This document shows, piece by piece, positions 1-64,000 of a stretch of DNA of 64,000 bases. The translations under genes and the position numbers were made by a program. Positions within the stretch are counted from its first letter, which is position 1; the number at the start of each line of letters is the position of its first letter. Location: positions 23,498,001 through 23,562,000 of the forward strand of contig CM069162.1 in assembly GCA_035221665.1 (NCBI GenBank), given 5' to 3'. This DNA is from Okamejei kenojei. Lineage: Eukaryota. Under the pieces are notes generated by a model. The model did no database searches. It was given only the letters and a program-made list of their open reading frames with translations, and was not told the DNA's origin.

Positions 1-331
1 GTATTGATCAACGAATAGCACAAATTAATCTGCAAAACCAAATGAAGCATAATTAAAGGATTTTTTATCAAATCACTTGGAACAAATTACATTACACGAC
101 ATTTGAAAACACCTACATTAAATCTGTGCCATCCTAGACAAAAATGTATTGTCAACAACTCCTTGGTATCTACAAGCCTGCTTGCTACTCACTATTCTAA
201 AACAAGATTTACTGATGAATGTGGAAGTATTTTGCCCACCATATTGGCTGCTGTCAACGGTTTCAATAGAACAGATTTTATACAACTTTTGGTGCAATAA
301 CAAAACACAATTCGTCACTAGAGCGGCATAC

Positions 332-432
332 CGTTCCACTCCGTGTCCGCTGCATTGGATGCACTTCAGGGGAACTGCTCATTAAACCTGAACTGCCAGC
401 ATAGTTCTCCCCCCAACTATACTGATTAGGAT
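332..432 (-). CDS. PANK4: PANK4 exon 9; gene continues beyond the left window edge
   Basis: ttcag|AT CCT...GGA ACG|gtatg; encodes (N)[33 protein letters not shown], matching vertebrate PANK4. Confidence 0.95.
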
Positions 433-1130
433 CTGAAAGGTAAAAGATAGGGTCAAAAGTAATAAGATGAGATGGCCATGGAAGGGCTACAGTTTTGATA
501 GCAGTGAAAATGTAAGCATTACTAAAATGAAATAGATTTACCAAAAACCAATGCACACCCAGAAACCCTACGCAAATTCTACCATGGAGAGCAATTACCA
601 TGAATGTCATAATCTGGACAAGTTGCACGTATTCTACTCAAATGAATCAAGTTGAGGGACGTTACATCCTGAGGATAGCCCGCATTATGATAGTGTACAT
701 TCTTTAAATAAGAATTAAGAGCACAGAGAATCTAAGATGAACACAAGAGTGTATGTGTATTGATGGAGAGGTACTGTTCCTATTGGTGAAGGGTCATAAC
801 TAAATCAGATCTAGTCCACTCAGTGGGGATATCAGGAAACACTTCTTCACATTACGGATCATGGAAAATTTGGAACTCTTGCTCCCAAAATTGCTGCGAT
901 TTCTAAGTTTCTAAGAAAAAATTCTAAGTAGACGACAGATGTTTCAGATAATTTTTCACTTTGAATCTATAACATTAAGATACAGATCGGAAGTGATCTA
1001 AATGAGAGACAGATCAGAATCAAATGAGTGAAACATTTACTTTCACTTAGAACTGGACCCACAATTCAGAGGTGAAAAATAATCTACCAAATTTTAACCA
1101 TAACTGAATTACATTGAAATAAGTGCTTAC

Positions 1131-1212
1131 TGTCCTCTTCTGCTCCCTTCAGGAAGGCGCCGATGGCGCCAAGATATCCTTCATGTCTCAGAAAGAGTGC
1201 CTGGACTTCACC
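1131..1212 (-). CDS. PANK4: PANK4 exon 8
   Basis: ttag|GGT GAA...GAC A|gtaag; [27 protein letters not shown], 82 nt, phase fits neighbours. Confidence 0.96.
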
Positions 1213-1440
1213 CTAACCACCAAATAAGATAAAACCAGCCATAAACAACAATAAATGCGTAATTCCACTGAATTTCACATTTGTAAAGAAATTAATAAGG
1301 TTTTAGGATGGGAAAAGTTAACTGTTAAAACATTTTAGCTGAATGACTGTTGAGATTACTTGGAACAAGCAGCTCGCATGGTCCCCGCTTCCCAACCATT
1401 GCCGCGCGCCATCACCCACAACATTCGCCACGATTGGTAC

Positions 1441-1622
1441 CTTTGTGAAGTAGTTGATACTGTAGGTAATTGTGTGCATGGTAACAGGATGTCCACGGAT
1501 AAAAAAACCACCAAAGTAAACTCTGCTGAGATTATGCAGTTTGGCATACAGGCAAGCCAGTTGGCCGATGTCATTGCTGATCATGTGAAGTAAACTTTTG
1601 GCCATGTCCTCTTTAGTGAATT
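1441..1622 (-). CDS. PANK4: PANK4 exon 7
   Basis: gcag|AA TTC...ACA AAG|gtacc; [61 protein letters not shown]. Confidence 0.96.
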
Positions 1623-1981
1623 CTGCGCACAGAAAAACAACACAGATTGAATGCTCTGTAAGGCTAGGGGAAGCAAACAGGGGTTACACATGGATGAGAT
1701 ATTAATGTTTTTTGCAAAACAACACAAATCTCAAACATCACCTTTCTTAATAACTATTACAGAGGAAAAGAATGCAGATGAACATCTGAAACTTCATCAT
1801 ACACCAAGCGGTAAACTTCAGTTATACCACATTAAATCTGATGGTCCACAGTTTTACATGAAACAGTGAAAAATTCAAAAACAGGAATGAAAAGATGAAG
1901 GTGAAATGTGAAATTAGTCGTTGCGGCCACCTTGCCCCAAACAACAAGCCAACACCCAAATATCTACCAAGGCGCACCTAC

Positions 1982-2135
1982 CTTTATCTGTAGTCGCAGA
2001 TTTTCCAAAGCTACTAGCTATAAGGTCCCCAGTCAAGCCAAAGGATTCATATGCCCCTCCGTAAATGTCACGAACTAACATGTCTACATTAGTATGCTGC
2101 CCTCTTGATGCAAGTTGTAACAATTCATCAAAGCG
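1982..2135 (-). CDS. PANK4: PANK4 exon 6
   Basis: ccag|CGC TTT...AAA G|gtagg; [51 protein letters not shown]. Confidence 0.96.
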
Positions 2136-2479
2136 CTGGAAAGAAAAAATGAATGTCAAACATAAACTAATAATCAATCTTGGCTGATTAGGATGCAGAA
2201 AGGCAAACTTCAGGAAATGGTTTTTAAGTTGAAAATGCTGAATTGTGGCTAATTATTTTATTAATTTAGTTAATGGAGCATAACGATATTCTTTCACGAT
2301 GAACAACACATGAAAAAGCACAAGATTTCTCTGAGCAAGTATTTTGGGGAACAAGGCAGCATTTTAACTGGAATCTTCAACAGAATGATGCACCTGCCAT
2401 CCTTATCATTGTTGTGGAAGAACTCTTAAAACTGATTAAAGGTGTCAGCCATAATTGTAGGGGGCGAGGCAAAGCAGAA

Positions 2480-2815
2480 GGTCATGTTCTCAGGTACTGC
2501 TTCAAAAAGATATGCACAATATCTACATTGACACACATATGAGCAATCTGAGTAACATAAATGAGGCTCCATTCATCCTTTTAGATGCATCTAAAATTCC
2601 ATAGCACTTTCAAAAAGAAGTAATAATGTTTGCCTTTGTGCCCAAGCAATATTTCTCCCTCGAGCAATATTTCTCCCTCGATCAATATAATCGATTAAAC
2701 ATTGCTGTGGCCAAATCAGCTACTACATATTATAATACGGTTGGCTGCAATCCAAAGGTGTACGATACTTTTGATGTTTTGAAATTATGAAATGTGCTCC
2801 ATAAATGCATGTAAT
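2480..2815 (+). mobile_element. Decayed Deu-domain SINE (SacSINE1/AmnSINE1-like)
   Basis: Recognisable Deu core (ccatagcactttcaaaaagaag...caatatttctccctc...cattgctgt) and L2-type tail (tgaaatgtgctccataaatgcatgt); internal 18-bp tandem duplication near 2645-2680; recognised from memory of the consensus. Confidence 0.55.
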
Positions 2816-2966
2816 TTTATTTTGTTGAAATCCTTATATGGGCAGAGGACTGTCATGCCAATCCTTGAAGTTCTCTAATTTAAAACAGAATCAAAGACTG
2901 CTTCAAGCCTACACTTCTGGCCACGGATAGGCATATAAGAACAAGAGATAGAACAACAATAAATAC

Positions 2967-3059
2967 CTTTGTTTGTGTCAGCAAAGCTCCGAGTCCCCAA
3001 AATGTACCACCTCCTATTGAGCTTCCTCCTATTCGCTCAAATTGGTCTTCAGATTCCAC
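2967..3059 (-). CDS. PANK4: PANK4 exon 5
   Basis: gcag|GTG GAA...ACA AAG|gtatt; [31 protein letters not shown] (type II PanK GGGT motif). Confidence 0.96.
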
Positions 3060-4264
3060 CTGCATGGACAAAGGGAATCACAACAAAGATAAGAGAAAAT
3101 GTGTTCATTAGCATTTTACGATGCCCCATTTTCAAGGAGGAGTTGTGTGCATGCAACCCTCTCAAACACATCAACATATATTCAAACATATAGATTAAGT
3201 GCAGGAATAGGCCACTCTGGCTGGCAAACCTGCTCGTCTGCTTCATAGCATCACAGCTGGTCTGGTTGTAACCAGAGACACAAGGGACTGCAGGTACTGA
3301 AATCTCAAGCAAAAACAAACTGCTGGAAGAACTCAGCAGGTCAGGCAGTATAAAGGGTCAGGTAGATAACGGGCGGTCTGGAGGGCCCCAACCCAAAATG
3401 TTGTCCGTCCATTTATTTCCTCCAATTCTGTCTGACCTGCTGAGTTCCGCCAATACTTTGATGGTCGTAGGCTCATCTTTGTATTCCTGTCTACCCTTGG
3501 TAACTGATCACTCCTTGCTTATCTGGTAACTTTGGCCTTAACCTGTTCACTGCCAAGTTTTGTTTTCACTATTGGCCATGACCTGAGTATACTTGGGATG
3601 GCAATGAACAGGTTAAAAAAAGGTGCTGAGTCCAGCACCGTTTAAGGTCGAGGGTTCCAAAGATTAATTGTCGTAAAAGAACAAATGCCTTACTTTTAAA
3701 CCATGCGTTTTCTATTCTAACACAAGGTGAAATATCTTCTCCACCCTTCAAAGACGACTCAGGAATGTATCCATTTCCCTCCCACCTTTTCAAATCGAGT
3801 CTGTTCATAGTTTCTTTATAAGACAACCTGTTCCAGCTACTACACAAACAGATGTTCTGTGAAAAGTACAATCAGAACATCTGACAACCAATATTAGCTT
3901 CCCATTCAGAGTCTATCAGGTAAAACCCCACTTCAGTTTAAGCTTGGCACTCATGATGCAAGTCAGCATACTTTGACAAATTGATTGCCAGGACAAATAA
4001 CTTCAAAGCTGCAAATAAAACTGTACTTTGACAAATGGATGAATTTTAAAAGATTGTAACCAAGCTTCTGGATCAATTCAGTATGCTGTCTTTGAAAAGG
4101 TAAGAAGTCAACACATAGCAATAAGACATTGAAACACAATATGTAGCTGAATTTATTTTTGAGAGATAATCCTCTCAATTTTCTAAAATGGCCAAGAGCA
4201 GAACACAGCCACACTGCATTATTGTCGATCATTGACAGGGCTTAGGCAGGCAGGTCCTACTTAC

Positions 4265-4448
4265 CCGGACTATAGATACCCCTGACCCAATGTTGACCAA
4301 CAGGTAGGGAAAGATGTCTGGGTGTGTTGTCTGAAATCGGAATTCAGGGTCTGCATGCTTCACATACACAAAAGCCTCATGAGGAATATTTCGCAGAACA
4401 AAGTTGCAACCTTTGATTAAGCAAGTCATTTCATCTTCCTTATCCACT
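4265..4448 (-). CDS. PANK4: PANK4 exon 4
   Basis: gcag|A GTG GAT...GTC CGG|gtaag; [26 protein letters not shown]...[15 protein letters not shown]. Confidence 0.96.
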
Positions 4449-6386
4449 CTGCAAAGATATTGAAAGGTAAGCCTCAGTCAGAAAGCTGTGACACAAAACA
4501 TTATATTGACTGAAGCAACAGAATGAAATTATAAAATGAATTGTTGGCATTAAGCATAAATTATGAAGAACCTAACCTGAATTCTGTTCTAACAAGAGAA
4601 TCAAGTTAAAATGAATTAAGACTGAAATTGTTCAGAGTTCCAGCGTATGAAGAGCACAGCAACAGCAGAACAGCATGTTCTCCTGTATTCTCCTGAAAAC
4701 AGACTAAATCATGCAACAGAAATTATATGTGATTTCCAACCCATATGGCATGTATCTATCACTAGCTGAAACACCGTTTCTGCCTTTAAAATTCTCACTA
4801 TATCTTTTGACCAGTATTTACTTCAACTCTCCTAGCAGTGAGGTGTGTATTAAATACACAACACATACTGCGCCACATTCAGGAATACCATGTATGACCT
4901 GGTCTCACCGAGGGAGCAGGACAAATTATTCTCATCATTCACCATCGTTGAAAGCATTAGCGATAATTGGTGCTGGTTTCCAATGGGAAAATTAACCAAA
5001 ATATTACAAAGGATTGCAGAGGTATAACAGCAGAAGGAAGAAACAATTGAAGATTTTGAATGAAATTGCCAGGAGAGAAACTCACTCGCACTTGTAGGGT
5101 GTTGCATTAAAAAAAACTCACAAAAGTAGTTGATTAATAACTTTTAAATCTGAAATAACAAAACTTTGTCAGATAAGACACAAAACTGGAATAAAGATAT
5201 GCACAAGGCATTTCATTGAATGGGAGCTGAACTGCTTATTTCAATGACATTCAATATTGTTATGTCTCCCACATATCATCTCTCAAAAGCACAACATTTA
5301 GTCAAATAGGGAGGTTAAAAGAACATAGCGTTCAATCACTATTCAAACAGCACACGATCACATTATTCTCTGTATAAAATGAGGGCAGTAAAATTTCAGT
5401 ATGATCATTACATCCAAGTACATCAATAAAAAGGCTTTTTTTAAATTCAGTAACATACAGTTTTATTCATAATAGCAGCATATTAAAAAAAATCTGAAAC
5501 TAGACTCCAAATGCCCAGTATCCATAAAACAGTATTTTCCACCATAGCAATAGTTAACAACGTTTAATTAACAATTTAAAAAAAAACTGTCAGTTCAACC
5601 AGATACAAGGGTCATAAAATAAAGCAGAAACAAGGAGCTGCAGATGCTGGTTTCAAAAAAAAACAAAGTGCTGGAGCAAATCAGTGGGTCAGGCAGCATC
5701 AGTCTCAAGGGTCCCAACCAGAAACTTCACCTGTACATGTTCTCTCGGGATGCTTACTGACCCGCTGAGTTACACAAGCACTTTGTGCCTTTACTAGGTC
5801 ACAATATAAACCTTGGCCAACGTGAACAACATGAGAGGAGTATTGTAGCATAACACAGAAAGTATTAACCAGCTGCAATACATGCCCAGCTCACTGTACC
5901 TGACATCTTCCAGATTTACCCCACCAACTTTCTGATTCCTAATCTGTCCCTTCAATTTTCAGTATTAATAATCAATGGGAACATCAAGGCCATATTTTTT
6001 TGCTAATGCTGTTGCTAAAGTTAGGACCATGGTTAAACAAACACCGGTCCTTCAGACCACTGATTAATGCACAGGATAAATGACCCAGTTCATCCAAAAG
6101 TTAACTGCCATGTTTAATTAGGCATTCCAATTATTATCACACCCATACTTTACAATGCTTCAGAGAGTTTTCTGATTACATACACCAGAATCTGCAGTAC
6201 AATATTCCTCATCACTTACAGTACCCTCCATAATGTTTGGGACAAAGACCCATCATTTATTTATTTGCCTCTGTACTCCACAATTTGAAATTTGTAACAG
6301 AAAAAAATCACATGTGTTTAAAGTTTAAAGTTAAAAGGCCATTTTTATACATTTTGGTTTCACCATGTAGCAATTACAGCTGTGTT

Positions 6387-7164
6387 AGAGACAATAGGTG
6401 CAGGAGTAGGCCATACGGCTCTTCGAGTCATCACCGCTATTCAATGTGATCATGGCTGATCATCCCCAATCAGTACCCCATTCCTGCCTTCTCCCATATC
6501 CCCTGACTCCACTATCTTTAAGTGCTTATCTAGCTCTCTCTTGAAAGTATCCAGAGAACCGGCCTCCACCGCCCTCTGAGGCAGAGAATTCCACAGACTC
6601 ACAACTCTCTGTGAGAAAAAATGTTTCCTTGTCTCCGTTCTAAATGGCTTACCCCATATTCTTAAACTGTGGCCCCCGTTTCCGGACACTCCCAACATCG
6701 GGAACATGTTTCCTGCTTCTAGTGCAGGGGTTCTCAACCAGGGGGGAATTTCAGGTTTTATGGGGGGGGAATTGGGACCACAGATTAGCAAACTCAAACT
6801 GTTAAAATGTTGATCTTTTTATTGCCTTTGCATATTATTTGGAATGCACTTTTTGAGGCAGACAATCTTGGAAAGGAGGGGGGGGGGGAATGACATTCTG
6901 ACATATGGTGAAACGGGTGCATGGGGCAAACAAGGTTGAGAACCACTGTTCTAGTGTGTCCAAATCCTTAATAATCTTATATGTTTCAATAAGATCCTCA
7001 TCCTTCTAAACTCTAGAGTGTACAAGCCCAGCCGCTCCATTCTCTCAGCACATGACAGCCCGGCCATTCCGGGAATTAACCTTGTAAACCTACGCTGCAC
7101 TCCCTCAATAGCAAGAATGTCCTTCCTCAAATTAGGGGACCAAAACTGCACACAATACTCCAGG
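6387..7164 (-). mobile_element. CR1 (HER1-like) LINE 3' fragment inserted in the Tc1 element
   Basis: [28 protein letters not shown]...FFSQRVVSLWNSLP plus typical 3'UTR; flanked by tgtgtt at 6381-6386 and 7165-7170. Confidence 0.9.
6725..6948. mobile_element. hAT (Charlie-like) MITE nested in the CR1
   Basis: TIRs CAGGGGTTCTCAACC / GGTTGAGAACCACTG (14 of 15 match); 8-bp TSD TTCTAGTG at 6717-6724 and 6949-6956. Confidence 0.92.
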
Positions 7165-7931
7165 TGTGTTTATACATAGTCGCGCCCCTCCCCCATTTCA
7201 AGGCACCATGATGTTTGGGAAACAAGGCTTCACAGGTGTTTGTAATTGCTCAGGTGTGTTTAATTGCCTCCTTAATTCACAAATAAGAGAGCTCTCAGCA
7301 CCTAGTCTTTCCATCACCTTTGGAAACGTTTATTGCTGTTTATCAATTATCAACATGAGGACCAAAGTTGTGCCAATGAAAGTCAAAGAAGCCAATATGA
7401 GACTGAGATGTGAGAATAAAACTGTTAGAGACATCCGCCAAACCTTAAGCTTACCAAAATCAACTATTTGGAATGTAAACATTAAGAAGAAAGAGAGCAC
7501 TGGTGAGCTTACTAATTGCAAAGGGATAGGCAGGCCAAGGAAGACCTCCACAGCAGAAGAATTCTCTCTAAATAAAGAAAAATTCCCAAACACCTGTCCG
7601 ACAGATCAGAAACACTCTTCAGGAGTCAGGTGTGGATTTGTCAATGACCACTGTCTGCAGAAGACGCCATGAACAGAAATACAGAGGCTACACTGCAAGA
7701 TGCAAACCACTGGTTAGCCACAAAAATAGGATGGCCCGGTTACAGTTTGCCAAGGTACTTAAAAGAGCAACCACAGTTCAGGAAAAAAGGTCTTGTGGGC
7801 AGAGGAGATGAAGATTAACTCATATCAGAGTAATCGCAAGAGTAAAGTATGGAGGAGAGAAGGAACTGACTCATCGGTGTGACTTGGTGTCGTCACCATT
7901 GATTATCACTAACTTTGAAGCTTTCACTTAC

Positions 7932-8140
7932 TTCAGTCCTAGTTTCTTCTCAATCAGGTTTTTGAACTTGTGAGCACCGCCTCCAGTAGCTTTAATTACT
8001 TTGGTCTCGGTGTTGACCAGATGGGCTTTGATGAAGTCCAAACACGTTTCTATATAAGCATTTTCAAATTTAACAAAATGAAGTCTGGCAGTGATCTCTT
8101 CCTGAACTGAGATCTCATACAATGGCTCGTCATCATGACC
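7932..8140 (-). CDS. PANK4: PANK4 exon 3
   Basis: ccaag|GGT CAT...CTG AA|gtaag; [70 protein letters not shown]. Confidence 0.96.
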
Positions 8141-8902
8141 CTTGGGAAAACACAAACACAAGGACATGATCTGAAACATGGAATGCAAACACCGATACAT
8201 TTTTAGGAGAGGTATGTCACTGTGAAATTTGACAGCATAGAAATTCAATGTACTGGCCCCCAATAGAACCTCAGGCAGTTTGTAATCAGTCTTCTGAAAG
8301 AAGTTGATTAGCATGGTTTAATGTCCTGACTTCAAATAATTGAATCCATAAGAGAACAATATTAAAAACAAACCTCTCCAAATATTAAGCAACAGAAAAT
8401 TCAAATAGGAGAAACAAAAGCGTAAGTTGCCCAGACTTGATGGACTAAACTAGATTACATTCTTACTTTAGACATTAAGACATGAAGGTTCGGCCCAATT
8501 ACAAATTAATTTCAATCAAAGTTTTCATAACTATTTATACATTATGGTTTATGCTTATCAGCCAATCAGATTAAATCATGCCCCTTGTTTCAGTTTGTGC
8601 AGGAGCAATTAGTTTTTAGGAACTTTTCATCGTTACATTAACAGAAAGTTCCATCACAAGAGAACTTATTAAAAATTATTGTGCTTATGTTTTCCACCAG
8701 CTCATGAGTATCTTATTGCCCAGGATGTCTTCCCCTTCAATATACAAGCACACTTTCTACAGGGATCCAAGTGTACAGACCATTCTCAAACTATATTGCT
8801 GCAGCCGTCGGTTCATCTGGACAATGATAAATCTTCAGTGTTTTCCATGATCATCAATCCTGCAGCAAGTTATTGTTACAAAATTAATTAGATTAAATAC
8901 AA

Positions 8903-9204
8903 ACCAGAACCAGGGGTCACAATATAAGAAGACGGGATAGGCCATTTACGATTGAGATGAGGAAAAACGTTTCACCCAGAGAGTTGTTAATCTGTGGAAT
9001 TCTGCCAATGAAGGCAGTGGAGGCCAATTCACTGGATGTTTTCAAGAGATTTAGCTCTAATGGCTAAGGGAATCAAGGGATATGGGGAAAAAGTCAGAAT
9101 CGGGTACTGATTTTGGATGCTCAGCCGTGATCATGTTGAATGGCGGTGCTGGTTCGAAGGGCTCAATGGCCTACTCATACATCTATTTTCTATGTTTCCA
9201 TGTT
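8903..9204 (+). mobile_element. CR1 LINE 3' end fragment
   Basis: cccagagagttgttaatctgtggaattc...gaagggctcaatggcctactc...ctatgttt tail, shared with other CR1 copies in the window. Confidence 0.8.
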
Positions 9205-10182
9205 AATCCCAGCACCCAATTATTGCCTAGATTCAAAAATGTTCCTTCGTCAGCAGATATCATTAAATTCAACTCCATGATAGTGTCCATAACTTGCTCT
9301 ATATTTTCAGATTCCAACGCTCTCCCAGTCAATCGCTCATTATCCATTTTGAGCTCTTACAAAAGTTCAAATCCTAATCCAACTCTCACGTCCCGTTATT
9401 ACATGCCTACGATAATTCTTCAAATATCTACATATCTATTTTAAAATATTCTTCCCCTTGTTCCAATCTCCCCACGAGCACACTTTCCCATTACCACAAC
9501 TTCCTCCAGCCACACTCTCCAAGAACTCTCCATTCCTTCAATGCTTGCCCAGCCCCCATCCCCGTGATCCACAAAATAGTTATAATGTTTTCTTCTATCC
9601 TCCTTTAAAACTCCCCAAACGTTACCTTGAAGAGCAAACATTTGTACATCACTCATCATAGCATCCGCTTTTTTTGGCTGCTGATCATGTTTGGTCAATC
9701 ACTTACCACTGAAACAAAGTTCTTTATTTAAACTAATATATATTTGCAAATTATTTCAGGAATCAGTGTCAAAACTACCACCTAGCCCGCTGATCTTCAC
9801 CCAACCACAATATCAGTAGATTCCTCTCACCATATTCACCTATTAAATTAATCTAGGAGATAAGCATACTTGAGGGATGATTTACCTACTTCCCTTCTTT
9901 CCAAATATACCACAAGCATCGACATATTTTATAAAATTGAGAGCCTGACCATTCAGTAAGATATCAGACACACTGTAGAGTTAACAACAAAATACCCATG
10001 GTGAAATACCAGAATGACAGGTAAAAGTATATTTTTGTTAAAGATGGGGCAGGACAAGGGAGTAAAAAAGATGACTTGGCTGGAAAGATAAGATGTTCAA
10101 CCCCTCAATTACAGCCACAACAATTTTAGACTGATAATGGCCCCAGGGAATAGGTGCATTTGTAGACTCTTCACATACTTAC

Positions 10183-10265
10183 TCTGCCATAGTGATCGAA
10201 TGATCGCACTTTGGCGACCTTGTGCTGCACCGATGAGTAGTAGGCCAGCTTTGTCAAAGAGCCAC
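10183..10265 (-). CDS. PANK4: PANK4 exon 2
   Basis: aacag|GT GGC TCT...GGC AGA|gtaag; (G)[27 protein letters not shown], completing the DIGGSLTK ATP-binding loop. Confidence 0.96.
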
Positions 10266-11574
10266 CTGTTAACAAAGAACATGCTGCTAATTCTGTAGCT
10301 CACACAGGGCAACACAAGTCAAATACCTCTATAATGCACAGCTGTCACACCAATCTGACATACTGCCCATAAGATAGATAGTGAGGGTACAATTACATCA
10401 GGCTGGTGTATGCAATTATATGCAATCAATGTTGATGATCTACCTCAGCGGAGATCCCCAACTTCACAGAAACCAAATTTAAACTAGTTTGATTTATTCC
10501 ACTGTACATGAAGAAATGACTGATAACCAGGTACAGCAAAGAACATGGTAGGAGACAACATCTCTGTTCCAAAACTAAAGATATGCACTTTGGAGCTAAT
10601 TTCTAGTCAAGCTGTACTGTTAAGTTATTATCTGGTATTGTATATCACATCCATAAAGAACAGATGGAATCAAATTTGGCTTACTACCTAAACACTCTCA
10701 AATATCAGCACTGTAAATAAAGATATAATCCACTGTGTTATTTGGTAGCATTTGCTCACAAGATTCTGCTGTTAGGATTTCCCCAGATCTCATCATGAAC
10801 AAAGGCAGAACAAAGTATAATTCCAGAAGCAAAAGTCGAGGCAGTGTGTAACAGAAGCAAGGCACCAAGAAACCTTGTTTTGAAACTCAATGGGCTTCAA
10901 AAGATAAACAAACATCACCTATTCCTTTTCTCTAGGGATGGTGCATGACATGCCTGAGTTACTCCAGTTTTTTGTTTCTATCTTCGGTATGAACTGGCAT
11001 CTGTAGTTCTTTCCTTTGAAATCCAATGGCTGGAGTCATTAGCATAAAAATTGTGTCAGAAGGAACTGCAGATGCTGGTTTATACCGTAGATAGAAACAA
11101 AAAGCTGGAGTGACTCAGTGGGTCAGGCAGCATCTCTGGAGAAAAGGAATAGATAGGTGACGTTTTGGGTCAAGACCCTTCTTCAGACTAAGTCAAGAGA
11201 GAAGGAAATGAGAGATATGAAACGGTACATAGAACAAATAAATGAAAGGTTTGCAAGAAGACAAATTATAGCCAGCAACGATGACCAAGGAAAGTAGGAG
11301 CCCGTTGTTGGCTGCGACGAATGACACAAACAGTGAAACTCTGCATCTCTGGAGAGGGGGAATGGGTGACGTTTCGGTCGAGGCCCTTCTTCACTGATAA
11401 TGTGGGTAACGGAGGGATGCGAATCACGCGCAATCCGAATGGTTTAACTTGGCATCATATTCGTTGAAGACACCGAATTCCTGTGCTGCACCGCTCTGTG
11501 TAATTAGAAAGTCCAACACATACGTGTCCCGGACCGGCTGCTTACATTTAATCCACAAGTTGCACTTGTTTATG

Positions 11575-12013
11575 CCCCGCTGAGGGGGAGCGCGGGGTGA
11601 TGGGAGTTGTAGTTTATCGCGGCTCCGGGCACCGTCATCAAAGCGGCGGCGGGGCCCGGACGGACGACAAGTCCCAGAGGGCAGCGCGGGGGCCCGGCCC
11701 AGCCCAGCCCTCCCCTCCCCGCCGCAGGCCTCTGCTCCGCTCCTCGCCCCGCCGCCGCTCCCTCACCTATGTCGATGGCGAAGCTCTTGGCGTTCTCCAG
11801 GTTGCGGAATATCTCGTCGGGCGGCAGGGTGATGCTTTTGTCCAGGCCGCCCCGCGCCGAGCGCGCCGTCCACACGCCCGCGGCCACTTTCGTGCAGTCC
11901 GCCGCCATTGCCGTTTCCACAGCACCCGGCGCCGTGCGTAACCCTTGCGTAACACGCACGCAACGTGCCTCTGACGTTTGCGTCCCCCTCCCCTCCCCTC
12001 CCCCCCTCCCCTC
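11575..12013 (-). promoter_or_regulatory. PANK4 CpG-island promoter / first exon region
   Basis: Sharp GC/CpG rise; TTGCGTAA (C/EBP-PAR bZIP type) 11945-11952; TGACGT (CRE half-site) 11972-11977; ACTACAACTCCC (ZNF143/THAP11-type) on the minus strand near 11602-11613. Confidence 0.7.
11767..11908 (-). CDS. PANK4: PANK4 exon 1 (coding part)
   Basis: gcaATGg at 11908; [48 protein letters not shown]|gtgag; lies in a CpG island. Confidence 0.93.
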
Positions 12014-12890
12014 GCTAGGAGGCTGCAAGGTGACGTGCATAGGTTGGGTGAGTGGGCAAATGCATGGCAGATGCAGTGTAATGTGGATAAATGTAAGGTT
12101 ATCCACTTTGGTGGCAAAAACAGGAAAGCAGACTATCATCTGAATGGTGGCCGATTAGGAAACGAGGAGATGCAGCGAGACCTGGGTGTCATGGTACACC
12201 AGTCATTGAAAGTAGCCATGCAGGTGCGGCAGGCTGTGAAGAAAGCGAATGGTATGTTGGCATTCATAGCAAAAGGATTTAAGTACAAGAGCAGGGAGGT
12301 TCTACTGCAGTTGTACGGGGTCTTGGTGAGGCCACACCTGGAGTATTGCGTACAGTTTTGGTCTCCTAATCTGAGGAAAGACATTCTTGCCATAGAGGAG
12401 TACAGAGAAGGTTCACCAGACTGATTCCTGGGATGGCACAACTTCCATATAAAGAAAGACTGAATAGACTCGGCTTGTACTCACTGGAATTTAGAAGATT
12501 GAGGGGGGATCTTATAGAGACTTACAAAATTCTTAAGGGGTTGGACAGGCTAGATGCAGGAAGATTGTTTCCGATGTTGGGGATGTCCAGAACAAGGGGT
12601 CACAGTTTAAGGATAAGGGGGAAGTCTTTTAGGACCGAGATGAGAAAATAATTTTTCACACAGAAAGTGGTGAATCTGTGGAATTCTCTGCCACAGAAGG
12701 TAGTTGAGGCCAGTTCATTAGCTATATTTAAGAAGGAGTTAGATGTGGCCCTTGTGGCTAAAGGGATCAGGGGGTATGGAGAGAAGGCAGGTACAGGATA
12801 CCGAGTTGGATGATCAGCCATGATCATGTTGAATGGCGGTGCAGGCTCGAAGGGCCGAATGGCCTACTCCTGCACCTATTTTCTATGTTT
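12014..12890 (+). mobile_element. Young 5'-truncated CR1 LINE (RT C-terminus plus 3'UTR)
   Basis: [32 protein letters not shown]...[15 protein letters not shown]; ends ctattttctatgttt. Confidence 0.93.
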
Positions 12891-13029
12891 CTCCCCCTCC
12901 CCACTCACCTCCCCTCTCCCCTCTCCCCTCCCCCTCTCCCCCTCCCCGCTCCCCTCTCCACCTCCCCGCTCCCCTCTCCCCCTCCCCTCTCCCCCTCCCT
13001 TCTTCCCCTCCCCCCTCACCTCCCCCCCT
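12891..13029. repeat. (CTCCC)n-like pyrimidine tract
   Basis: Directly visible low-complexity C/T run. Confidence 0.9.
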
Positions 13030-13192
13030 TTAATTCTCCAACCAGTTCCAAGTCAAGAAGATGGGAAGGACTGCAGATATAATAAACAAGCAAAAAGTTC
13101 AATGTGTGTATATCTTTATATATGTATGCTGAGTTTTTGTGTATATCTTCCGATTGCCTGCCAGATTGTCAAACACGGCCAGACGTTGTAAA

Positions 13193-13290
13193 GTCTGAAG
13201 AAGGGTCTCGACCCGAAACGCCACCCATTCATTCCTTCTCTCCAGAGATGCTGCCTGTCCCGCTGAGTTACTCCAGCGTTTTGTGTCTAC
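13193..13290 (+). mobile_element. 98-bp Penelope-terminus mini-element with 9-bp TSD
   Basis: gtctgaagaagggtctcgacccgaaacg...ttttgtgtctac flanked by CGTTGTAAA at 13184-13192 and 13291-13299; same sequence family as the 3' end of the GIY-YIG element at 61215-61885. Confidence 0.85.
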
Positions 13291-13395
13291 CGTTGTAAAT
13301 CCTGACCCACTTCCTTGGAGATCCTCTTGCTTTAATTATAAGCATGGTTGAAATTTGTTACAAAGGGAAATAGACATCTAATTCAAGTAAAAAGA

Positions 13396-13640
13396 GGCGG
13401 CAATGTGGCGCAGCGTTAGAGTTGCTGTCTGTCAGCGTTTGCAGCGCCAGAGACCCGGGTTCGATCCTGACTACGGGTGCGTTCTGTACGGAGATTCCTG
13501 ACCGTGAGGAAATCTTCGGTTACATCCCACACTCCAAAAACGCGCCGGTTTGTAGGTTTGGATACTTGGTATAAGTGTAAATTGTCCCTAGTATTATGCT
13601 TGTGTTCATGTGCGGAGGTCGCTGGTCGGTGCGTACTCGC
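13396..13640 (+). mobile_element. tRNA-derived V-domain SINE (HE1-like)
   Basis: A-box tggcgcagcgttag, B-box gggttcgatcc, then cccacactccaaaaac...gtaaattgtccctag body. Confidence 0.8.
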
Positions 13641-13914
13641 TAAACTATAAGTATGTACTCCAGGAGACGTGTATTTTTGCAGGTTGCTCCATTTTTGCTG
13701 CTTCACAAACATCCAAAGAATTTGGAACATAAACCTATTCATGTGAAAGCATTTCATGAGAAAGACATATTGTTAGAAATGTTGTAAAATTCAATCATCC
13801 TCACACCCCCACCCCCCACGTTAATAAGTTGAACATAGTTTCGCATGAAACCGCGTGCACTGGTTTCAAGCATATTCAAGGAAATCAACCAGGACCAGCT
13901 AGAACAGGAAAGAA

Positions 13915-14260
13915 ACACAGAAAATAGATGGTGAAATAGGCCGTTCGCCCCTTTGAGCCAGCACCGCCATTCAATATAATCATGGGCTGATCATCCAAAA
14001 TCAGTACCCCGTGTCGGCTTTTTCCCCATATCCCCTTTTCCCTTAGCCTTAAGAGCTAAATCTAACTCTCTCTTGAAAATATCCAGTGAATTGGCCTCCA
14101 CTGCCTTCTATGGCAGATAATTCCGCAGATTAACAACTCTGGGTGAAAAAAATGTTTCCTCATCTCAGTCCTAAATGGCCTACCCCTTATTCTTAAACTG
14201 TGACCCCTGGTCCTGGGCTCCCCCAACATCGGGATCATTTTCCCTGCATCTAGCCTGTTT
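13915..14260 (-). mobile_element. CR1 LINE 3' fragment
   Basis: RLDAGKMIPMLGEPRTRGHSLRIRGRPFRTEMRKHFF plus 3'UTR. Confidence 0.85.
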
Positions 14261-14454
14261 TCCTGCATCTACCCTGATGCTGTGGAAAGTGGAGTTCTTT
14301 TGTGCACTGATTTGAAGCATATTCAAGGTAACCAACCAGATTCACAATTCAAGGATACAATTGCAAACTATACAGTGATGATTATACCCCAAGTGTGAAC
14401 AGAAACAGGAAAAGGGAAGAACTGGAAATGGGAGAACAAGCTTGAAAGGGTTTA

Positions 14455-14920
14455 GAAGAGATTTACGAGGATGTTGCCAGGATGAGAGCTATAGGGAGAG
14501 GTTGAGTACGCTGCATCTCTATCCCTTGGAGCGCAGTAGGATGATGGGTGATCTTATAGAGCTGTGTAAAATCATGAGAGGAGTAGATTGGGTAGATGCA
14601 CAGAGTAAGTGAATCGAGGTTCAAAGGAAATAGGTTCAAGGTGAAGGGGAAAAGATTTAATAACAATCCGAGGGCTAACCTTTTCACACAAAGTGTGGTG
14701 GGTGTATGGAACAAGCTGCCAGTGGAGGTGGTTGAGGCTGGGACTGTCCCATCGTTTAAGAAACAGTTAGACAGGTACATGTATAGGACAGGTTTGGAGG
14801 GATATGGAGCAAGCGCAGGCAAGTGGGACTAGTATAGCTGGGACATTGTTAGCCGGTGTGGGCAAGTAGGGCTGAAGGGTCTGTTTCCACACTGTATCAA
14901 TCTATGACTATATGACTCTA
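14455..14920 (+). mobile_element. CR1 LINE 3' fragment (second subfamily)
   Basis: LFTQSVVGVWNKLPVEVVEAGT...LDRYM; tail ctatgactatatgactcta. Confidence 0.85.
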
Positions 14921-15736
14921 TTAGAGAGTTTGGAAGGAAATACAAAAACTGCAGTCGGTGCAAAAAAATACAGAGTGCACAGAATTATTAAACTGCATTC
15001 AGGAGAATCCTTTTTTAAATGGTACATAACCCCAATGAGAAAAGGTGGGCAATTTTGGATTTAGTGCCATGAATGAAACTGGGCATGTGGAAGGAGATCA
15101 GTGGGAGAGATGTGTGTGGTAGTGATTATAATTCCATATGTTTTTACCACACTATGGAAAAGAACAACAGGCGTAACATAGGAATAAGGATTCACAACTG
15201 GATGGGGCACGAAAGGAAATAAGTTAGCAAAGGTGAACTTGAAATATCATCTTGAAGGTCAGTCACAGAACACTGGAAATATTTAAGATGGAGATACGTG
15301 GTTCATAGTAAGCTTGATCCTAAAAGAGAAAGGGTGGGATAGTCAAGTGTAAAGCCCCTGGGTGACAAGGTAAAAGGTGAAGCTTATGTGAGGTTTTGAC
15401 AGATTATTACTACAGAAAGTCCATAAGAGTACAGAAAGGGCAGTTAAATTAAATGGGGATATGAGGAAAACAAAGCAAAGCTTCTTACATATTCTTCGCT
15501 TTCTTTTCCACATCATTAGTTTCTCCTGTTTTCTGGGCCTTAAACTCAAACAATTCCTCCCCAACACTCTCCAGCTCTTTATATTCCTCTCTGTTTTTTT
15601 TTCAGATCTGCCTCTCAATCTTTCAGCTGAGTCGTTAATCCTGTTTACAGTCTGCCGCCTCCAGTGTACGTACAAGGCCATGAAACATTCTGATGAACTG
15701 CACGGCTGTTCTCTCAGTGCCTTGGCCAACACTTAA

Positions 15737-15908
15737 GGGCCTGTCCCACTTGGGCGTCATTTGCGCGTCATTCACGCGACATCACTTACGCGTCACGACG
15801 CACGACGCGCGCTTCGTGATGCGCGCATGGTGCGTGATGACGTAGGCAGTAACGCGCGCGGCGCCCCACCTGCGTGACGCGCAAATGACGCCCAAGTGGG
15901 ACAGGCCC
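15737..15908. mobile_element. 172-bp MITE with perfect 34-bp TIRs, flanked by TTAA
   Basis: gggcctgtcccacttgggcgtcatttgcgcgtca (15737-15770) and its exact reverse complement (15875-15908); TTAA at 15733-15736 and 15909-15912. Confidence 0.92.
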
Positions 15909-17537
15909 TTAACTCTCAGTTCTTCGGTGGAAACCAGCATCTGCAGTTCCTTCCTATACCGACACTCAGTTGTTGCCAACAACAAATGCTGTGCTCGTTT
16001 ATTTCCTGGAACATTGCTGCGACGGCGACAAATCAATGTGGTTGACAAAGCACTTTGGAACACGTTGCTTTCATCAAATGAAGGAAGTAAAATTTGTCTA
16101 ATTATCCCGCTTAATATCTTACTTTAGTTCACCCCTCTGTCAGTCTGATTATGGATTTGTGAAGATAGACACAAAAAGCTGGAGTAACCCAGCGGGACAG
16201 GCAGCATCAAATATACTAGATGAGCGCCTCTAGTATCTTTGGGCAATCTCTGGACGTTTCGGGTCGAGACCCTCCTTCAGACTGCTGATTTGTGATGCAA
16301 GTTGGAGAATGTTCCCAAATGCTGCATAAACTAAGATGTTTAAAAAAGAACTGCAGATGCTGGAAAAATCGAAGGCAGGCAAAAATGCTGGAGAAACTCA
16401 GCGGGTGAGGCAGCATCGATGGAGCGAAGTTTCGGGTGACGTTTCGGGTCGAGACCCTCCTTCAGACTGATGGGGTGGGGTGGGGGGGGGTGGTGGTGAG
16501 AAACGAAAGATAATTGTTCTTGATGTAAGCCCCACATCTGATTCCTTTGAATGCTACTCTTGTGTGGGAAGGAACTGCAGATGCTGGTTTAAACCGAAGA
16601 TAGACACGAGAAGCTGGAATGACTCAGCGGGTCAGGCAGCATCTCTGGAGAAAAGGAATAGGTGACGTTTCGGATCGAGACAGTCTCTTCGAGACGAGAC
16701 TGTTGAAGGGTCGCGACCCGAGACCTCACCTACTCCTTTGCAAAAGTTCTATTAGTTTTGCGAAGTACTTTGAAATACTTTGTCACTCTGCACTGATCTT
16801 AAAATAATTCCCGGAAGATCTAGCTATGGAATCAGATAGACAATGTGACAAGTTGGTGTGAGATAGTGAAGGGGCGGCGGGCGGGGAGGGGGTGAGGGGG
16901 AGACGGTGGATTGATGTTGGTGCTAGGACGCTGGTGGAATGGTCTGATCCTTCACTCTACTGAGGTCCTTCACTACTGAGGTCCTGTGAGGGAACCGCAG
17001 CGAAGGCATGACATTCCATTTGGGATCCATGTCCCATGCGGTATAACTCCAGTCCAATGACAAGCCGTTGGATAGAGGTGGGAATCTCACGAGGCTATTA
17101 CAAATTCAGACAGGAAATTCCTTCACACAAACTCAGGGGTGAATAATGTCGACTTCCAGCCTGTAATTAAATAGGAATTAATGGTTGACGAAGTATCATC
17201 CTGTAACTGATCCATTGTAAAAGAGGGCAGTCATTGAAAGAGACCTGTCTCTGAACAACACTGCAATTTATTCGGGATTAACAAGATTAGAATCCGGCCT
17301 CTTCATGTGTCCACAAATTGTGTTAATTATAGTATTTTTAAAACCTTCCTTTAATTGTAAATCATTGGAACGGAGAAAGGGAAGAGCATTCCAGCTACAT
17401 TGTAAAGATTCTTCAAGAGCTGCTTTTAATTTTCTCCTGCAGCTGTTTGCTGAAGATTAAAACCACGGCCCAATGACGGAGTTTAGGGCGAGGACTGGAT
17501 GACTGCTTTTGTCACCAGCGGCAGTCGGTGTAGACTA

Positions 17538-18030
17538 TGCCGGGCCGGCTACAACCTCGCCGCTGCCCCTTCACAGCCCCATTCACTCTGTGCCCGCACC
17601 CAGTGTGATGTTAATGCGGCTCGTTGGGGCTTCCTCGCCCATTCACAACCCGACCCACCCTTTGTGCCTCTAATCAAACTCGAGTGGCGTAAACAAGCTC
17701 CGACCGGGAGAGTCCATCGAGCTTGTGTTTGGTCTCCACTTTGTGTCAAAGGCCTGACGCGTGGCAACCCGCTCCCGTTCCCCACTCGCCACTTTCCTCG
17801 CGGTGTCCAGTGGATCGGTGGCGAGATGCAGCCGCGTAGATTGCGCGTCCGGGGTGGCGACTTGTGGTGGTCGTGGCCGCGGGGTTGGGGGCTCTGGGGA
17901 GGCGTTGCTGCGATTTTCCTCGCTGCGAGGCCCCGACCGCGCTGGTGGCTGTTGTCAGGGAACTGGGTCACATTTAATATGGGCAACTGGGCCCCCGCCG
18001 ATTCGCTCCGGATCATCAAATTGCTCCTTT
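17538..18030 (+). repeat. Locus-specific non-coding module A, copy 1 (5'-truncated, most diverged)
   Basis: High identity to 22071-22710, 32431-33104 and the reverse complement of 52498-53176. Confidence 0.95.
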
Positions 18031-18324
18031 CAGAAAAAAAAAGATTTTTACGCGGCGTAGAAAACATTCCCTGTGGTTATACTATTGGTATATGTGTGTC
18101 TGTGTCTGAGTGAGTGAGTGTGTATGTCTGATAAATCAGTGTCACTTCATCCGAAATAAAAAGTTATCGGATGTTTTCGGATTATTCGGCAGGAGGCGTG
18201 TGACAGCGGGTTGGTGGATCCTCTGCTTTTATATATTTTTATTTCCTTATTCAATCCTGGCTGGTGACCGGAGCCTCCGCACTCAACGCTCCCTGCTGTA
18301 GAGGTCCGACCATCAATGTCTTCC

Positions 18325-18482
18325 ATGCTTTCCTTTCTCATCTTTAAGACGCATCTTCAAGCCTCTTTCTTTGACCAAACCTTGGGCCATCTCCCAATGT
18401 GACTCGCTGTCCATTGCATTTTGTTAGACGTTTCCTCTGGGGCCCATGTTGGGGTATAAAGGCGCTATATAAAGGCACGGTT
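18325..18482 (+). mobile_element. Old L2-type LINE 3' tail
   Basis: ctttaagacgcatcttcaagcctctttctttgaccaaacc...taaaggcgctatataaaggca resembles the chondrichthyan L2/Deu-SINE tail. Confidence 0.6.
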
Positions 18483-18805
18483 GCGTTCTTCTTCCACTGG
18501 CTGCAACCTCGGGATATATGGATCTGTAATCTCTCCACACTCTAGATGCACCAGCATGTAAAAACTCCCAATGCGAAGCGGCGGGAAGCGTGACAGGGAA
18601 ACGTGCCATCAGATACCCGCTGGTCTGTCAACAAAGAAACTTGCTAATTTAAACAAGGCCATATAAAGGTGCCAGGGAAGAGGAGGTTTATTATTATCTT
18701 CACAGATAAAAACATGTTCTAGTTTGAAAATATTGAAGAGGCTATTGAATAATACACACATACACACATATATATATATTCAATTATATATATATAATAT
18801 ATTCA

Positions 18806-19019
18806 NNNNNNNNNNNNNNNNNNNNNNNNNNNNNNNNNNNNNNNNNNNNNNNNNNNNNNNNNNNNNNNNNNNNNNNNNNNNNNNNNNNNNNNNNNNNNNN
18901 NNNNNNNNNNNNNNNNNNNNNNNNNNNNNNNNNNNNNNNNNNNNNNNNNNNNNNNNNNNNNNNNNNNNNNNNNNNNNNNNNNNNNNNNNNNNNNNNNNNN
19001 NNNNNNNNNNNNNNNNNNN
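18806..19019. other. Assembly gap inside a (TA/CA)n microsatellite
   Basis: 214 N flanked by TA-rich repeats. Confidence 1.
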
Positions 19020-19830
19020 ATATATACGTTTATATACACACATATATACACACATATACTTACTATACATACATTCCTGCTCTTCGGAGACGCTGCCTGT
19101 CCCGCTGAGAGTTACTCCAGCATTTTGTGTCTACATTCGATTTAAACCAGCATCTGCAGTTCTTTCCTATACATATCTACATACACATATATAAACATAC
19201 CTACATTATTTACACATTATTTCCTAAAAACCTCAACCAACCAGTGCAATGAACTGAGGATCCCCCCCCGCCCCCTTGGCCAACTGATTTGTTACAAAAT
19301 AGACACAAAATGCTGGAGTAACTCAGAGGTCAGGCAGCATCTCAGGAGAAGAAGCATGGTTGACGTGTTTCGGGTCCGAATCATCCTTCAGACTCTTTGT
19401 ACAAAGTCACAATTTTCAGAATGAGAAGTCTCCAAGTTAACTGATTGGGAAATGTACACGAGCAGAGTGTCAGTAGCTCTGTGCAGCAACGCACGCTCTT
19501 CGTACGTAGATAGTCCCCACATAGCAAGGTCAGAGAACCCAAGGCATGTTGGCTTATGGAGACCGACGTTCGAATAGAATAGGAATAGTAATACAATTCT
19601 ATTAGTAATAGTAATAGGAATGGAGCATTGTCACATGTGACTCGGCGCAGTGAGATTCTTTGCCTGCATACACAATGTATACAGATAGCAGCCACCTACG
19701 GCGCTGACAACGTTAGCGGCAGCCTGACAAACTGTCGCATTGCCTGAAAGAAGAGTCATCGCTTGTTCACCGTGTGATGGAGGGAGCTGCTTGATGGTGT
19801 AAAGTGGGAAGGCCGGAGAGAGCTGGAGAC

Positions 19831-20046
19831 CGCTGTGAGATTTCCGAGCAGAAAATTGTGATTGTGTCAGGACATGGAGATGATTAGCACGGCGCTGGCT
19901 TTGAGGGTGGAGCATGAAATGGATTTGAATTTACTACAGAGCGAGAAATGAGCGTTGAATAGCATCCCCACTATGACACTGGGCGCCAGCCCCGACCGCC
20001 CTGACACCCGCACACACTCAGCGCCAACAATTTCTCGCTTCATTTT
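19831..20046 (+). repeat. Non-coding module B, copy 1 (diverged)
   Basis: gctgtgagatt...gaaaattgtgattgtgtcaggacatggagatgattagcacgg...gccaacaatttctcgcttcatttt, also at 25819, 40031 and (reverse) 50817. Confidence 0.95.
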
Positions 20047-22070
20047 TGTTGTGTTGTTTGTTATTGATGGGAATGAATCGACAAGTAGGACGTGGTCGCA
20101 CTTGGCATTCGCATGGAATGAGAGGATATCTCACTCCTCCGGCTATTCATGCGGACCGTGGCGGATCTCAAGCAAAAGCCCATTTACTACCCTCGGTTGT
20201 ATACTCTTTAAAGCCTTACAACATAATATTAAATTCATCATTTCCTTTCTCCTGTTGACCAGACACCCCCCCCCCAGCATAGACTCAACATAACGGAGAT
20301 CATTCCATTTCCTCTGGGCTGTGTGCGTGGTATTTATGTGTCTTATCCCGAGTGACCGAGTTTCACGTTGAGTTAAGTTATTTTATTATTGTCACGTGTA
20401 CCGAGGTACAGTGAAAAGCTGTTTACCTGCTATTGTCAAAGAAAACACTGTACATGAACGAAACGTATACGCCATCCAACGGTGCACAGGTGGAGATGAA
20501 GGATAAAGGGGACCACATATAGTGCAAAGATAAAACATTGAATTGCAATAAAATTCGACCAAAAAAGGTTTAAAAGGTCGCCAATGAGGTAGATGGGAGA
20601 TAGCCACAAAGAGCCGGATTAACTCAGCGGGACAGGCAGCATCTCTGGACAGAAGGAAGGAATGGGTGACGTTTCGGGTCGAGACCCTTCTTCATGTAGA
20701 TGGGAAGTCAGGAGCGCACTCTAACCGATGAGGTGCTACGGTTCAGGGGGAAACTCAGCGGGTGAGGCAGCATCTATGGAGCGAAGTCCCAGACTAAAGA
20801 AGGGTCTCGAACCGAAACGTCACCCATTCCTTCGCTCCATAGATGCGGAGTTTCTCCAGCATTGTTGACTTCTTTCCATTGTCCCAGCATCTGGAGTTCC
20901 TTCTTAAACCGGTTCTACGGTTAAGGTTATGTCTTTGTTATGGACTTCCTCCAAACCAGAATTACCATTTCTCCACCTACTCTCCCAGATCCAGAAAGAT
21001 TCCGAAACATCAGTCAGCATCCTGTTCTTTATTTACTAAAAGGGTAGACCACGTAACCTTAACCGTAAGAGAGGGGAAAAAAAGGCATCGTTTTGATGGA
21101 CAGTTTAGCCACTCGAGTATTGTTGATGTAACATTGGGAACAATTACCAGCGAGTGTACCAATGTGCAGTGTACATGGAGACCGAGAGGCAGCCAAGACT
21201 TCGATTCTCAAGGAGAACGTGGCCGGTTACTGGAGCGCACCGGTTAAAGTAAAATCGGAGGCAGTCAGTGTCCCTCGTAACAGTAAAGGCCACAGTGCCC
21301 CGAACACCACTTGACGGTCCTAACAGGAAATAGCTGCAGGAGGCGGCCATTCGGCCCTTCGAGCCAGCACCGCCATTCATTGCGATCATGGCTGATCGTC
21401 CCCTATCAATAACCCGTGCCTGCCTTCTCCCCATATCCATTGATTCCACTAGATCCTAGAGCTCCATCTAACTCTCTCTTAAATCCATCCAGTGATTTGG
21501 CCTAACCTAACGTCTAACCTACAGACCGAGACATGCGAAGCGGATGGATCTAGCTGAGAACCAACACCTCCAGGTTCCAGAGCAGCTTCTTCTCGCCAAC
21601 AATAAGCTCTAGAACACTGCACAGCACTAGCCCCAGCAACTCTGACCCTCCGCGGAATGTGTCTTTGCTTGCTCTATGGACTGCGGCGTTGTGCTATTAT
21701 GATTGTCTAGAATTACTGTTATTCGCTTGTTGTATTATTGATCATTATGTATTTATAATGTGTGTTATTATGTTCACGGCCCTGCAAAGCTGCAGCAAGT
21801 AACAATTTCATAATTCCACTGTCGGTTACATGTGACAATTAAACAATCTTGACTCTTGACGGCACGTTATGAGCCGAATGGCAGGAACAGCAGGAACTTC
21901 TATCACCCTATCATTCTATACACGTTGAACAAGGGCTGCGGTCGCCAACTCACTCCCGTGTGTTAGGTGTACAACTGGGAAACTGCACCAAGTTTCACCA
22001 TACATGCGAATCTTTGAATCTAACACATTTCCAATTCTCCAACGATTTATTTTCGATTTTGATCCCAATT

Positions 22071-22710
22071 TTGCTCGTTATCTTTAATCTCCTGGGCCAG
22101 ATGTTGGCCACATCAGCCCACAACAACCCAGGGCAGCTCATGTTTAAGAATGGAGGCCGCTCGCTTGATTTTAACTGCGCCTGGCTCCAAGACAATGAAG
22201 TGTTTGTGCCGGGCCGGCTACAACCTCGCCGCTGCCCCTTCACAGCCCCTTTCACTCTGCGCCCGCACCCAGTGTGATGTTAATGCGGCTCGTTGGGGCT
22301 TCCTCGCCCATTCACAACCCGACCCACCCTTTGTGCCTCTAATCAAACTCGAGTGACTTAAACAAGCTCCGGGAGAGTCCATCGAGCTTGTGTTTGGTCT
22401 CCACTTTGTGTCAAAGGCCTGACGCGTGGCAACCCGCTCCCGTTCCCCACTCGCCACTTTCCTCGCGGTGTCCAGTGGATCGGTGGCGAGATGCAGCCGC
22501 GTAGATTGCGCGTCCCGGGTGGCGACTTGTGGTGGTCGAGGCCGCGGGGTTGGGGGCTGTGGGAGCTCAATGGCACGGAGGCGTTGCTGCGATTTTCCTC
22601 GCTGCGAGGCGCCGTCCGCGCTGGAGGCTGTTGTCAGGGAACTGGGTCACATTTAATATGGGCAACTGGGCCCCGCCGATTCGCTCCGGATCAGCAAATT
22701 GCTCCTTTTG
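22071..22710 (+). repeat. Non-coding module A, copy 2
   Basis: Near-identical to the other A copies; private 14-bp insertion near 22563. Confidence 0.95.
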
Positions 22711-23756
22711 ATAATGAAAATAAAAGAAGCAAAAGCCCGTGGAAAGGGAAAGTATTGAAAAGCCACAAAGGAGACTAGATCGACAGAAGTGTTGAGTGAA
22801 GTTATCATACGCATTCACCACTGACTGACCGAAATTAAATGGTAGGATGGATTCTGCAGAGTGGGAGAGGTCAATGCGGCGCTCAATGCGGGATATTTCG
22901 ACGTATACTTTATTCAGTATAAAGTGCTGAATCTTCCCCAATGTACAATTCCATCGTCACTGCTAACGAGATAATATTAGTTATCTGTATCGGAAGGACC
23001 TGCAGATGCAGGTTTACACCGACGATAGACACGAAATAGCCAGGTAGCATCTCTGGAGGAATGTATTCCGTGATATTTGGCCTTGAGACCCTTCTTCAGA
23101 TTGAGAGCCAGGGGAGAGAGAACGCAGAGGTGTGAAAAGGTACAGGACAAATCGGAGCCGCCAGCAATGCCCCGGGAAAGGTGGAGCCCACAATGGCCCA
23201 TTGTTGGTTGTGGAAGAGGTGATAACGAAGGGGTGCAAACAGTGCAACTAGCGGGACGACAAGAGTGGAGGCGAGACGGAGAGAGAGGGAATGCAAGGAT
23301 TACTTGAAATCAGATAAATCAATATTCATACCGCTGGGTTGTATCCCTTTCTAATATCTAAAATCTAATATTCTTATATTCATTGTCTATTCTGTGCTGC
23401 AGATGCATTGTGTTTTTTTTTATGGGAGTTATCAGAAAGTTGTTGTCCGCCTTAACATATTCCATCACCCACTGAGATTGGCGTAGTTTCATCCCGCTTC
23501 CCAAATACAGACATATATAAATACTTGAAAATAACATTCCTCATACACCTGGTAATCTGATCTCCTGACATTCCGTTGTATCAGACTCCGTGTGAAATAC
23601 CAAAGAGAACTTTACACAGAAAACCCGAGAGGATTCCCTTGTGCTGAATTAGCACGATTGGATGGAGCTCACAGTGGGGCGAGTGAGTGCATCCATTCAT
23701 CTGCTGCTCAATGTACTGAGTGCGGAGTGATGATAAATGGAGACGTGGGTCCCTCA

Positions 23757-23890
23757 GTAAACCCGGGGCCTGGCTGGGAGCGCTGCCATTTAGTGGTGTG
23801 GGAAAGGTAGAAATCGCTAATTACCGTAACGCGGAGAGACTAAACGGTTGTGTCTTCCAGAGACAGCTGGCGTCTCTCCATTCACTGCAT
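23757..23890 (+). promoter_or_regulatory. Module C copy with RBPJ/CSL site and E-box (candidate enhancer)
   Basis: Paralogous to 35805-35940; TGTGGGAA 23797-23804 and CAGCTG 23864-23869 are conserved in both copies while the flanks diverge. Confidence 0.6.
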
Positions 23891-25426
23891 CCCGACCAAC
23901 ACACCCTCTTCCATCGCCAACCCCTCCCTCTCCGTCAGAAGAAACTCTCAGAGTCTGTGAAAAAATCTAAAACCGGCCTTTACGCTTGAAATTCCACCCA
24001 CGGTCTCACCGAGGGCCGATGAATGAAAAACTATCCCTCACCCGCCAGACCCACTTCTCGAAGTTATCTCTATAATCATAAAATTATCATTGGAAAATTT
24101 ACAGAATATTGGAAAGTCCACACATTAGTAACATCGCTTTCTTTCCTCTCTGCTTTAGGAGATATCCATTTATCATTATCGTGGGCACCGGGGTAATGAA
24201 AGGCGTTGTTCCGCACGCTATCCAAACAGATCAGATATATACCATACATCAATGCAATCAGTTCATACTCCAATACCATAGATTGTGCAAAGGGGAAGAT
24301 ATGCGGTGCGGGGTCATTCACCCGGGTTACATAAATGGAAATATACATTATTATCTAAATGGAGTGAGACTACAAGACTACAACGAGGGGTCGAGTTGTT
24401 CTAGTGAATTAATCACTACAAGCTAGAAGGCCAGGCCAGGCCAACCAGTAGCTCAGAAGGGAAAGAGCATTTTTGCCTTCATTGCAAGGGGACTGGAGGT
24501 TAAAAATAGGGAACGATTACTGCAATTGTACAGTGCGCTGGCGAGGCCTCAGTCGGAATCGTGTACAGCTTTGATCTCCTAAAGTACACATGGATGTAGT
24601 AAGGAGATTCACCGGGCAAGCTCCTGGGTGAAGAAGGTTGTCCAGCCAATGCGGACTAACTAGGTCTTGCCTGGATTCCTTAGCATTCATAAGATTGAGA
24701 AGCGACCTTATTCTAACATGCAAGGGGGGTTGACATGGTAGACGTGGTGATGAATCTTGACCAAGGCATGTAACTGAAAATCGGGGACAGTCATCTGAAA
24801 CTGTGATACGCAGAAACTCTTCCTCACAAAAGGTGGTGAATCTCTGAGATTCTATACCTTCTGAGATCTTTGTTCACATATCTTGCCATTAGATTTGGAT
24901 GAATACGTGGAGACAAAATGGACGGAGATTCTGCACTGAATCGATGTACAGTACAGGCCTAACTGTCGGTATTGGAGTCTCAGCTACACGAATAAGGCGA
25001 GATTCGCTGTTGGCTGATAGACCGAGAGCTTTTTGCCAAACGTAAAATCTTGATCATCAAACACCGCTACAAGAACAGATAAATATCTGCCGTGACTTCG
25101 TGCATTATTGTTGATTGAATAACCTACGAATGCAACTCTCTTCAACGCTCTGGAGAGGTTGCCCCGTGAGCAAGGTTGCTGATTCAGTCCATTGTAGGGC
25201 GAGTGTTACAGAGCTGGGGGATCATCAATCACCGCAAAGCGTGGTTAATAACACACACCCGAATGACAATTGCAAGCATCAGTCACCACAAACATGTAGA
25301 AAGCAACTTCAAAGCGTTCCCCGGCCCAGGCTTTTCCAGATGAGGCTTTCACATGAGGAGCGGAGAATGTTGGAGGACATTTGTTTTGCTAACACTGGCG
25401 ACCAGTTCGCGGTGGGAAACTGGAGG

Positions 25427-25619
25427 NNNNNNNNNNNNNNNNNNNNNNNNNNNNNNNNNNNNNNNNNNNNNNNNNNNNNNNNNNNNNNNNNNNNNNNNNN
25501 NNNNNNNNNNNNNNNNNNNNNNNNNNNNNNNNNNNNNNNNNNNNNNNNNNNNNNNNNNNNNNNNNNNNNNNNNNNNNNNNNNNNNNNNNNNNNNNNNNNN
25601 NNNNNNNNNNNNNNNNNNN
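25427..25619. other. Assembly gap
   Basis: 193 N. Confidence 1.
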
Positions 25620-25635
25620 CTTTTACAGGGAATAC

Positions 25636-26768
25636 AGATTTAAAATACTTTTTAAACTGCCCGGACCAGAAAGCGAGCGATGCGGGTCCAGGCCAGGGTG
25701 AGTCACTCAAATTAGGCCAACCTCATTATTAGAACGTGTCCAACCTAACTCGATACAACACCAAAACGCGTCCCCAATGAGGAGCGGGGACTTATGCCGG
25801 CTGTTGCCGGGCGGGAGACGCTGTGAGATTCCTGAGCAGAAAATTGTGATTGTGTCAGGACATGGAGATGATTAGCACGGCGCTGGCTTTGAGCGCGGAG
25901 CGTGAAACGGATTTGCCATTTACTACAGAGCGAGAAATGAGCGTTGAATAGCGTCCCCACTATGACACTGGGCGCCAGCCCCGACCGCCCTGACACCCGC
26001 ACACACTCAGCGCCAACAATTTCTCGCTTCATTTTCCGCGGCGGGAGGGTCACCGCCGCCCAAGATGCGGATCCTGACGATGCGTCTCATTTGTCGGCGC
26101 GGAACCAGAAACTGATCAAAGTTACACACACTGTGTATCTGACTGGAGACGGGCGGCGCTTTGTAGGGAGCAACATTCCGCGCTTGTTTTATGGAATCTT
26201 TGCCTCTCGTGATGCACCTCCTTCAGCGTGGAAACAGGCCCTTCGGCCCAACTTGTCCACACCGCCCAGCATGTCCCAGCTACATCAGTGACATCGACCA
26301 GCGTTGGCCCATATCCCTCTAAACATGTCCTTTCCACGAACGTGTCTAAATGTTTCATAAACATTGCAATAGATCTTAAACGCCTCAACTACCTCCTCTG
26401 GCAGCTCGTTCCACACACCCACCACCCTTTGTGTGAAAAAGTTACCCCACAGATTCCTATAAATCTTCTCCACTTCTAAAAGTATTTGCAAAAGTTCATG
26501 CACCAAGGATTATCACCAATTTCCTTTTTTTTAGTAATATTATGGGTTTTGAATCAATTTTTTTTTAAATCGGATTTCTTTCCGCCTCTAACGGTAGGGA
26601 CAGAATCTCCCGTTGTCTTTGATCAGTTGGTGTTCAGTTAATAATTGGTTATGACCTGCTCGTTTTTTGTTTTTTTTTGCTGGGCGTTGATTAATGAAGA
26701 AGAATCCTTTCAACGGCCTGAAGGAAGGAACACTTAATGCAAAGAGTTGACCAACTGACCATTGGCCG
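25636..26768 (+). repeat. Left arm of ~1.15-kb inverted duplication (includes module B copy 2 at 25819-26035)
   Basis: Reverse complement of 49775-50989; matching translated ORFs in both arms (e.g. 25944-26291 vs 50345-50692). Confidence 0.96.
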
Positions 26769-26984
26769 TGTATCTGACTGGAGACGGGCGGCGCTTTGTA
26801 GGGAGCAACATTCCGCGCTTGGTTTATGGAATCTCTCCACATCCAAGGCGGAGTTTAACAATGTAATCTCCTACGTGTCCGGAAAGACGAACTTTATGGC
26901 TGCAAACTCAGACTCAATCCGCCCCCAACCCGAAGCTTAATCAAAAAGCCGAAACACCAAATGTTCTAGGAGCAGAATTAGGAC

Positions 26985-27420
26985 ATGGAATCATGGCTGA
27001 TCTATCTTTCCCTGTCAACCCCATTCTCCCGCCTTCTCGCCATAACCCCTGACACCCTTACTAATCAAGAATCTATCAATCTCCGTCTAAAAAAATATCC
27101 ATCGGCTCTCCTCCACATCACTCTGTGGCAATGAATTCCACAGATCCACCACCCTCGGACTAAAGCAATTCCTCCTCATCTCCTTTGTAAAGGTCCATCA
27201 TTCTATCCTCAGGCTATGGCCTCTGGTCCTAGACTCTCCCACTAGTGGAACCATCCTCCCCACGTCCACTCTGTCCAGGCCTTTCACTGTTCGGTAAGTT
27301 GCAATGAGGCCTCCCCTCATCCTGCTGAAGAGTACAGGCCCAGCGCCGCGAAGCTCTCATCCTACGTTAACGCAATGATCCCTGGGATCATTCACGCAAA
27401 CCCTCCTCTGGACCCTCTCA
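26985..27420 (-). mobile_element. CR1 LINE 3' fragment
   Basis: ggcaatgaattccacagat...ctggtcctagactctcccactagtgg, typical CR1 reverse-strand sequence. Confidence 0.75.
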
Positions 27421-30400
27421 TAAACCACGAGGTCGCAAACGCAAACACCTACCCCCCCCCTCCCCCCCAAGCCCGCCAAACCGAAGCCACCACCAACAAT
27501 GCCCCAGAAGTCGATAAGGTGAAGCCTCCTGGCCCTGTTACTACACACCGGGAGGCAGCCACCATCCTCTCAGTCTGCGAGCGGGCACTGTTCCCTCAAG
27601 CCTATGTGGTCTCCCGGCCAAATCCAAAGGATTACATTTTTTTACACGCCAGGCCAACGAGTAATAAAGTAAGGTTTAGAAACACAACTTTCTGGGAGTA
27701 ACGAATTTCAGCCTCGTTCAGGATCGAACGCATGCATCAGAGGTTGGAAAACAAGCAACATTTATTGAATCTTGAATTCAGTCAATTGGCAAGATCCTGG
27801 CATGCTTGCATCTATGCCAGTATAGATTCCATTGGCTCTGTATCACGACCTGTACCATACACTAGGCGACTCCCCCGCCCGCTCTGCCTCTCCCCCCTAC
27901 CTCCTCCCGCGTTTACACCCAAGGCCTGGACTCAGCTGACCGCTGCCCCCCGACTTGAAGTCACAGAGTCACGGAGTCAGATAATCCGGAGACGGTTTAC
28001 CGGTCCTTTCCCGCCATCTCCTCCAAACTTGGCATCATTTTCCCTCCATTCACTTCACTTCATTCGTTTTCCTTTTCACCCACAAAATATAATTCACAAC
28101 GAAGTCAATCACAAGAGACTCGTTAATATCCATCCTATCATTTAACGAAAGTGAGGTCTCTCCCGTAAATGCTGCTTGTTTAGCGTTTGATGAGGGCGCT
28201 GCTCCCAAAACCACAAACAGAATGGTGCCCGGGAACCGCGTCGATGCGAATCCGCGACTCGCGCTTGCTGCGTTTAAATGGAATAAAACTATAACCCGCA
28301 GCCGAACTGTACACTCCGCAATCTCTTTCCCGCTCTCAAACTGTACACCCTCACCACGTTTATCAAATGTGATGTTTAAGCGACTTTCTTTCTGGCACCA
28401 TCCATGTAATGTTGCCCTGGCATATCATGTCCCACACTAACGTTAACACATATCCGTGCTTTCCCCCCTCTCTCCATCGCTCCCCCATCCGAGTTCTCCG
28501 ACCAGTCTGACTTTACCCATAATTAAATGTTATCTTTACATGCTTCGTTGCCAACTTTCCCCAGCTAACAGTCATCTTCTCTACATTTTCCTTGATCTCC
28601 GTCCAATTTGATGTCTCGTTTTCACACCTTACACTTCCATATCTCTGTGTCTCCCTCTCCCCCGACTCTCAGTCTGAAGAAGGGTCTCCATCCGAAACCT
28701 CACCCATCCCTTCTATCCAGAGATGCTGCTTTACCCGCTGAGTTACTCCAGCATTTTGTATCTATCTTCGGTGTAAACCAGCATCTGCAGTTCCTCCCCT
28801 GACACAGCCCCTCGCGCTTGCAATTTATGTCGCTTTATTTCTCTCAACCAGCTAGGAATAACGACCTGTAGCGTTAATCTTTTTCTCGTCCCACAATTGC
28901 TGCCTGAGCTGCTGAGGGTTTACAATCTTTACTTTTTTAATTTCCGATTTCCAGCATCTGCATAATTGTAAAATATGTTGAGGAGATATCGCTAACGACA
29001 GTGCAGTTACCGCAGTTAGTAAATTGGCATTTGGCCCCCAGATTTTGTGGTAAAGTGGATTGCGAGGAATACTCTGTAATTTACAGAAGGACCTGGACCA
29101 ATTTGTTAAGTGTAAGATATTAAATTTGAGTAAGTTAACCCAGGGTTAGGACTTGCACAGTAAATGGCAGATCCCGGAGAATGTGGCAGAGTAGAGAGGT
29201 ACATGCTTCCCGGAACGTGGTGACATTGGTAAACAATGCGTTGAAGGAGGCGACTGGCATGCTTGCCTTCATCAGTAAAAGGTCCAAAGAAGGGTCTCAA
29301 CCGGAAACCTCACCCGCTCCTTTTCTCCAGAGATGCTACCCGACCCGCTGAGTTACTCCAGCATTTTTTGAGTCTCTCTATTGAGTGCAGAAGTTGGGAT
29401 TATCGTGCTGCGGCTGTACAAGATGTTGAAGAGACCACACTTGGGGAGCACTGGGTGCAGTTCTGGTCGCCCACCAAAAGGAAGGAAATCATAAATCTGG
29501 AAAGGCTGCAGATATGATTCATCAAGATGTTACCGGGACTGGATGGCATGGGGCTGGAGAGACCGGGACATCGGGATATGTAACGACCCGAAACATCGCG
29601 TATCCTTGTTCCAGGGAGATGCTGCCTCATCCACTGAGTTAGTGCAGCACTTCGTGTCTTTTTTATTGTTGCATAAACGAACAAGGCCAGTTCCTCGTAT
29701 CTCCTCGGCTTTTATGACTGGGTAGTCCCACTTGCGCACTTGCTTACTGAGTTACTCCAGTGCATTGTGCCCTTTCCAGTTATAAAACCTGGTCGGCGTG
29801 GACGAGTGGGGCGGCAGAGTCCATTCCGCGCTGAATAAACTCAATAACTTTCCTGATCCAGAAATTGATATCAAACATTAAATAAATCAATTGCTGGAAC
29901 CACGAGCAGATGGAGAGGGAGAGTTTCCATGACTGTCGGATTTCCAATATCTGGAATAATTTACCGTTGCAACTACTGTTCATCGCCACCGAACAGGTTG
30001 TGTGAAGTGGCTCGGTAATATGCAGCGATAGTAAGAGGTTGGTTATGTTACTGGACTCGCGATTCCGAAGACTTCCGAGGCAGTCTGGGAATATCAGCCC
30101 ACATTGTTTAAAGCGCCACAAATAAAGAGCAGGTGTCAGTAAAAGTGACCATAAAGCTGTTGGGTTATTGAAACCCCAGACGCGAGGTTCGATGGTGGTA
30201 ACACTAAAGGACTATTCATCTGGAGATCATGAGTTCAAATCCTCATTTGAATTCACATTCACTCTGGTCAAGAGAGAATCTAATTACCTTTGGTTAATGG
30301 CAACTAATTCACTTCTGAAAGGGGCGATTCAGTCTAGAAGGTGTTATTAGGCGAGAGATAAATGGCCTTTGATTCTCCATTGGAGTTCAGGTCTCGTCAA

Positions 30401-32430
30401 GCGAGCGTGGGCTTGTCAGTTTCACTGTGAGACCCTGTCAATTACAAGGAGATCCTTCTGATCAGAGCTCGGGTCTCATTTGTCTGCCAAATGACTAACA
30501 GGACCCTCTTTAAAATGAACTGGAGAGGTCAGGATGGAGGGAGACTTGGGGTTAGGTTGAGTGAGGGACAGGATAAAATAAAATATAACCGAGCTTTATC
30601 TGAGCAGTAACAGTATCGGAGGAAGCAACCAAATGATCCTCTCTCGAAACTATCTATACCGTATCTGGGCTGGCTTTTAATGAAGTATTGTTTCAATTTA
30701 GACATAAATAAATAAAACCATTTATCCGACTTTATTTTTGGTTGGAAAATCCCCAAACTGCACTCGATGTACTAATACCCGGCTCCAACAACCTCGTTTA
30801 AGGAGCAGAGTCCCACTGTGACGCGGTCTTGTGCCTCTTCCTGGCCCAAACTTCCTAGGAAGATCTAGAATTTACCGTAAACACATTCCAACTCAGTACC
30901 AGGAACTGTTGCCGTCTGCACGTGGGATAGAAACCGCCAATACGGGTTTAAATCAGAGCCCATGGCAAGATTTATATTTTAAAATCAATATTAAAAGTAG
31001 ATTACCTGGGTATAATGTCTATTTTTTTCTGGGAGAGCAACACGGCTTTGGGACGCCGTGATGTATTTCAATGCCTTCAATGGACATGACTTCCTTTCCC
31101 ATCACTGGACACGTACAATATCCTACGTAACCCCGGAGTTGATATTTCACCATCTTGCCTTAGCATCTTTTCACCTGATCTCCCCCTGTTTCCTAAAGGC
31201 ACGCTATCTATTCCTCCCCGTTCCTCTTCCGTCCCCACAAAGAAACATAAAGAGTTGCCCACATATAAAAATCAGCTTCGAATTCAACGCATGCTACCCC
31301 ACTTAGATGGGGACATCTTGGCGTAAGCAAGGACGAGTTGTGCCGAAGGGCCTGTTTCCGTGCTGTATGAATCTGGTCAAACTCCAGGACTATGGCAACA
31401 CTGACAGTGGAGTAAACACGAAAACCAATAACTCGGGCAACTTTCCACTTTAGTGAGAGCAGCGACAAAGAACATCCTCCACAAATGAACGAACGCCGGG
31501 TGAAAGTATTCGCAAATCACCTCCCTTTGGTTTTAAATTGCAAGGTGATTGCCCGATATCACCTTGTCGATAAAGTAAGTAAGTAAGTTTACTGGCCAAG
31601 TATTCACATACAAGGAATTTGCCCTGGTGCTCCGCCAGGTAACAACATGACATACAGTGACAGTTACGAATGACTCAGAAAACACTAAACATTAATAATA
31701 ATAAAACATTAATGATAAAACACCATTGATCAAGCATTGATAAATCTAAACAAAATCCCGATGCAGATACGTGTTAAATCGTGGCCAAGAACTAAAATCA
31801 TTGCGTTATAAATCACAGCATCGCGCAGAATTATGCCATTCGGCCCATCAAGCCTACTCCGCCATTCAATCATGACTGATCCATCTGTCTCCCTCAACCC
31901 CATTCTCCTGCCTTCTCCCCATAATACTGACGCCCACATTCAACCTGCTTTACTGTTCCCCTCTTCCATCCCAATCACACCATGACATCGCCACCCGTTA
32001 CCCTTCAGATATTCCTCTCCAGAGGAAAGCCTGAGCAACCTTTCCTCCTGGTCTAACGCCTACGCCAGCACCGCTTTCTCATTCTTATCATACGCAGAGA
32101 CTAACTCTGGAGTAACTCAGATAGTCACACAGCATCTCTGGTGAAAAGGAATAGGCGATGTTTCGGGTCGAGAATCCTTCTTCAGACAAAATGCTGGAGT
32201 AAATCAGTGGGGCAGGCGGCATCAGACTGAAGAAGGGTCTCGACCCGAAACGTTACCTATTCCTTTTCTCCAGAGATGCTGTCTGATCGGCTGAGGTTTA
32301 TGTGTCTATCCTCGGTTTAAACTAGCATCTGCAGTTCCTTCCTTCACAAGATCATATTGTTCCTCATTTAAACAATATTTTGGAGGGATTCAGAGATGGG
32401 ACATCTCAACCAGAGTCCGCGGCCGGAAAT

Positions 32431-33104
32431 TTGCTCGGTATCTTTAATCTCCTGGGCCAGATGTTGGCCACATCAGCCCACAACAACCCAGGGCAGCTCA
32501 TGTTTAAGAATGGAGGCCGCTCGCTTGATTTTAACTGCGCCTCAAAGACAATGAAGTGTTTGTGCCGGGCCGGCTACAACCTCGCCGCTGCCCCTTCACA
32601 GCCCCTTTCACTCTGCGCCCGCACCCAGTGTGATGTTAATGCGGCTCGTTGGGGCTTCCTCGCCCATTCACAACCCGACCCACCCTTTATGCCTCTAATC
32701 AAACTCGAGTGACTTAAACAAGCTCCGGGAGAGTCCATCGAGCTTGTGTTTGGTCTCCACTTTGTGTCAAAGGCCTGACGCGTGGCAACCCGCTCCCGTT
32801 CCCCACTCGCCACTTTCCTCGCGGTGTCCAGTGGACCGGTGGCGAGATGCAGCCGCGTAGATTGCGCGTCCCGGGTGGCGACTTGTGGTGGTCGTGGCCG
32901 CGGGGTTGGGGGCTGTGGGGAGGCGTTGCTGCGATTTTCCTCGCTGCGAGGCGCCGACCGCGCTGGAGGCTGTTGTCAGGGAACTGGGTCACATCTAATA
33001 TGAGCAACTGGGCCCCCGCCGATTCGCTCCGGATCAGCAAATTGCTCCTTTTGTCCTGGGGGTTTCTTGCGCGAAAAAACGAGCCAGAAGGGAAACTGTT
33101 CTTT
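32431..33104 (+). repeat. Non-coding module A, copy 3
   Basis: Near-identical to A2/A4; shares diagnostic variants and a 3' extension with A4. Confidence 0.95.
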
Positions 33105-33519
33105 TGAATTCGGTGGAAGGCGAAAGTGACTCTCAGGTCTCAGCTAAATCACAACCGGTCGCGGGGGGTGGGGGGGGGGGTGGGATACAGAGAAATCTGA
33201 CGTTACTGTCTGGGTTACTGATGGTGCCCACGCATTAATCGGGAGTTGGTTGGAGGCATAATTAATATTAATCACCTTTTTATTTGCGTTTTTTTGAATT
33301 TATTGTTAGAATGCAGAATTCCCTGCAAGGTCACCGAATCTATAGTTGATTATTTTTGAACGATATTGCCCATATTGCATTGATTAAATGGAGGGACATT
33401 GCTTACTAAAGGAATCCCACCTGTACTAAAGGAGGCAGCATAGAACAACGTTTGGGAGAATGAAGAGGGACCTCATGGAAACGTATCCAATATTGAAGCG
33501 CTTGGATAGAGTGAATGCC

Positions 33520-34690
33520 AAAGGGCCATAAAGTGATACAGCGTGGAAACAGGCCCATCGGCCCAACTTGCCCACACCGGCCAACATGTCCCAACTACAC
33601 TAGTCCAACCTACCCGCGTTTGGTCCATACTCCTCCAAACGTGTCCTATCAATGTACTTGTCTAACTGTTTCTTTATATTTGGGATAGTCCCGGCCTCAA
33701 CTCCCCTCTCTGGCAGCTTGTTCCATACACCCACTACCCTTTGTGTGAAAAGTTATCCCTCATATTACTATTAAATCTATCCCCCTGCACCTTAAACCTA
33801 TGGCATCAGGTCCTCGATTCACCAACTTTGAGCAAGAGACTCTCTGCATCTACCCGATCTATTCCTCTCATGATTTTATACACCTCTATAAGATCGCCCA
33901 TCATCTTCCAGCATCCCAGCCTACTCAACCTCTCCCTTTCGCTCAGACCCACCAGTCCAGGTAACATCCCTGTACATCTTCTCTGTCCCCTTGCCAGTTT
34001 GACAACATCTTTCCTATAACATGTTGCGCGGAACTGAACACAATACTCTAAATGTGGCCTCGCCATCGCCTTATACAACGGCAGCATGACCTCCCAACGT
34101 CTATACTCAATACTCCGATGAAGGCTAATGTGCCAAAAGCCATTTTGACCACCATATCTACCTGTGACACTACCTTCAAGGAACCATGCATCTGCACCCC
34201 CTAGATCCGTCTGCTCTACAACACTTCTCAGAGCAGGCACTTCACAACACTTCACTGTGTAGGTCCTGCCTATGTTAGACTTCCCAACATACAACACCTC
34301 ACATTTCTCTGTATTAAATCCCATCAACCATTCCTCAGCCCAACTGGCCAATCGAACAAGATCCTGCTGCAATTGTTCACAACCACTATATGCAAAACCA
34401 CCCACTTTTGTGTCATCAGCAAACTTGCTAAACGTGCCATGTATGATGACAAACAGTAACGGACCCAACACTGATACCGCAGGTACACCAATAGTCACAG
34501 GCCTCCAGTCCGAGAAGCAACCTCCCACCATCACCCTCTGCCTCCTTCCATGAAGCCAATTTTCTATCCATTTAGCGATCTAACCTTTCAGAGCAGCCTG
34601 CCATGGGGAAACCTGTCGAATGTTTTACTGAAGTCCGTGTATACAACATCGTGCAGCTCTGCCCTCGTCGACCTTCTCGGTCACGTCTTC
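33520..34690 (-). mobile_element. CR1 LINE fragment with reverse transcriptase remnant
   Basis: ORF 33806-34534: SDWRPVTIGVP.VSVLGPLLFVI...SKFADDTKVGG...[10 protein letters not shown]. Confidence 0.92.
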
Positions 34691-34691
34691 A

Positions 34692-35025
34692 AATGTGGAG
34701 AGGATGTTTCAACTAGTAGGAGAATCCAGGACCAGAGGTCGTAGTCTCGGAATTAAAGGAGGTCCCTTTAGGAAGGAGATGAGGAGGAATATCTTTAGTC
34801 AGAGGGTGGTGAATCTGAGGAATTCATTGCCACAGAAAGCTGTGGAGGCCAAGTCAATTGATATTTTTAAGGCGGAGAAGGATAGATTCTTTATTAGTAT
34901 TGGTATCAGAGGTTATTGGGAGAAGGCAGGAGAATGGGGTTAGAGGGAGAGATAGATCAGCCACGAGTGAATCAGGGAGTAACCTTGATGGGCCGAATGG
35001 CCCAATTCCGCTCCTATCACATGAA
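34692..35025 (+). mobile_element. CR1 LINE 3' fragment
   Basis: ERMFQLVGESRTRGRSL...IFSQRVVNLRNSLPQKAVEA. Confidence 0.85.
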
Positions 35026-35269
35026 CGTGGCTGCACGGCGCATGTGCGGGGATCTTGCTGAGATGAGAAACTCGTAGATGTTCGTAAGGGTTGCACAGGC
35101 TGGACTGGTTTATTTGGAACAAAGTGGGCTGTAGAAAGGTGTCAATGAGGTATGGAAAATTATCAACGGCCTCGACAAAATGCCGAGACCTCCTCTAAAC
35201 TGCAGAGGTGTTCAAAAACCACAAGATGTTGATTGCACATTGCTGACATGAGGGGAACCAAGAGTTCCC

Positions 35270-35421
35270 TCACCCCACCCCCCACACCACACACACACAC
35301 ACACACACACACACAACACGTTCCCACTACACCCACACACCACTCACCCCCCCACCCCCCCTCAGCCACACACCCACCCACACACCTCACACACACACAC
35401 ACTCACAACACACACACACCA

Positions 35422-35456
<35 letters not shown>

Positions 35457-35460
35457 ACCC
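35270..35460. repeat. Imperfect (CA)n microsatellite
   Basis: Directly visible. Confidence 0.95.
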
Positions 35461-35804
35461 CAACGATGTCTGCAGGCGTGTGGACGCCCGGAGTTACGGA
35501 ATTAATGTCGAATGTACGTAGAACATGGAACAATACAGAACAGGGAAAGGCCCTTCGGCCCACAATGCCCGTGTCGAACATGTTGCCAAGTTGAACTAAT
35601 CTCCTTTACTCGTGATTCAAACATTTCCATTCCTTGCATATCCTCGCGCCTATCTAAAAAAACTAAGCTGTTAACTGTAGACTCAGGCTGAGTAAATATT
35701 GCACGATGGGCCGAACAGTCTCCCTCCGTGTAGTTAACATCGTCCTGTTCTGCACTAACTGGGGAACGGAACGAGGAGTGGTGATTGGAGGCATTGGTGG
35801 AAGA

Positions 35805-35940
35805 GTGAACCCGGAGCATGGCCGGGAGCGCTGCCAATGAGTGGTGTGGGAAAGGCAGAAACACTAATCGCCGTAACATGGAGAATCTAAACGGCACCGT
35901 CTTCCTTCACAGACAGCTGGCGTCTTTCCAATCAGTACAT
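35805..35940 (+). promoter_or_regulatory. Module C second copy with RBPJ/CSL site and E-box
   Basis: TGTGGGAA 35845-35852, CAGCTG 35914-35919; paralogous to 23757-23890. Confidence 0.6.
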
Positions 35941-36161
35941 CACCCCCTCTCTGTCTCTGCACAAAGAAACGTGGCTCAGGGAAAAGTGCAAGTCGTGAAG
36001 GGGGCGGATGAGGGGGAGGGGGAGGGGGGGGGTTGGGGAGGGTAGGGTTGTTGCAGGGGAGAGGGAAGTGGGTTGGGGAAGAGGGAGGTGGCGGTGGTGG
36101 TTGGGGCAGGGTTTCTGGTTTTTGGTTCTGGTTGAGGACTGCGCAAACACCTAATCAGTGG

Positions 36162-36895
36162 TTATCTGGCGCAGGTCGGAGTGAGTAGAGTAGTGATTAC
36201 ATTTTGAAGTGGGCCTTTTTGACCAAGTTGAGGAGATCTAGTTGCTCGTGTGTCGGGTGGTAACATATTCCACTCCGTTATCGTCCTTGGGTAAAGGGGA
36301 TATTGGTAGCAAAGTTTATTGAAATTTAGCGAGTTGATGATGTAGGGACCGTTATTTTGTCCTGTTTCATGGCAGTTGGTGCTCTGGGGTGACGGGAGAT
36401 TTGATGACTTGATTTTGTGAATCTCCGTGTAAATTGCAATAAGTCTTAGCCTGATTCTGTGGAGCTCTAGAGTATCCCATCCCAGAGAAGTGAGTATATT
36501 ATTCACGCGTGATTTACGCTTGTGGTCATTACATACAGAGCGGGCCGCGCGGCGTTGTTGGATCTCCAGGGTGATCTTCTTCTTGTTGTTGAAAGGATCG
36601 CAAACGGCTCCACAATTGTCCAATTTGGGCCTGACCAAGGACTTGTAGGCATTCTCTTTGACGGATGTACCACATGCGTGAACATTTCTCTTGAGATGGC
36701 CGAGAGTTCTATTTGCCTTGTTAGACACTTGACTAATATGTGTCGCCCAACTTAAATCTTTCCTTAATTCGACTCCTAGATATGGGTGATGGTCGACAGC
36801 AAGCAATGTGTGGCTACCCATGTTGTATTCCGATAAAGGTGGTTTGATCTTGTGTGAGACATGCGTGGTATGACATTTGGTTGTATTGAATGATA
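36162..36895 (-). mobile_element. Non-LTR retrotransposon ORF2 C-terminus of a CR1/L2-group lineage distinct from the resident CR1s
   Basis: ORF 36162-36821: YLGVELRKDLSWATHISQVSNKANRTLGHLKRN...AYKSLVRPKLD...QRRAAR...YPRTITEWNMLP. Confidence 0.85.
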
Positions 36896-36942
36896 TCTGC
36901 CAGTTTTTTCCCCACTCACAGAGAGCATACCGATCCAGGTTT

Positions 36943-37315
36943 GAGAGGGGGAGTGGTGGGAGAGGGGGGGGAGTGGGGGAGAGGGGGAGTGGGGGAGTGT
37001 GGCGAGTGGGGAATGGGGAGAGTGGGGGGAGAGGGGGAAGGGTGCGTGGGAGGGAGTGGGGGGGGAGAGAGAGTGAAGAGGGGGAGAGAGGAGGAGAGGG
37101 GGAGAGAGAAGGAGAGAGGAGGGGGAGAGGGGGAGAGGGGGGAGAAGGGGGGAGAGGGGAGGAGGAGAGAGGGGGAGCGGTGAGGAGAGGGGGGAGGAGC
37201 GGAGAGAGAGGGGGAGGAGGAAGGTGGGAGAGAGAGGAGAAGGAGTGTGGGAGAGGAAGGGGATGGGGATGCGAGGAGGAAGGATGGGGGAGGATGGGGG
37301 GGGGGGGTGGGGGGT
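36943..37315. repeat. G/A-rich low-complexity tract
   Basis: Directly visible. Confidence 0.95.
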
Positions 37316-38059
37316 CCCCTCCCTCCCCTCCGAAAGGTGGGAGGAGATATATATATTGAACCTACCCCACTTTTTCTCCTTCAGCTTTTTTCTCTTTTCT
37401 CGTACTTAGGCGGGGCGCCACAAGAGAGTGACAGCGACGGCCCAGGTGCAGTGCACCATCCCCGGGAGATGGAGCCCCCGACCGGAGGTGACCACTGGCC
37501 AGGTTGCTCTGAGCTGCAGCGTGCGGTGCTCTCTGGGCTGCGGTCCGTCACTAAATCACAGCAATAGCTGCACTTCAAGAGTACTTGACTGGTTGTAAAA
37601 GGACGTCCAGGCGTTGTGAAGGGGGCTATAGACATGCTAATCATTTCTCTATTAACATGTGTAGATATAAACAAGTGTCTTTTGACAGGCAGCTAACGCG
37701 CACAGTGAAGCTTTCCGCCGCATTTCGTCTTGTCTGCTGCTCCCCCGATAAAAACAAGCCCCGGCGGCGGCTCTGCCATTCTAGGGGATAATACCTCCTT
37801 AGAAAGTTCACGAGTGATAGGATCGGAATTAGGCAAATCAGCTGATCAGGTCCACTCCGCCATTCAATCATGGATGATCTATCTCTTCCTCTTTCACCCA
37901 ATAACCACAGACACCTGTCCTAATCAAGAATCTGCAAATATAAAAATATCCATTGACTTGGCCCCCACAGCCTTCTATGGCAACGAACGCCACAGATTCA
38001 CCGCCATAATGTGAATGTAACCCTGCTTATTAATTGGCATCACAAACCATCTCCATTCT

Positions 38060-39660
38060 CGAAGATAGCCACAGAGTGCTGGTGTAACATAAATACAACA
38101 TAAATAATCTGCCGGAAATAGCAGGGGACCGGGGGTCAAATGAGATGGAACTGAGTGTAATCCAGGTTAGCCGGGAAGTGGTGTTAGGTAAATTGAATGG
38201 ATTAAAGGCCGATCTAAATCCCCAGAAAGATAGGCAGCAATCCATAGTATTAAGGAAGTAGCCCCCCAGAAAATAGTGTGAGATGCATTGTGATAATTTT
38301 TCAAAAACTCTTTAGATTCTGTAGTAGTTCCTGCGGATGGAGGGTACTAATGTACCCACTTTTTAAAAAAAAAGTCGGTACAAAGAGAGGGAAACGGGGG
38401 GGAATACGACCTGTTAGTCTAACATCGGTAGGTGGGGTACATGCTTATCAGTTTATATAAAGAGATGGGATTATGCTCATATTGGAGTGGTGAAATCAAT
38501 TGGACAAAGACCAGCATGGATTTATGAAAGGTCAATAATGTTGAGATTTTTATTTTGACGGAGGATGAACTATAGAGTGGAATAGGAGAGAACCCCTAGT
38601 GGAGTGTGTTATATTGGACTTTCAGGAAGGCTTTCGACAAGGATAAGGTCCAAACGGATTAGTATGCAAATTAAAGCACACGTATAGGGCGTTCTGTATT
38701 GATGTGGATAGAGAAGACTGCTGAGCAGTCAGGAAGCACAGAGTAGTAGTAACGGGTCTTTCAGAATGGGCTGGCAGTGTCTATGGGGGTTAATACGCAA
38801 AGGCTCAGTGCTGGGACCCCCTCCCAGCTATTTACAATATAATATTAATGATTTGGATTGAGAATTGAATGCAACATCTCCAATGCCGATGACACGAAGC
38901 TGGGGGGGTAGTGTTAGCTGTGAGAGGCGGAGCTAGGAGGCTTGCAAGGTGACTTGGATAGTGGGAGAGTGGGCAAATGCATGGCAGATGCAGTATAATG
39001 TGGATAAATGTGAGGTTATCCACTTTGGTGGCAAAAACAGGGAAAGTAGACTATTATTTGATGAGTGGCCGATTAGGAAAAGGGGAGATGCAACGAGACC
39101 GCCTGGGTGTCATGGTACACCAGTCATTGAAAGTAGGCATGCAGGTACAGCAGGCAGTGAAGAAGAAGCGAATGGTATGTTAGCATTCATAACAAAAGTA
39201 ATTTGGAGTACAGGAGCAGGGAGGTTCTACTGCAGTTGTCAGGGTCTTGGTGAGACCACACCTGGAGTATTGCGTACAGTTTTGGTCTCCTAATCTGAGG
39301 AAAGACATTCTTGCCATAGAGGGAGTGCAGAGACGGTTCACCGACTGATTCCTGGGATGTCAGGACTTTCATATGAAGAAAGACTGGATAGACTCGGCTT
39401 GTACTCGCTAGAATTTAGAAGACCGAGATGAGAAAGACATTTTTCACACAGAGAGTGGTGAGTCTCTGGAATTCTCTGCCACGGAAGGTAGTTGAGGCCA
39501 GTTCATTGGCTATATTTAAGAGGGAGTTAGATGTGGCCCTTGTGGCTAAGGGGATCAGGGGGTATGGAGAGAATGCTGAGTTGGATGATCAGCCATGATC
39601 ATATTGAATAGCGGTGCAGGTACTCCTGCACCTATGTTCTATGTGTCTATGTTTCTATGT
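38060..39660 (+). mobile_element. Long CR1 LINE fragment (RT region to 3'UTR) with many indels
   Basis: gactttcaggaaggctttcgacaagg (DFxKAFDK), ggctcagtgctgggaccc (GSVLGP), gccgatgacacgaagc (ADDTK); 3' part near-identical to 12014-12890. Confidence 0.9.
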
Positions 39661-40030
39661 AACTCAGCGGGTCAGGCAGCATCTGTGGAGAAAAGAGATC
39701 TCCAGAGGTGCTGCCCGACCCGCTGAGTTGCTCCAACATTTTGCTGAATTTGCTGAGTCAGCCGAGCTTTTTGTGTCCAGATTCGGAGTAAACCAGCATC
39801 TGCAGTTCTCCATCCTCGCCTTTGTTAATAGCAATGGCCTCGCGCATTCATTAAATGCCCTGGAACTTTGCGATACCACCATCCATTCGCGTTCAGGCAT
39901 TTCGCCAGACAAGGGGTGGGGGGGGGGGGGGGTACATAAACGCACAAACCTGCGCCAGCGGTGCAGCTTCAAGGAGCAGTGCTAAGTGTTTTCAAACAGC
40001 GAGAGCTGCTGCCGGGTGGCGGGGGGGCAA

Positions 40031-40375
40031 TGTGAGATTCCTGAGCAGAAAATTGTGATTGTGTCAGGACATGGAGATGATTAGCACGGCGCTGGCTTTG
40101 AGCGCGGAGCGTGAAACGGATTTGCCATTTACTACAGAGCGAGAAATGAGCGTTGAATAGCGTCCCCACTATGACACTGGGCGCCAGCCCCGACCGCCCT
40201 GACACCCGCACACACTCAGCGCCAACAATTTCTCGCTTCATTTTCCGCGGCGGGAGGGTCACCGCCGCCCAAGATGCGGATCCTGACGATGCGTCTCATT
40301 TGTCGGCGCGGAACCAGAAACTGAAGTATCTGTGACTGGAGACGGGCGGCGCTTTGGAGGGAGCAACATTCCGCG
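40031..40375 (+). repeat. Non-coding module B, copy 3 (with shared 3' extension)
   Basis: Matches B2/B4 through gaaccagaaactga, then gactggagacgggcggcgcttt...caacattccgcg. Confidence 0.95.
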
Positions 40376-43084
40376 AGGGCGGTGAATCTGTGGATTATTT
40401 GCCACAGAGGCTGTGGAGGTCAAGCCAATGGATATTTTTAATGCAGAGATAGATAGATTCTTGATTAGTACCCGTATCAGGGGTTATGGGGAGAAGGCAT
40501 GAGATTGGGGTTGAGAGGAAATGATAATGGACAATAGATAATAGACAATGGCCAAAGGTGCAGGAGGAGGCCATTCGACCCTTCGAGCCAGCACCGCCAT
40601 TCAATGTGATCATGGCTGATCATCCCCAATCAGTACCTCGTTCCTGCCTTCTCCCCATATCCCCCTGACTCCGCTATCTTTAAGAGCCCTATCCAGCTCT
40701 CTAGATAGATCAGCCATGATTGAATGGCGGAATAGACTTGACGGGCCGAGTGGCCTAATTCCGCTCCTATCACTTATGAACATGTAATACAATTATGCCA
40801 CATGCAAGAGTTGAGGTTAAGAATGTAAACTCATAAATGTCCGGGAAACAAATACTATGGTCGCAAGTTTGTACACCCCCCCCCCCCCCACCCCGCAGAA
40901 CCCGAGGCTTGATCAAGAAGCCCCAACCTAATCCGAGGAGGGGTCCCGACCCGTAGCGCCGCCTGTGCACGTCCTCCACAGATGCCGCCTGGCCCACTGC
41001 GCTCCTCCAGCACTTTGTGTTTCACTCCAGAACCCACTGTTCGGCTGTAAGAATATGGAACAGTACTCCCATTCACTTCTTTATTTTATGTTCTTTATCT
41101 CTCTCTATCTTTTTTCTTATTCAAAATGTAAATGTATAAATATAATATTTAGTCATTACGAATGTATGTAAGAAGTATTTTCGGGCAAACTAATAAAAAT
41201 ATTCATCAAAAAAAAAAACCCAAAAGAATATGGCACATGTGAGCGGCCCAGAACAGGCCCTTCGACCCACAATCTGTGCGCCCAAATAATCCAGGGGCCA
41301 ACTCTCATCTGCCTGCACGCAATCAACATTCCTCCTCCATTCCCGGAATTACCACGTGTTAATCCAAAAAAGTCTTACAAATGCCACCATCGCCACCCCT
41401 AGCAGTGCGGGCCGGGCACTCGCCGTTTTCTTTGTGAAAAAAAAAAACGTGCCCAGTACACCTCCTTTAAACATTGCCCCATCTCGCCCAATAGCTATGT
41501 CCTCTAGTATTTGATATTTCCAACATCGGAACACGGTTCTATACCTCTCATAACTTTATATGCTTCCATTAGAACCCCCCCCCCCCCCCCTCAACCTCCA
41601 AATCTATCCATCCTCTCCCTGTAGCCCACACTCCCTAATCCAGCCGTATTCTGGCGAACCTCCACTGTACCATTTCCAAAGCTTCCACATCCTTCCTGGA
41701 TTAGGGCGACAGGAGTTTCATATAATACTCTGAGTACAACCGGAATAATACGACCATCGTGAGATTGGTGCTGTTGTTGTATTGAGATCCCTTTGATCTT
41801 GTGATGACTGCGGTGAGCGGAGAGGAACCAAGGATTGGCGATTAATGACTATTATCGTGTCAATGATTAACCGGACTAACCAATTAACCGCACTCACCAA
41901 TTATTCGCCTTCAGACAGTTTATGGAATGACACAATTGCCCAACAGGGGTGCCCACGATCAATGCATTACAAAGGCTATTGGTGTTTTGTTCGTGTTATT
42001 GTTCCCACCTGACCCCGAACATTAAATGTAACATAATGTGAGTCAACTGACGCTAGAATCCTGCCCAATCATCGCCCTTTATGTGGAGGACACTTAATGC
42101 AGACAAAGACCCGCCCAAGAAAATAACACGCCCATCCGGTGAAACACAGTGGCCCCAGAGAATATCGATTACAAAGTCATATATCGGCATGAATTGTGAA
42201 GAAGAGCCTCGACCCGAAACGTCACCCATTCCTTCTTTCCAGAGATGCTGCCGGTCCCGCTGGGTACTCCAGTTATTTGTGTTTATCTTCCATATACAGA
42301 CATGTTACTCTGTGTTAGCTCAGCTTCTCATCTACAACCATTGTCATGTTATCGCCCCCCCCACCCCCCCCCCCCCCCCACCACCCGAACACGCAGTATT
42401 TGACATCAGCTACCGTGGTTATCTGGAACTTGGGGCGTTTTCTATTGTGGCCACTGGGCCAATGGCATTCGAAAGAGTGAAAAAATATATTTTCCGGACT
42501 CACCAAAGGCGATGCAACTTTCTGTAAGCCACCTTCAATTCCGCGGCTCTCTCCCGAAACGTATCCATGTGTCCCGGGAAACCCATGAAATACTTGGCAA
42601 CGTTGGAAGGGCGGTGCGCGCAGACGTTACTGGCAGTCAATGCGGGCAATGTCTCCTGGCACAACCGTGTCCCCGGGAGTGGAGCTATTATGGCCCCTCT
42701 TCCGGGGGTTCTCTCATATGTGCTGGTTGAACATTTGGATTCCGTTTCACATGTCTTCAGTTGAAAGCAGCATCTGCAGTTCCTTCCTACAGATCCTAGT
42801 TTGACTGTGCCCCCTGATTCATTTTTATTCGTTATGCCCCGTTGTCACCTTCCCCAGCTAACAATAATCTATTCTATATTTTCCTTGATCTCGTTCCCTT
42901 TGATCTCTCGTTTTCACACCTCATCCCTTCCATACCTCTGCCTCCCTCTCCCCTGACTAAGGAAGGGTCTCGACCCGAAACGTCACCCATTCCCCTCCAG
43001 AGATGCTGCCTGTCCCGCTGAGTTACTCCAGCGTTTTATGTCTATTCCCACTATCACTTTGCCCCGGTTTCTCCCCACATTGGT

Positions 43085-43880
43085 GGAAATGTGTCAGACT
43101 CGATAACAATCAGCACGGGAGCACCTCAAGGCTGTGTGCTCAGCCCCCTGCTGTACTCACTCTATACTCATGACTGCGTAGCCGGTCATAGTGCGAACTC
43201 CATCATCAAGTTCGCTGACGACACCACTGTTGTGGGATGTATCACTGATGGGGATGAGTCGGAGTACAGAAGAGAGATCGAGCGACTGTCCATATGGTGC
43301 CAGCACAATAACCTGGTCATCAACACCAGGGAACTGATGGTGGACTTTGGAAGGAGTAGGATGGGGACCCATAGTCCTGTTTATATCAACGGGTCGATAC
43401 TTGAAATGGTCAAGAGCTTCAAATTCCTGGGCGTGCACATCTCTGAAGATCTTTCCTTGTCCGAGAAACACAGATGCAATTATTAACAAAGCTCATCAAT
43501 GCCTCTACTTCCTGCGAAGATTACGGAGAGAGTCGGTCTGTAAAGGAGGACTCTCTCTAACTTCTACAGGTGCACAGTAGAGAGCTTGCTGACGGTTGCA
43601 TCGTGGCTTGGTTCGGCAAGCTGAGCGCCCTGGAGAGGAAAAGACTACAAAAAGTAGTAAACACTGCCCAGTCCATCATCGGCTCTGACCTTCCTTCCAT
43701 CGAGGGGATCTACCACAGTCGCTGCCTCAAAAGGCTGGCAGCATCATCAAGGACCCACACCACCCTGGCCACACACTCATCTCCCTGCTACCTTCAGGTA
43801 GAAGGTACAGGAGCCTGAGAACTGCAACGACCCGGTTCAGGAATAGCTACTTCCCCACAGCCATCAGGCTATTAAACCTG
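43085..43880 (+). mobile_element. Rex1/Babar-type LINE RT fragment
   Basis: STGAPQGCVLSPLLYSLYTHDC...IIKFADDTTVVG...FKFLGVHISEDLS; frameshifted continuation KAHQCLYFLRRLR. Confidence 0.88.
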
Positions 43881-44629
43881 GCTCGGACAAAACTCTGAAC
43901 ATTAATACCCCTCCATCTGTTATTTGCACTTTATTAATTTATTAATTAATGTGTGTATTTAAGTATATAACTGTAGTCAATGCCTACTATGTTCTGCTGT
44001 GCTATGCAAAGAAAGAATTTCGTTGTCCTGTCAGCTCTTTTGACTCTTTGACATCCCAAAGGCGTGCTGATTGTGAGTGGATTGGCCGCTGGTAATTACC
44101 CCGATTGCAGGCACACGGTGAATAGCCCCGAGAGCTAGCAGAGATGCGATGGAACAAACCGTTTAGTACATGTCGCGTGAAGCACACGAACAGGGCATTG
44201 GGGCAAATCATTTCCCCTGGTTCTTTGAAAGAAAAACCCAATTGAAGTCTATACCTCATCCCTGTTCCTCCGCACTGAATCTCCAATTTTCATTTTCAAG
44301 GCGGTATTCGTCAAATTTTATTTTGAGAATTCATACGAAATGTTTAACAAAATCACAGTGAAAATGTTTTGCTAGCATTAAGGTATGCAAATAAATAGTC
44401 ACCCATAACATTTTTCAGAGTATCCGCGCCAGGATACACCCTTTGTTCTCCCACCTCCCCATTTGTCCTCAACATGTTTTCATGTGGATATGTGGGGAAT
44501 GAGGGGCAGTGAATAATGTGCAGGCAGATTAGATGTGTACTCGGTATCGTGTTCAGCACAGGCATTGCGGAACGAAGGGCCTGTTCCGGTGCTGTGTTTT
44601 TCTATTTAAGAAGTGCTGGAAAATTGGAA

Positions 44630-44835
44630 GGTAGACAAAAGTGCTGGAGAAACTCAGCGGGTGCGGCAGCATCTATGGAGCGAAGGAAATAGGCAACGTT
44701 TCGGGCCGAAACCCTTTAGGGTTTCGGCCCGAAACGTTACCTATTTCCTTCGGGTTTCGGCCCGAAACGTTGCCCATTTCCTTCGCTCCATAGATCCTGC
44801 TGCACCCGCTGAGTTTCTCCAGCACTTTTGTCTGC
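44630..44835. repeat. Palindromic (head-to-head) dimer of the Penelope terminal repeat
   Basis: gacaaaagtgctggagaaactcagcgggtgc...gcacccgctgagtttctccagcacttttgtc; TSD-like ctgtg(t/c)ttttctat at 44592-44605 and 44836-44849. Confidence 0.85.
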
Positions 44836-45794
44836 CTGTGCTTTTCTATGTTGTTAGCACAGACACCAACTTAGCCGCCCCGCAAACTGAAACCCATCAT
44901 CTCCAATCCACCCCAGCGAAGGGTGTGCTTTTAGAGCATATATTATCTCTCTCTCTCGATCTCTTTCTCTATCTCCCCCCCCCCCCCCCCTCCCTCTCTC
45001 TCTCTCTCAGGCACGCAAACACACATTTTTGAGCCTTATTCCTGGGAGTTTGTTTATGTACCAAAAGGGACTGACAGCAGAAAAGTCGTGGGACGAGTAT
45101 AAATCTTCAACGTGCTGCGATCCAAATGACGGCCAAATCTGCCGCCAATCTACACTCTGGTTATTTCAATCTCGATAGTGATGTTGCGACTTCAAGTGCT
45201 CCCAGTTAACGTGGTGATCAAAAAGAATGTTTTCACTGAGTTTCACCTGGGTTGAGTCCGACTAGGCAACGATGGCGAGGTCGATGGCGCGGTTCTTCGT
45301 TTTTCGTGTAAGAAAACGCACTGTTTCTAAATTATCTTTCGCATTTTCTCGCTAAAAGATGCAGGGGTGCCAGGTGAATTTTAGCAAGTTAAGTCCCCGT
45401 GTTCATTAAACACACGGACTTATTAGCACTAATACGATAACTATCTGATTTTAAAGTCACCACCTGTAGCCAGATTATTAGTGGAGGTCGGTGGGTTACT
45501 AACACTGTGTCCTCTGATCGTGGAGAATATTAAATCGCCCAAGTTACCGGAGGAACTCAGCGGCTCAGGCAGCAAATGTGGAGGGAATGGACTGAGGCCG
45601 TTTCGGGTCGCGATCCTTCTTCAGTCTGTCCATTCCCTCCAGAGATGCTGCCTGACCCGCTGAGTTCCTCCAGAACTTCGTGTTTTGCTCAAGATTCCAG
45701 CATCTACCTGGTTTCCAAAAAAACTTTTGGAAAGATTAGGATGTTAAGATAGGAGGGATACAAAAGGCTTGAGACGGAATCTAAACAAACATCC

Positions 45795-45800
45795 TTTATT
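45795..45800 (-). terminator. Candidate HES3 polyadenylation signal AATAAA
   Basis: tttatt on the plus strand, ~215 nt after the HES3 stop codon. Confidence 0.6.
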
Positions 45801-46013
45801 CCTTCTAGATATAGAATTAATATTCCAACAATTTTCTTACAAAGCAGTGACATACACTTATATACAAAGAAGGGTCTCGACCCGAAACGTCACCCGTTCC
45901 TTCTATCCAGAGATGCTGCGTGCCCCGCCGAGCGACGCCAGCATTTTGCGTCTATCTGCAGCATCTGCAGTTCATCCCCTCACTAGTTCAGTACAGCGCA
46001 GAGGAGAAGAGAG

Positions 46014-46441
46014 CTACCAGGGCCGCCACAGCGGTTCCAAGTCAGGGGAGGCTACGCGGTTGGCGGGGGATTTAGTTTGGGCAGCGACAGGCGCGGCGCC
46101 CTGCTTTTGTGCGGGGATCTCCGGGCTGGAGTTTTCAGTCGAAGCGATGTCAGCTCCTTGTTGCCGGCTGCTGTGTCGAAGCGCGGGGGCACACAGCTCG
46201 CCTTGGGGCTGGCCCGCCGGATTGACCAGGAGCCGGCCTTCGGTTCGGCTGCCGCCGTCCACCGCGCCGAAGCCGGAGCCCGAAAAGACGGGGAAAGCGG
46301 TGACCAGGTGGTTGAGTACCCCCAGCCGCAGATGCTCCTCTGTGGCCTTGCTCCGCAGCAGGTACTGGCTGACTGCGTTCAGGCAGCTCCTGAATCCCGC
46401 CTGGTACTGCGCCACTCCGTCTCTGGACATCCGCACCGCCC
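46014..46441 (-). CDS. HES3: HES3/her3 last exon (Orange domain and WRPW)
   Basis: gtttag|GG GCG GTG...; QYQAGFRSCLNAVSQYLL...VLNHL (Orange domain); ends LWRPW-TAG (Groucho/TLE-binding motif). Confidence 0.93.
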
Positions 46442-46766
46442 CTAAACACACACACACACACACAGTCAGTGCCACCGCGCCAACACCTCCACTTATATCC
46501 TAGGCACATAACACGTCCCAACTTCAGAAGATGGACACAAGATGCGGGAGTAACTCATCGGGTCAGACAGCGTTCTCTCTTCCCTCCTCTTCTGGAGAAA
46601 AGGGATCGGTGACCGTTCGAAGACTTCTCCAGAGATGCTGCCTGTCCCGCTGAGTCACCCCAGCTTTTTCTATCTATCTTCGGTCTAAACCAGCATCTGC
46701 AGTTCCTTCCTCCACCAACACCTGGGGTGGTCTTAGATCCCCCCCCCCCCCCCCCCCCCCCCCCCC

Positions 46767-46801
<35 letters not shown>

Positions 46802-47299
46802 ACGATTTAACCACGTCCGCTCACAGGAAAGTTGAACATCCCAGATACATTAACACTCCTCCTGAATTCCTGAAATAATCTCTTCAAATGCAGGTTCTTC
46901 TGTTGGAACCATTCGGCCCAACTGCTCAATACTCTCCCCATTACTCCGCCACCCCAGCCCCCCGCTGACCATTTCATTCCCTCCCCTCTGTGTGGGGGAG
47001 GGGGGAGGGGGGATGGGTACATAATTCCCATATCTTCCCGCAAAAAAATAACCTTTAAATAACCCTTCTTCCCCGCCGCCAACCGCAGCGCAACTTAGAT
47101 TCCCGGTCAATTGGTGCGCGCTATATGATGAGGAAGGGAGGGAGGGGGCGGGATCAGCTCCTTAGTCAAAGGAGAGATTTTATTAAATTAGTCAGTAATA
47201 AACAGTATTCACTCCGCGGGAATCACAACGCCTGATAATTGCTGACAGCGCGTTTGTATTCGGAAATATCAAGCATTTCCCTGTATTGGCAGGAACTGG

Positions 47300-47319
47300 A
47301 ATCTCTCTCTCTGTCTCTG

Positions 47320-47373
<54 letters not shown>

Positions 47374-47513
47374 ACCCATTCTCGTTACACTCTCTCACAT
47401 TCCCTCACTCTCACATACCCTCACTCACTCTCATACTTTCTCGCTCTCTCTCAAACATACTATCTCACTCTCACACTATCTCTCACGCTATCTCACACGC
47501 TCACACTATCTCT
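47300..47513. repeat. (CT)n/(CTGTCT)n microsatellite in HES3 intron 3
   Basis: Directly visible, runs into a gap. Confidence 0.9.
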
Positions 47514-47876
47514 NNNNNNNNNNNNNNNNNNNNNNNNNNNNNNNNNNNNNNNNNNNNNNNNNNNNNNNNNNNNNNNNNNNNNNNNNNNNNNNNNNNNNNN
47601 NNNNNNNNNNNNNNNNNNNNNNNNNNNNNNNNNNNNNNNNNNNNNNNNNNNNNNNNNNNNNNNNNNNNNNNNNNNNNNNNNNNNNNNNNNNNNNNNNNNN
47701 NNNNNNNNNNNNNNNNNNNNNNNNNNNNNNNNNNNNNNNNNNNNNNNNNNNNNNNNNNNNNNNNNNNNNNNNNNNNNNNNNNNNNNNNNNNNNNNNNNNN
47801 NNNNNNNNNNNNNNNNNNNNNNNNNNNNNNNNNNNNNNNNNNNNNNNNNNNNNNNNNNNNNNNNNNNNNNNNNNNN
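47514..47876. other. Assembly gap within HES3 intron 3
   Basis: 363 N. Confidence 1.
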
Positions 47877-48378
47877 GTTATGTTGTATGATTAAAGGAAT
47901 CCGGGAACCAAGAGTGGGAAATGGAAGCGATGCAAATCTCACTGGACGATGGCCCAGATATTCTCTCATCTGCCTCTGCACCTGTTGGCAAAGCAGCAGC
48001 GAATGGAGGTCGCGTTAAAAGCAGAGAATCTCGTCTCAATATCAGTTTAGGACGAGTGGAGGGAATTATTGAATATGTGGGGAGGAGTTGTGTGATTTTC
48101 ACACGGAGGCTGATCGAGGCGTGGAACTCGCGCCTGACAGTGTTATGTGGCAGTGGGACCGGCATCGCGATGAATGTACACCGCGAGAGCCGGGTCCGGG
48201 GCCATAGATTTCCTCCAGGAAGGCAGGATGAATCCGGGCAGCCTCTTCTCGCTCTGCCGTGAATTTTCTTTACTCCCATGCAAAGAACCATTCACCCACC
48301 CCTCTCCTCCGACGCACAACTGGCCGTATACACCGCCAACACATCCCACCACCACCAACCCGCCCTGATAACACTCAC

Positions 48379-48460
48379 CCTGTCGAGAACTCTGCAAATC
48401 CCTCAGATGTTTCACTGTTAATTCCAGGATGTCGGCCTTTTCAAGTTTGCGTTTCCTAAT
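48379..48460 (-). CDS. HES3: HES3 exon 3 (loop and helix 2)
   Basis: cacag|ATT AGG AAA...CAG G|gtgagt; IRKRKLEKADILELTVKHLRDLQSSRQG; IRKRKLEKADILEL is HES3/her3-typical. Confidence 0.95.
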
Positions 48461-48550
48461 CTGTGGCGTAAAAACGCGAAGGGGACAAATGAGAGGGGCA
48501 AGGTACAGAGAAGGGAAGCACCCAAGGAAACAAACTTAACACAAAACACT

Positions 48551-48953
48551 GGCGGCACGGCGGCGCAGCGGTACAACTGCTGCCTTAGCGCCAGAGATCC
48601 GGGATCGATCCTGAATAAGGGTCTGGACCCGAAACGTCACACCCCTTCTCTCCAGAGAATCTGCCTGTCCCGCTGATTTACTCCGGCTTTTTGTGTCTAT
48701 CTTCCGACTACGGGTGCTGTCTGTACGGAGTTTGTACGTTCTCCCCGTGACCTGCATGGGTTTTACTCCAATATTTTTTCCGATATCCTCCCACACTCCA
48801 AAGACTTGGAGGTTAATTACCTTGATGTAAATGTAACTTGTCCCTAGTGTGTGTAGGGTGGTGCTGGTGTGCGGGGATCGCTGGTCGGTGCGGACTCGGT
48901 GGGCCGAAGGGCCTGTTTCCGCGCTGTATCTCTAAACTAAACTAAACTAAACT
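48551..48953 (+). mobile_element. V-domain SINE (HE1-like) with an inserted Penelope mini-element, in HES3 intron 2
   Basis: ggcggcacggcggcgcagcgg head, ggagtttgtacgttctccccgtgac V-domain, (ctaaa)n tail; Penelope unit at about 48612-48704. Confidence 0.85.
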
Positions 48954-49019
48954 GAAGGAAACACTTGGGCAGAGTTGGCGCGGCGGCGGGAGGGGACGTT
49001 GGCAGGTTTGGGTCCTCAC

Positions 49020-49115
49020 GTTATTTGAGTAGTGGTCTTCCACCAACGCCTTCAGCTGTTCCAGGCACTCGTTGATCCGGGCCCTTCGCTTTTTCTCCAT
49101 CAGTGGTTTTGAAAT
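49020..49115 (-). CDS. HES3: HES3 exon 2 (basic region and helix 1)
   Basis: ttgcag|ATT TCA AAA...AAT AAC|gtgagg; ISKPLMEKKRRARINECLEQLKALVEDHYSNN, 96 nt, phase 0/0. Confidence 0.95.
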
Positions 49116-49436
49116 CTGCAAACAAGAAACACGTTACTCGCTTTGCACTTTCCCCAGACCAACGCGCCATCAATCCTTCCACTGAAAATTCCCTCCCACA
49201 GATGCTGCCTCGCCCGCTGAGTTTCTCCAGCATTTTTTTTTTTAAATCTCCCTCCAAAATAAGGCCGGAGTAACTAAGTTGGAGTGACTCCAGCTTTTTT
49301 GTATCGCTCTTTGGCATAAACCAGCATTCGCGGTTCCGCCTGTCCCCGCTGAGTTACTCCAGCATTTTGTGCCTATCCGCGGTTCCTCCCGACACACTTC
49401 ATCAATCGGCTGGATTGCAGCAAATCTCGCACCCAC

Positions 49437-49507
49437 CTTCCTGTGGCCGCAGGTTGTGTGGCGACTGGGAGCAAGAACCGCCCCGCCGGCTTGTTGGTAT
49501 TTTTCAT
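49437..49507 (-). CDS. HES3: HES3 exon 1 (reading frame ambiguous as assembled)
   Basis: ATG at 49507; donor AAG|GTGGGT at 49437 gives ...HRK|ISKP in the HES-typical frame, but the ATG is one base out of that frame. Confidence 0.55.
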
Positions 49508-49628
49508 TTCACGCTCTCTTTTTTTTTTACCCCCCCTTATAGTTATGTTTTTTTTTCTCTCTGTGTGTGCTTGCTCCGCGAGAACAGGTGAGCGGTGAAA
49601 TAGCCGGGAGCGCCGTCGGCGAGGGGGG

Positions 49629-49784
49629 TTATAAAGCATCGCCACTTTGCATCTGAATGCAGGGAGTCGCCGCTCCCCGCAGCTGCCCGCGCCCATTGTA
49701 ACGCGACAGAGAGAGAGAGAGAGAGATCCTTTCATCATTATTCCTCCCCACTGGATTTGAAACACGGAGCTGATCGGCCAATGG
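49629..49784 (-). promoter_or_regulatory. HES3 proximal promoter
   Basis: TTTATAA TATA-like box 49629-49635; Sox-Oct-like CATTCAGATGCAAAG 49645-49659; SOX site CATTGT 49694-49699; CCAAT 49778-49782. Confidence 0.65.
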
Positions 49785-50989
49785 TCAGTTGGTCAACTCT
49801 TTGCATTAAGTGTTCCTTCCTTCAGGCCGTTGAAAGGATTCTTCTTCATTAATCAACGCCCAGCAAAAAAAAACAAAAAACGAGCAGGTCATAACCAATT
49901 ATTAACTGAACACCAACTGATCAAAGACAACGGGAGATTCTGTCCCTACCGTTAGAGGCGGAAAGAAATCCGATTTTAAAAAATTGATTCAAAACCCATA
50001 ATATTACTAAAAAAAGGAAATTGGTGATAATCCTTGGTGCATGAACTTTTGCAAATACTTTTAGAAGTGGAGAAGATTTATAGGAATCTGTGGGGTAACT
50101 TTTTCACACAAAGGGTGGTGGGTGTGTGGAACGAGCTGCCAGAGGAGGTAGTTGAGGCGTTTAAGATCTATTGCAATGTTTATGAAACATTTAGACACGT
50201 TCGTGGAAAGGCCATGTTTAGAGGGAGGTACACAAAAAGCTGGAGAAACTCAGCGGGTGCAGCAGCATCTAAGGAGCGAAGGAGATAGGCGACGTTTCGG
50301 GTCGAGACCTTCTTTAGAGGGATATGGGGCAACGCTGGTCGATGTCACTGATGTAGCTGGGACATGCTGGGCGGTGTGGACAAGTAGGGCCGAAGGGCCT
50401 GTTTCCACGCTGAAGGAGGTGCATCACGAGAGGCAAAGATTCCATTAAACAATCGCGGAATGTTGCTCCCTACAAAGCGCCGCCCGTCTCCAGTCAGATA
50501 CACAGTGTGTGTAACTTTGATCAGTTTCTGGTTCCGCGCCGACAAATGAGACGCATCGTCAGGATCCGCATCTTGGGCGGCGGTGACCCTCCCGCCGCGG
50601 AAAATGAAGCGAGAAATTGTTGGCGCTGAGTGTGTGCGGGTGTCAGGGCGGTCGGGGCTGGCGCCCAGTGTCATAGTGGGGACGCTATTCAACGCTCATT
50701 TCTCGCTCTGTAGTAAATGGCAAATCCGTTTCACGCTCCGCGCTCAAAGCCAGCGCCGTGCTAATCATCTCCATGTCCTGACACAATCACAATTTTCTGC
50801 TCAGGAATCTCACAGCGTCTCCCGCCCGGCAACAGCCGGCATAAGTCCCCGCTCCTCATTGGGGACGCGTTTTGGTGTTGGATTGGACACGTTTTAAAAA
50901 TGAGGTTGAACTCATTTGATTGAATCACCCTGGCCCGGACACGCATGGCTCGCCTTCTGGTCCGGGCAGTTTAAAAGTCTTTTAAATCT
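49775..50989 (-). repeat. Right arm of the inverted duplication = HES3 upstream region (includes module B copy 4 at 50601-50817)
   Basis: Reverse complement of 25636-26768 plus one extra 86-bp insertion. Confidence 0.96.
50227..50312 (-). mobile_element. 86-bp Penelope-terminus mini-element with 10-bp TSD
   Basis: TTTAGAGGGA at 50217-50226 and 50313-50322; the paralogous site at 26314-26323 is empty. Confidence 0.92.
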
Positions 50990-51431
50990 AACATACAAAC
51001 AGAATTGTCAATCGAGTATTTAAAAAGCGTGAATCAATTAATGAAAGGTCAAATGCGCAAATATGTCCCAGTCAAGAGCATGCCTGAACGTAGCTTAGAA
51101 CAAGTTTAGTTTAGAAACATACTTCAGTTTAGCCAAGAACATAACTCTATGTGTTCACTCAGTAGCGACTAACGTTAACCACATGTTTTATAAAACACAG
51201 GATTTCATCGGCAGGAAGATGAAGCAACTCCGCCATGATCGGATCATTGGGATTTCCGAAGGCCTTCATGTCTTGTCCACACAATTAGACATTCCTCTGT
51301 TTATGGACTGTTTCGTGCGGGCGCTCTCGCGGGCGGAGAGACGCTTCCATCATCATGCACTGGAGACGAAGACAGACACAACATGTTGGCGTAACTCAGT
51401 GAGTCGGGCAGCATCTCCAGAGAAAAGGAAT

Positions 51432-51467
51432 AGGTGACGTTTCGGGTCGAGACCCTTCATCAGACTG
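51432..51467 (-). ncRNA. Minimal hammerhead ribozyme motif in a Penelope-derived repeat (best-conserved copy seen)
   Basis: Minus strand CUGAUGA-A-GGGU(CUCG)ACCC-GAAA-CGUC; canonical core boxes, 4-bp stem II, palindromic ACGU stem III; stem I is weak. Confidence 0.6.
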
Positions 51468-52091
51468 AAGAAGAGTCTCCACCTGAAAGTCACTTATTCC
51501 CTTTTTTTCCCAGATGCTGCCTGGCGCTCTGAGTTACTCCAGCATTTTGTGTCTATCTTCGAATTAAACCAGCATCTGCAGTTTCTTCCTGTCCGGTGTT
51601 GAAACTGTCCATTCACCTCGCTCCCCCAATAGGTAGAAACTACCTTCTCGGCCAATCCCCATGTTCATTGATCATCTAACAGGCGACGTATCTCGGCTTT
51701 GTGTTGGACCGACTGCCCACAAGATCATAGTGTCCCCCCTCCCCCAGCCTCTGAATGATACCCCAGTCGCCTTCATCTCGCCGGCAAAGGCAGAGGATTA
51801 AAACAAAAATTTGAATTGAAAATTGGATAACGCGTTGAGACAGTTCTCCTGCTCTCTCTCTTGCCATTTTCCACTTTGCAGTTAAATACCGAATTACTCT
51901 CGAGTCTACCAACTAGCAGTGCGCTCCCTTGTACACTCCACCCCTGACCGATGATGCCCAGCGTGCCTCCTTCGCCTTCAGGTGTCTTGAATCTTGAGTA
52001 AAACACAAAATGCTGGAGTCACTCAGCGGGACAGGCGGCATCTCTTGAGAGAAGGTGTTTAAGAAGGAACCGCAGATGCTGGATAATCGAA

Positions 52092-52255
52092 GGTAGACAC
52101 AAGTGCTGGAGAAACTCAGCGGGTGCGGCAGCATCTATGGAGCGAAGGAAATAGGCAACCTTTTCCTTTGGGTTTCGGCCCGAAACGTTGCCTATTTCCT
52201 TCGCTCCATAGATGCTGCCGCACCCGCTGAGTTTCTCCAGCACTATTGTCTACCT
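52092..52255. repeat. Palindromic dimer of the Penelope terminal repeat
   Basis: ggtagacacaagtgctggagaaactcagcgggtgcggcagcatctatggagcgaaggaaataggcaac ... reverse complement ending gtctacc. Confidence 0.85.
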
Positions 52256-52497
52256 CCTCTTGAGAGAAGGAATGGGTAACAAATCAGGTCGAGATCCATC
52301 TCAGGGCACCTAGTATTATACCACTATCCCACAGATGGGTCTCCAGAGATGCTGCCTCTGCCGCCGAGTTACTCCAGCGTTTTGTGTCTATCTTCAGGGC
52401 AAACTAGCATCTATCTACAGTTCCTTTCGACCACACATAGTTGTTTTGAAACGGTTGTCTTCAACTCGCTGGAAGGCGAAAGTGACTCTCGGGCGGT

Positions 52498-53176
52498 CAA
52501 AGAACAGTTTCCCTTCTGGCTCGTTTTTTTTCGCGCAAGAAACCCACAGAACAAAAGGAGCAATTTGCTGAACCGGAGCGAATCGGCGGGGGCCCAGTTG
52601 CTCATATTAGATGTGACCCAGTTCCCTGACAACAGCCTCCAGCGCGGTCGGCGCCTCGCAGCGAGGAAAATCGCAGCAACGCCTCCCCACAGCCCCCAAC
52701 CCCGCGGCCACGACCACCACAAGTCGCCACCCGGGACGCGCAATCTACGCGGCTGCATCTCGCCACCGGTCCACTGGACACCGCGAGGAAAGTGGCGAGT
52801 GGGGAACGGGAGCGGGTTGCCACGCGTCAGGCCTTTGACACAAAGTGGAGACCAAACACAAGCTCGATGGACTCTCCCGGAGCTTGTTTAAGTCACTCGA
52901 GTTTGATTAGAGGCACAAAGGGTGGGTCGGGTTGTGAATGGGCGAGGAAGCCCCAACGAGCCGCATTAACATCACACTGGGTGCGGGCGCAGAGTGAAAG
53001 GGGCTGTGAAGGGGCAGCGGCGAGGTTGTAGCCGGCCCGGCACAAACACTTCATTGTCTTGGAGCCAGGCGCAGTTAAAATCAAGCGAGCGGCCTCCATT
53101 CTTAAACATGAGCTGCCCTGGGTTGTTGTGGGCTGATGTGGCCAACATCTGGCCCAGGAGATTAAAGATAACGAGC
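52498..53176 (-). repeat. Non-coding module A, copy 4 (inverted; ~3 kb upstream of HES3 in its orientation)
   Basis: Reverse complement of A2/A3. Confidence 0.95.
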
Positions 53177-54290
53177 TAAGCTCGTCCGCGGTCACTCACT
53201 CGGCGCCGGGGGCAACATCCAACCACATGCAGAAGTTCTGGAGGAACTCAGCGGGTCCGGCAGCATCCATGGAGGGAATGGATCTACGGCTCCTTCGGGG
53301 ACCATGCCCTGCCCAGGTGCCACGCACCCGCTGAGTTCCTCCAGCAGTTTGTTTTTTTACTCAAGATTGCAGCATCTGAATGAATGACGAATGCTTTACG
53401 GTCACATTTGACAAGGCACAGTGAGATTCTTTGCTTACATACCCAAGGTATGCAAACAGTCGCCACATCAGGGCACTGACAAAGTACCCACACGCTGGGC
53501 CCCCATTGTTCTCCCCCCCCAGCAGTGAGGTCCACACTCCAGGTTGCTTGGCACCGACCTCTCCACTACCGGGTCCTCACCAGACAACTCGGTGGCACTG
53601 ACCCAGGCCCCAGCTGCATGGTTCTGACGACTTGTGGGCTCCGACCTCCATTGATTTCTGCGCTCCATCTTGAATCTGCTTGTGACCTGAATACAAACAG
53701 GCCGTCAGCAATTATCAGGAGTTGCAATCCCCACGGAGTGAATATTACCTCACCGACTCCATGGCTCGCCAGGAAGCCGCTTTGTTGCCTCTTCCCCTCA
53801 AAGACATTCCAGTTCGCCCTCTGTCCGAACCTCGCCTTCGCGCCAAATCCTGAGCAGGCTTCCGAACCCTCAATACAAATTGAGGTTCTCCAAGCGTTTA
53901 CTGAAAAAAAAATTACCATTCGGCCCACTTGCCCATTGGTGCCCTCTGAAAGAATTACCCAATTCTTCCTGAAATGGCATTTATCGAAGTTGAGACATTA
54001 TGTTACATTTGTACAAGGTTGGTGAGGCTGCACTTGTATTGTGGGCAGTTTTGGTCAGCCTGCTTCAGGAAAGATGCCACTATGCTGGAAAGAGTGCAGA
54101 GATTTACGATAGTGCCAGGACCAAGGGCCTGAGCTACAGGGAGCGTGTGGGCAGGCTAGGACTTTATTCAATGCAGCACGGGAGGCTGAGGGATGATCTT
54201 ATGTAGTTGTATAAAACAGGGCAAATTTTTCAAACCCAGTGTAGTGTGCACACAACCTTATGAACGACAAGCCTTCAGATTGTGAAATAT

Positions 54291-54296
54291 TTTATT
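54291..54296 (-). terminator. Candidate VAMP3 distal polyadenylation signal AATAAA
   Basis: tttatt on the plus strand at the end of a ~2.3-kb AT-rich, apparently TE-free stretch following the VAMP3 stop. Confidence 0.6.
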
Positions 54297-56637
54297 AAAT
54301 TTTTCATATCGTAAAATACAATTTGAACAGGCCTAGCCGCATTGCTACCCTGGACAAGCTTTGTAATAGCGTAATTAAGTGGGGCACTCTAGGCAAGAGG
54401 CACTTGTTTGGGTTTTGGTAACGATTGGGATCAAGTCCCAGTGGCAGTAACTACTGCACAAGGCAACAAGAACCAAGCTCATTAAAACATCAAACTTGCT
54501 GGCTGAAGACATTAAGGCACCTGCTCAAGTTTACAATTATCTCAATTTACAAATCCCAACTGCTGATTAAGTGAATTCCATTAAAAAGTTAGAAATAAAA
54601 TTGGCAGACCAATATTGAACCCGAGGTGATGGTTCATTCAAATTCTGATTTTAAATCAATGCCTAAATTGTAACAAACAATCATCAAGAATCAATTCGTC
54701 CACATTGCACACACTTTGGGTCAATTCTGCAGTTCAGCAGCAGAGTTGGTAAAGGCAAGTTATCAGTTTTGTATGGCCCTTTATATGGAAAGATGCAAAA
54801 TGAAGGAGCATCTCACAAAGCATAAAAACGGTCACTGAAGTCACCAAAACTGCAGTCGCAAGCAGAATCCCCATCACTAATTTACTGTTCAGTATCCCAC
54901 AGTGCAATACAAAGGCAAGTGCTGGACAAATTTTAACCAAAACTATCACGAGGAAATTGAATGGCAAGTGCAGTGAACCGACCCAACTGGCACACAGGTC
55001 TACAGAGCAGCTCATTTGCTGTTTGGTGTAGCCGTCAAGATGTGCAGGAGTTCGCACTTCAAGATCGATTAGATGTCAAGGACTTTAGGACAAGGTCAAC
55101 AAGAACGTTAAAACAAAAACTTGTGCAGAAAGAATACGGATTTGTGAACCCAGGTCAACCATGCAGTTATTAATTTAAAGGCTTATTGTGAAAAAGATAT
55201 TTAGCAAAGTCTAGAGCAAAATTTACTACTGTAGTAACCACATATTGTACATGACCAAACATTTCTCCCCTTTTTGCTGAGTAGACTGTACCAAAAACAC
55301 TACCTTGTCAGGTTGCAAGCTTTGTACATGGTTCAAGAAAGTCTATTTCAAGTTAGAAAGGCACGGATTTCCAGTGGAGATCCAGTAAATCACAACATAG
55401 ATTCATGTTCAAACCAGGATGAAGACCAGTTAAGGCACAAGATAATCAAACGGTTCTTGGTTATTCTATAGAAAAGCTCCCAAGGTAAATTAGGCAACTG
55501 GCATATCTTAAAAAAACATGGTTGCTAAAACCTAGCACTGCAAATTTAAGGAGTCTTTGTATTTTCCTGTTGAGATTGGAAGGATGGATTTTAACTAGAC
55601 CACACCCATCACTAATTAGTGGTGTAGATCTTCAATTTTCCTCCATTTCAGCAATTTGGAGGTACAGCGTGAAATCCAAACAAATCTCCACTTGAGATAA
55701 GAGTTGGCAAATAGTTCATTCAACCTTTAAAAAGAACCTATCTGGAAAAGGAGAGTTATAAACTAATAATGCTCAAGTGTCAAATGAAACAGGAATAGGG
55801 CAAAGGTCTTCATATACAGGCCACTCTGCTTCAATGGAGAGTTATAACACATCTACACAAGGGAATACCATTTTAGTGACGAATCCTCCCTTACTGCAAT
55901 AACACAGATGCAGCAGGCAACACTATTATTGGTGGCTGGCTGTGTATTCCGTGCAATCGGACTGAGGTACTCACGTGCACCCCTTGTCCAGAGTATTCTT
56001 CAAGGTTTGAGGTACAGAAAAACCATGTCTCCATTTAGCACTCATGATCCTTCGCTCAATCATTACTTGAGCAGAAGCCAATTCAAATGTTGGCATGACA
56101 CAACCTGACTTCATCTAATAACCCTCAACTTGCTGAACCGTTTACTCAAATTAAAAATTTGAGTTAGGGCATTACTTGGAAGTGGGTGGGGGGGGGGGGG
56201 GGGGGGGGGGGTGGGGGTGCAGGAAAAAAAAATTCAGCAAGACAAATACAGACAATTATGTTGAAGTTTGGCCATGATCAGGAGTTGAATCTTGAGGCAA
56301 CTTCAGGCCACGATAAAGAGGCACTAGATGAAAGCATTAAGACTTGAAGTTGCCCAAAGAAATTTGGTCCCATCCAAGTCCAAGAAGATGGTGCTAATAT
56401 CAATGAACAGATTGAGAAACGATGCCGCTGAAGTTCAGTGTGTGATGGACACGTTTCAGGTGACAAGATCAATACTTAATTTACAACATTCTAAACTCCT
56501 GATTATACTCAATAATTCCCTCCAATGTTTAATAATGTTAAGCCGAGACAAAAATGAACTATTTTAAAAACAGTAGATGTAGAGCTGAAATCTTAAAGTC
56601 CATCTCCAATTTCCAACAGGCAAGAATTTGGTCAGTC

Positions 56638-56654
56638 TTATGAGGTCTGCCAAA
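56638..56654 (-). CDS. VAMP3: VAMP3 last coding exon
   Basis: tttgctttctttgcag|TT TGG CAG ACC TCA TAA gives (V)WQTS*, phase matches exon 4. Confidence 0.8.
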
Positions 56655-57176
56655 CTGCAAAGAAAGCAAAGAATAGATCAGCCACGTGATTACTCACATT
56701 GTGGACTACAGTGATTGCATGATTGTTGCGGAAGTTATTACAAAAGGCAGCTTTAGCAGCAGGAAACCAAGTCACACAAGTGACCAAAGCGTCACAATCT
56801 GGCCACTTTCGCAGTACAAGTACTTAGTAGTCTCCAATCTAAACCCAGTAGTTCTTTGCTGGAATACGACAAGTGTTGCCGGCAGCATGTACTGAGGGTC
56901 CCAAACAGCTCCAATTTGACACAAGCTCAGAGGTCAACCAGCAAGCTTCTTGGTTAAATGAGCCACACCTGCAGCGTGGACCGGGAGTCGAGGCGGTAGG
57001 AATTTGCACATTGGCAAATTTGTCCTGACAGTCGTGAGCATCACAAGTACCTTCACCATCTTCTGAATTGAGTTTCCATAAACAGAGGTTATTGAAGGAG
57101 TACTCAAGGGGCAGATTAGGAATTGGGGACAGGCGCAGAAGATGGAAAGGAAAGTAAAGCAAGAAGGAATACTCAC

Positions 57177-57228
57177 CAACTATGATAATTATGATGATCA
57201 GGATGACAGCTATTAAGATTGCCCACAT
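57177..57228 (-). CDS. VAMP3: VAMP3 transmembrane exon
   Basis: aacag|ATG TGG GCA...GTT G|gtgagt; MWAILIAVILIIIIIIV, 52 nt; MWAI is VAMP3-typical. Confidence 0.93.
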
Positions 57229-57730
57229 CTGTTGGAATAAAAGGTCCAGAGCCTGAATATTATATTTCAATGCAGGAAATGCCACTTCTGCAGATGCAGC
57301 GATAAAAACCCCATTAATTTTGGATATGTAGCGTTCCAATCGGATGTAGCAAATATCACCCACAACTTTCAGCGAGGGAGCCTCCTTTTCATTACCTAGA
57401 GGATGCGTTTTGACAGCTCCACATCTGTTCATTGCATAAAAAGCCCAGGAAGAATGTGGCCAGCTCACCACAAGAATAACTTATGCCAGCAGTTTAAGGA
57501 ACTAGACAATCAAATTGATTTATCTTGAAACTGTCATTTCAATGAGTCACTTCAAGCCAGCATGTTAAAATGGGACTCAATTGCAAGTCAGGATACTTCC
57601 ATGCAGAAACATGCGATTTAAAAAAAAGTTTACAAAAAGCACTTAAGCAATCGATTTAATTTTGTTATAAATAATCCTGACCAGGAACGATGGCTGAAGC
57701 CAACTGCCAAGAAATAAATCACGATCTTAC

Positions 57731-57889
57731 CTTACAGTTCTTCCACCAATATTTGCGTTTTAGTTTTGCAGCACTGGTCTCAAACTGTGACGCCCCTGCT
57801 TGCAGTGCATCAGCCCGGTCATCCAGCTCTGTAAGCTTCTGGTCTCGTTCAAGAACTCTGTCAACATTCACTCTCATTATATCCACAAC
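57731..57889 (-). CDS. VAMP3: VAMP3 R-SNARE motif exon
   Basis: ttcag|GTT GTG...TGT AAG|gtaag; [53 protein letters not shown], 159 nt. Confidence 0.95.
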
Positions 57890-57997
57890 CTGAAGGTGGC
57901 AAAATAGAACGGAGTGTACAGGAAAAGTCTTGATGATGCATAGGAAGTAAAAGGTGCCTGGAATATTTATCTGAACTGTAGCAGAGATGCAAGAGTG

Positions 57998-58264
57998 TAG
58001 TTTAGTTTAGAGACACAGCAGGGAAACAGGCCCTTTGGCTAACAGTCCACACCAACCAACATTCACCCATGCACAAGTTCTATCGCGAGGGGGGCAATTT
58101 ACCAAACCCATTAACCTACAAACCCACATGTCTTTGGGATGTGGGAGAAAACCAGAGCATGAGGTCACAGGGAGAACGTGCAAACTCCACACAGACAGCA
58201 TGCAATGTCAGGATCGAACCCGGGTCTCTGGTGCTGTTAGGCAGCGACTCGACTGCTGCGCCAC
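57998..58264 (-). mobile_element. V-domain SINE (HE1-like)
   Basis: Reverse strand ggtggcgcagcagtcgag...gacccgggttcgatcctgac...ggagtttgcacgttctccc...ctaaactaaac. Confidence 0.85.
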
Positions 58265-59832
58265 CTAGTGTGAAGAAAACCATGAGTTTTTCCTCTGGAA
58301 TTAGGGGTGGGGAGAAGTATGAAGGCAAGTAGCTAATTGGTCCTTTTGTCAAGTAAAACAGTTATTCAAAAGAATAAGAGTGGAAACAAAGAACTGTTTC
58401 TAATGACTGCAAGTAGGCAAAGGATACTGATTTCAAGTCTCTGGCAAGAATTAGGGGAAAGTGCAGAGATTAAAACCTTTATGGCTCGAAATGTATAACC
58501 GGAGAAGGTCAGGGGCAGGATTTACTTGAAGGTCTCAAATGCACCCATTAGAGACACCGTGCAGTGCTAACAGCGGGAGGTGGGGTGGGGGGGGGGGGGG
58601 GGGAGTGAATGGCTCAAAAACACATGGGCTAATCATTCTGTGCTGTGCAAATCTAATATCAAGCCGAGATCGGTGGGAGGAACTTCAAACGTTTTATTGA
58701 AAGCGTGTTCTAATAGTCTTGTTGTGAAGTTCATTGCTCCAGACACAAGGTGCATACTTCAATAATGAATAAAGTAGCAACATCTTAAACAAACCTATAA
58801 AAAGAACAGAAGCTTTGTATGAATGTAATTGTTAAACAAACCGTGTTGCTATGATGTGTTTACGCTTCCAATAAATTAGATGACTGGATTAGTGTCTGCA
58901 GAGCAGATGGCTCTAATGATGTTCAATGTAATTTTTACCTAATATGGGTAGAACTGTGGGTAGAAGTCAGTTGGACAGTTTCTGATATAGTCAATGTCAG
59001 AAGATGCAAGGTGAAATCTAGTAACCCAACCACCCTTTACAGGAAAAGGAGTGCATGATTACCAAGTCTCCTCAAGTTTGGAGTTGCAAACAATCAAGTT
59101 TAGAACTAGAGCAACTGCTCTAAACAGGCTGAATGGCACAGGCTGTATTTTTTTTTAAAACTGAAACAAAGTGGACATGGGATAGCCCTAATTCAGCAGC
59201 TGCTGCATGGTGCTTAAATATATGCAATAGATACCAGATTCCCTTGTAGGTCACCACAAGTCCTGAGCAACCTGCAAGCGATTCTTGACCATCGCAGGTC
59301 AACAAGGTCAGCTCAAAGAGCACCAGCAGCCTGGTTCACTTGAAAATGGAAATCAAACCTTTTGTCTAAAACAGCCAAAGGCAGATCGATATTAAAGATC
59401 TGCTCAATCAAATAAATTGTAGAACGACACATGCAGGAGAGCGGTACCCAAATGAATAACTGTTTTAGGTAGCACAAGGGTGATCAGCCTGTATCATTAA
59501 TGACTATGAGAGTGTTAAGCAGCCAACACCAAACCAGGTTTCACAAGCTCCAAGTTCCCAACAATTATATATTTCAAGACAAATTTGCACTTTTGAAAGT
59601 AAACTTGGTTTGCAATCACTGAGCATTTCAGGTTTACTAACCAAAGGCGATGAAAATCATCTTTGGTTCATGACTCTTAATTCATCGTAAAGCAGATTTA
59701 ATTTCAAAAGTACAAATGTTGGGGCTCTTCTCTAGCTTGGGATGAAAAGTGCTTAGAGGATGAAAAGAGTCTTCTGTACATTTCTATATGCCAACCATTA
59801 AACACATCTGTGCATTGGGACATGGTTCTTAC

Positions 59833-59926
59833 CTCATCCACTTGTGCCTGGGTCTGCTGCAATTTCCTGTTGCTGCCATAGGCCCCTGGAGCAGCTGGCG
59901 GAGTGTCTGGGGGACATGGGGCAGAC
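59833..59926 (-). CDS. VAMP3: VAMP3 exon 2 (exon 1, supplying the AT of the start codon, not found in the window)
   Basis: ttacag|G TCT GCC...GAT GAG|gtaag; (M)SAPCPPDTPPAAPGAYGSNRKLQQTQAQVDE. Confidence 0.92.
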
Positions 59927-61214
59927 CTGTAATAGAAGCAACAGCATAGTCCTTCAGATCACCACAAACACCTAACATTTTAGCTTCAACAATAAATGTT
60001 GAGATTAAGGGGTCAGGTTCATTTCTTCTAGCAATCTGTTATGCTGTTAGCCTACAGAGCAATGGCTCAGCAACATTGACCCACACAGGCATACACTGCA
60101 CATTTGTCAACATGAAGAAAGGCCACCTGCAAAATACTGAACTTAGTCCACAAGACACGAACAAAGAATCCAGCACCTCTAGGTCGGCTGCAGGAGGTTG
60201 CCCCCAGACCACAAGATGGCTTGCCAGAAGAAGAGGGACAACAGTTTGCAGGCCGAGCCGGTCGTGGGCAACAGAGGGGGGGGGGGGTCGGGTGACATTC
60301 CAATGGAATGAACAGGTGGGAATGCGATAAAATGTCACCACACGTGGTGTCGCCGGTATTATAAGCAAAATGAATTTCTCTGTGTAATGTTTAATTGCAT
60401 CTGTGACAATAAATATTCATGGAGAATGTTAATTCCAACAAGAACTTTTATATCTGGAATCTGTGCATCACTAGTTACAAGGAACATTAGTTCCATTAAA
60501 ACAGTATAGAAGTACCATAAGGTGCTCCATTTAAACAACACCGTAAAGAGTTGGTCTGGCACACTGAACATTGAGAATTCCAGCTTGTATCACACGCAGG
60601 AAACAATTTCATATGATTGCAATTCAATGTTGCGTCACTAGAGGGAGAAGTTATCTGGAGCATGTCCTTCTCAGGTTTACGTCAGGGTTCCACACCAGAG
60701 AGATTATCGTAAACCGAATGGCCTGAAACACAGCTGCCAGACAATATGTAAATAAAAACAGGCCAACCAGGGGCTGTGTAGCTAAACCAGGGTGTTTAAC
60801 TCGGATTTCTCTGCTAAATGCAACGATATTGCCACATACAGAGTTTCCACAGTTGCAGCACCAGAAAACCCATCCCACCGGCCTCTCAAATGTATGGGCT
60901 GTATACAAGCAGGTTGGTCATCACAGGTGCCAAACTGTTAGGCTATAGAACTGCAAAGCACTGCATAACAAACAAATCTCTCTCCTTGGAGAAAGAATTA
61001 GCTCAACACTTCATGCTGATATACATCATATGCTGGATATTCAGATGACTACAATCCTGTTCACATTAGTTCTGGATCGCACCCATCCCACCTTGTCTCC
61101 TCAGGTTGGTTTGAGAAATGCAAGATCATGGACAGAACACAGCTGAATGGTAGACAATGCTGCTACACAAGTGTTCCTCAACAAACTTCAGAATGAAAAC
61201 CCAATAATATTATT

Positions 61215-61885
61215 AAGTTTTTAAGAAGGAACTGCAGATGCTGGAAAATCGAAGGTTGACAAAAATGCTGGAGAAACTCAGCAGGTGAGGCAGCGTCTAT
61301 GGAGTGAAGGAAATATGCAAAGTTTCAGGTCGAGACCCTTCTTCAGACTGATGCGAGGGGGGGGGAAGAAGAAAGGAAGAGGCGGAGAGAGTGGGCTGAG
61401 GAAGAGCTGAGAAGGGGAGGAGAAAGCAGGGACTACCTGAAATTAGAGAAGTCAATGTTCATACTGCTGGGGTGTAAACTGACCAAGCGAAATATGAGGT
61501 GGTGCTCCTCCAATTTACAGTGGTCCTCACTCTGCCCATGGAGGCGGCCCAGGACAGAAAGGCCGGATTCGGAATGGGAAGGGGAATTGAAGTGCTGAGC
61601 CACCGGGAGGTCAGGTAGGTTTACGCGAACCTAGTGGAGGCGTTGGGTGAAGCGATCACCAAGCCTACGTTTGGTCTCACCGATGTAGAGCTGCTGACAC
61701 CTAGAGCAGCGGATGCAATAGATGAGGTTGGAGAAGGTGCAGGTGAACCTCTGCCGCACCTGGAAAGACTGCTTGGGTCCTTGAATGGAGTCAAGAGGGG
61801 GGAGGTAAAGTGACAAGTGTAGCATTTCCAGTGGTTGCAAGAGGAAGTGCCAGGAGAGGGGGTGGTTTGGGTGGGAAGGGACGAT
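61215..61885 (-). mobile_element. Penelope-like retroelement 3' fragment with GIY-YIG endonuclease remnant and terminal repeat
   Basis: ORF 61631-61903: FTCTFSNLIYCIRCSRCQQLYIGETKRRLGDRF; ends in cagtctgaagaagggtctcgacc...ccagcatctgcagttcc. Confidence 0.92.
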
Positions 61886-63469
61886 TATTATTAAGTAGAT
61901 CAAGTGATATGATGCTATAAGCCACTAAAATAAGTGTTATCTTGATTTCAAACTGGGAGAAAAGCAGTAAGCTCTCAACAGGTAACTACAAGATTTAAAT
62001 GTTAGTTCAAGAATAACGCGGCTACGATCCCAGGAAAAATCCCATTCAGACTGCACTGGGATTGTTCAGGGAATTAGTTTAGTGCCTCAGCTGCAATAAA
62101 TGCTGCATTGAGTATATTCAGTTTAACAGTAGATTTCTCAGTGTGCAACGATAATAGAAATCAGTGGGAAACAGAGGCATCCTAACCTTAAATGGTCCTT
62201 ACGTAATGGCCACAGTCTGATTTTATGCATGTGTGATTTGTGGCAATGATACTGGTTTGCCATACTCCAAACATCTTGAACATCTTGCATTGGGTCACTC
62301 AAAATGCATTTTTTTTTAAAAGTAGAGCAATAAACACATAGCAAAATAAACATGCAACTTCATTGAAAAATAATGGCTAATATTTAGTTGGTCTACCTTC
62401 ATATCGTTACAGCCATGAAGGCTGAAAATGTTTTAAAGTAAAGAGTTGCAGAGCCAGCTATTGAACACCAAGGGTCCCCAGACAGTTGACAGCAACAGAT
62501 GGTCGAAAGGGAAGTGCTTGGCACAGATCACTACGCACGAGGAAGTCTGTGGTAATCATTTGCGCTTTGCTGTTAACCACAAACTCTGGGCCACAACTGT
62601 TTGTTTTGTGCTCATCTCTCTGTAGGTCTTGAGCACACATAACCAGACAATTAGAAGAGTCACAGGTGGAACTTATTTCAGTAGTTTAATTAGCTATTTC
62701 TGATAGGGATTTAGTGCCAAGTAATATCAGCTAGTTGAAGAGATCGCTGGCAAACAGACTGAATGCACTTGAGTGGATAGATTGAAGATTGAATGCTAGA
62801 AGAAAAAGGCAAGTTCAACCTAGCCCCAACCAATGAAGTTCCATTATTAAACCAAGATGGGACTGAATGAATTTTAACACCAACTTCTCCTACTCAATGT
62901 ATAGTGATAGAGACTTCACCCATAGCATATTGCTAAGTTAATGTTGAACTAACTTAAAATGTATTGAAGCTTTGCCTGCAACTTACAGCAAACAGCGCAT
63001 TTAACCTAACAAGTCTGAGGTGGTATACACAGTAAACTTAACTCCACTACATCCACCTCTTCCCATTTCCAGACATACAGCTTTGATCCAATCATGCATT
63101 CCATTAACACTTAGCTCAAAACAAATGTAGTCATATAGCTACAATTCCTAGTACTTAACCATTCAACTGAACAAATGTTGCCTCATAATTATCTATTGGT
63201 GAATCACGGACAAATGTACACAGAATCCTACCTTTATCAAGCATCGTCTCAAGCGCAGACTGAAAAAAAATGCCAACATGTCAACCTATGTATTACCTGG
63301 TACCCACAGGATTTAAATGCGGTGAACACACCCACAAAAGGCTTATGACATTTTGAATTTTTAAAAACATATCCTCACCCACAGGGGGAAGAGCTGAGCA
63401 GAATCATTTCTTAAGCTACCAGCCTGTGAGTAAAAACCAAGACAAAAGTGGTCACGTTGATGGGAGGCA

Positions 63470-63870
63470 CTAATGAAAAATGCACAATGAGCGTTTGATG
63501 GTACTGGTGTTTAGAAGGATGAGGGGATCCTCACTGAAACTGAACGGATGGTGAAAGGCCTGGATAGAGTGGATGTTTCCACTAGTGGAAGAGTCATGGA
63601 CCAGAAGTCATTGCCTCAGAATTTAAGGAAGTTCTTTTAGGAAGGAGAGGAGGAATTTATTTAGTCAGAGTGGTAAATCTGTGGAATTCATTGCCACAGA
63701 AGGCTATGGAGGACGTCAATAGATATTTTTACTGCAGAGATGGATTCTTAATTAGTACGCGGGAAGAAGGTAGGAGAATGAGGTCAGGAAGGACAGATAG
63801 ATCAGCAATGATTGAATGGAATTGATGGGCCAAATGGCCCAATTCTACTTTAGCACTTACGAACTTATGA
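63470..63870 (+). mobile_element. Decayed CR1 LINE 3' fragment
   Basis: ggcctggatagagtggatg...gtggtaaatctgtggaattcattgccacagaagg...gggccaaatggcc. Confidence 0.8.
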
Positions 63871-64000
63871 AAGTGTTTCCCAAAGAATGCATCTATATAC
63901 ACATGCAATTAACACTATTACGTCAGTGGATAAGTTCATCTTGTCCTCAGATTAATGAAGAGCATACATGAAAGATTGGAGGAGAGAGATGGAAAGTTGC

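Follow-up and report, generated by a model that had tools for sequence, protein, structure and literature searches.

The age of duplicated enhancers is generally gauged from how similar they are, and divergence between them is expected. According to a preprint (PMC13345019), duplication signatures mark 18.3% of the shadow enhancer sets of the fly and 33.9% of those of the mouse, often without homology in the flanks. In that text the terms "gene conversion" and "concerted" occur 0 times, and similarity is taken to denote recent or intermediate duplication. Inverted duplicate enhancers, hs3a and hs3b, are described in the 3' regulatory region of mouse IgH, where they are 97% identical and reside ~25 kb apart in one regulatory domain (PMC4757795). 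In seabirds, duplicated mitochondrial control regions undergo concerted evolution, and a short adjacent segment evolves independently (PMC2820450). Zebrafish her3 is driven by Sox-POU sites; an SP site, SOX-POU elements both distal and proximal, NCR-1 and NCR-2 have been described, and two upstream blocks, at -3155..-3032 and -695..-597, are conserved in gar (PMC2858445, PMC2865518, PMC12199784). In gar, chicken and frog, hes5 genes form clusters adjacent to pank4 (PMC8320183).

The locus analyzed here belongs to the skate Okamejei kenojei. The window is the whole stretch of 64,000 nucleotides under analysis, and all positions refer to it. The gene order is skate-like: a pantothenate kinase gene, an array of repeats, one HES3 gene, and a synaptobrevin gene. 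The identification of HES3 made in the initial annotation is upheld by the Pfam HLH and Hairy_orange domains of the product, by its WRPW end, by a best match to a named HES3, and by the 84% identity of exon 4 to Amblyraja HES-3. Since the assembly of the window has three gaps, and a 1-bp shift is present in HES3 exon 1, errors are possible. The gene and its domain are as follows.

46014..49507, minus strand: HES3 coding region, ending in WRPW
49507-49437, 49115-49020, 48460-48379 and 46441-46014, minus strand: HES3 exons
49629..49659, minus strand: HES3 core promoter, with a Sox-Oct composite site 11 bp before TATAA, found once in the window
16001..54000, no strand: CpG-retaining domain of 38 kb, enclosing the four cassettes and HES3

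Zebrafish her3 is the same gene, and likewise has its Sox-Oct site placed 11 bp ahead of the TATA; the spacing in the skate promoter agrees with it (PMC2858445).

Four cassettes, each made by a module A (490–690 bp) and a module B (215 bp to 1.1 kb), are found around HES3, always in the order A to B, the modules being 92–99% identical between copies. In self-BLAST comparisons, the A copies correspond to 17538-18030, 22067-22710 and 32417-33104 on the plus strand and 53191-52499 on the minus strand (pairwise identity 94.1–97.6%), the B copies to 19822-20046, 25636-26768 and 40005-40376 on the plus strand and 50989-49775 on the minus strand (92.0–98.9%). The fourfold repeat noticed initially is real: these blocks contain all the start points originally reported, and profile searches of the window detected exactly four A and four B, plus one 67-bp partial duplicate of B. 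In the reversed-sequence control the searches gave zero A matches and one weak B match (E=0.6). Modules and associated segments are listed below.

17538..18030, plus strand: module A, copy 1; without the 135-bp 5' extension of the other copies; the most diverged, 11–13 substitutions per ~476 sites
19822..20046, plus strand: module B, copy 1; restricted to the core; of 8 substitutions over 213 sites, 4 are CpG-type transitions
22067..22710, plus strand: module A, copy 2; 5' part like copy 4, 3' part with 7 differences from copies 3 and 4
25636..26199, plus strand: module B, copy 2; 186-bp 5' extension common to copy 4 only (13 substitutions in 175 sites)
26200..26767, plus strand: tail of copy 2, apparently taken from copy 4, from which it differs by 4 substitutions over 565 sites; contains a repeat-derived piece and ends before the HES3 promoter
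26768..26834, plus strand: 67-bp direct duplicate of 26133-26199; bears copy-2 alleles; template-switch-like junction
26837..26955, plus strand: flank C of copy 2, old
32417..33137, plus strand: module A, copy 3; 3' extension common to copy 4, ending in a micro-inversion of ~35–45 bp
40005..40375, plus strand: module B, copy 3; homology stops at inserted dispersed-repeat fragments (40375-40784)
40798..40927, plus strand: flank C of copy 3, old; unlike copy 2 at 31 of 118 sites
49775..50989, minus strand: module B, copy 4, with extensions; core 50814-50601, -1307 to -1094 from the HES3 ATG
52448..53191, minus strand: module A, copy 4; core at 53042-52567, spanning -3535 to -3060 relative to the HES3 ATG
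52979-52965, minus strand: Sox-Oct-like site in module A, copy 4

HES3 has copy 4 as its native upstream DNA; copies 1–3 lie downstream of the gene, in inverted orientation, 9.6–32 kb from its TATA and 5.6–28 kb from the ATG of the upstream gene. The length initially assigned to B (215–345 bp) does not apply to copies 2 and 4, which have ~1.13 kb in common, inclusive of a repeat-derived piece, up to 268 bp before the HES3 ATG. Copy 4 of B additionally hosts a 96-bp repeat insertion absent from copy 2.

The modules are non-coding, non-promoter DNA by indel, Pfam, protein, Rfam, folding and promoter-motif tests. The frameshifting indels held from the start to argue against coding are confirmed, as all six events in A and in the B core/3' extension have lengths (4, 14, 1, 4, 1 and 16 bp) not divisible by 3. 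Among 25 ORFs, 14 of which lie in or overlap the modules, none in a module matched Pfam at E<0.2, and one weak match to cEGF was obtained (E=0.21). The A1 ORF found zero homologues among 242 protein candidates. A coding role was rejected on these grounds. Structured RNA was likewise discarded: the window gave 0 Rfam matches at the gathering threshold, the 14 weak matches at 49.4–53.4 kb all fell outside A and the B core, no tRNA was detected, and folding was no better than that of shuffled sequences (z 0.33 and -0.68, one strand of one copy each).

The constant co-orientation of A and B, also part of the initial annotation, arises in 32 of 17920 random arrangements of the order and strand of four A and four B modules. 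This argues against A and B being dispersed non-autonomous mobile elements, a notion that we find scarcely credible. The ends of the modules are fixed in several copies, copy 1 of A is shortened at the 5' end, A-rich stretches follow A1 and A2 and no other A copy, and a near-direct repeat of 9–10 bp flanks A at both ends, all of which speaks for such elements. Yet no TSD or TIR was consistent across 12 element definitions, as had been claimed; A and B are absent from the window outside 17–53 kb, while true repeats occur throughout, and the Pfam and protein searches of the module ORFs also speak against mobility. No tandem repeat found in a scan of the window covers either module.

Spacers between A and B measure 1791, 2925, 6900 and 1509 bp. 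They had been described as largely unrelated. This holds: after repeat masking the six pairs exhibited no match, or matches of 13–22 bp only (E>=0.11). The flanks, in contrast, are not unrelated throughout: flank C, a segment of 120–130 bp just after B, is common to copies 2 and 3, is in register with the B end (anchored score 34 vs 0.7 in the null), and was found at no third place by profile search. No old homology was detected in the other flanks. For the 5' flank of A in copy 1 any such signal is marginal at most, with P=0.5 in the anchored test and P=0.012 on the best diagonal, with zero profile matches. A signal linking the copy-4 tail to DNA downstream of copy 3 (z=15) was read as a shared dispersed repeat, and was lost in the anchored test (P=0.16).

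By the core promoter motif search, neither the HES3 promoter nor its Sox-Oct site is present in copies 1–3, and copies 2 and 3 pass from B directly into a common non-promoter flank. Neither a transposon nor unassembled Hes genes find support as source of the array. The latter had been suggested at first, but none of the B copies has an N-gap downstream of it, relics of a Hes promoter or exon 1 were looked for and not found, and 3124 six-frame pieces gave no Hes peptide relic beyond the four HES3 exons, a Hes motif search giving the same result. These nulls weigh equally on the idea that the array is the skeleton of a former cluster, in which three of four whole Hes3 (or Hes5) units would have shed promoter and coding DNA. 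Such a history, which is compatible with present enhancer function, is in our view unlikely. The bony-vertebrate hes5 clusters, which include four genes in gar and three in chicken, resemble the array as Hes-linked units repeated next to a pantothenate kinase gene (PMC8320183), and the polarity of each cassette is that expected upstream of a gene. The hes5 systems, however, are clusters of genes; in the skate HES3 is the sole gene, the repeats hold no coding relic, and no RBPJ-type site was found in A or B by motif search, which argues against Hes5. Also, in elephant shark a single gene named her3 is present near pank4 (PMC8320183), and 11 named chondrichthyan clusters contain one HES3 per species, although paralogues close to identity would go unseen in clusters built at 90%.

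The copies appear to be old duplicates, kept near-identical by repeated exchange of DNA. Divergence among them is layered (26%, 7.4%, 3.8%, 2.3–2.7%, 1.3%, 0.7%, 0.4%, 0%). In copies 2 and 3, the B core differs at 0 of 294 sites, in contrast to the 31 of 118 in flank C (Fisher p=6e-19), an argument for age that concerns one 120-bp flank in one pair of copies. Module A is a mosaic in copies 2, 3 and 4: four events unique to copy 3 all precede seven unique to copy 2 (runs test p=0.006, 11 events), and copy 4 is the odd one out in 1 of 12 events. Sharing is incongruent, as copies 3 and 4 have the A 3' extension in common, copies 2 and 4 the B extensions, and copies 2 and 3 flank C. Repeat-derived DNA differs between copies 2 and 4 at 3 of 243 sites, vs 45 of 238 with another copy of the family, and in copy 2 some 570 bp of copy-4 DNA are found between the 67-bp direct repeats. 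Because of the old flank beside an identical core, the mosaic in A, and the copy-2 tail between repeats, the data point to recurrent gene conversion, which is probably the cause of homogenisation. Mosaic and layered identities testify directly, at the sequence level, to homogenisation, and the amplified, non-coding, enhancer-like array evolving in concert next to HES3, as proposed initially, is supported.

Purifying selection alone, which would have kept old duplicate enhancers near-identical with zero exchange, as in ultraconserved elements, fits the sharp coincident boundaries around CpG-rich, motif-bearing cores, and the three informative A-core sites, all of which support a single split (copies 1 and 2 from copies 3 and 4). 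It is nonetheless very unlikely, given the order of variants in the mosaic, the homogenised repeat-derived DNA, and the tracts specific to pairs of copies. Identity may also have been produced in part by the assembly, if real repeats of greater divergence were made uniform during repeat resolution or polishing, and if the tail of copy 2 is a second allele of copy 4 joined in the wrong place. Copies 1 and 2 do have gaps in the interval from A to B, the divergence of the tail from copy 4 is of an allelic level (4 of 565 sites and one insertion), the 67-bp duplication could be an unmerged contig overlap, and the shift in exon 1 may be added to the list. But four copies with four sets of flanks exceed two haplotypes, every copy has private variants, two copy-2 alleles, absent from copy 4, recur in each of the 67-bp units, and the copy-2 tract begins 16 bp past the gap, not at the gap. 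An artefact of this kind is considered quite improbable.

All four copies and HES3 reside in DNA that has retained CpG. The CpG o/e ratio is 0.57–0.96 in 19 of 19 two-kb bins between 16 and 54 kb, and <=0.47 in 11 of 13 bins outside. In repeats of the same families the count for kept CpG is 98:13 inside vs 23:16 outside (p=2e-4, sites picked from the same copies), a contrast absent in one of the three families (p=0.6). Sox-type and TAATC motifs had been noticed in the modules. Strict Sox-type hexamers are modestly raised: the B core holds 3, against 0.49 expected (P=0.016), and the A core 2, against 0.65 (P=0.16), both values being uncorrected for 9 motif classes x 5 regions; TAATC showed no significant enrichment in either core. 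A Sox-Oct consensus, chosen post hoc after inspection of the sequence, is matched with 1 mismatch only by the four A copies, vs 0.27 matches expected per window, the four counting as one independent match.

On the indirect evidence of position, CpG retention and motifs, a shadow-enhancer role of the copies is plausible. That selection retained them, and that they act as enhancers on HES3, has in our estimate slightly less than an even chance. Alternatively, copies 1–3 may be functionless passengers, copy 4 being the sole enhancer and conversion from it keeping the relics similar. The rarity with which copy 4 is the odd one out in A agrees with this, as does the copying of repeat-derived DNA. 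Substitutions in copy 1 of B denote CpG-type decay (4 of 8, P=0.017) and one Sox hexamer is mutated in copy 3 of A, which fits loss of function. Against it, A and B are both kept in all three extra cassettes despite wholly replaced spacers, tract ends coincide three ways at the A 5', A 3' and B 5' ends, as if they were functional edges, and the CpG domain covers all copies. Passengers are rated as rather unlikely.

The overall reading of the array as duplicated HES3 enhancers evolving in concert is one to which we assign an even chance. In this reading, A would be the distal and B the proximal of two regulatory blocks upstream of HES3 in the skate. An ancient duplication would have placed inverted copies of A and B 3' of the gene, the promoter being absent from the start or lost later, and the inverted duplicates would have expanded to three pairs. 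Turnover of the spacers through repeat insertion and deletion would have left only the blocks alignable, and these may have been overwritten repeatedly by ectopic gene conversion or template switching, often with participation of native copy 4, which is inverted. The likeliest role of the extra pairs, now or in the past, is that of redundant SoxB1/POU-type enhancers serving the single HES3 promoter 10–32 kb away, and copies and promoter would share one low-methylation domain. A bolder version, tentative and on balance doubtful, is that of a self-synchronising enhancer battery: three promoterless enhancer pairs, on the other side of the gene from the native pair, would form inverted repeats with it, the blocks would be kept by selection, and conversion would spread each new binding-site variant to all copies, so that they evolve as a unit.

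The zebrafish her3 blocks, at about -3.1 kb and -0.7 kb, resemble skate A and B in rough position and motif type only, and are described as single and upstream of the gene, whereas the skate pairs are four and lie on both sides. As in IgH, inverted duplicated enhancer-like blocks reside within one domain; hs3a and hs3b are separated by DNA that forms an inverted repeat of its own, and their function is proven (PMC4757795), while the skate enhancers are putative, and feature four copies of a two-block unit, unrelated spacers, and a developmental transcription factor as target. Seabird control regions similarly combine duplicated non-coding regulatory DNA evolving in concert with an adjacent segment evolving independently, but are organellar, with two tandem copies analyzed in population samples (PMC2820450); the skate copies are nuclear, four in number, in both orientations, and known from one assembly. 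Duplication-born shadow enhancers likewise often lack flank homology (PMC13345019); unlike in the dating applied there, an old flank accompanies an identical core in the skate.

The novelty is that the copies look old yet homogenised. Within one window, a neural repressor gene present in single copy is surrounded by a mosaic module, a junction resembling a template switch, and an identical core with an old flank next to it. Confirmation would make the locus a clear case, in nuclear DNA, of concerted evolution that affects enhancers instead of genes. Should copies 1–3 be inert, the locus would still be a tidy example of conversion preserving regulatory relics. If the enhancer battery is true, sequence identity would be unable to date duplicated enhancers, and the skate locus would offer a natural test for a gain in dosage or robustness from identical enhancers.

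Two non-coding modules, A and B, mark the HES3 locus. Each is found in four copies (A1 to A4, B1 to B4): copies 1–3 are plus-strand cassettes residing 3' of HES3, and copy 4, on the minus strand, is native upstream DNA of the gene, with A at -3.7 to -3.0 kb and B at -1.3 to -0.9 kb from the ATG. The order and orientation given in the initial annotation hold, at 92–99% identity, and such A-B pairing would arise by chance in 32 of 17920 arrangements. Spacers, already described as largely unrelated, gave no alignment to each other after repeat masking. The claim that the blocks do not code for protein was upheld, and neither known nor well-folded RNA was found in A or B. The repeat is real, non-coding, and clustered at the locus. 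A transposon origin is improbable on a search covering the window; A and B lack a consistent TSD or TIR, as previously noted. Haplotype duplication is exceeded by four copies having four flank sets. A 9–10-bp near-direct repeat is found at both A ends in copies 2 and 3 (e.g. 22067-22080, 22695-22710).

Features of the locus
1-8 kb, minus strand: exons of a Fumble-family pantothenate kinase
18806-19019, 25427-25619, 47514-47876: the three N-gaps of the window
26837-26955 (copy 2), 40798-40927 (copy 3): segment C, old flank directly after B
33092-33137 versus 52448-52493: micro-inversion at the common 3' edge of A3 and A4, ending the 3' extension
56842-57905, minus strand: last exons of a synaptobrevin/VAMP gene (one at 57.7-57.9 kb), about 4 kb upstream of A4

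The window (G+C 45.5%) hosts a single Hes gene, set between the pantothenate kinase, which from synteny is probably PANK4, and synaptobrevin. The kinase had no match in a PDB sequence search. Hes matches correspond to the four HES3 exons only (tblastn with 8 relatives plus a profile, 3124 six-frame pieces). The last exon shares 84% identity with HES-3 of Amblyraja radiata and 45–50% with 7 other shark and ray proteins, which makes a skate the most likely source. In the elephant shark, a gene named her3 is reported near pank4 (PMC8320183). HES3 exon 1 (49507-49437, minus strand) measures 71 bases, one base less than the 24 codons of the Amblyraja first exon, and the frame shifts after about residue 18; an in-frame Met is still present in exon 2. 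The shift may stem from a faulty assembly, or the long isoform may have been lost.

The HES3 promoter features a Sox-Oct-type site 11 bases 5' of TATAA. A conserved site in zebrafish her3 has the same reported spacing to TATA (PMC2858445). With up to 2 mismatches allowed, the window has no second match to the skate site, and copies 1–3 are therefore without promoter; the longest tract shared between copies (2 and 4) ends at -268 from the HES3 ATG. The earlier suggestion that Hes genes following copies 1–3 went unassembled is unlikely: none of the B copies has an N-gap after it, and in copies 2 and 3 the sequence continues into C instead of a promoter. The cassettes possibly derive from an erased Hes3 cluster, against which stands one HES3 in each of 11 named chondrichthyan protein clusters, although 90% clustering could hide near-identical paralogues.

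Segment C is the best residual match among 132 masked queries (55.4 bits, versus 42.5 bits in the reversed control), and has no further occurrence in the window. If the repeat fragments that copy 3 has acquired are left aside, it stays in register with the B end. No old-homology signal was seen in the other flanks, save perhaps the 5' flank of copy 1, where the anchored test was not significant and the best-diagonal test marginal. Between copies 2 and 3, C differs at 31 of 118 sites, B cores at 0 of 294. Adjacent divergences of 26% and 0% in one pair make a single duplication time insufficient, the age of the copies resting on this flank in this pair. A is mosaic: when copies 2–4 are compared, the four events private to copy 3 lie ahead of every one of the seven private to copy 2 (p=0.006), and a single event is private to copy 4. 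Tract sharing varies: the A 3' extension joins copies 3 and 4, B extensions copies 2 and 4, C copies 2 and 3. The segment of the B 5' extension differing by 7.4% between copies 2 and 4, beside a gap, may contain sequence errors.

Copy 2 also includes a 568 bp tail (26200-26767) resembling copy 4, with 4 of 565 aligned sites different. Repeat-derived DNA within it differs from copy 4 at 3 of 243 sites, and from another family copy at 45 of 238. On either side of the tail lies one unit of a 67-bp direct repeat; both units carry two alleles not found in copy 4. Tail and repeat would both result if replication had switched its template from copy 2 to copy 4 and then returned to copy 2 at a point 67 bp behind; alternatively, the tail may be an allele joined in error. 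A 96-bp repeat in copy 4, flanked by a 9-bp direct repeat, was either gained later by this copy or is missing from copy 2.

Homogenisation in concert, as initially proposed, is backed by the contrast between C and B cores, the mosaic A, the pair-specific tracts, and the homogenised repeat DNA. Recurrent ectopic conversion probably accounts for all of these, the copy-2 tail included; it would be limited to islands whose similarity still permits pairing, with insertions as barriers. Selection alone is insufficient, as variants lie in ordered blocks and repeat-derived DNA is homogenised too, though it could hold a core.

Signs of a regulatory function are indirect. On masked DNA, CpG o/e is 0.57–0.96 in each of the 19 bins covering 16-54 kb; outside this stretch it is ≤0.47 in 11/13 bins, the other two being the bin with the pantothenate kinase promoter and an adjacent one that is largely masked. 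CpG retention in same-family repeats is 98:13 inside versus 23:16 outside (p=2e-4), a contrast significant in 2/3 families and scored at sites taken from the same copies. These patterns suggest one germline-hypomethylated domain spanning array and HES3. Such domains are typical of developmental regulators. The CpG domain (16001-54000) has sharp edges; it is also richer in repeats, with 29% of 12-46 kb repeat-masked, versus 9–11% in the flanks. Imperfect inverted repeats of 135–220 bp, outside common families, are found at 15733-15912, 53849-54069 and 59583-59717, two of them near the domain edges. Palindromic copies of a short, abundant repeat reside at 44629-44837, 52091-52255, 51367-51561, 45541-45678, 32125-32286 and 10919-11152; two in the searched range gave sub-threshold plant-miRNA Rfam matches, owed to hairpin shape. 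A CR1-like fragment (38000-39420), whose last 490 bp are 90% identical to 12014-12498, carries many small indels and could be sequence of low quality. Pieces of reverse transcriptase from different retroelements lie at 43022-44000 and 33806-34579 (both Pfam RVT_1), and at 36300-36940 (by eye only).

The SOX-type motifs indicated earlier were borne out in part, as modest hexamer enrichment in B. For a Sox-Oct consensus chosen post hoc, the one place in the window that matches with 1 mismatch is in A, identical in all copies; RBPJ-type sites were found in neither module. Zebrafish her3 is reportedly driven by SoxB1 and Pou5f3 via composite sites, some proximal and some distal (PMC2858445, PMC2865518). 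Two blocks of its upstream DNA, at -3.1 and -0.7 kb, are conserved in gar; their deletion is reported to raise Sox3-driven reporter activity in cells (PMC12199784), suggesting that blocks of this type may repress as well as activate. Since both blocks are kept in 3/3 extra cassettes while spacers were replaced, selection is suggested to retain A and B; CpG-type decay in B1 and, in A3, mutation of a Sox hexamer argue against retained function. Copy 1 may have an alternative target in the nearby pantothenate kinase promoter.

Among the literature matches listed, with most subscription papers outside the search, there is no account of the HES3 array locus, nor of an enhancer array that surrounds one developmental gene in several copies and is maintained by conversion. 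Related systems include inverted enhancers 97% identical at mouse IgH (PMC4757795), and mitochondrial control regions, duplicated regulatory DNA reported to evolve in concert (PMC2820450). Duplicated enhancers are common, being reported in 18–34% of shadow enhancer sets (PMC13345019). By analogy, the A/B array would behave like a group of duplicated shadow enhancers evolving in concert.
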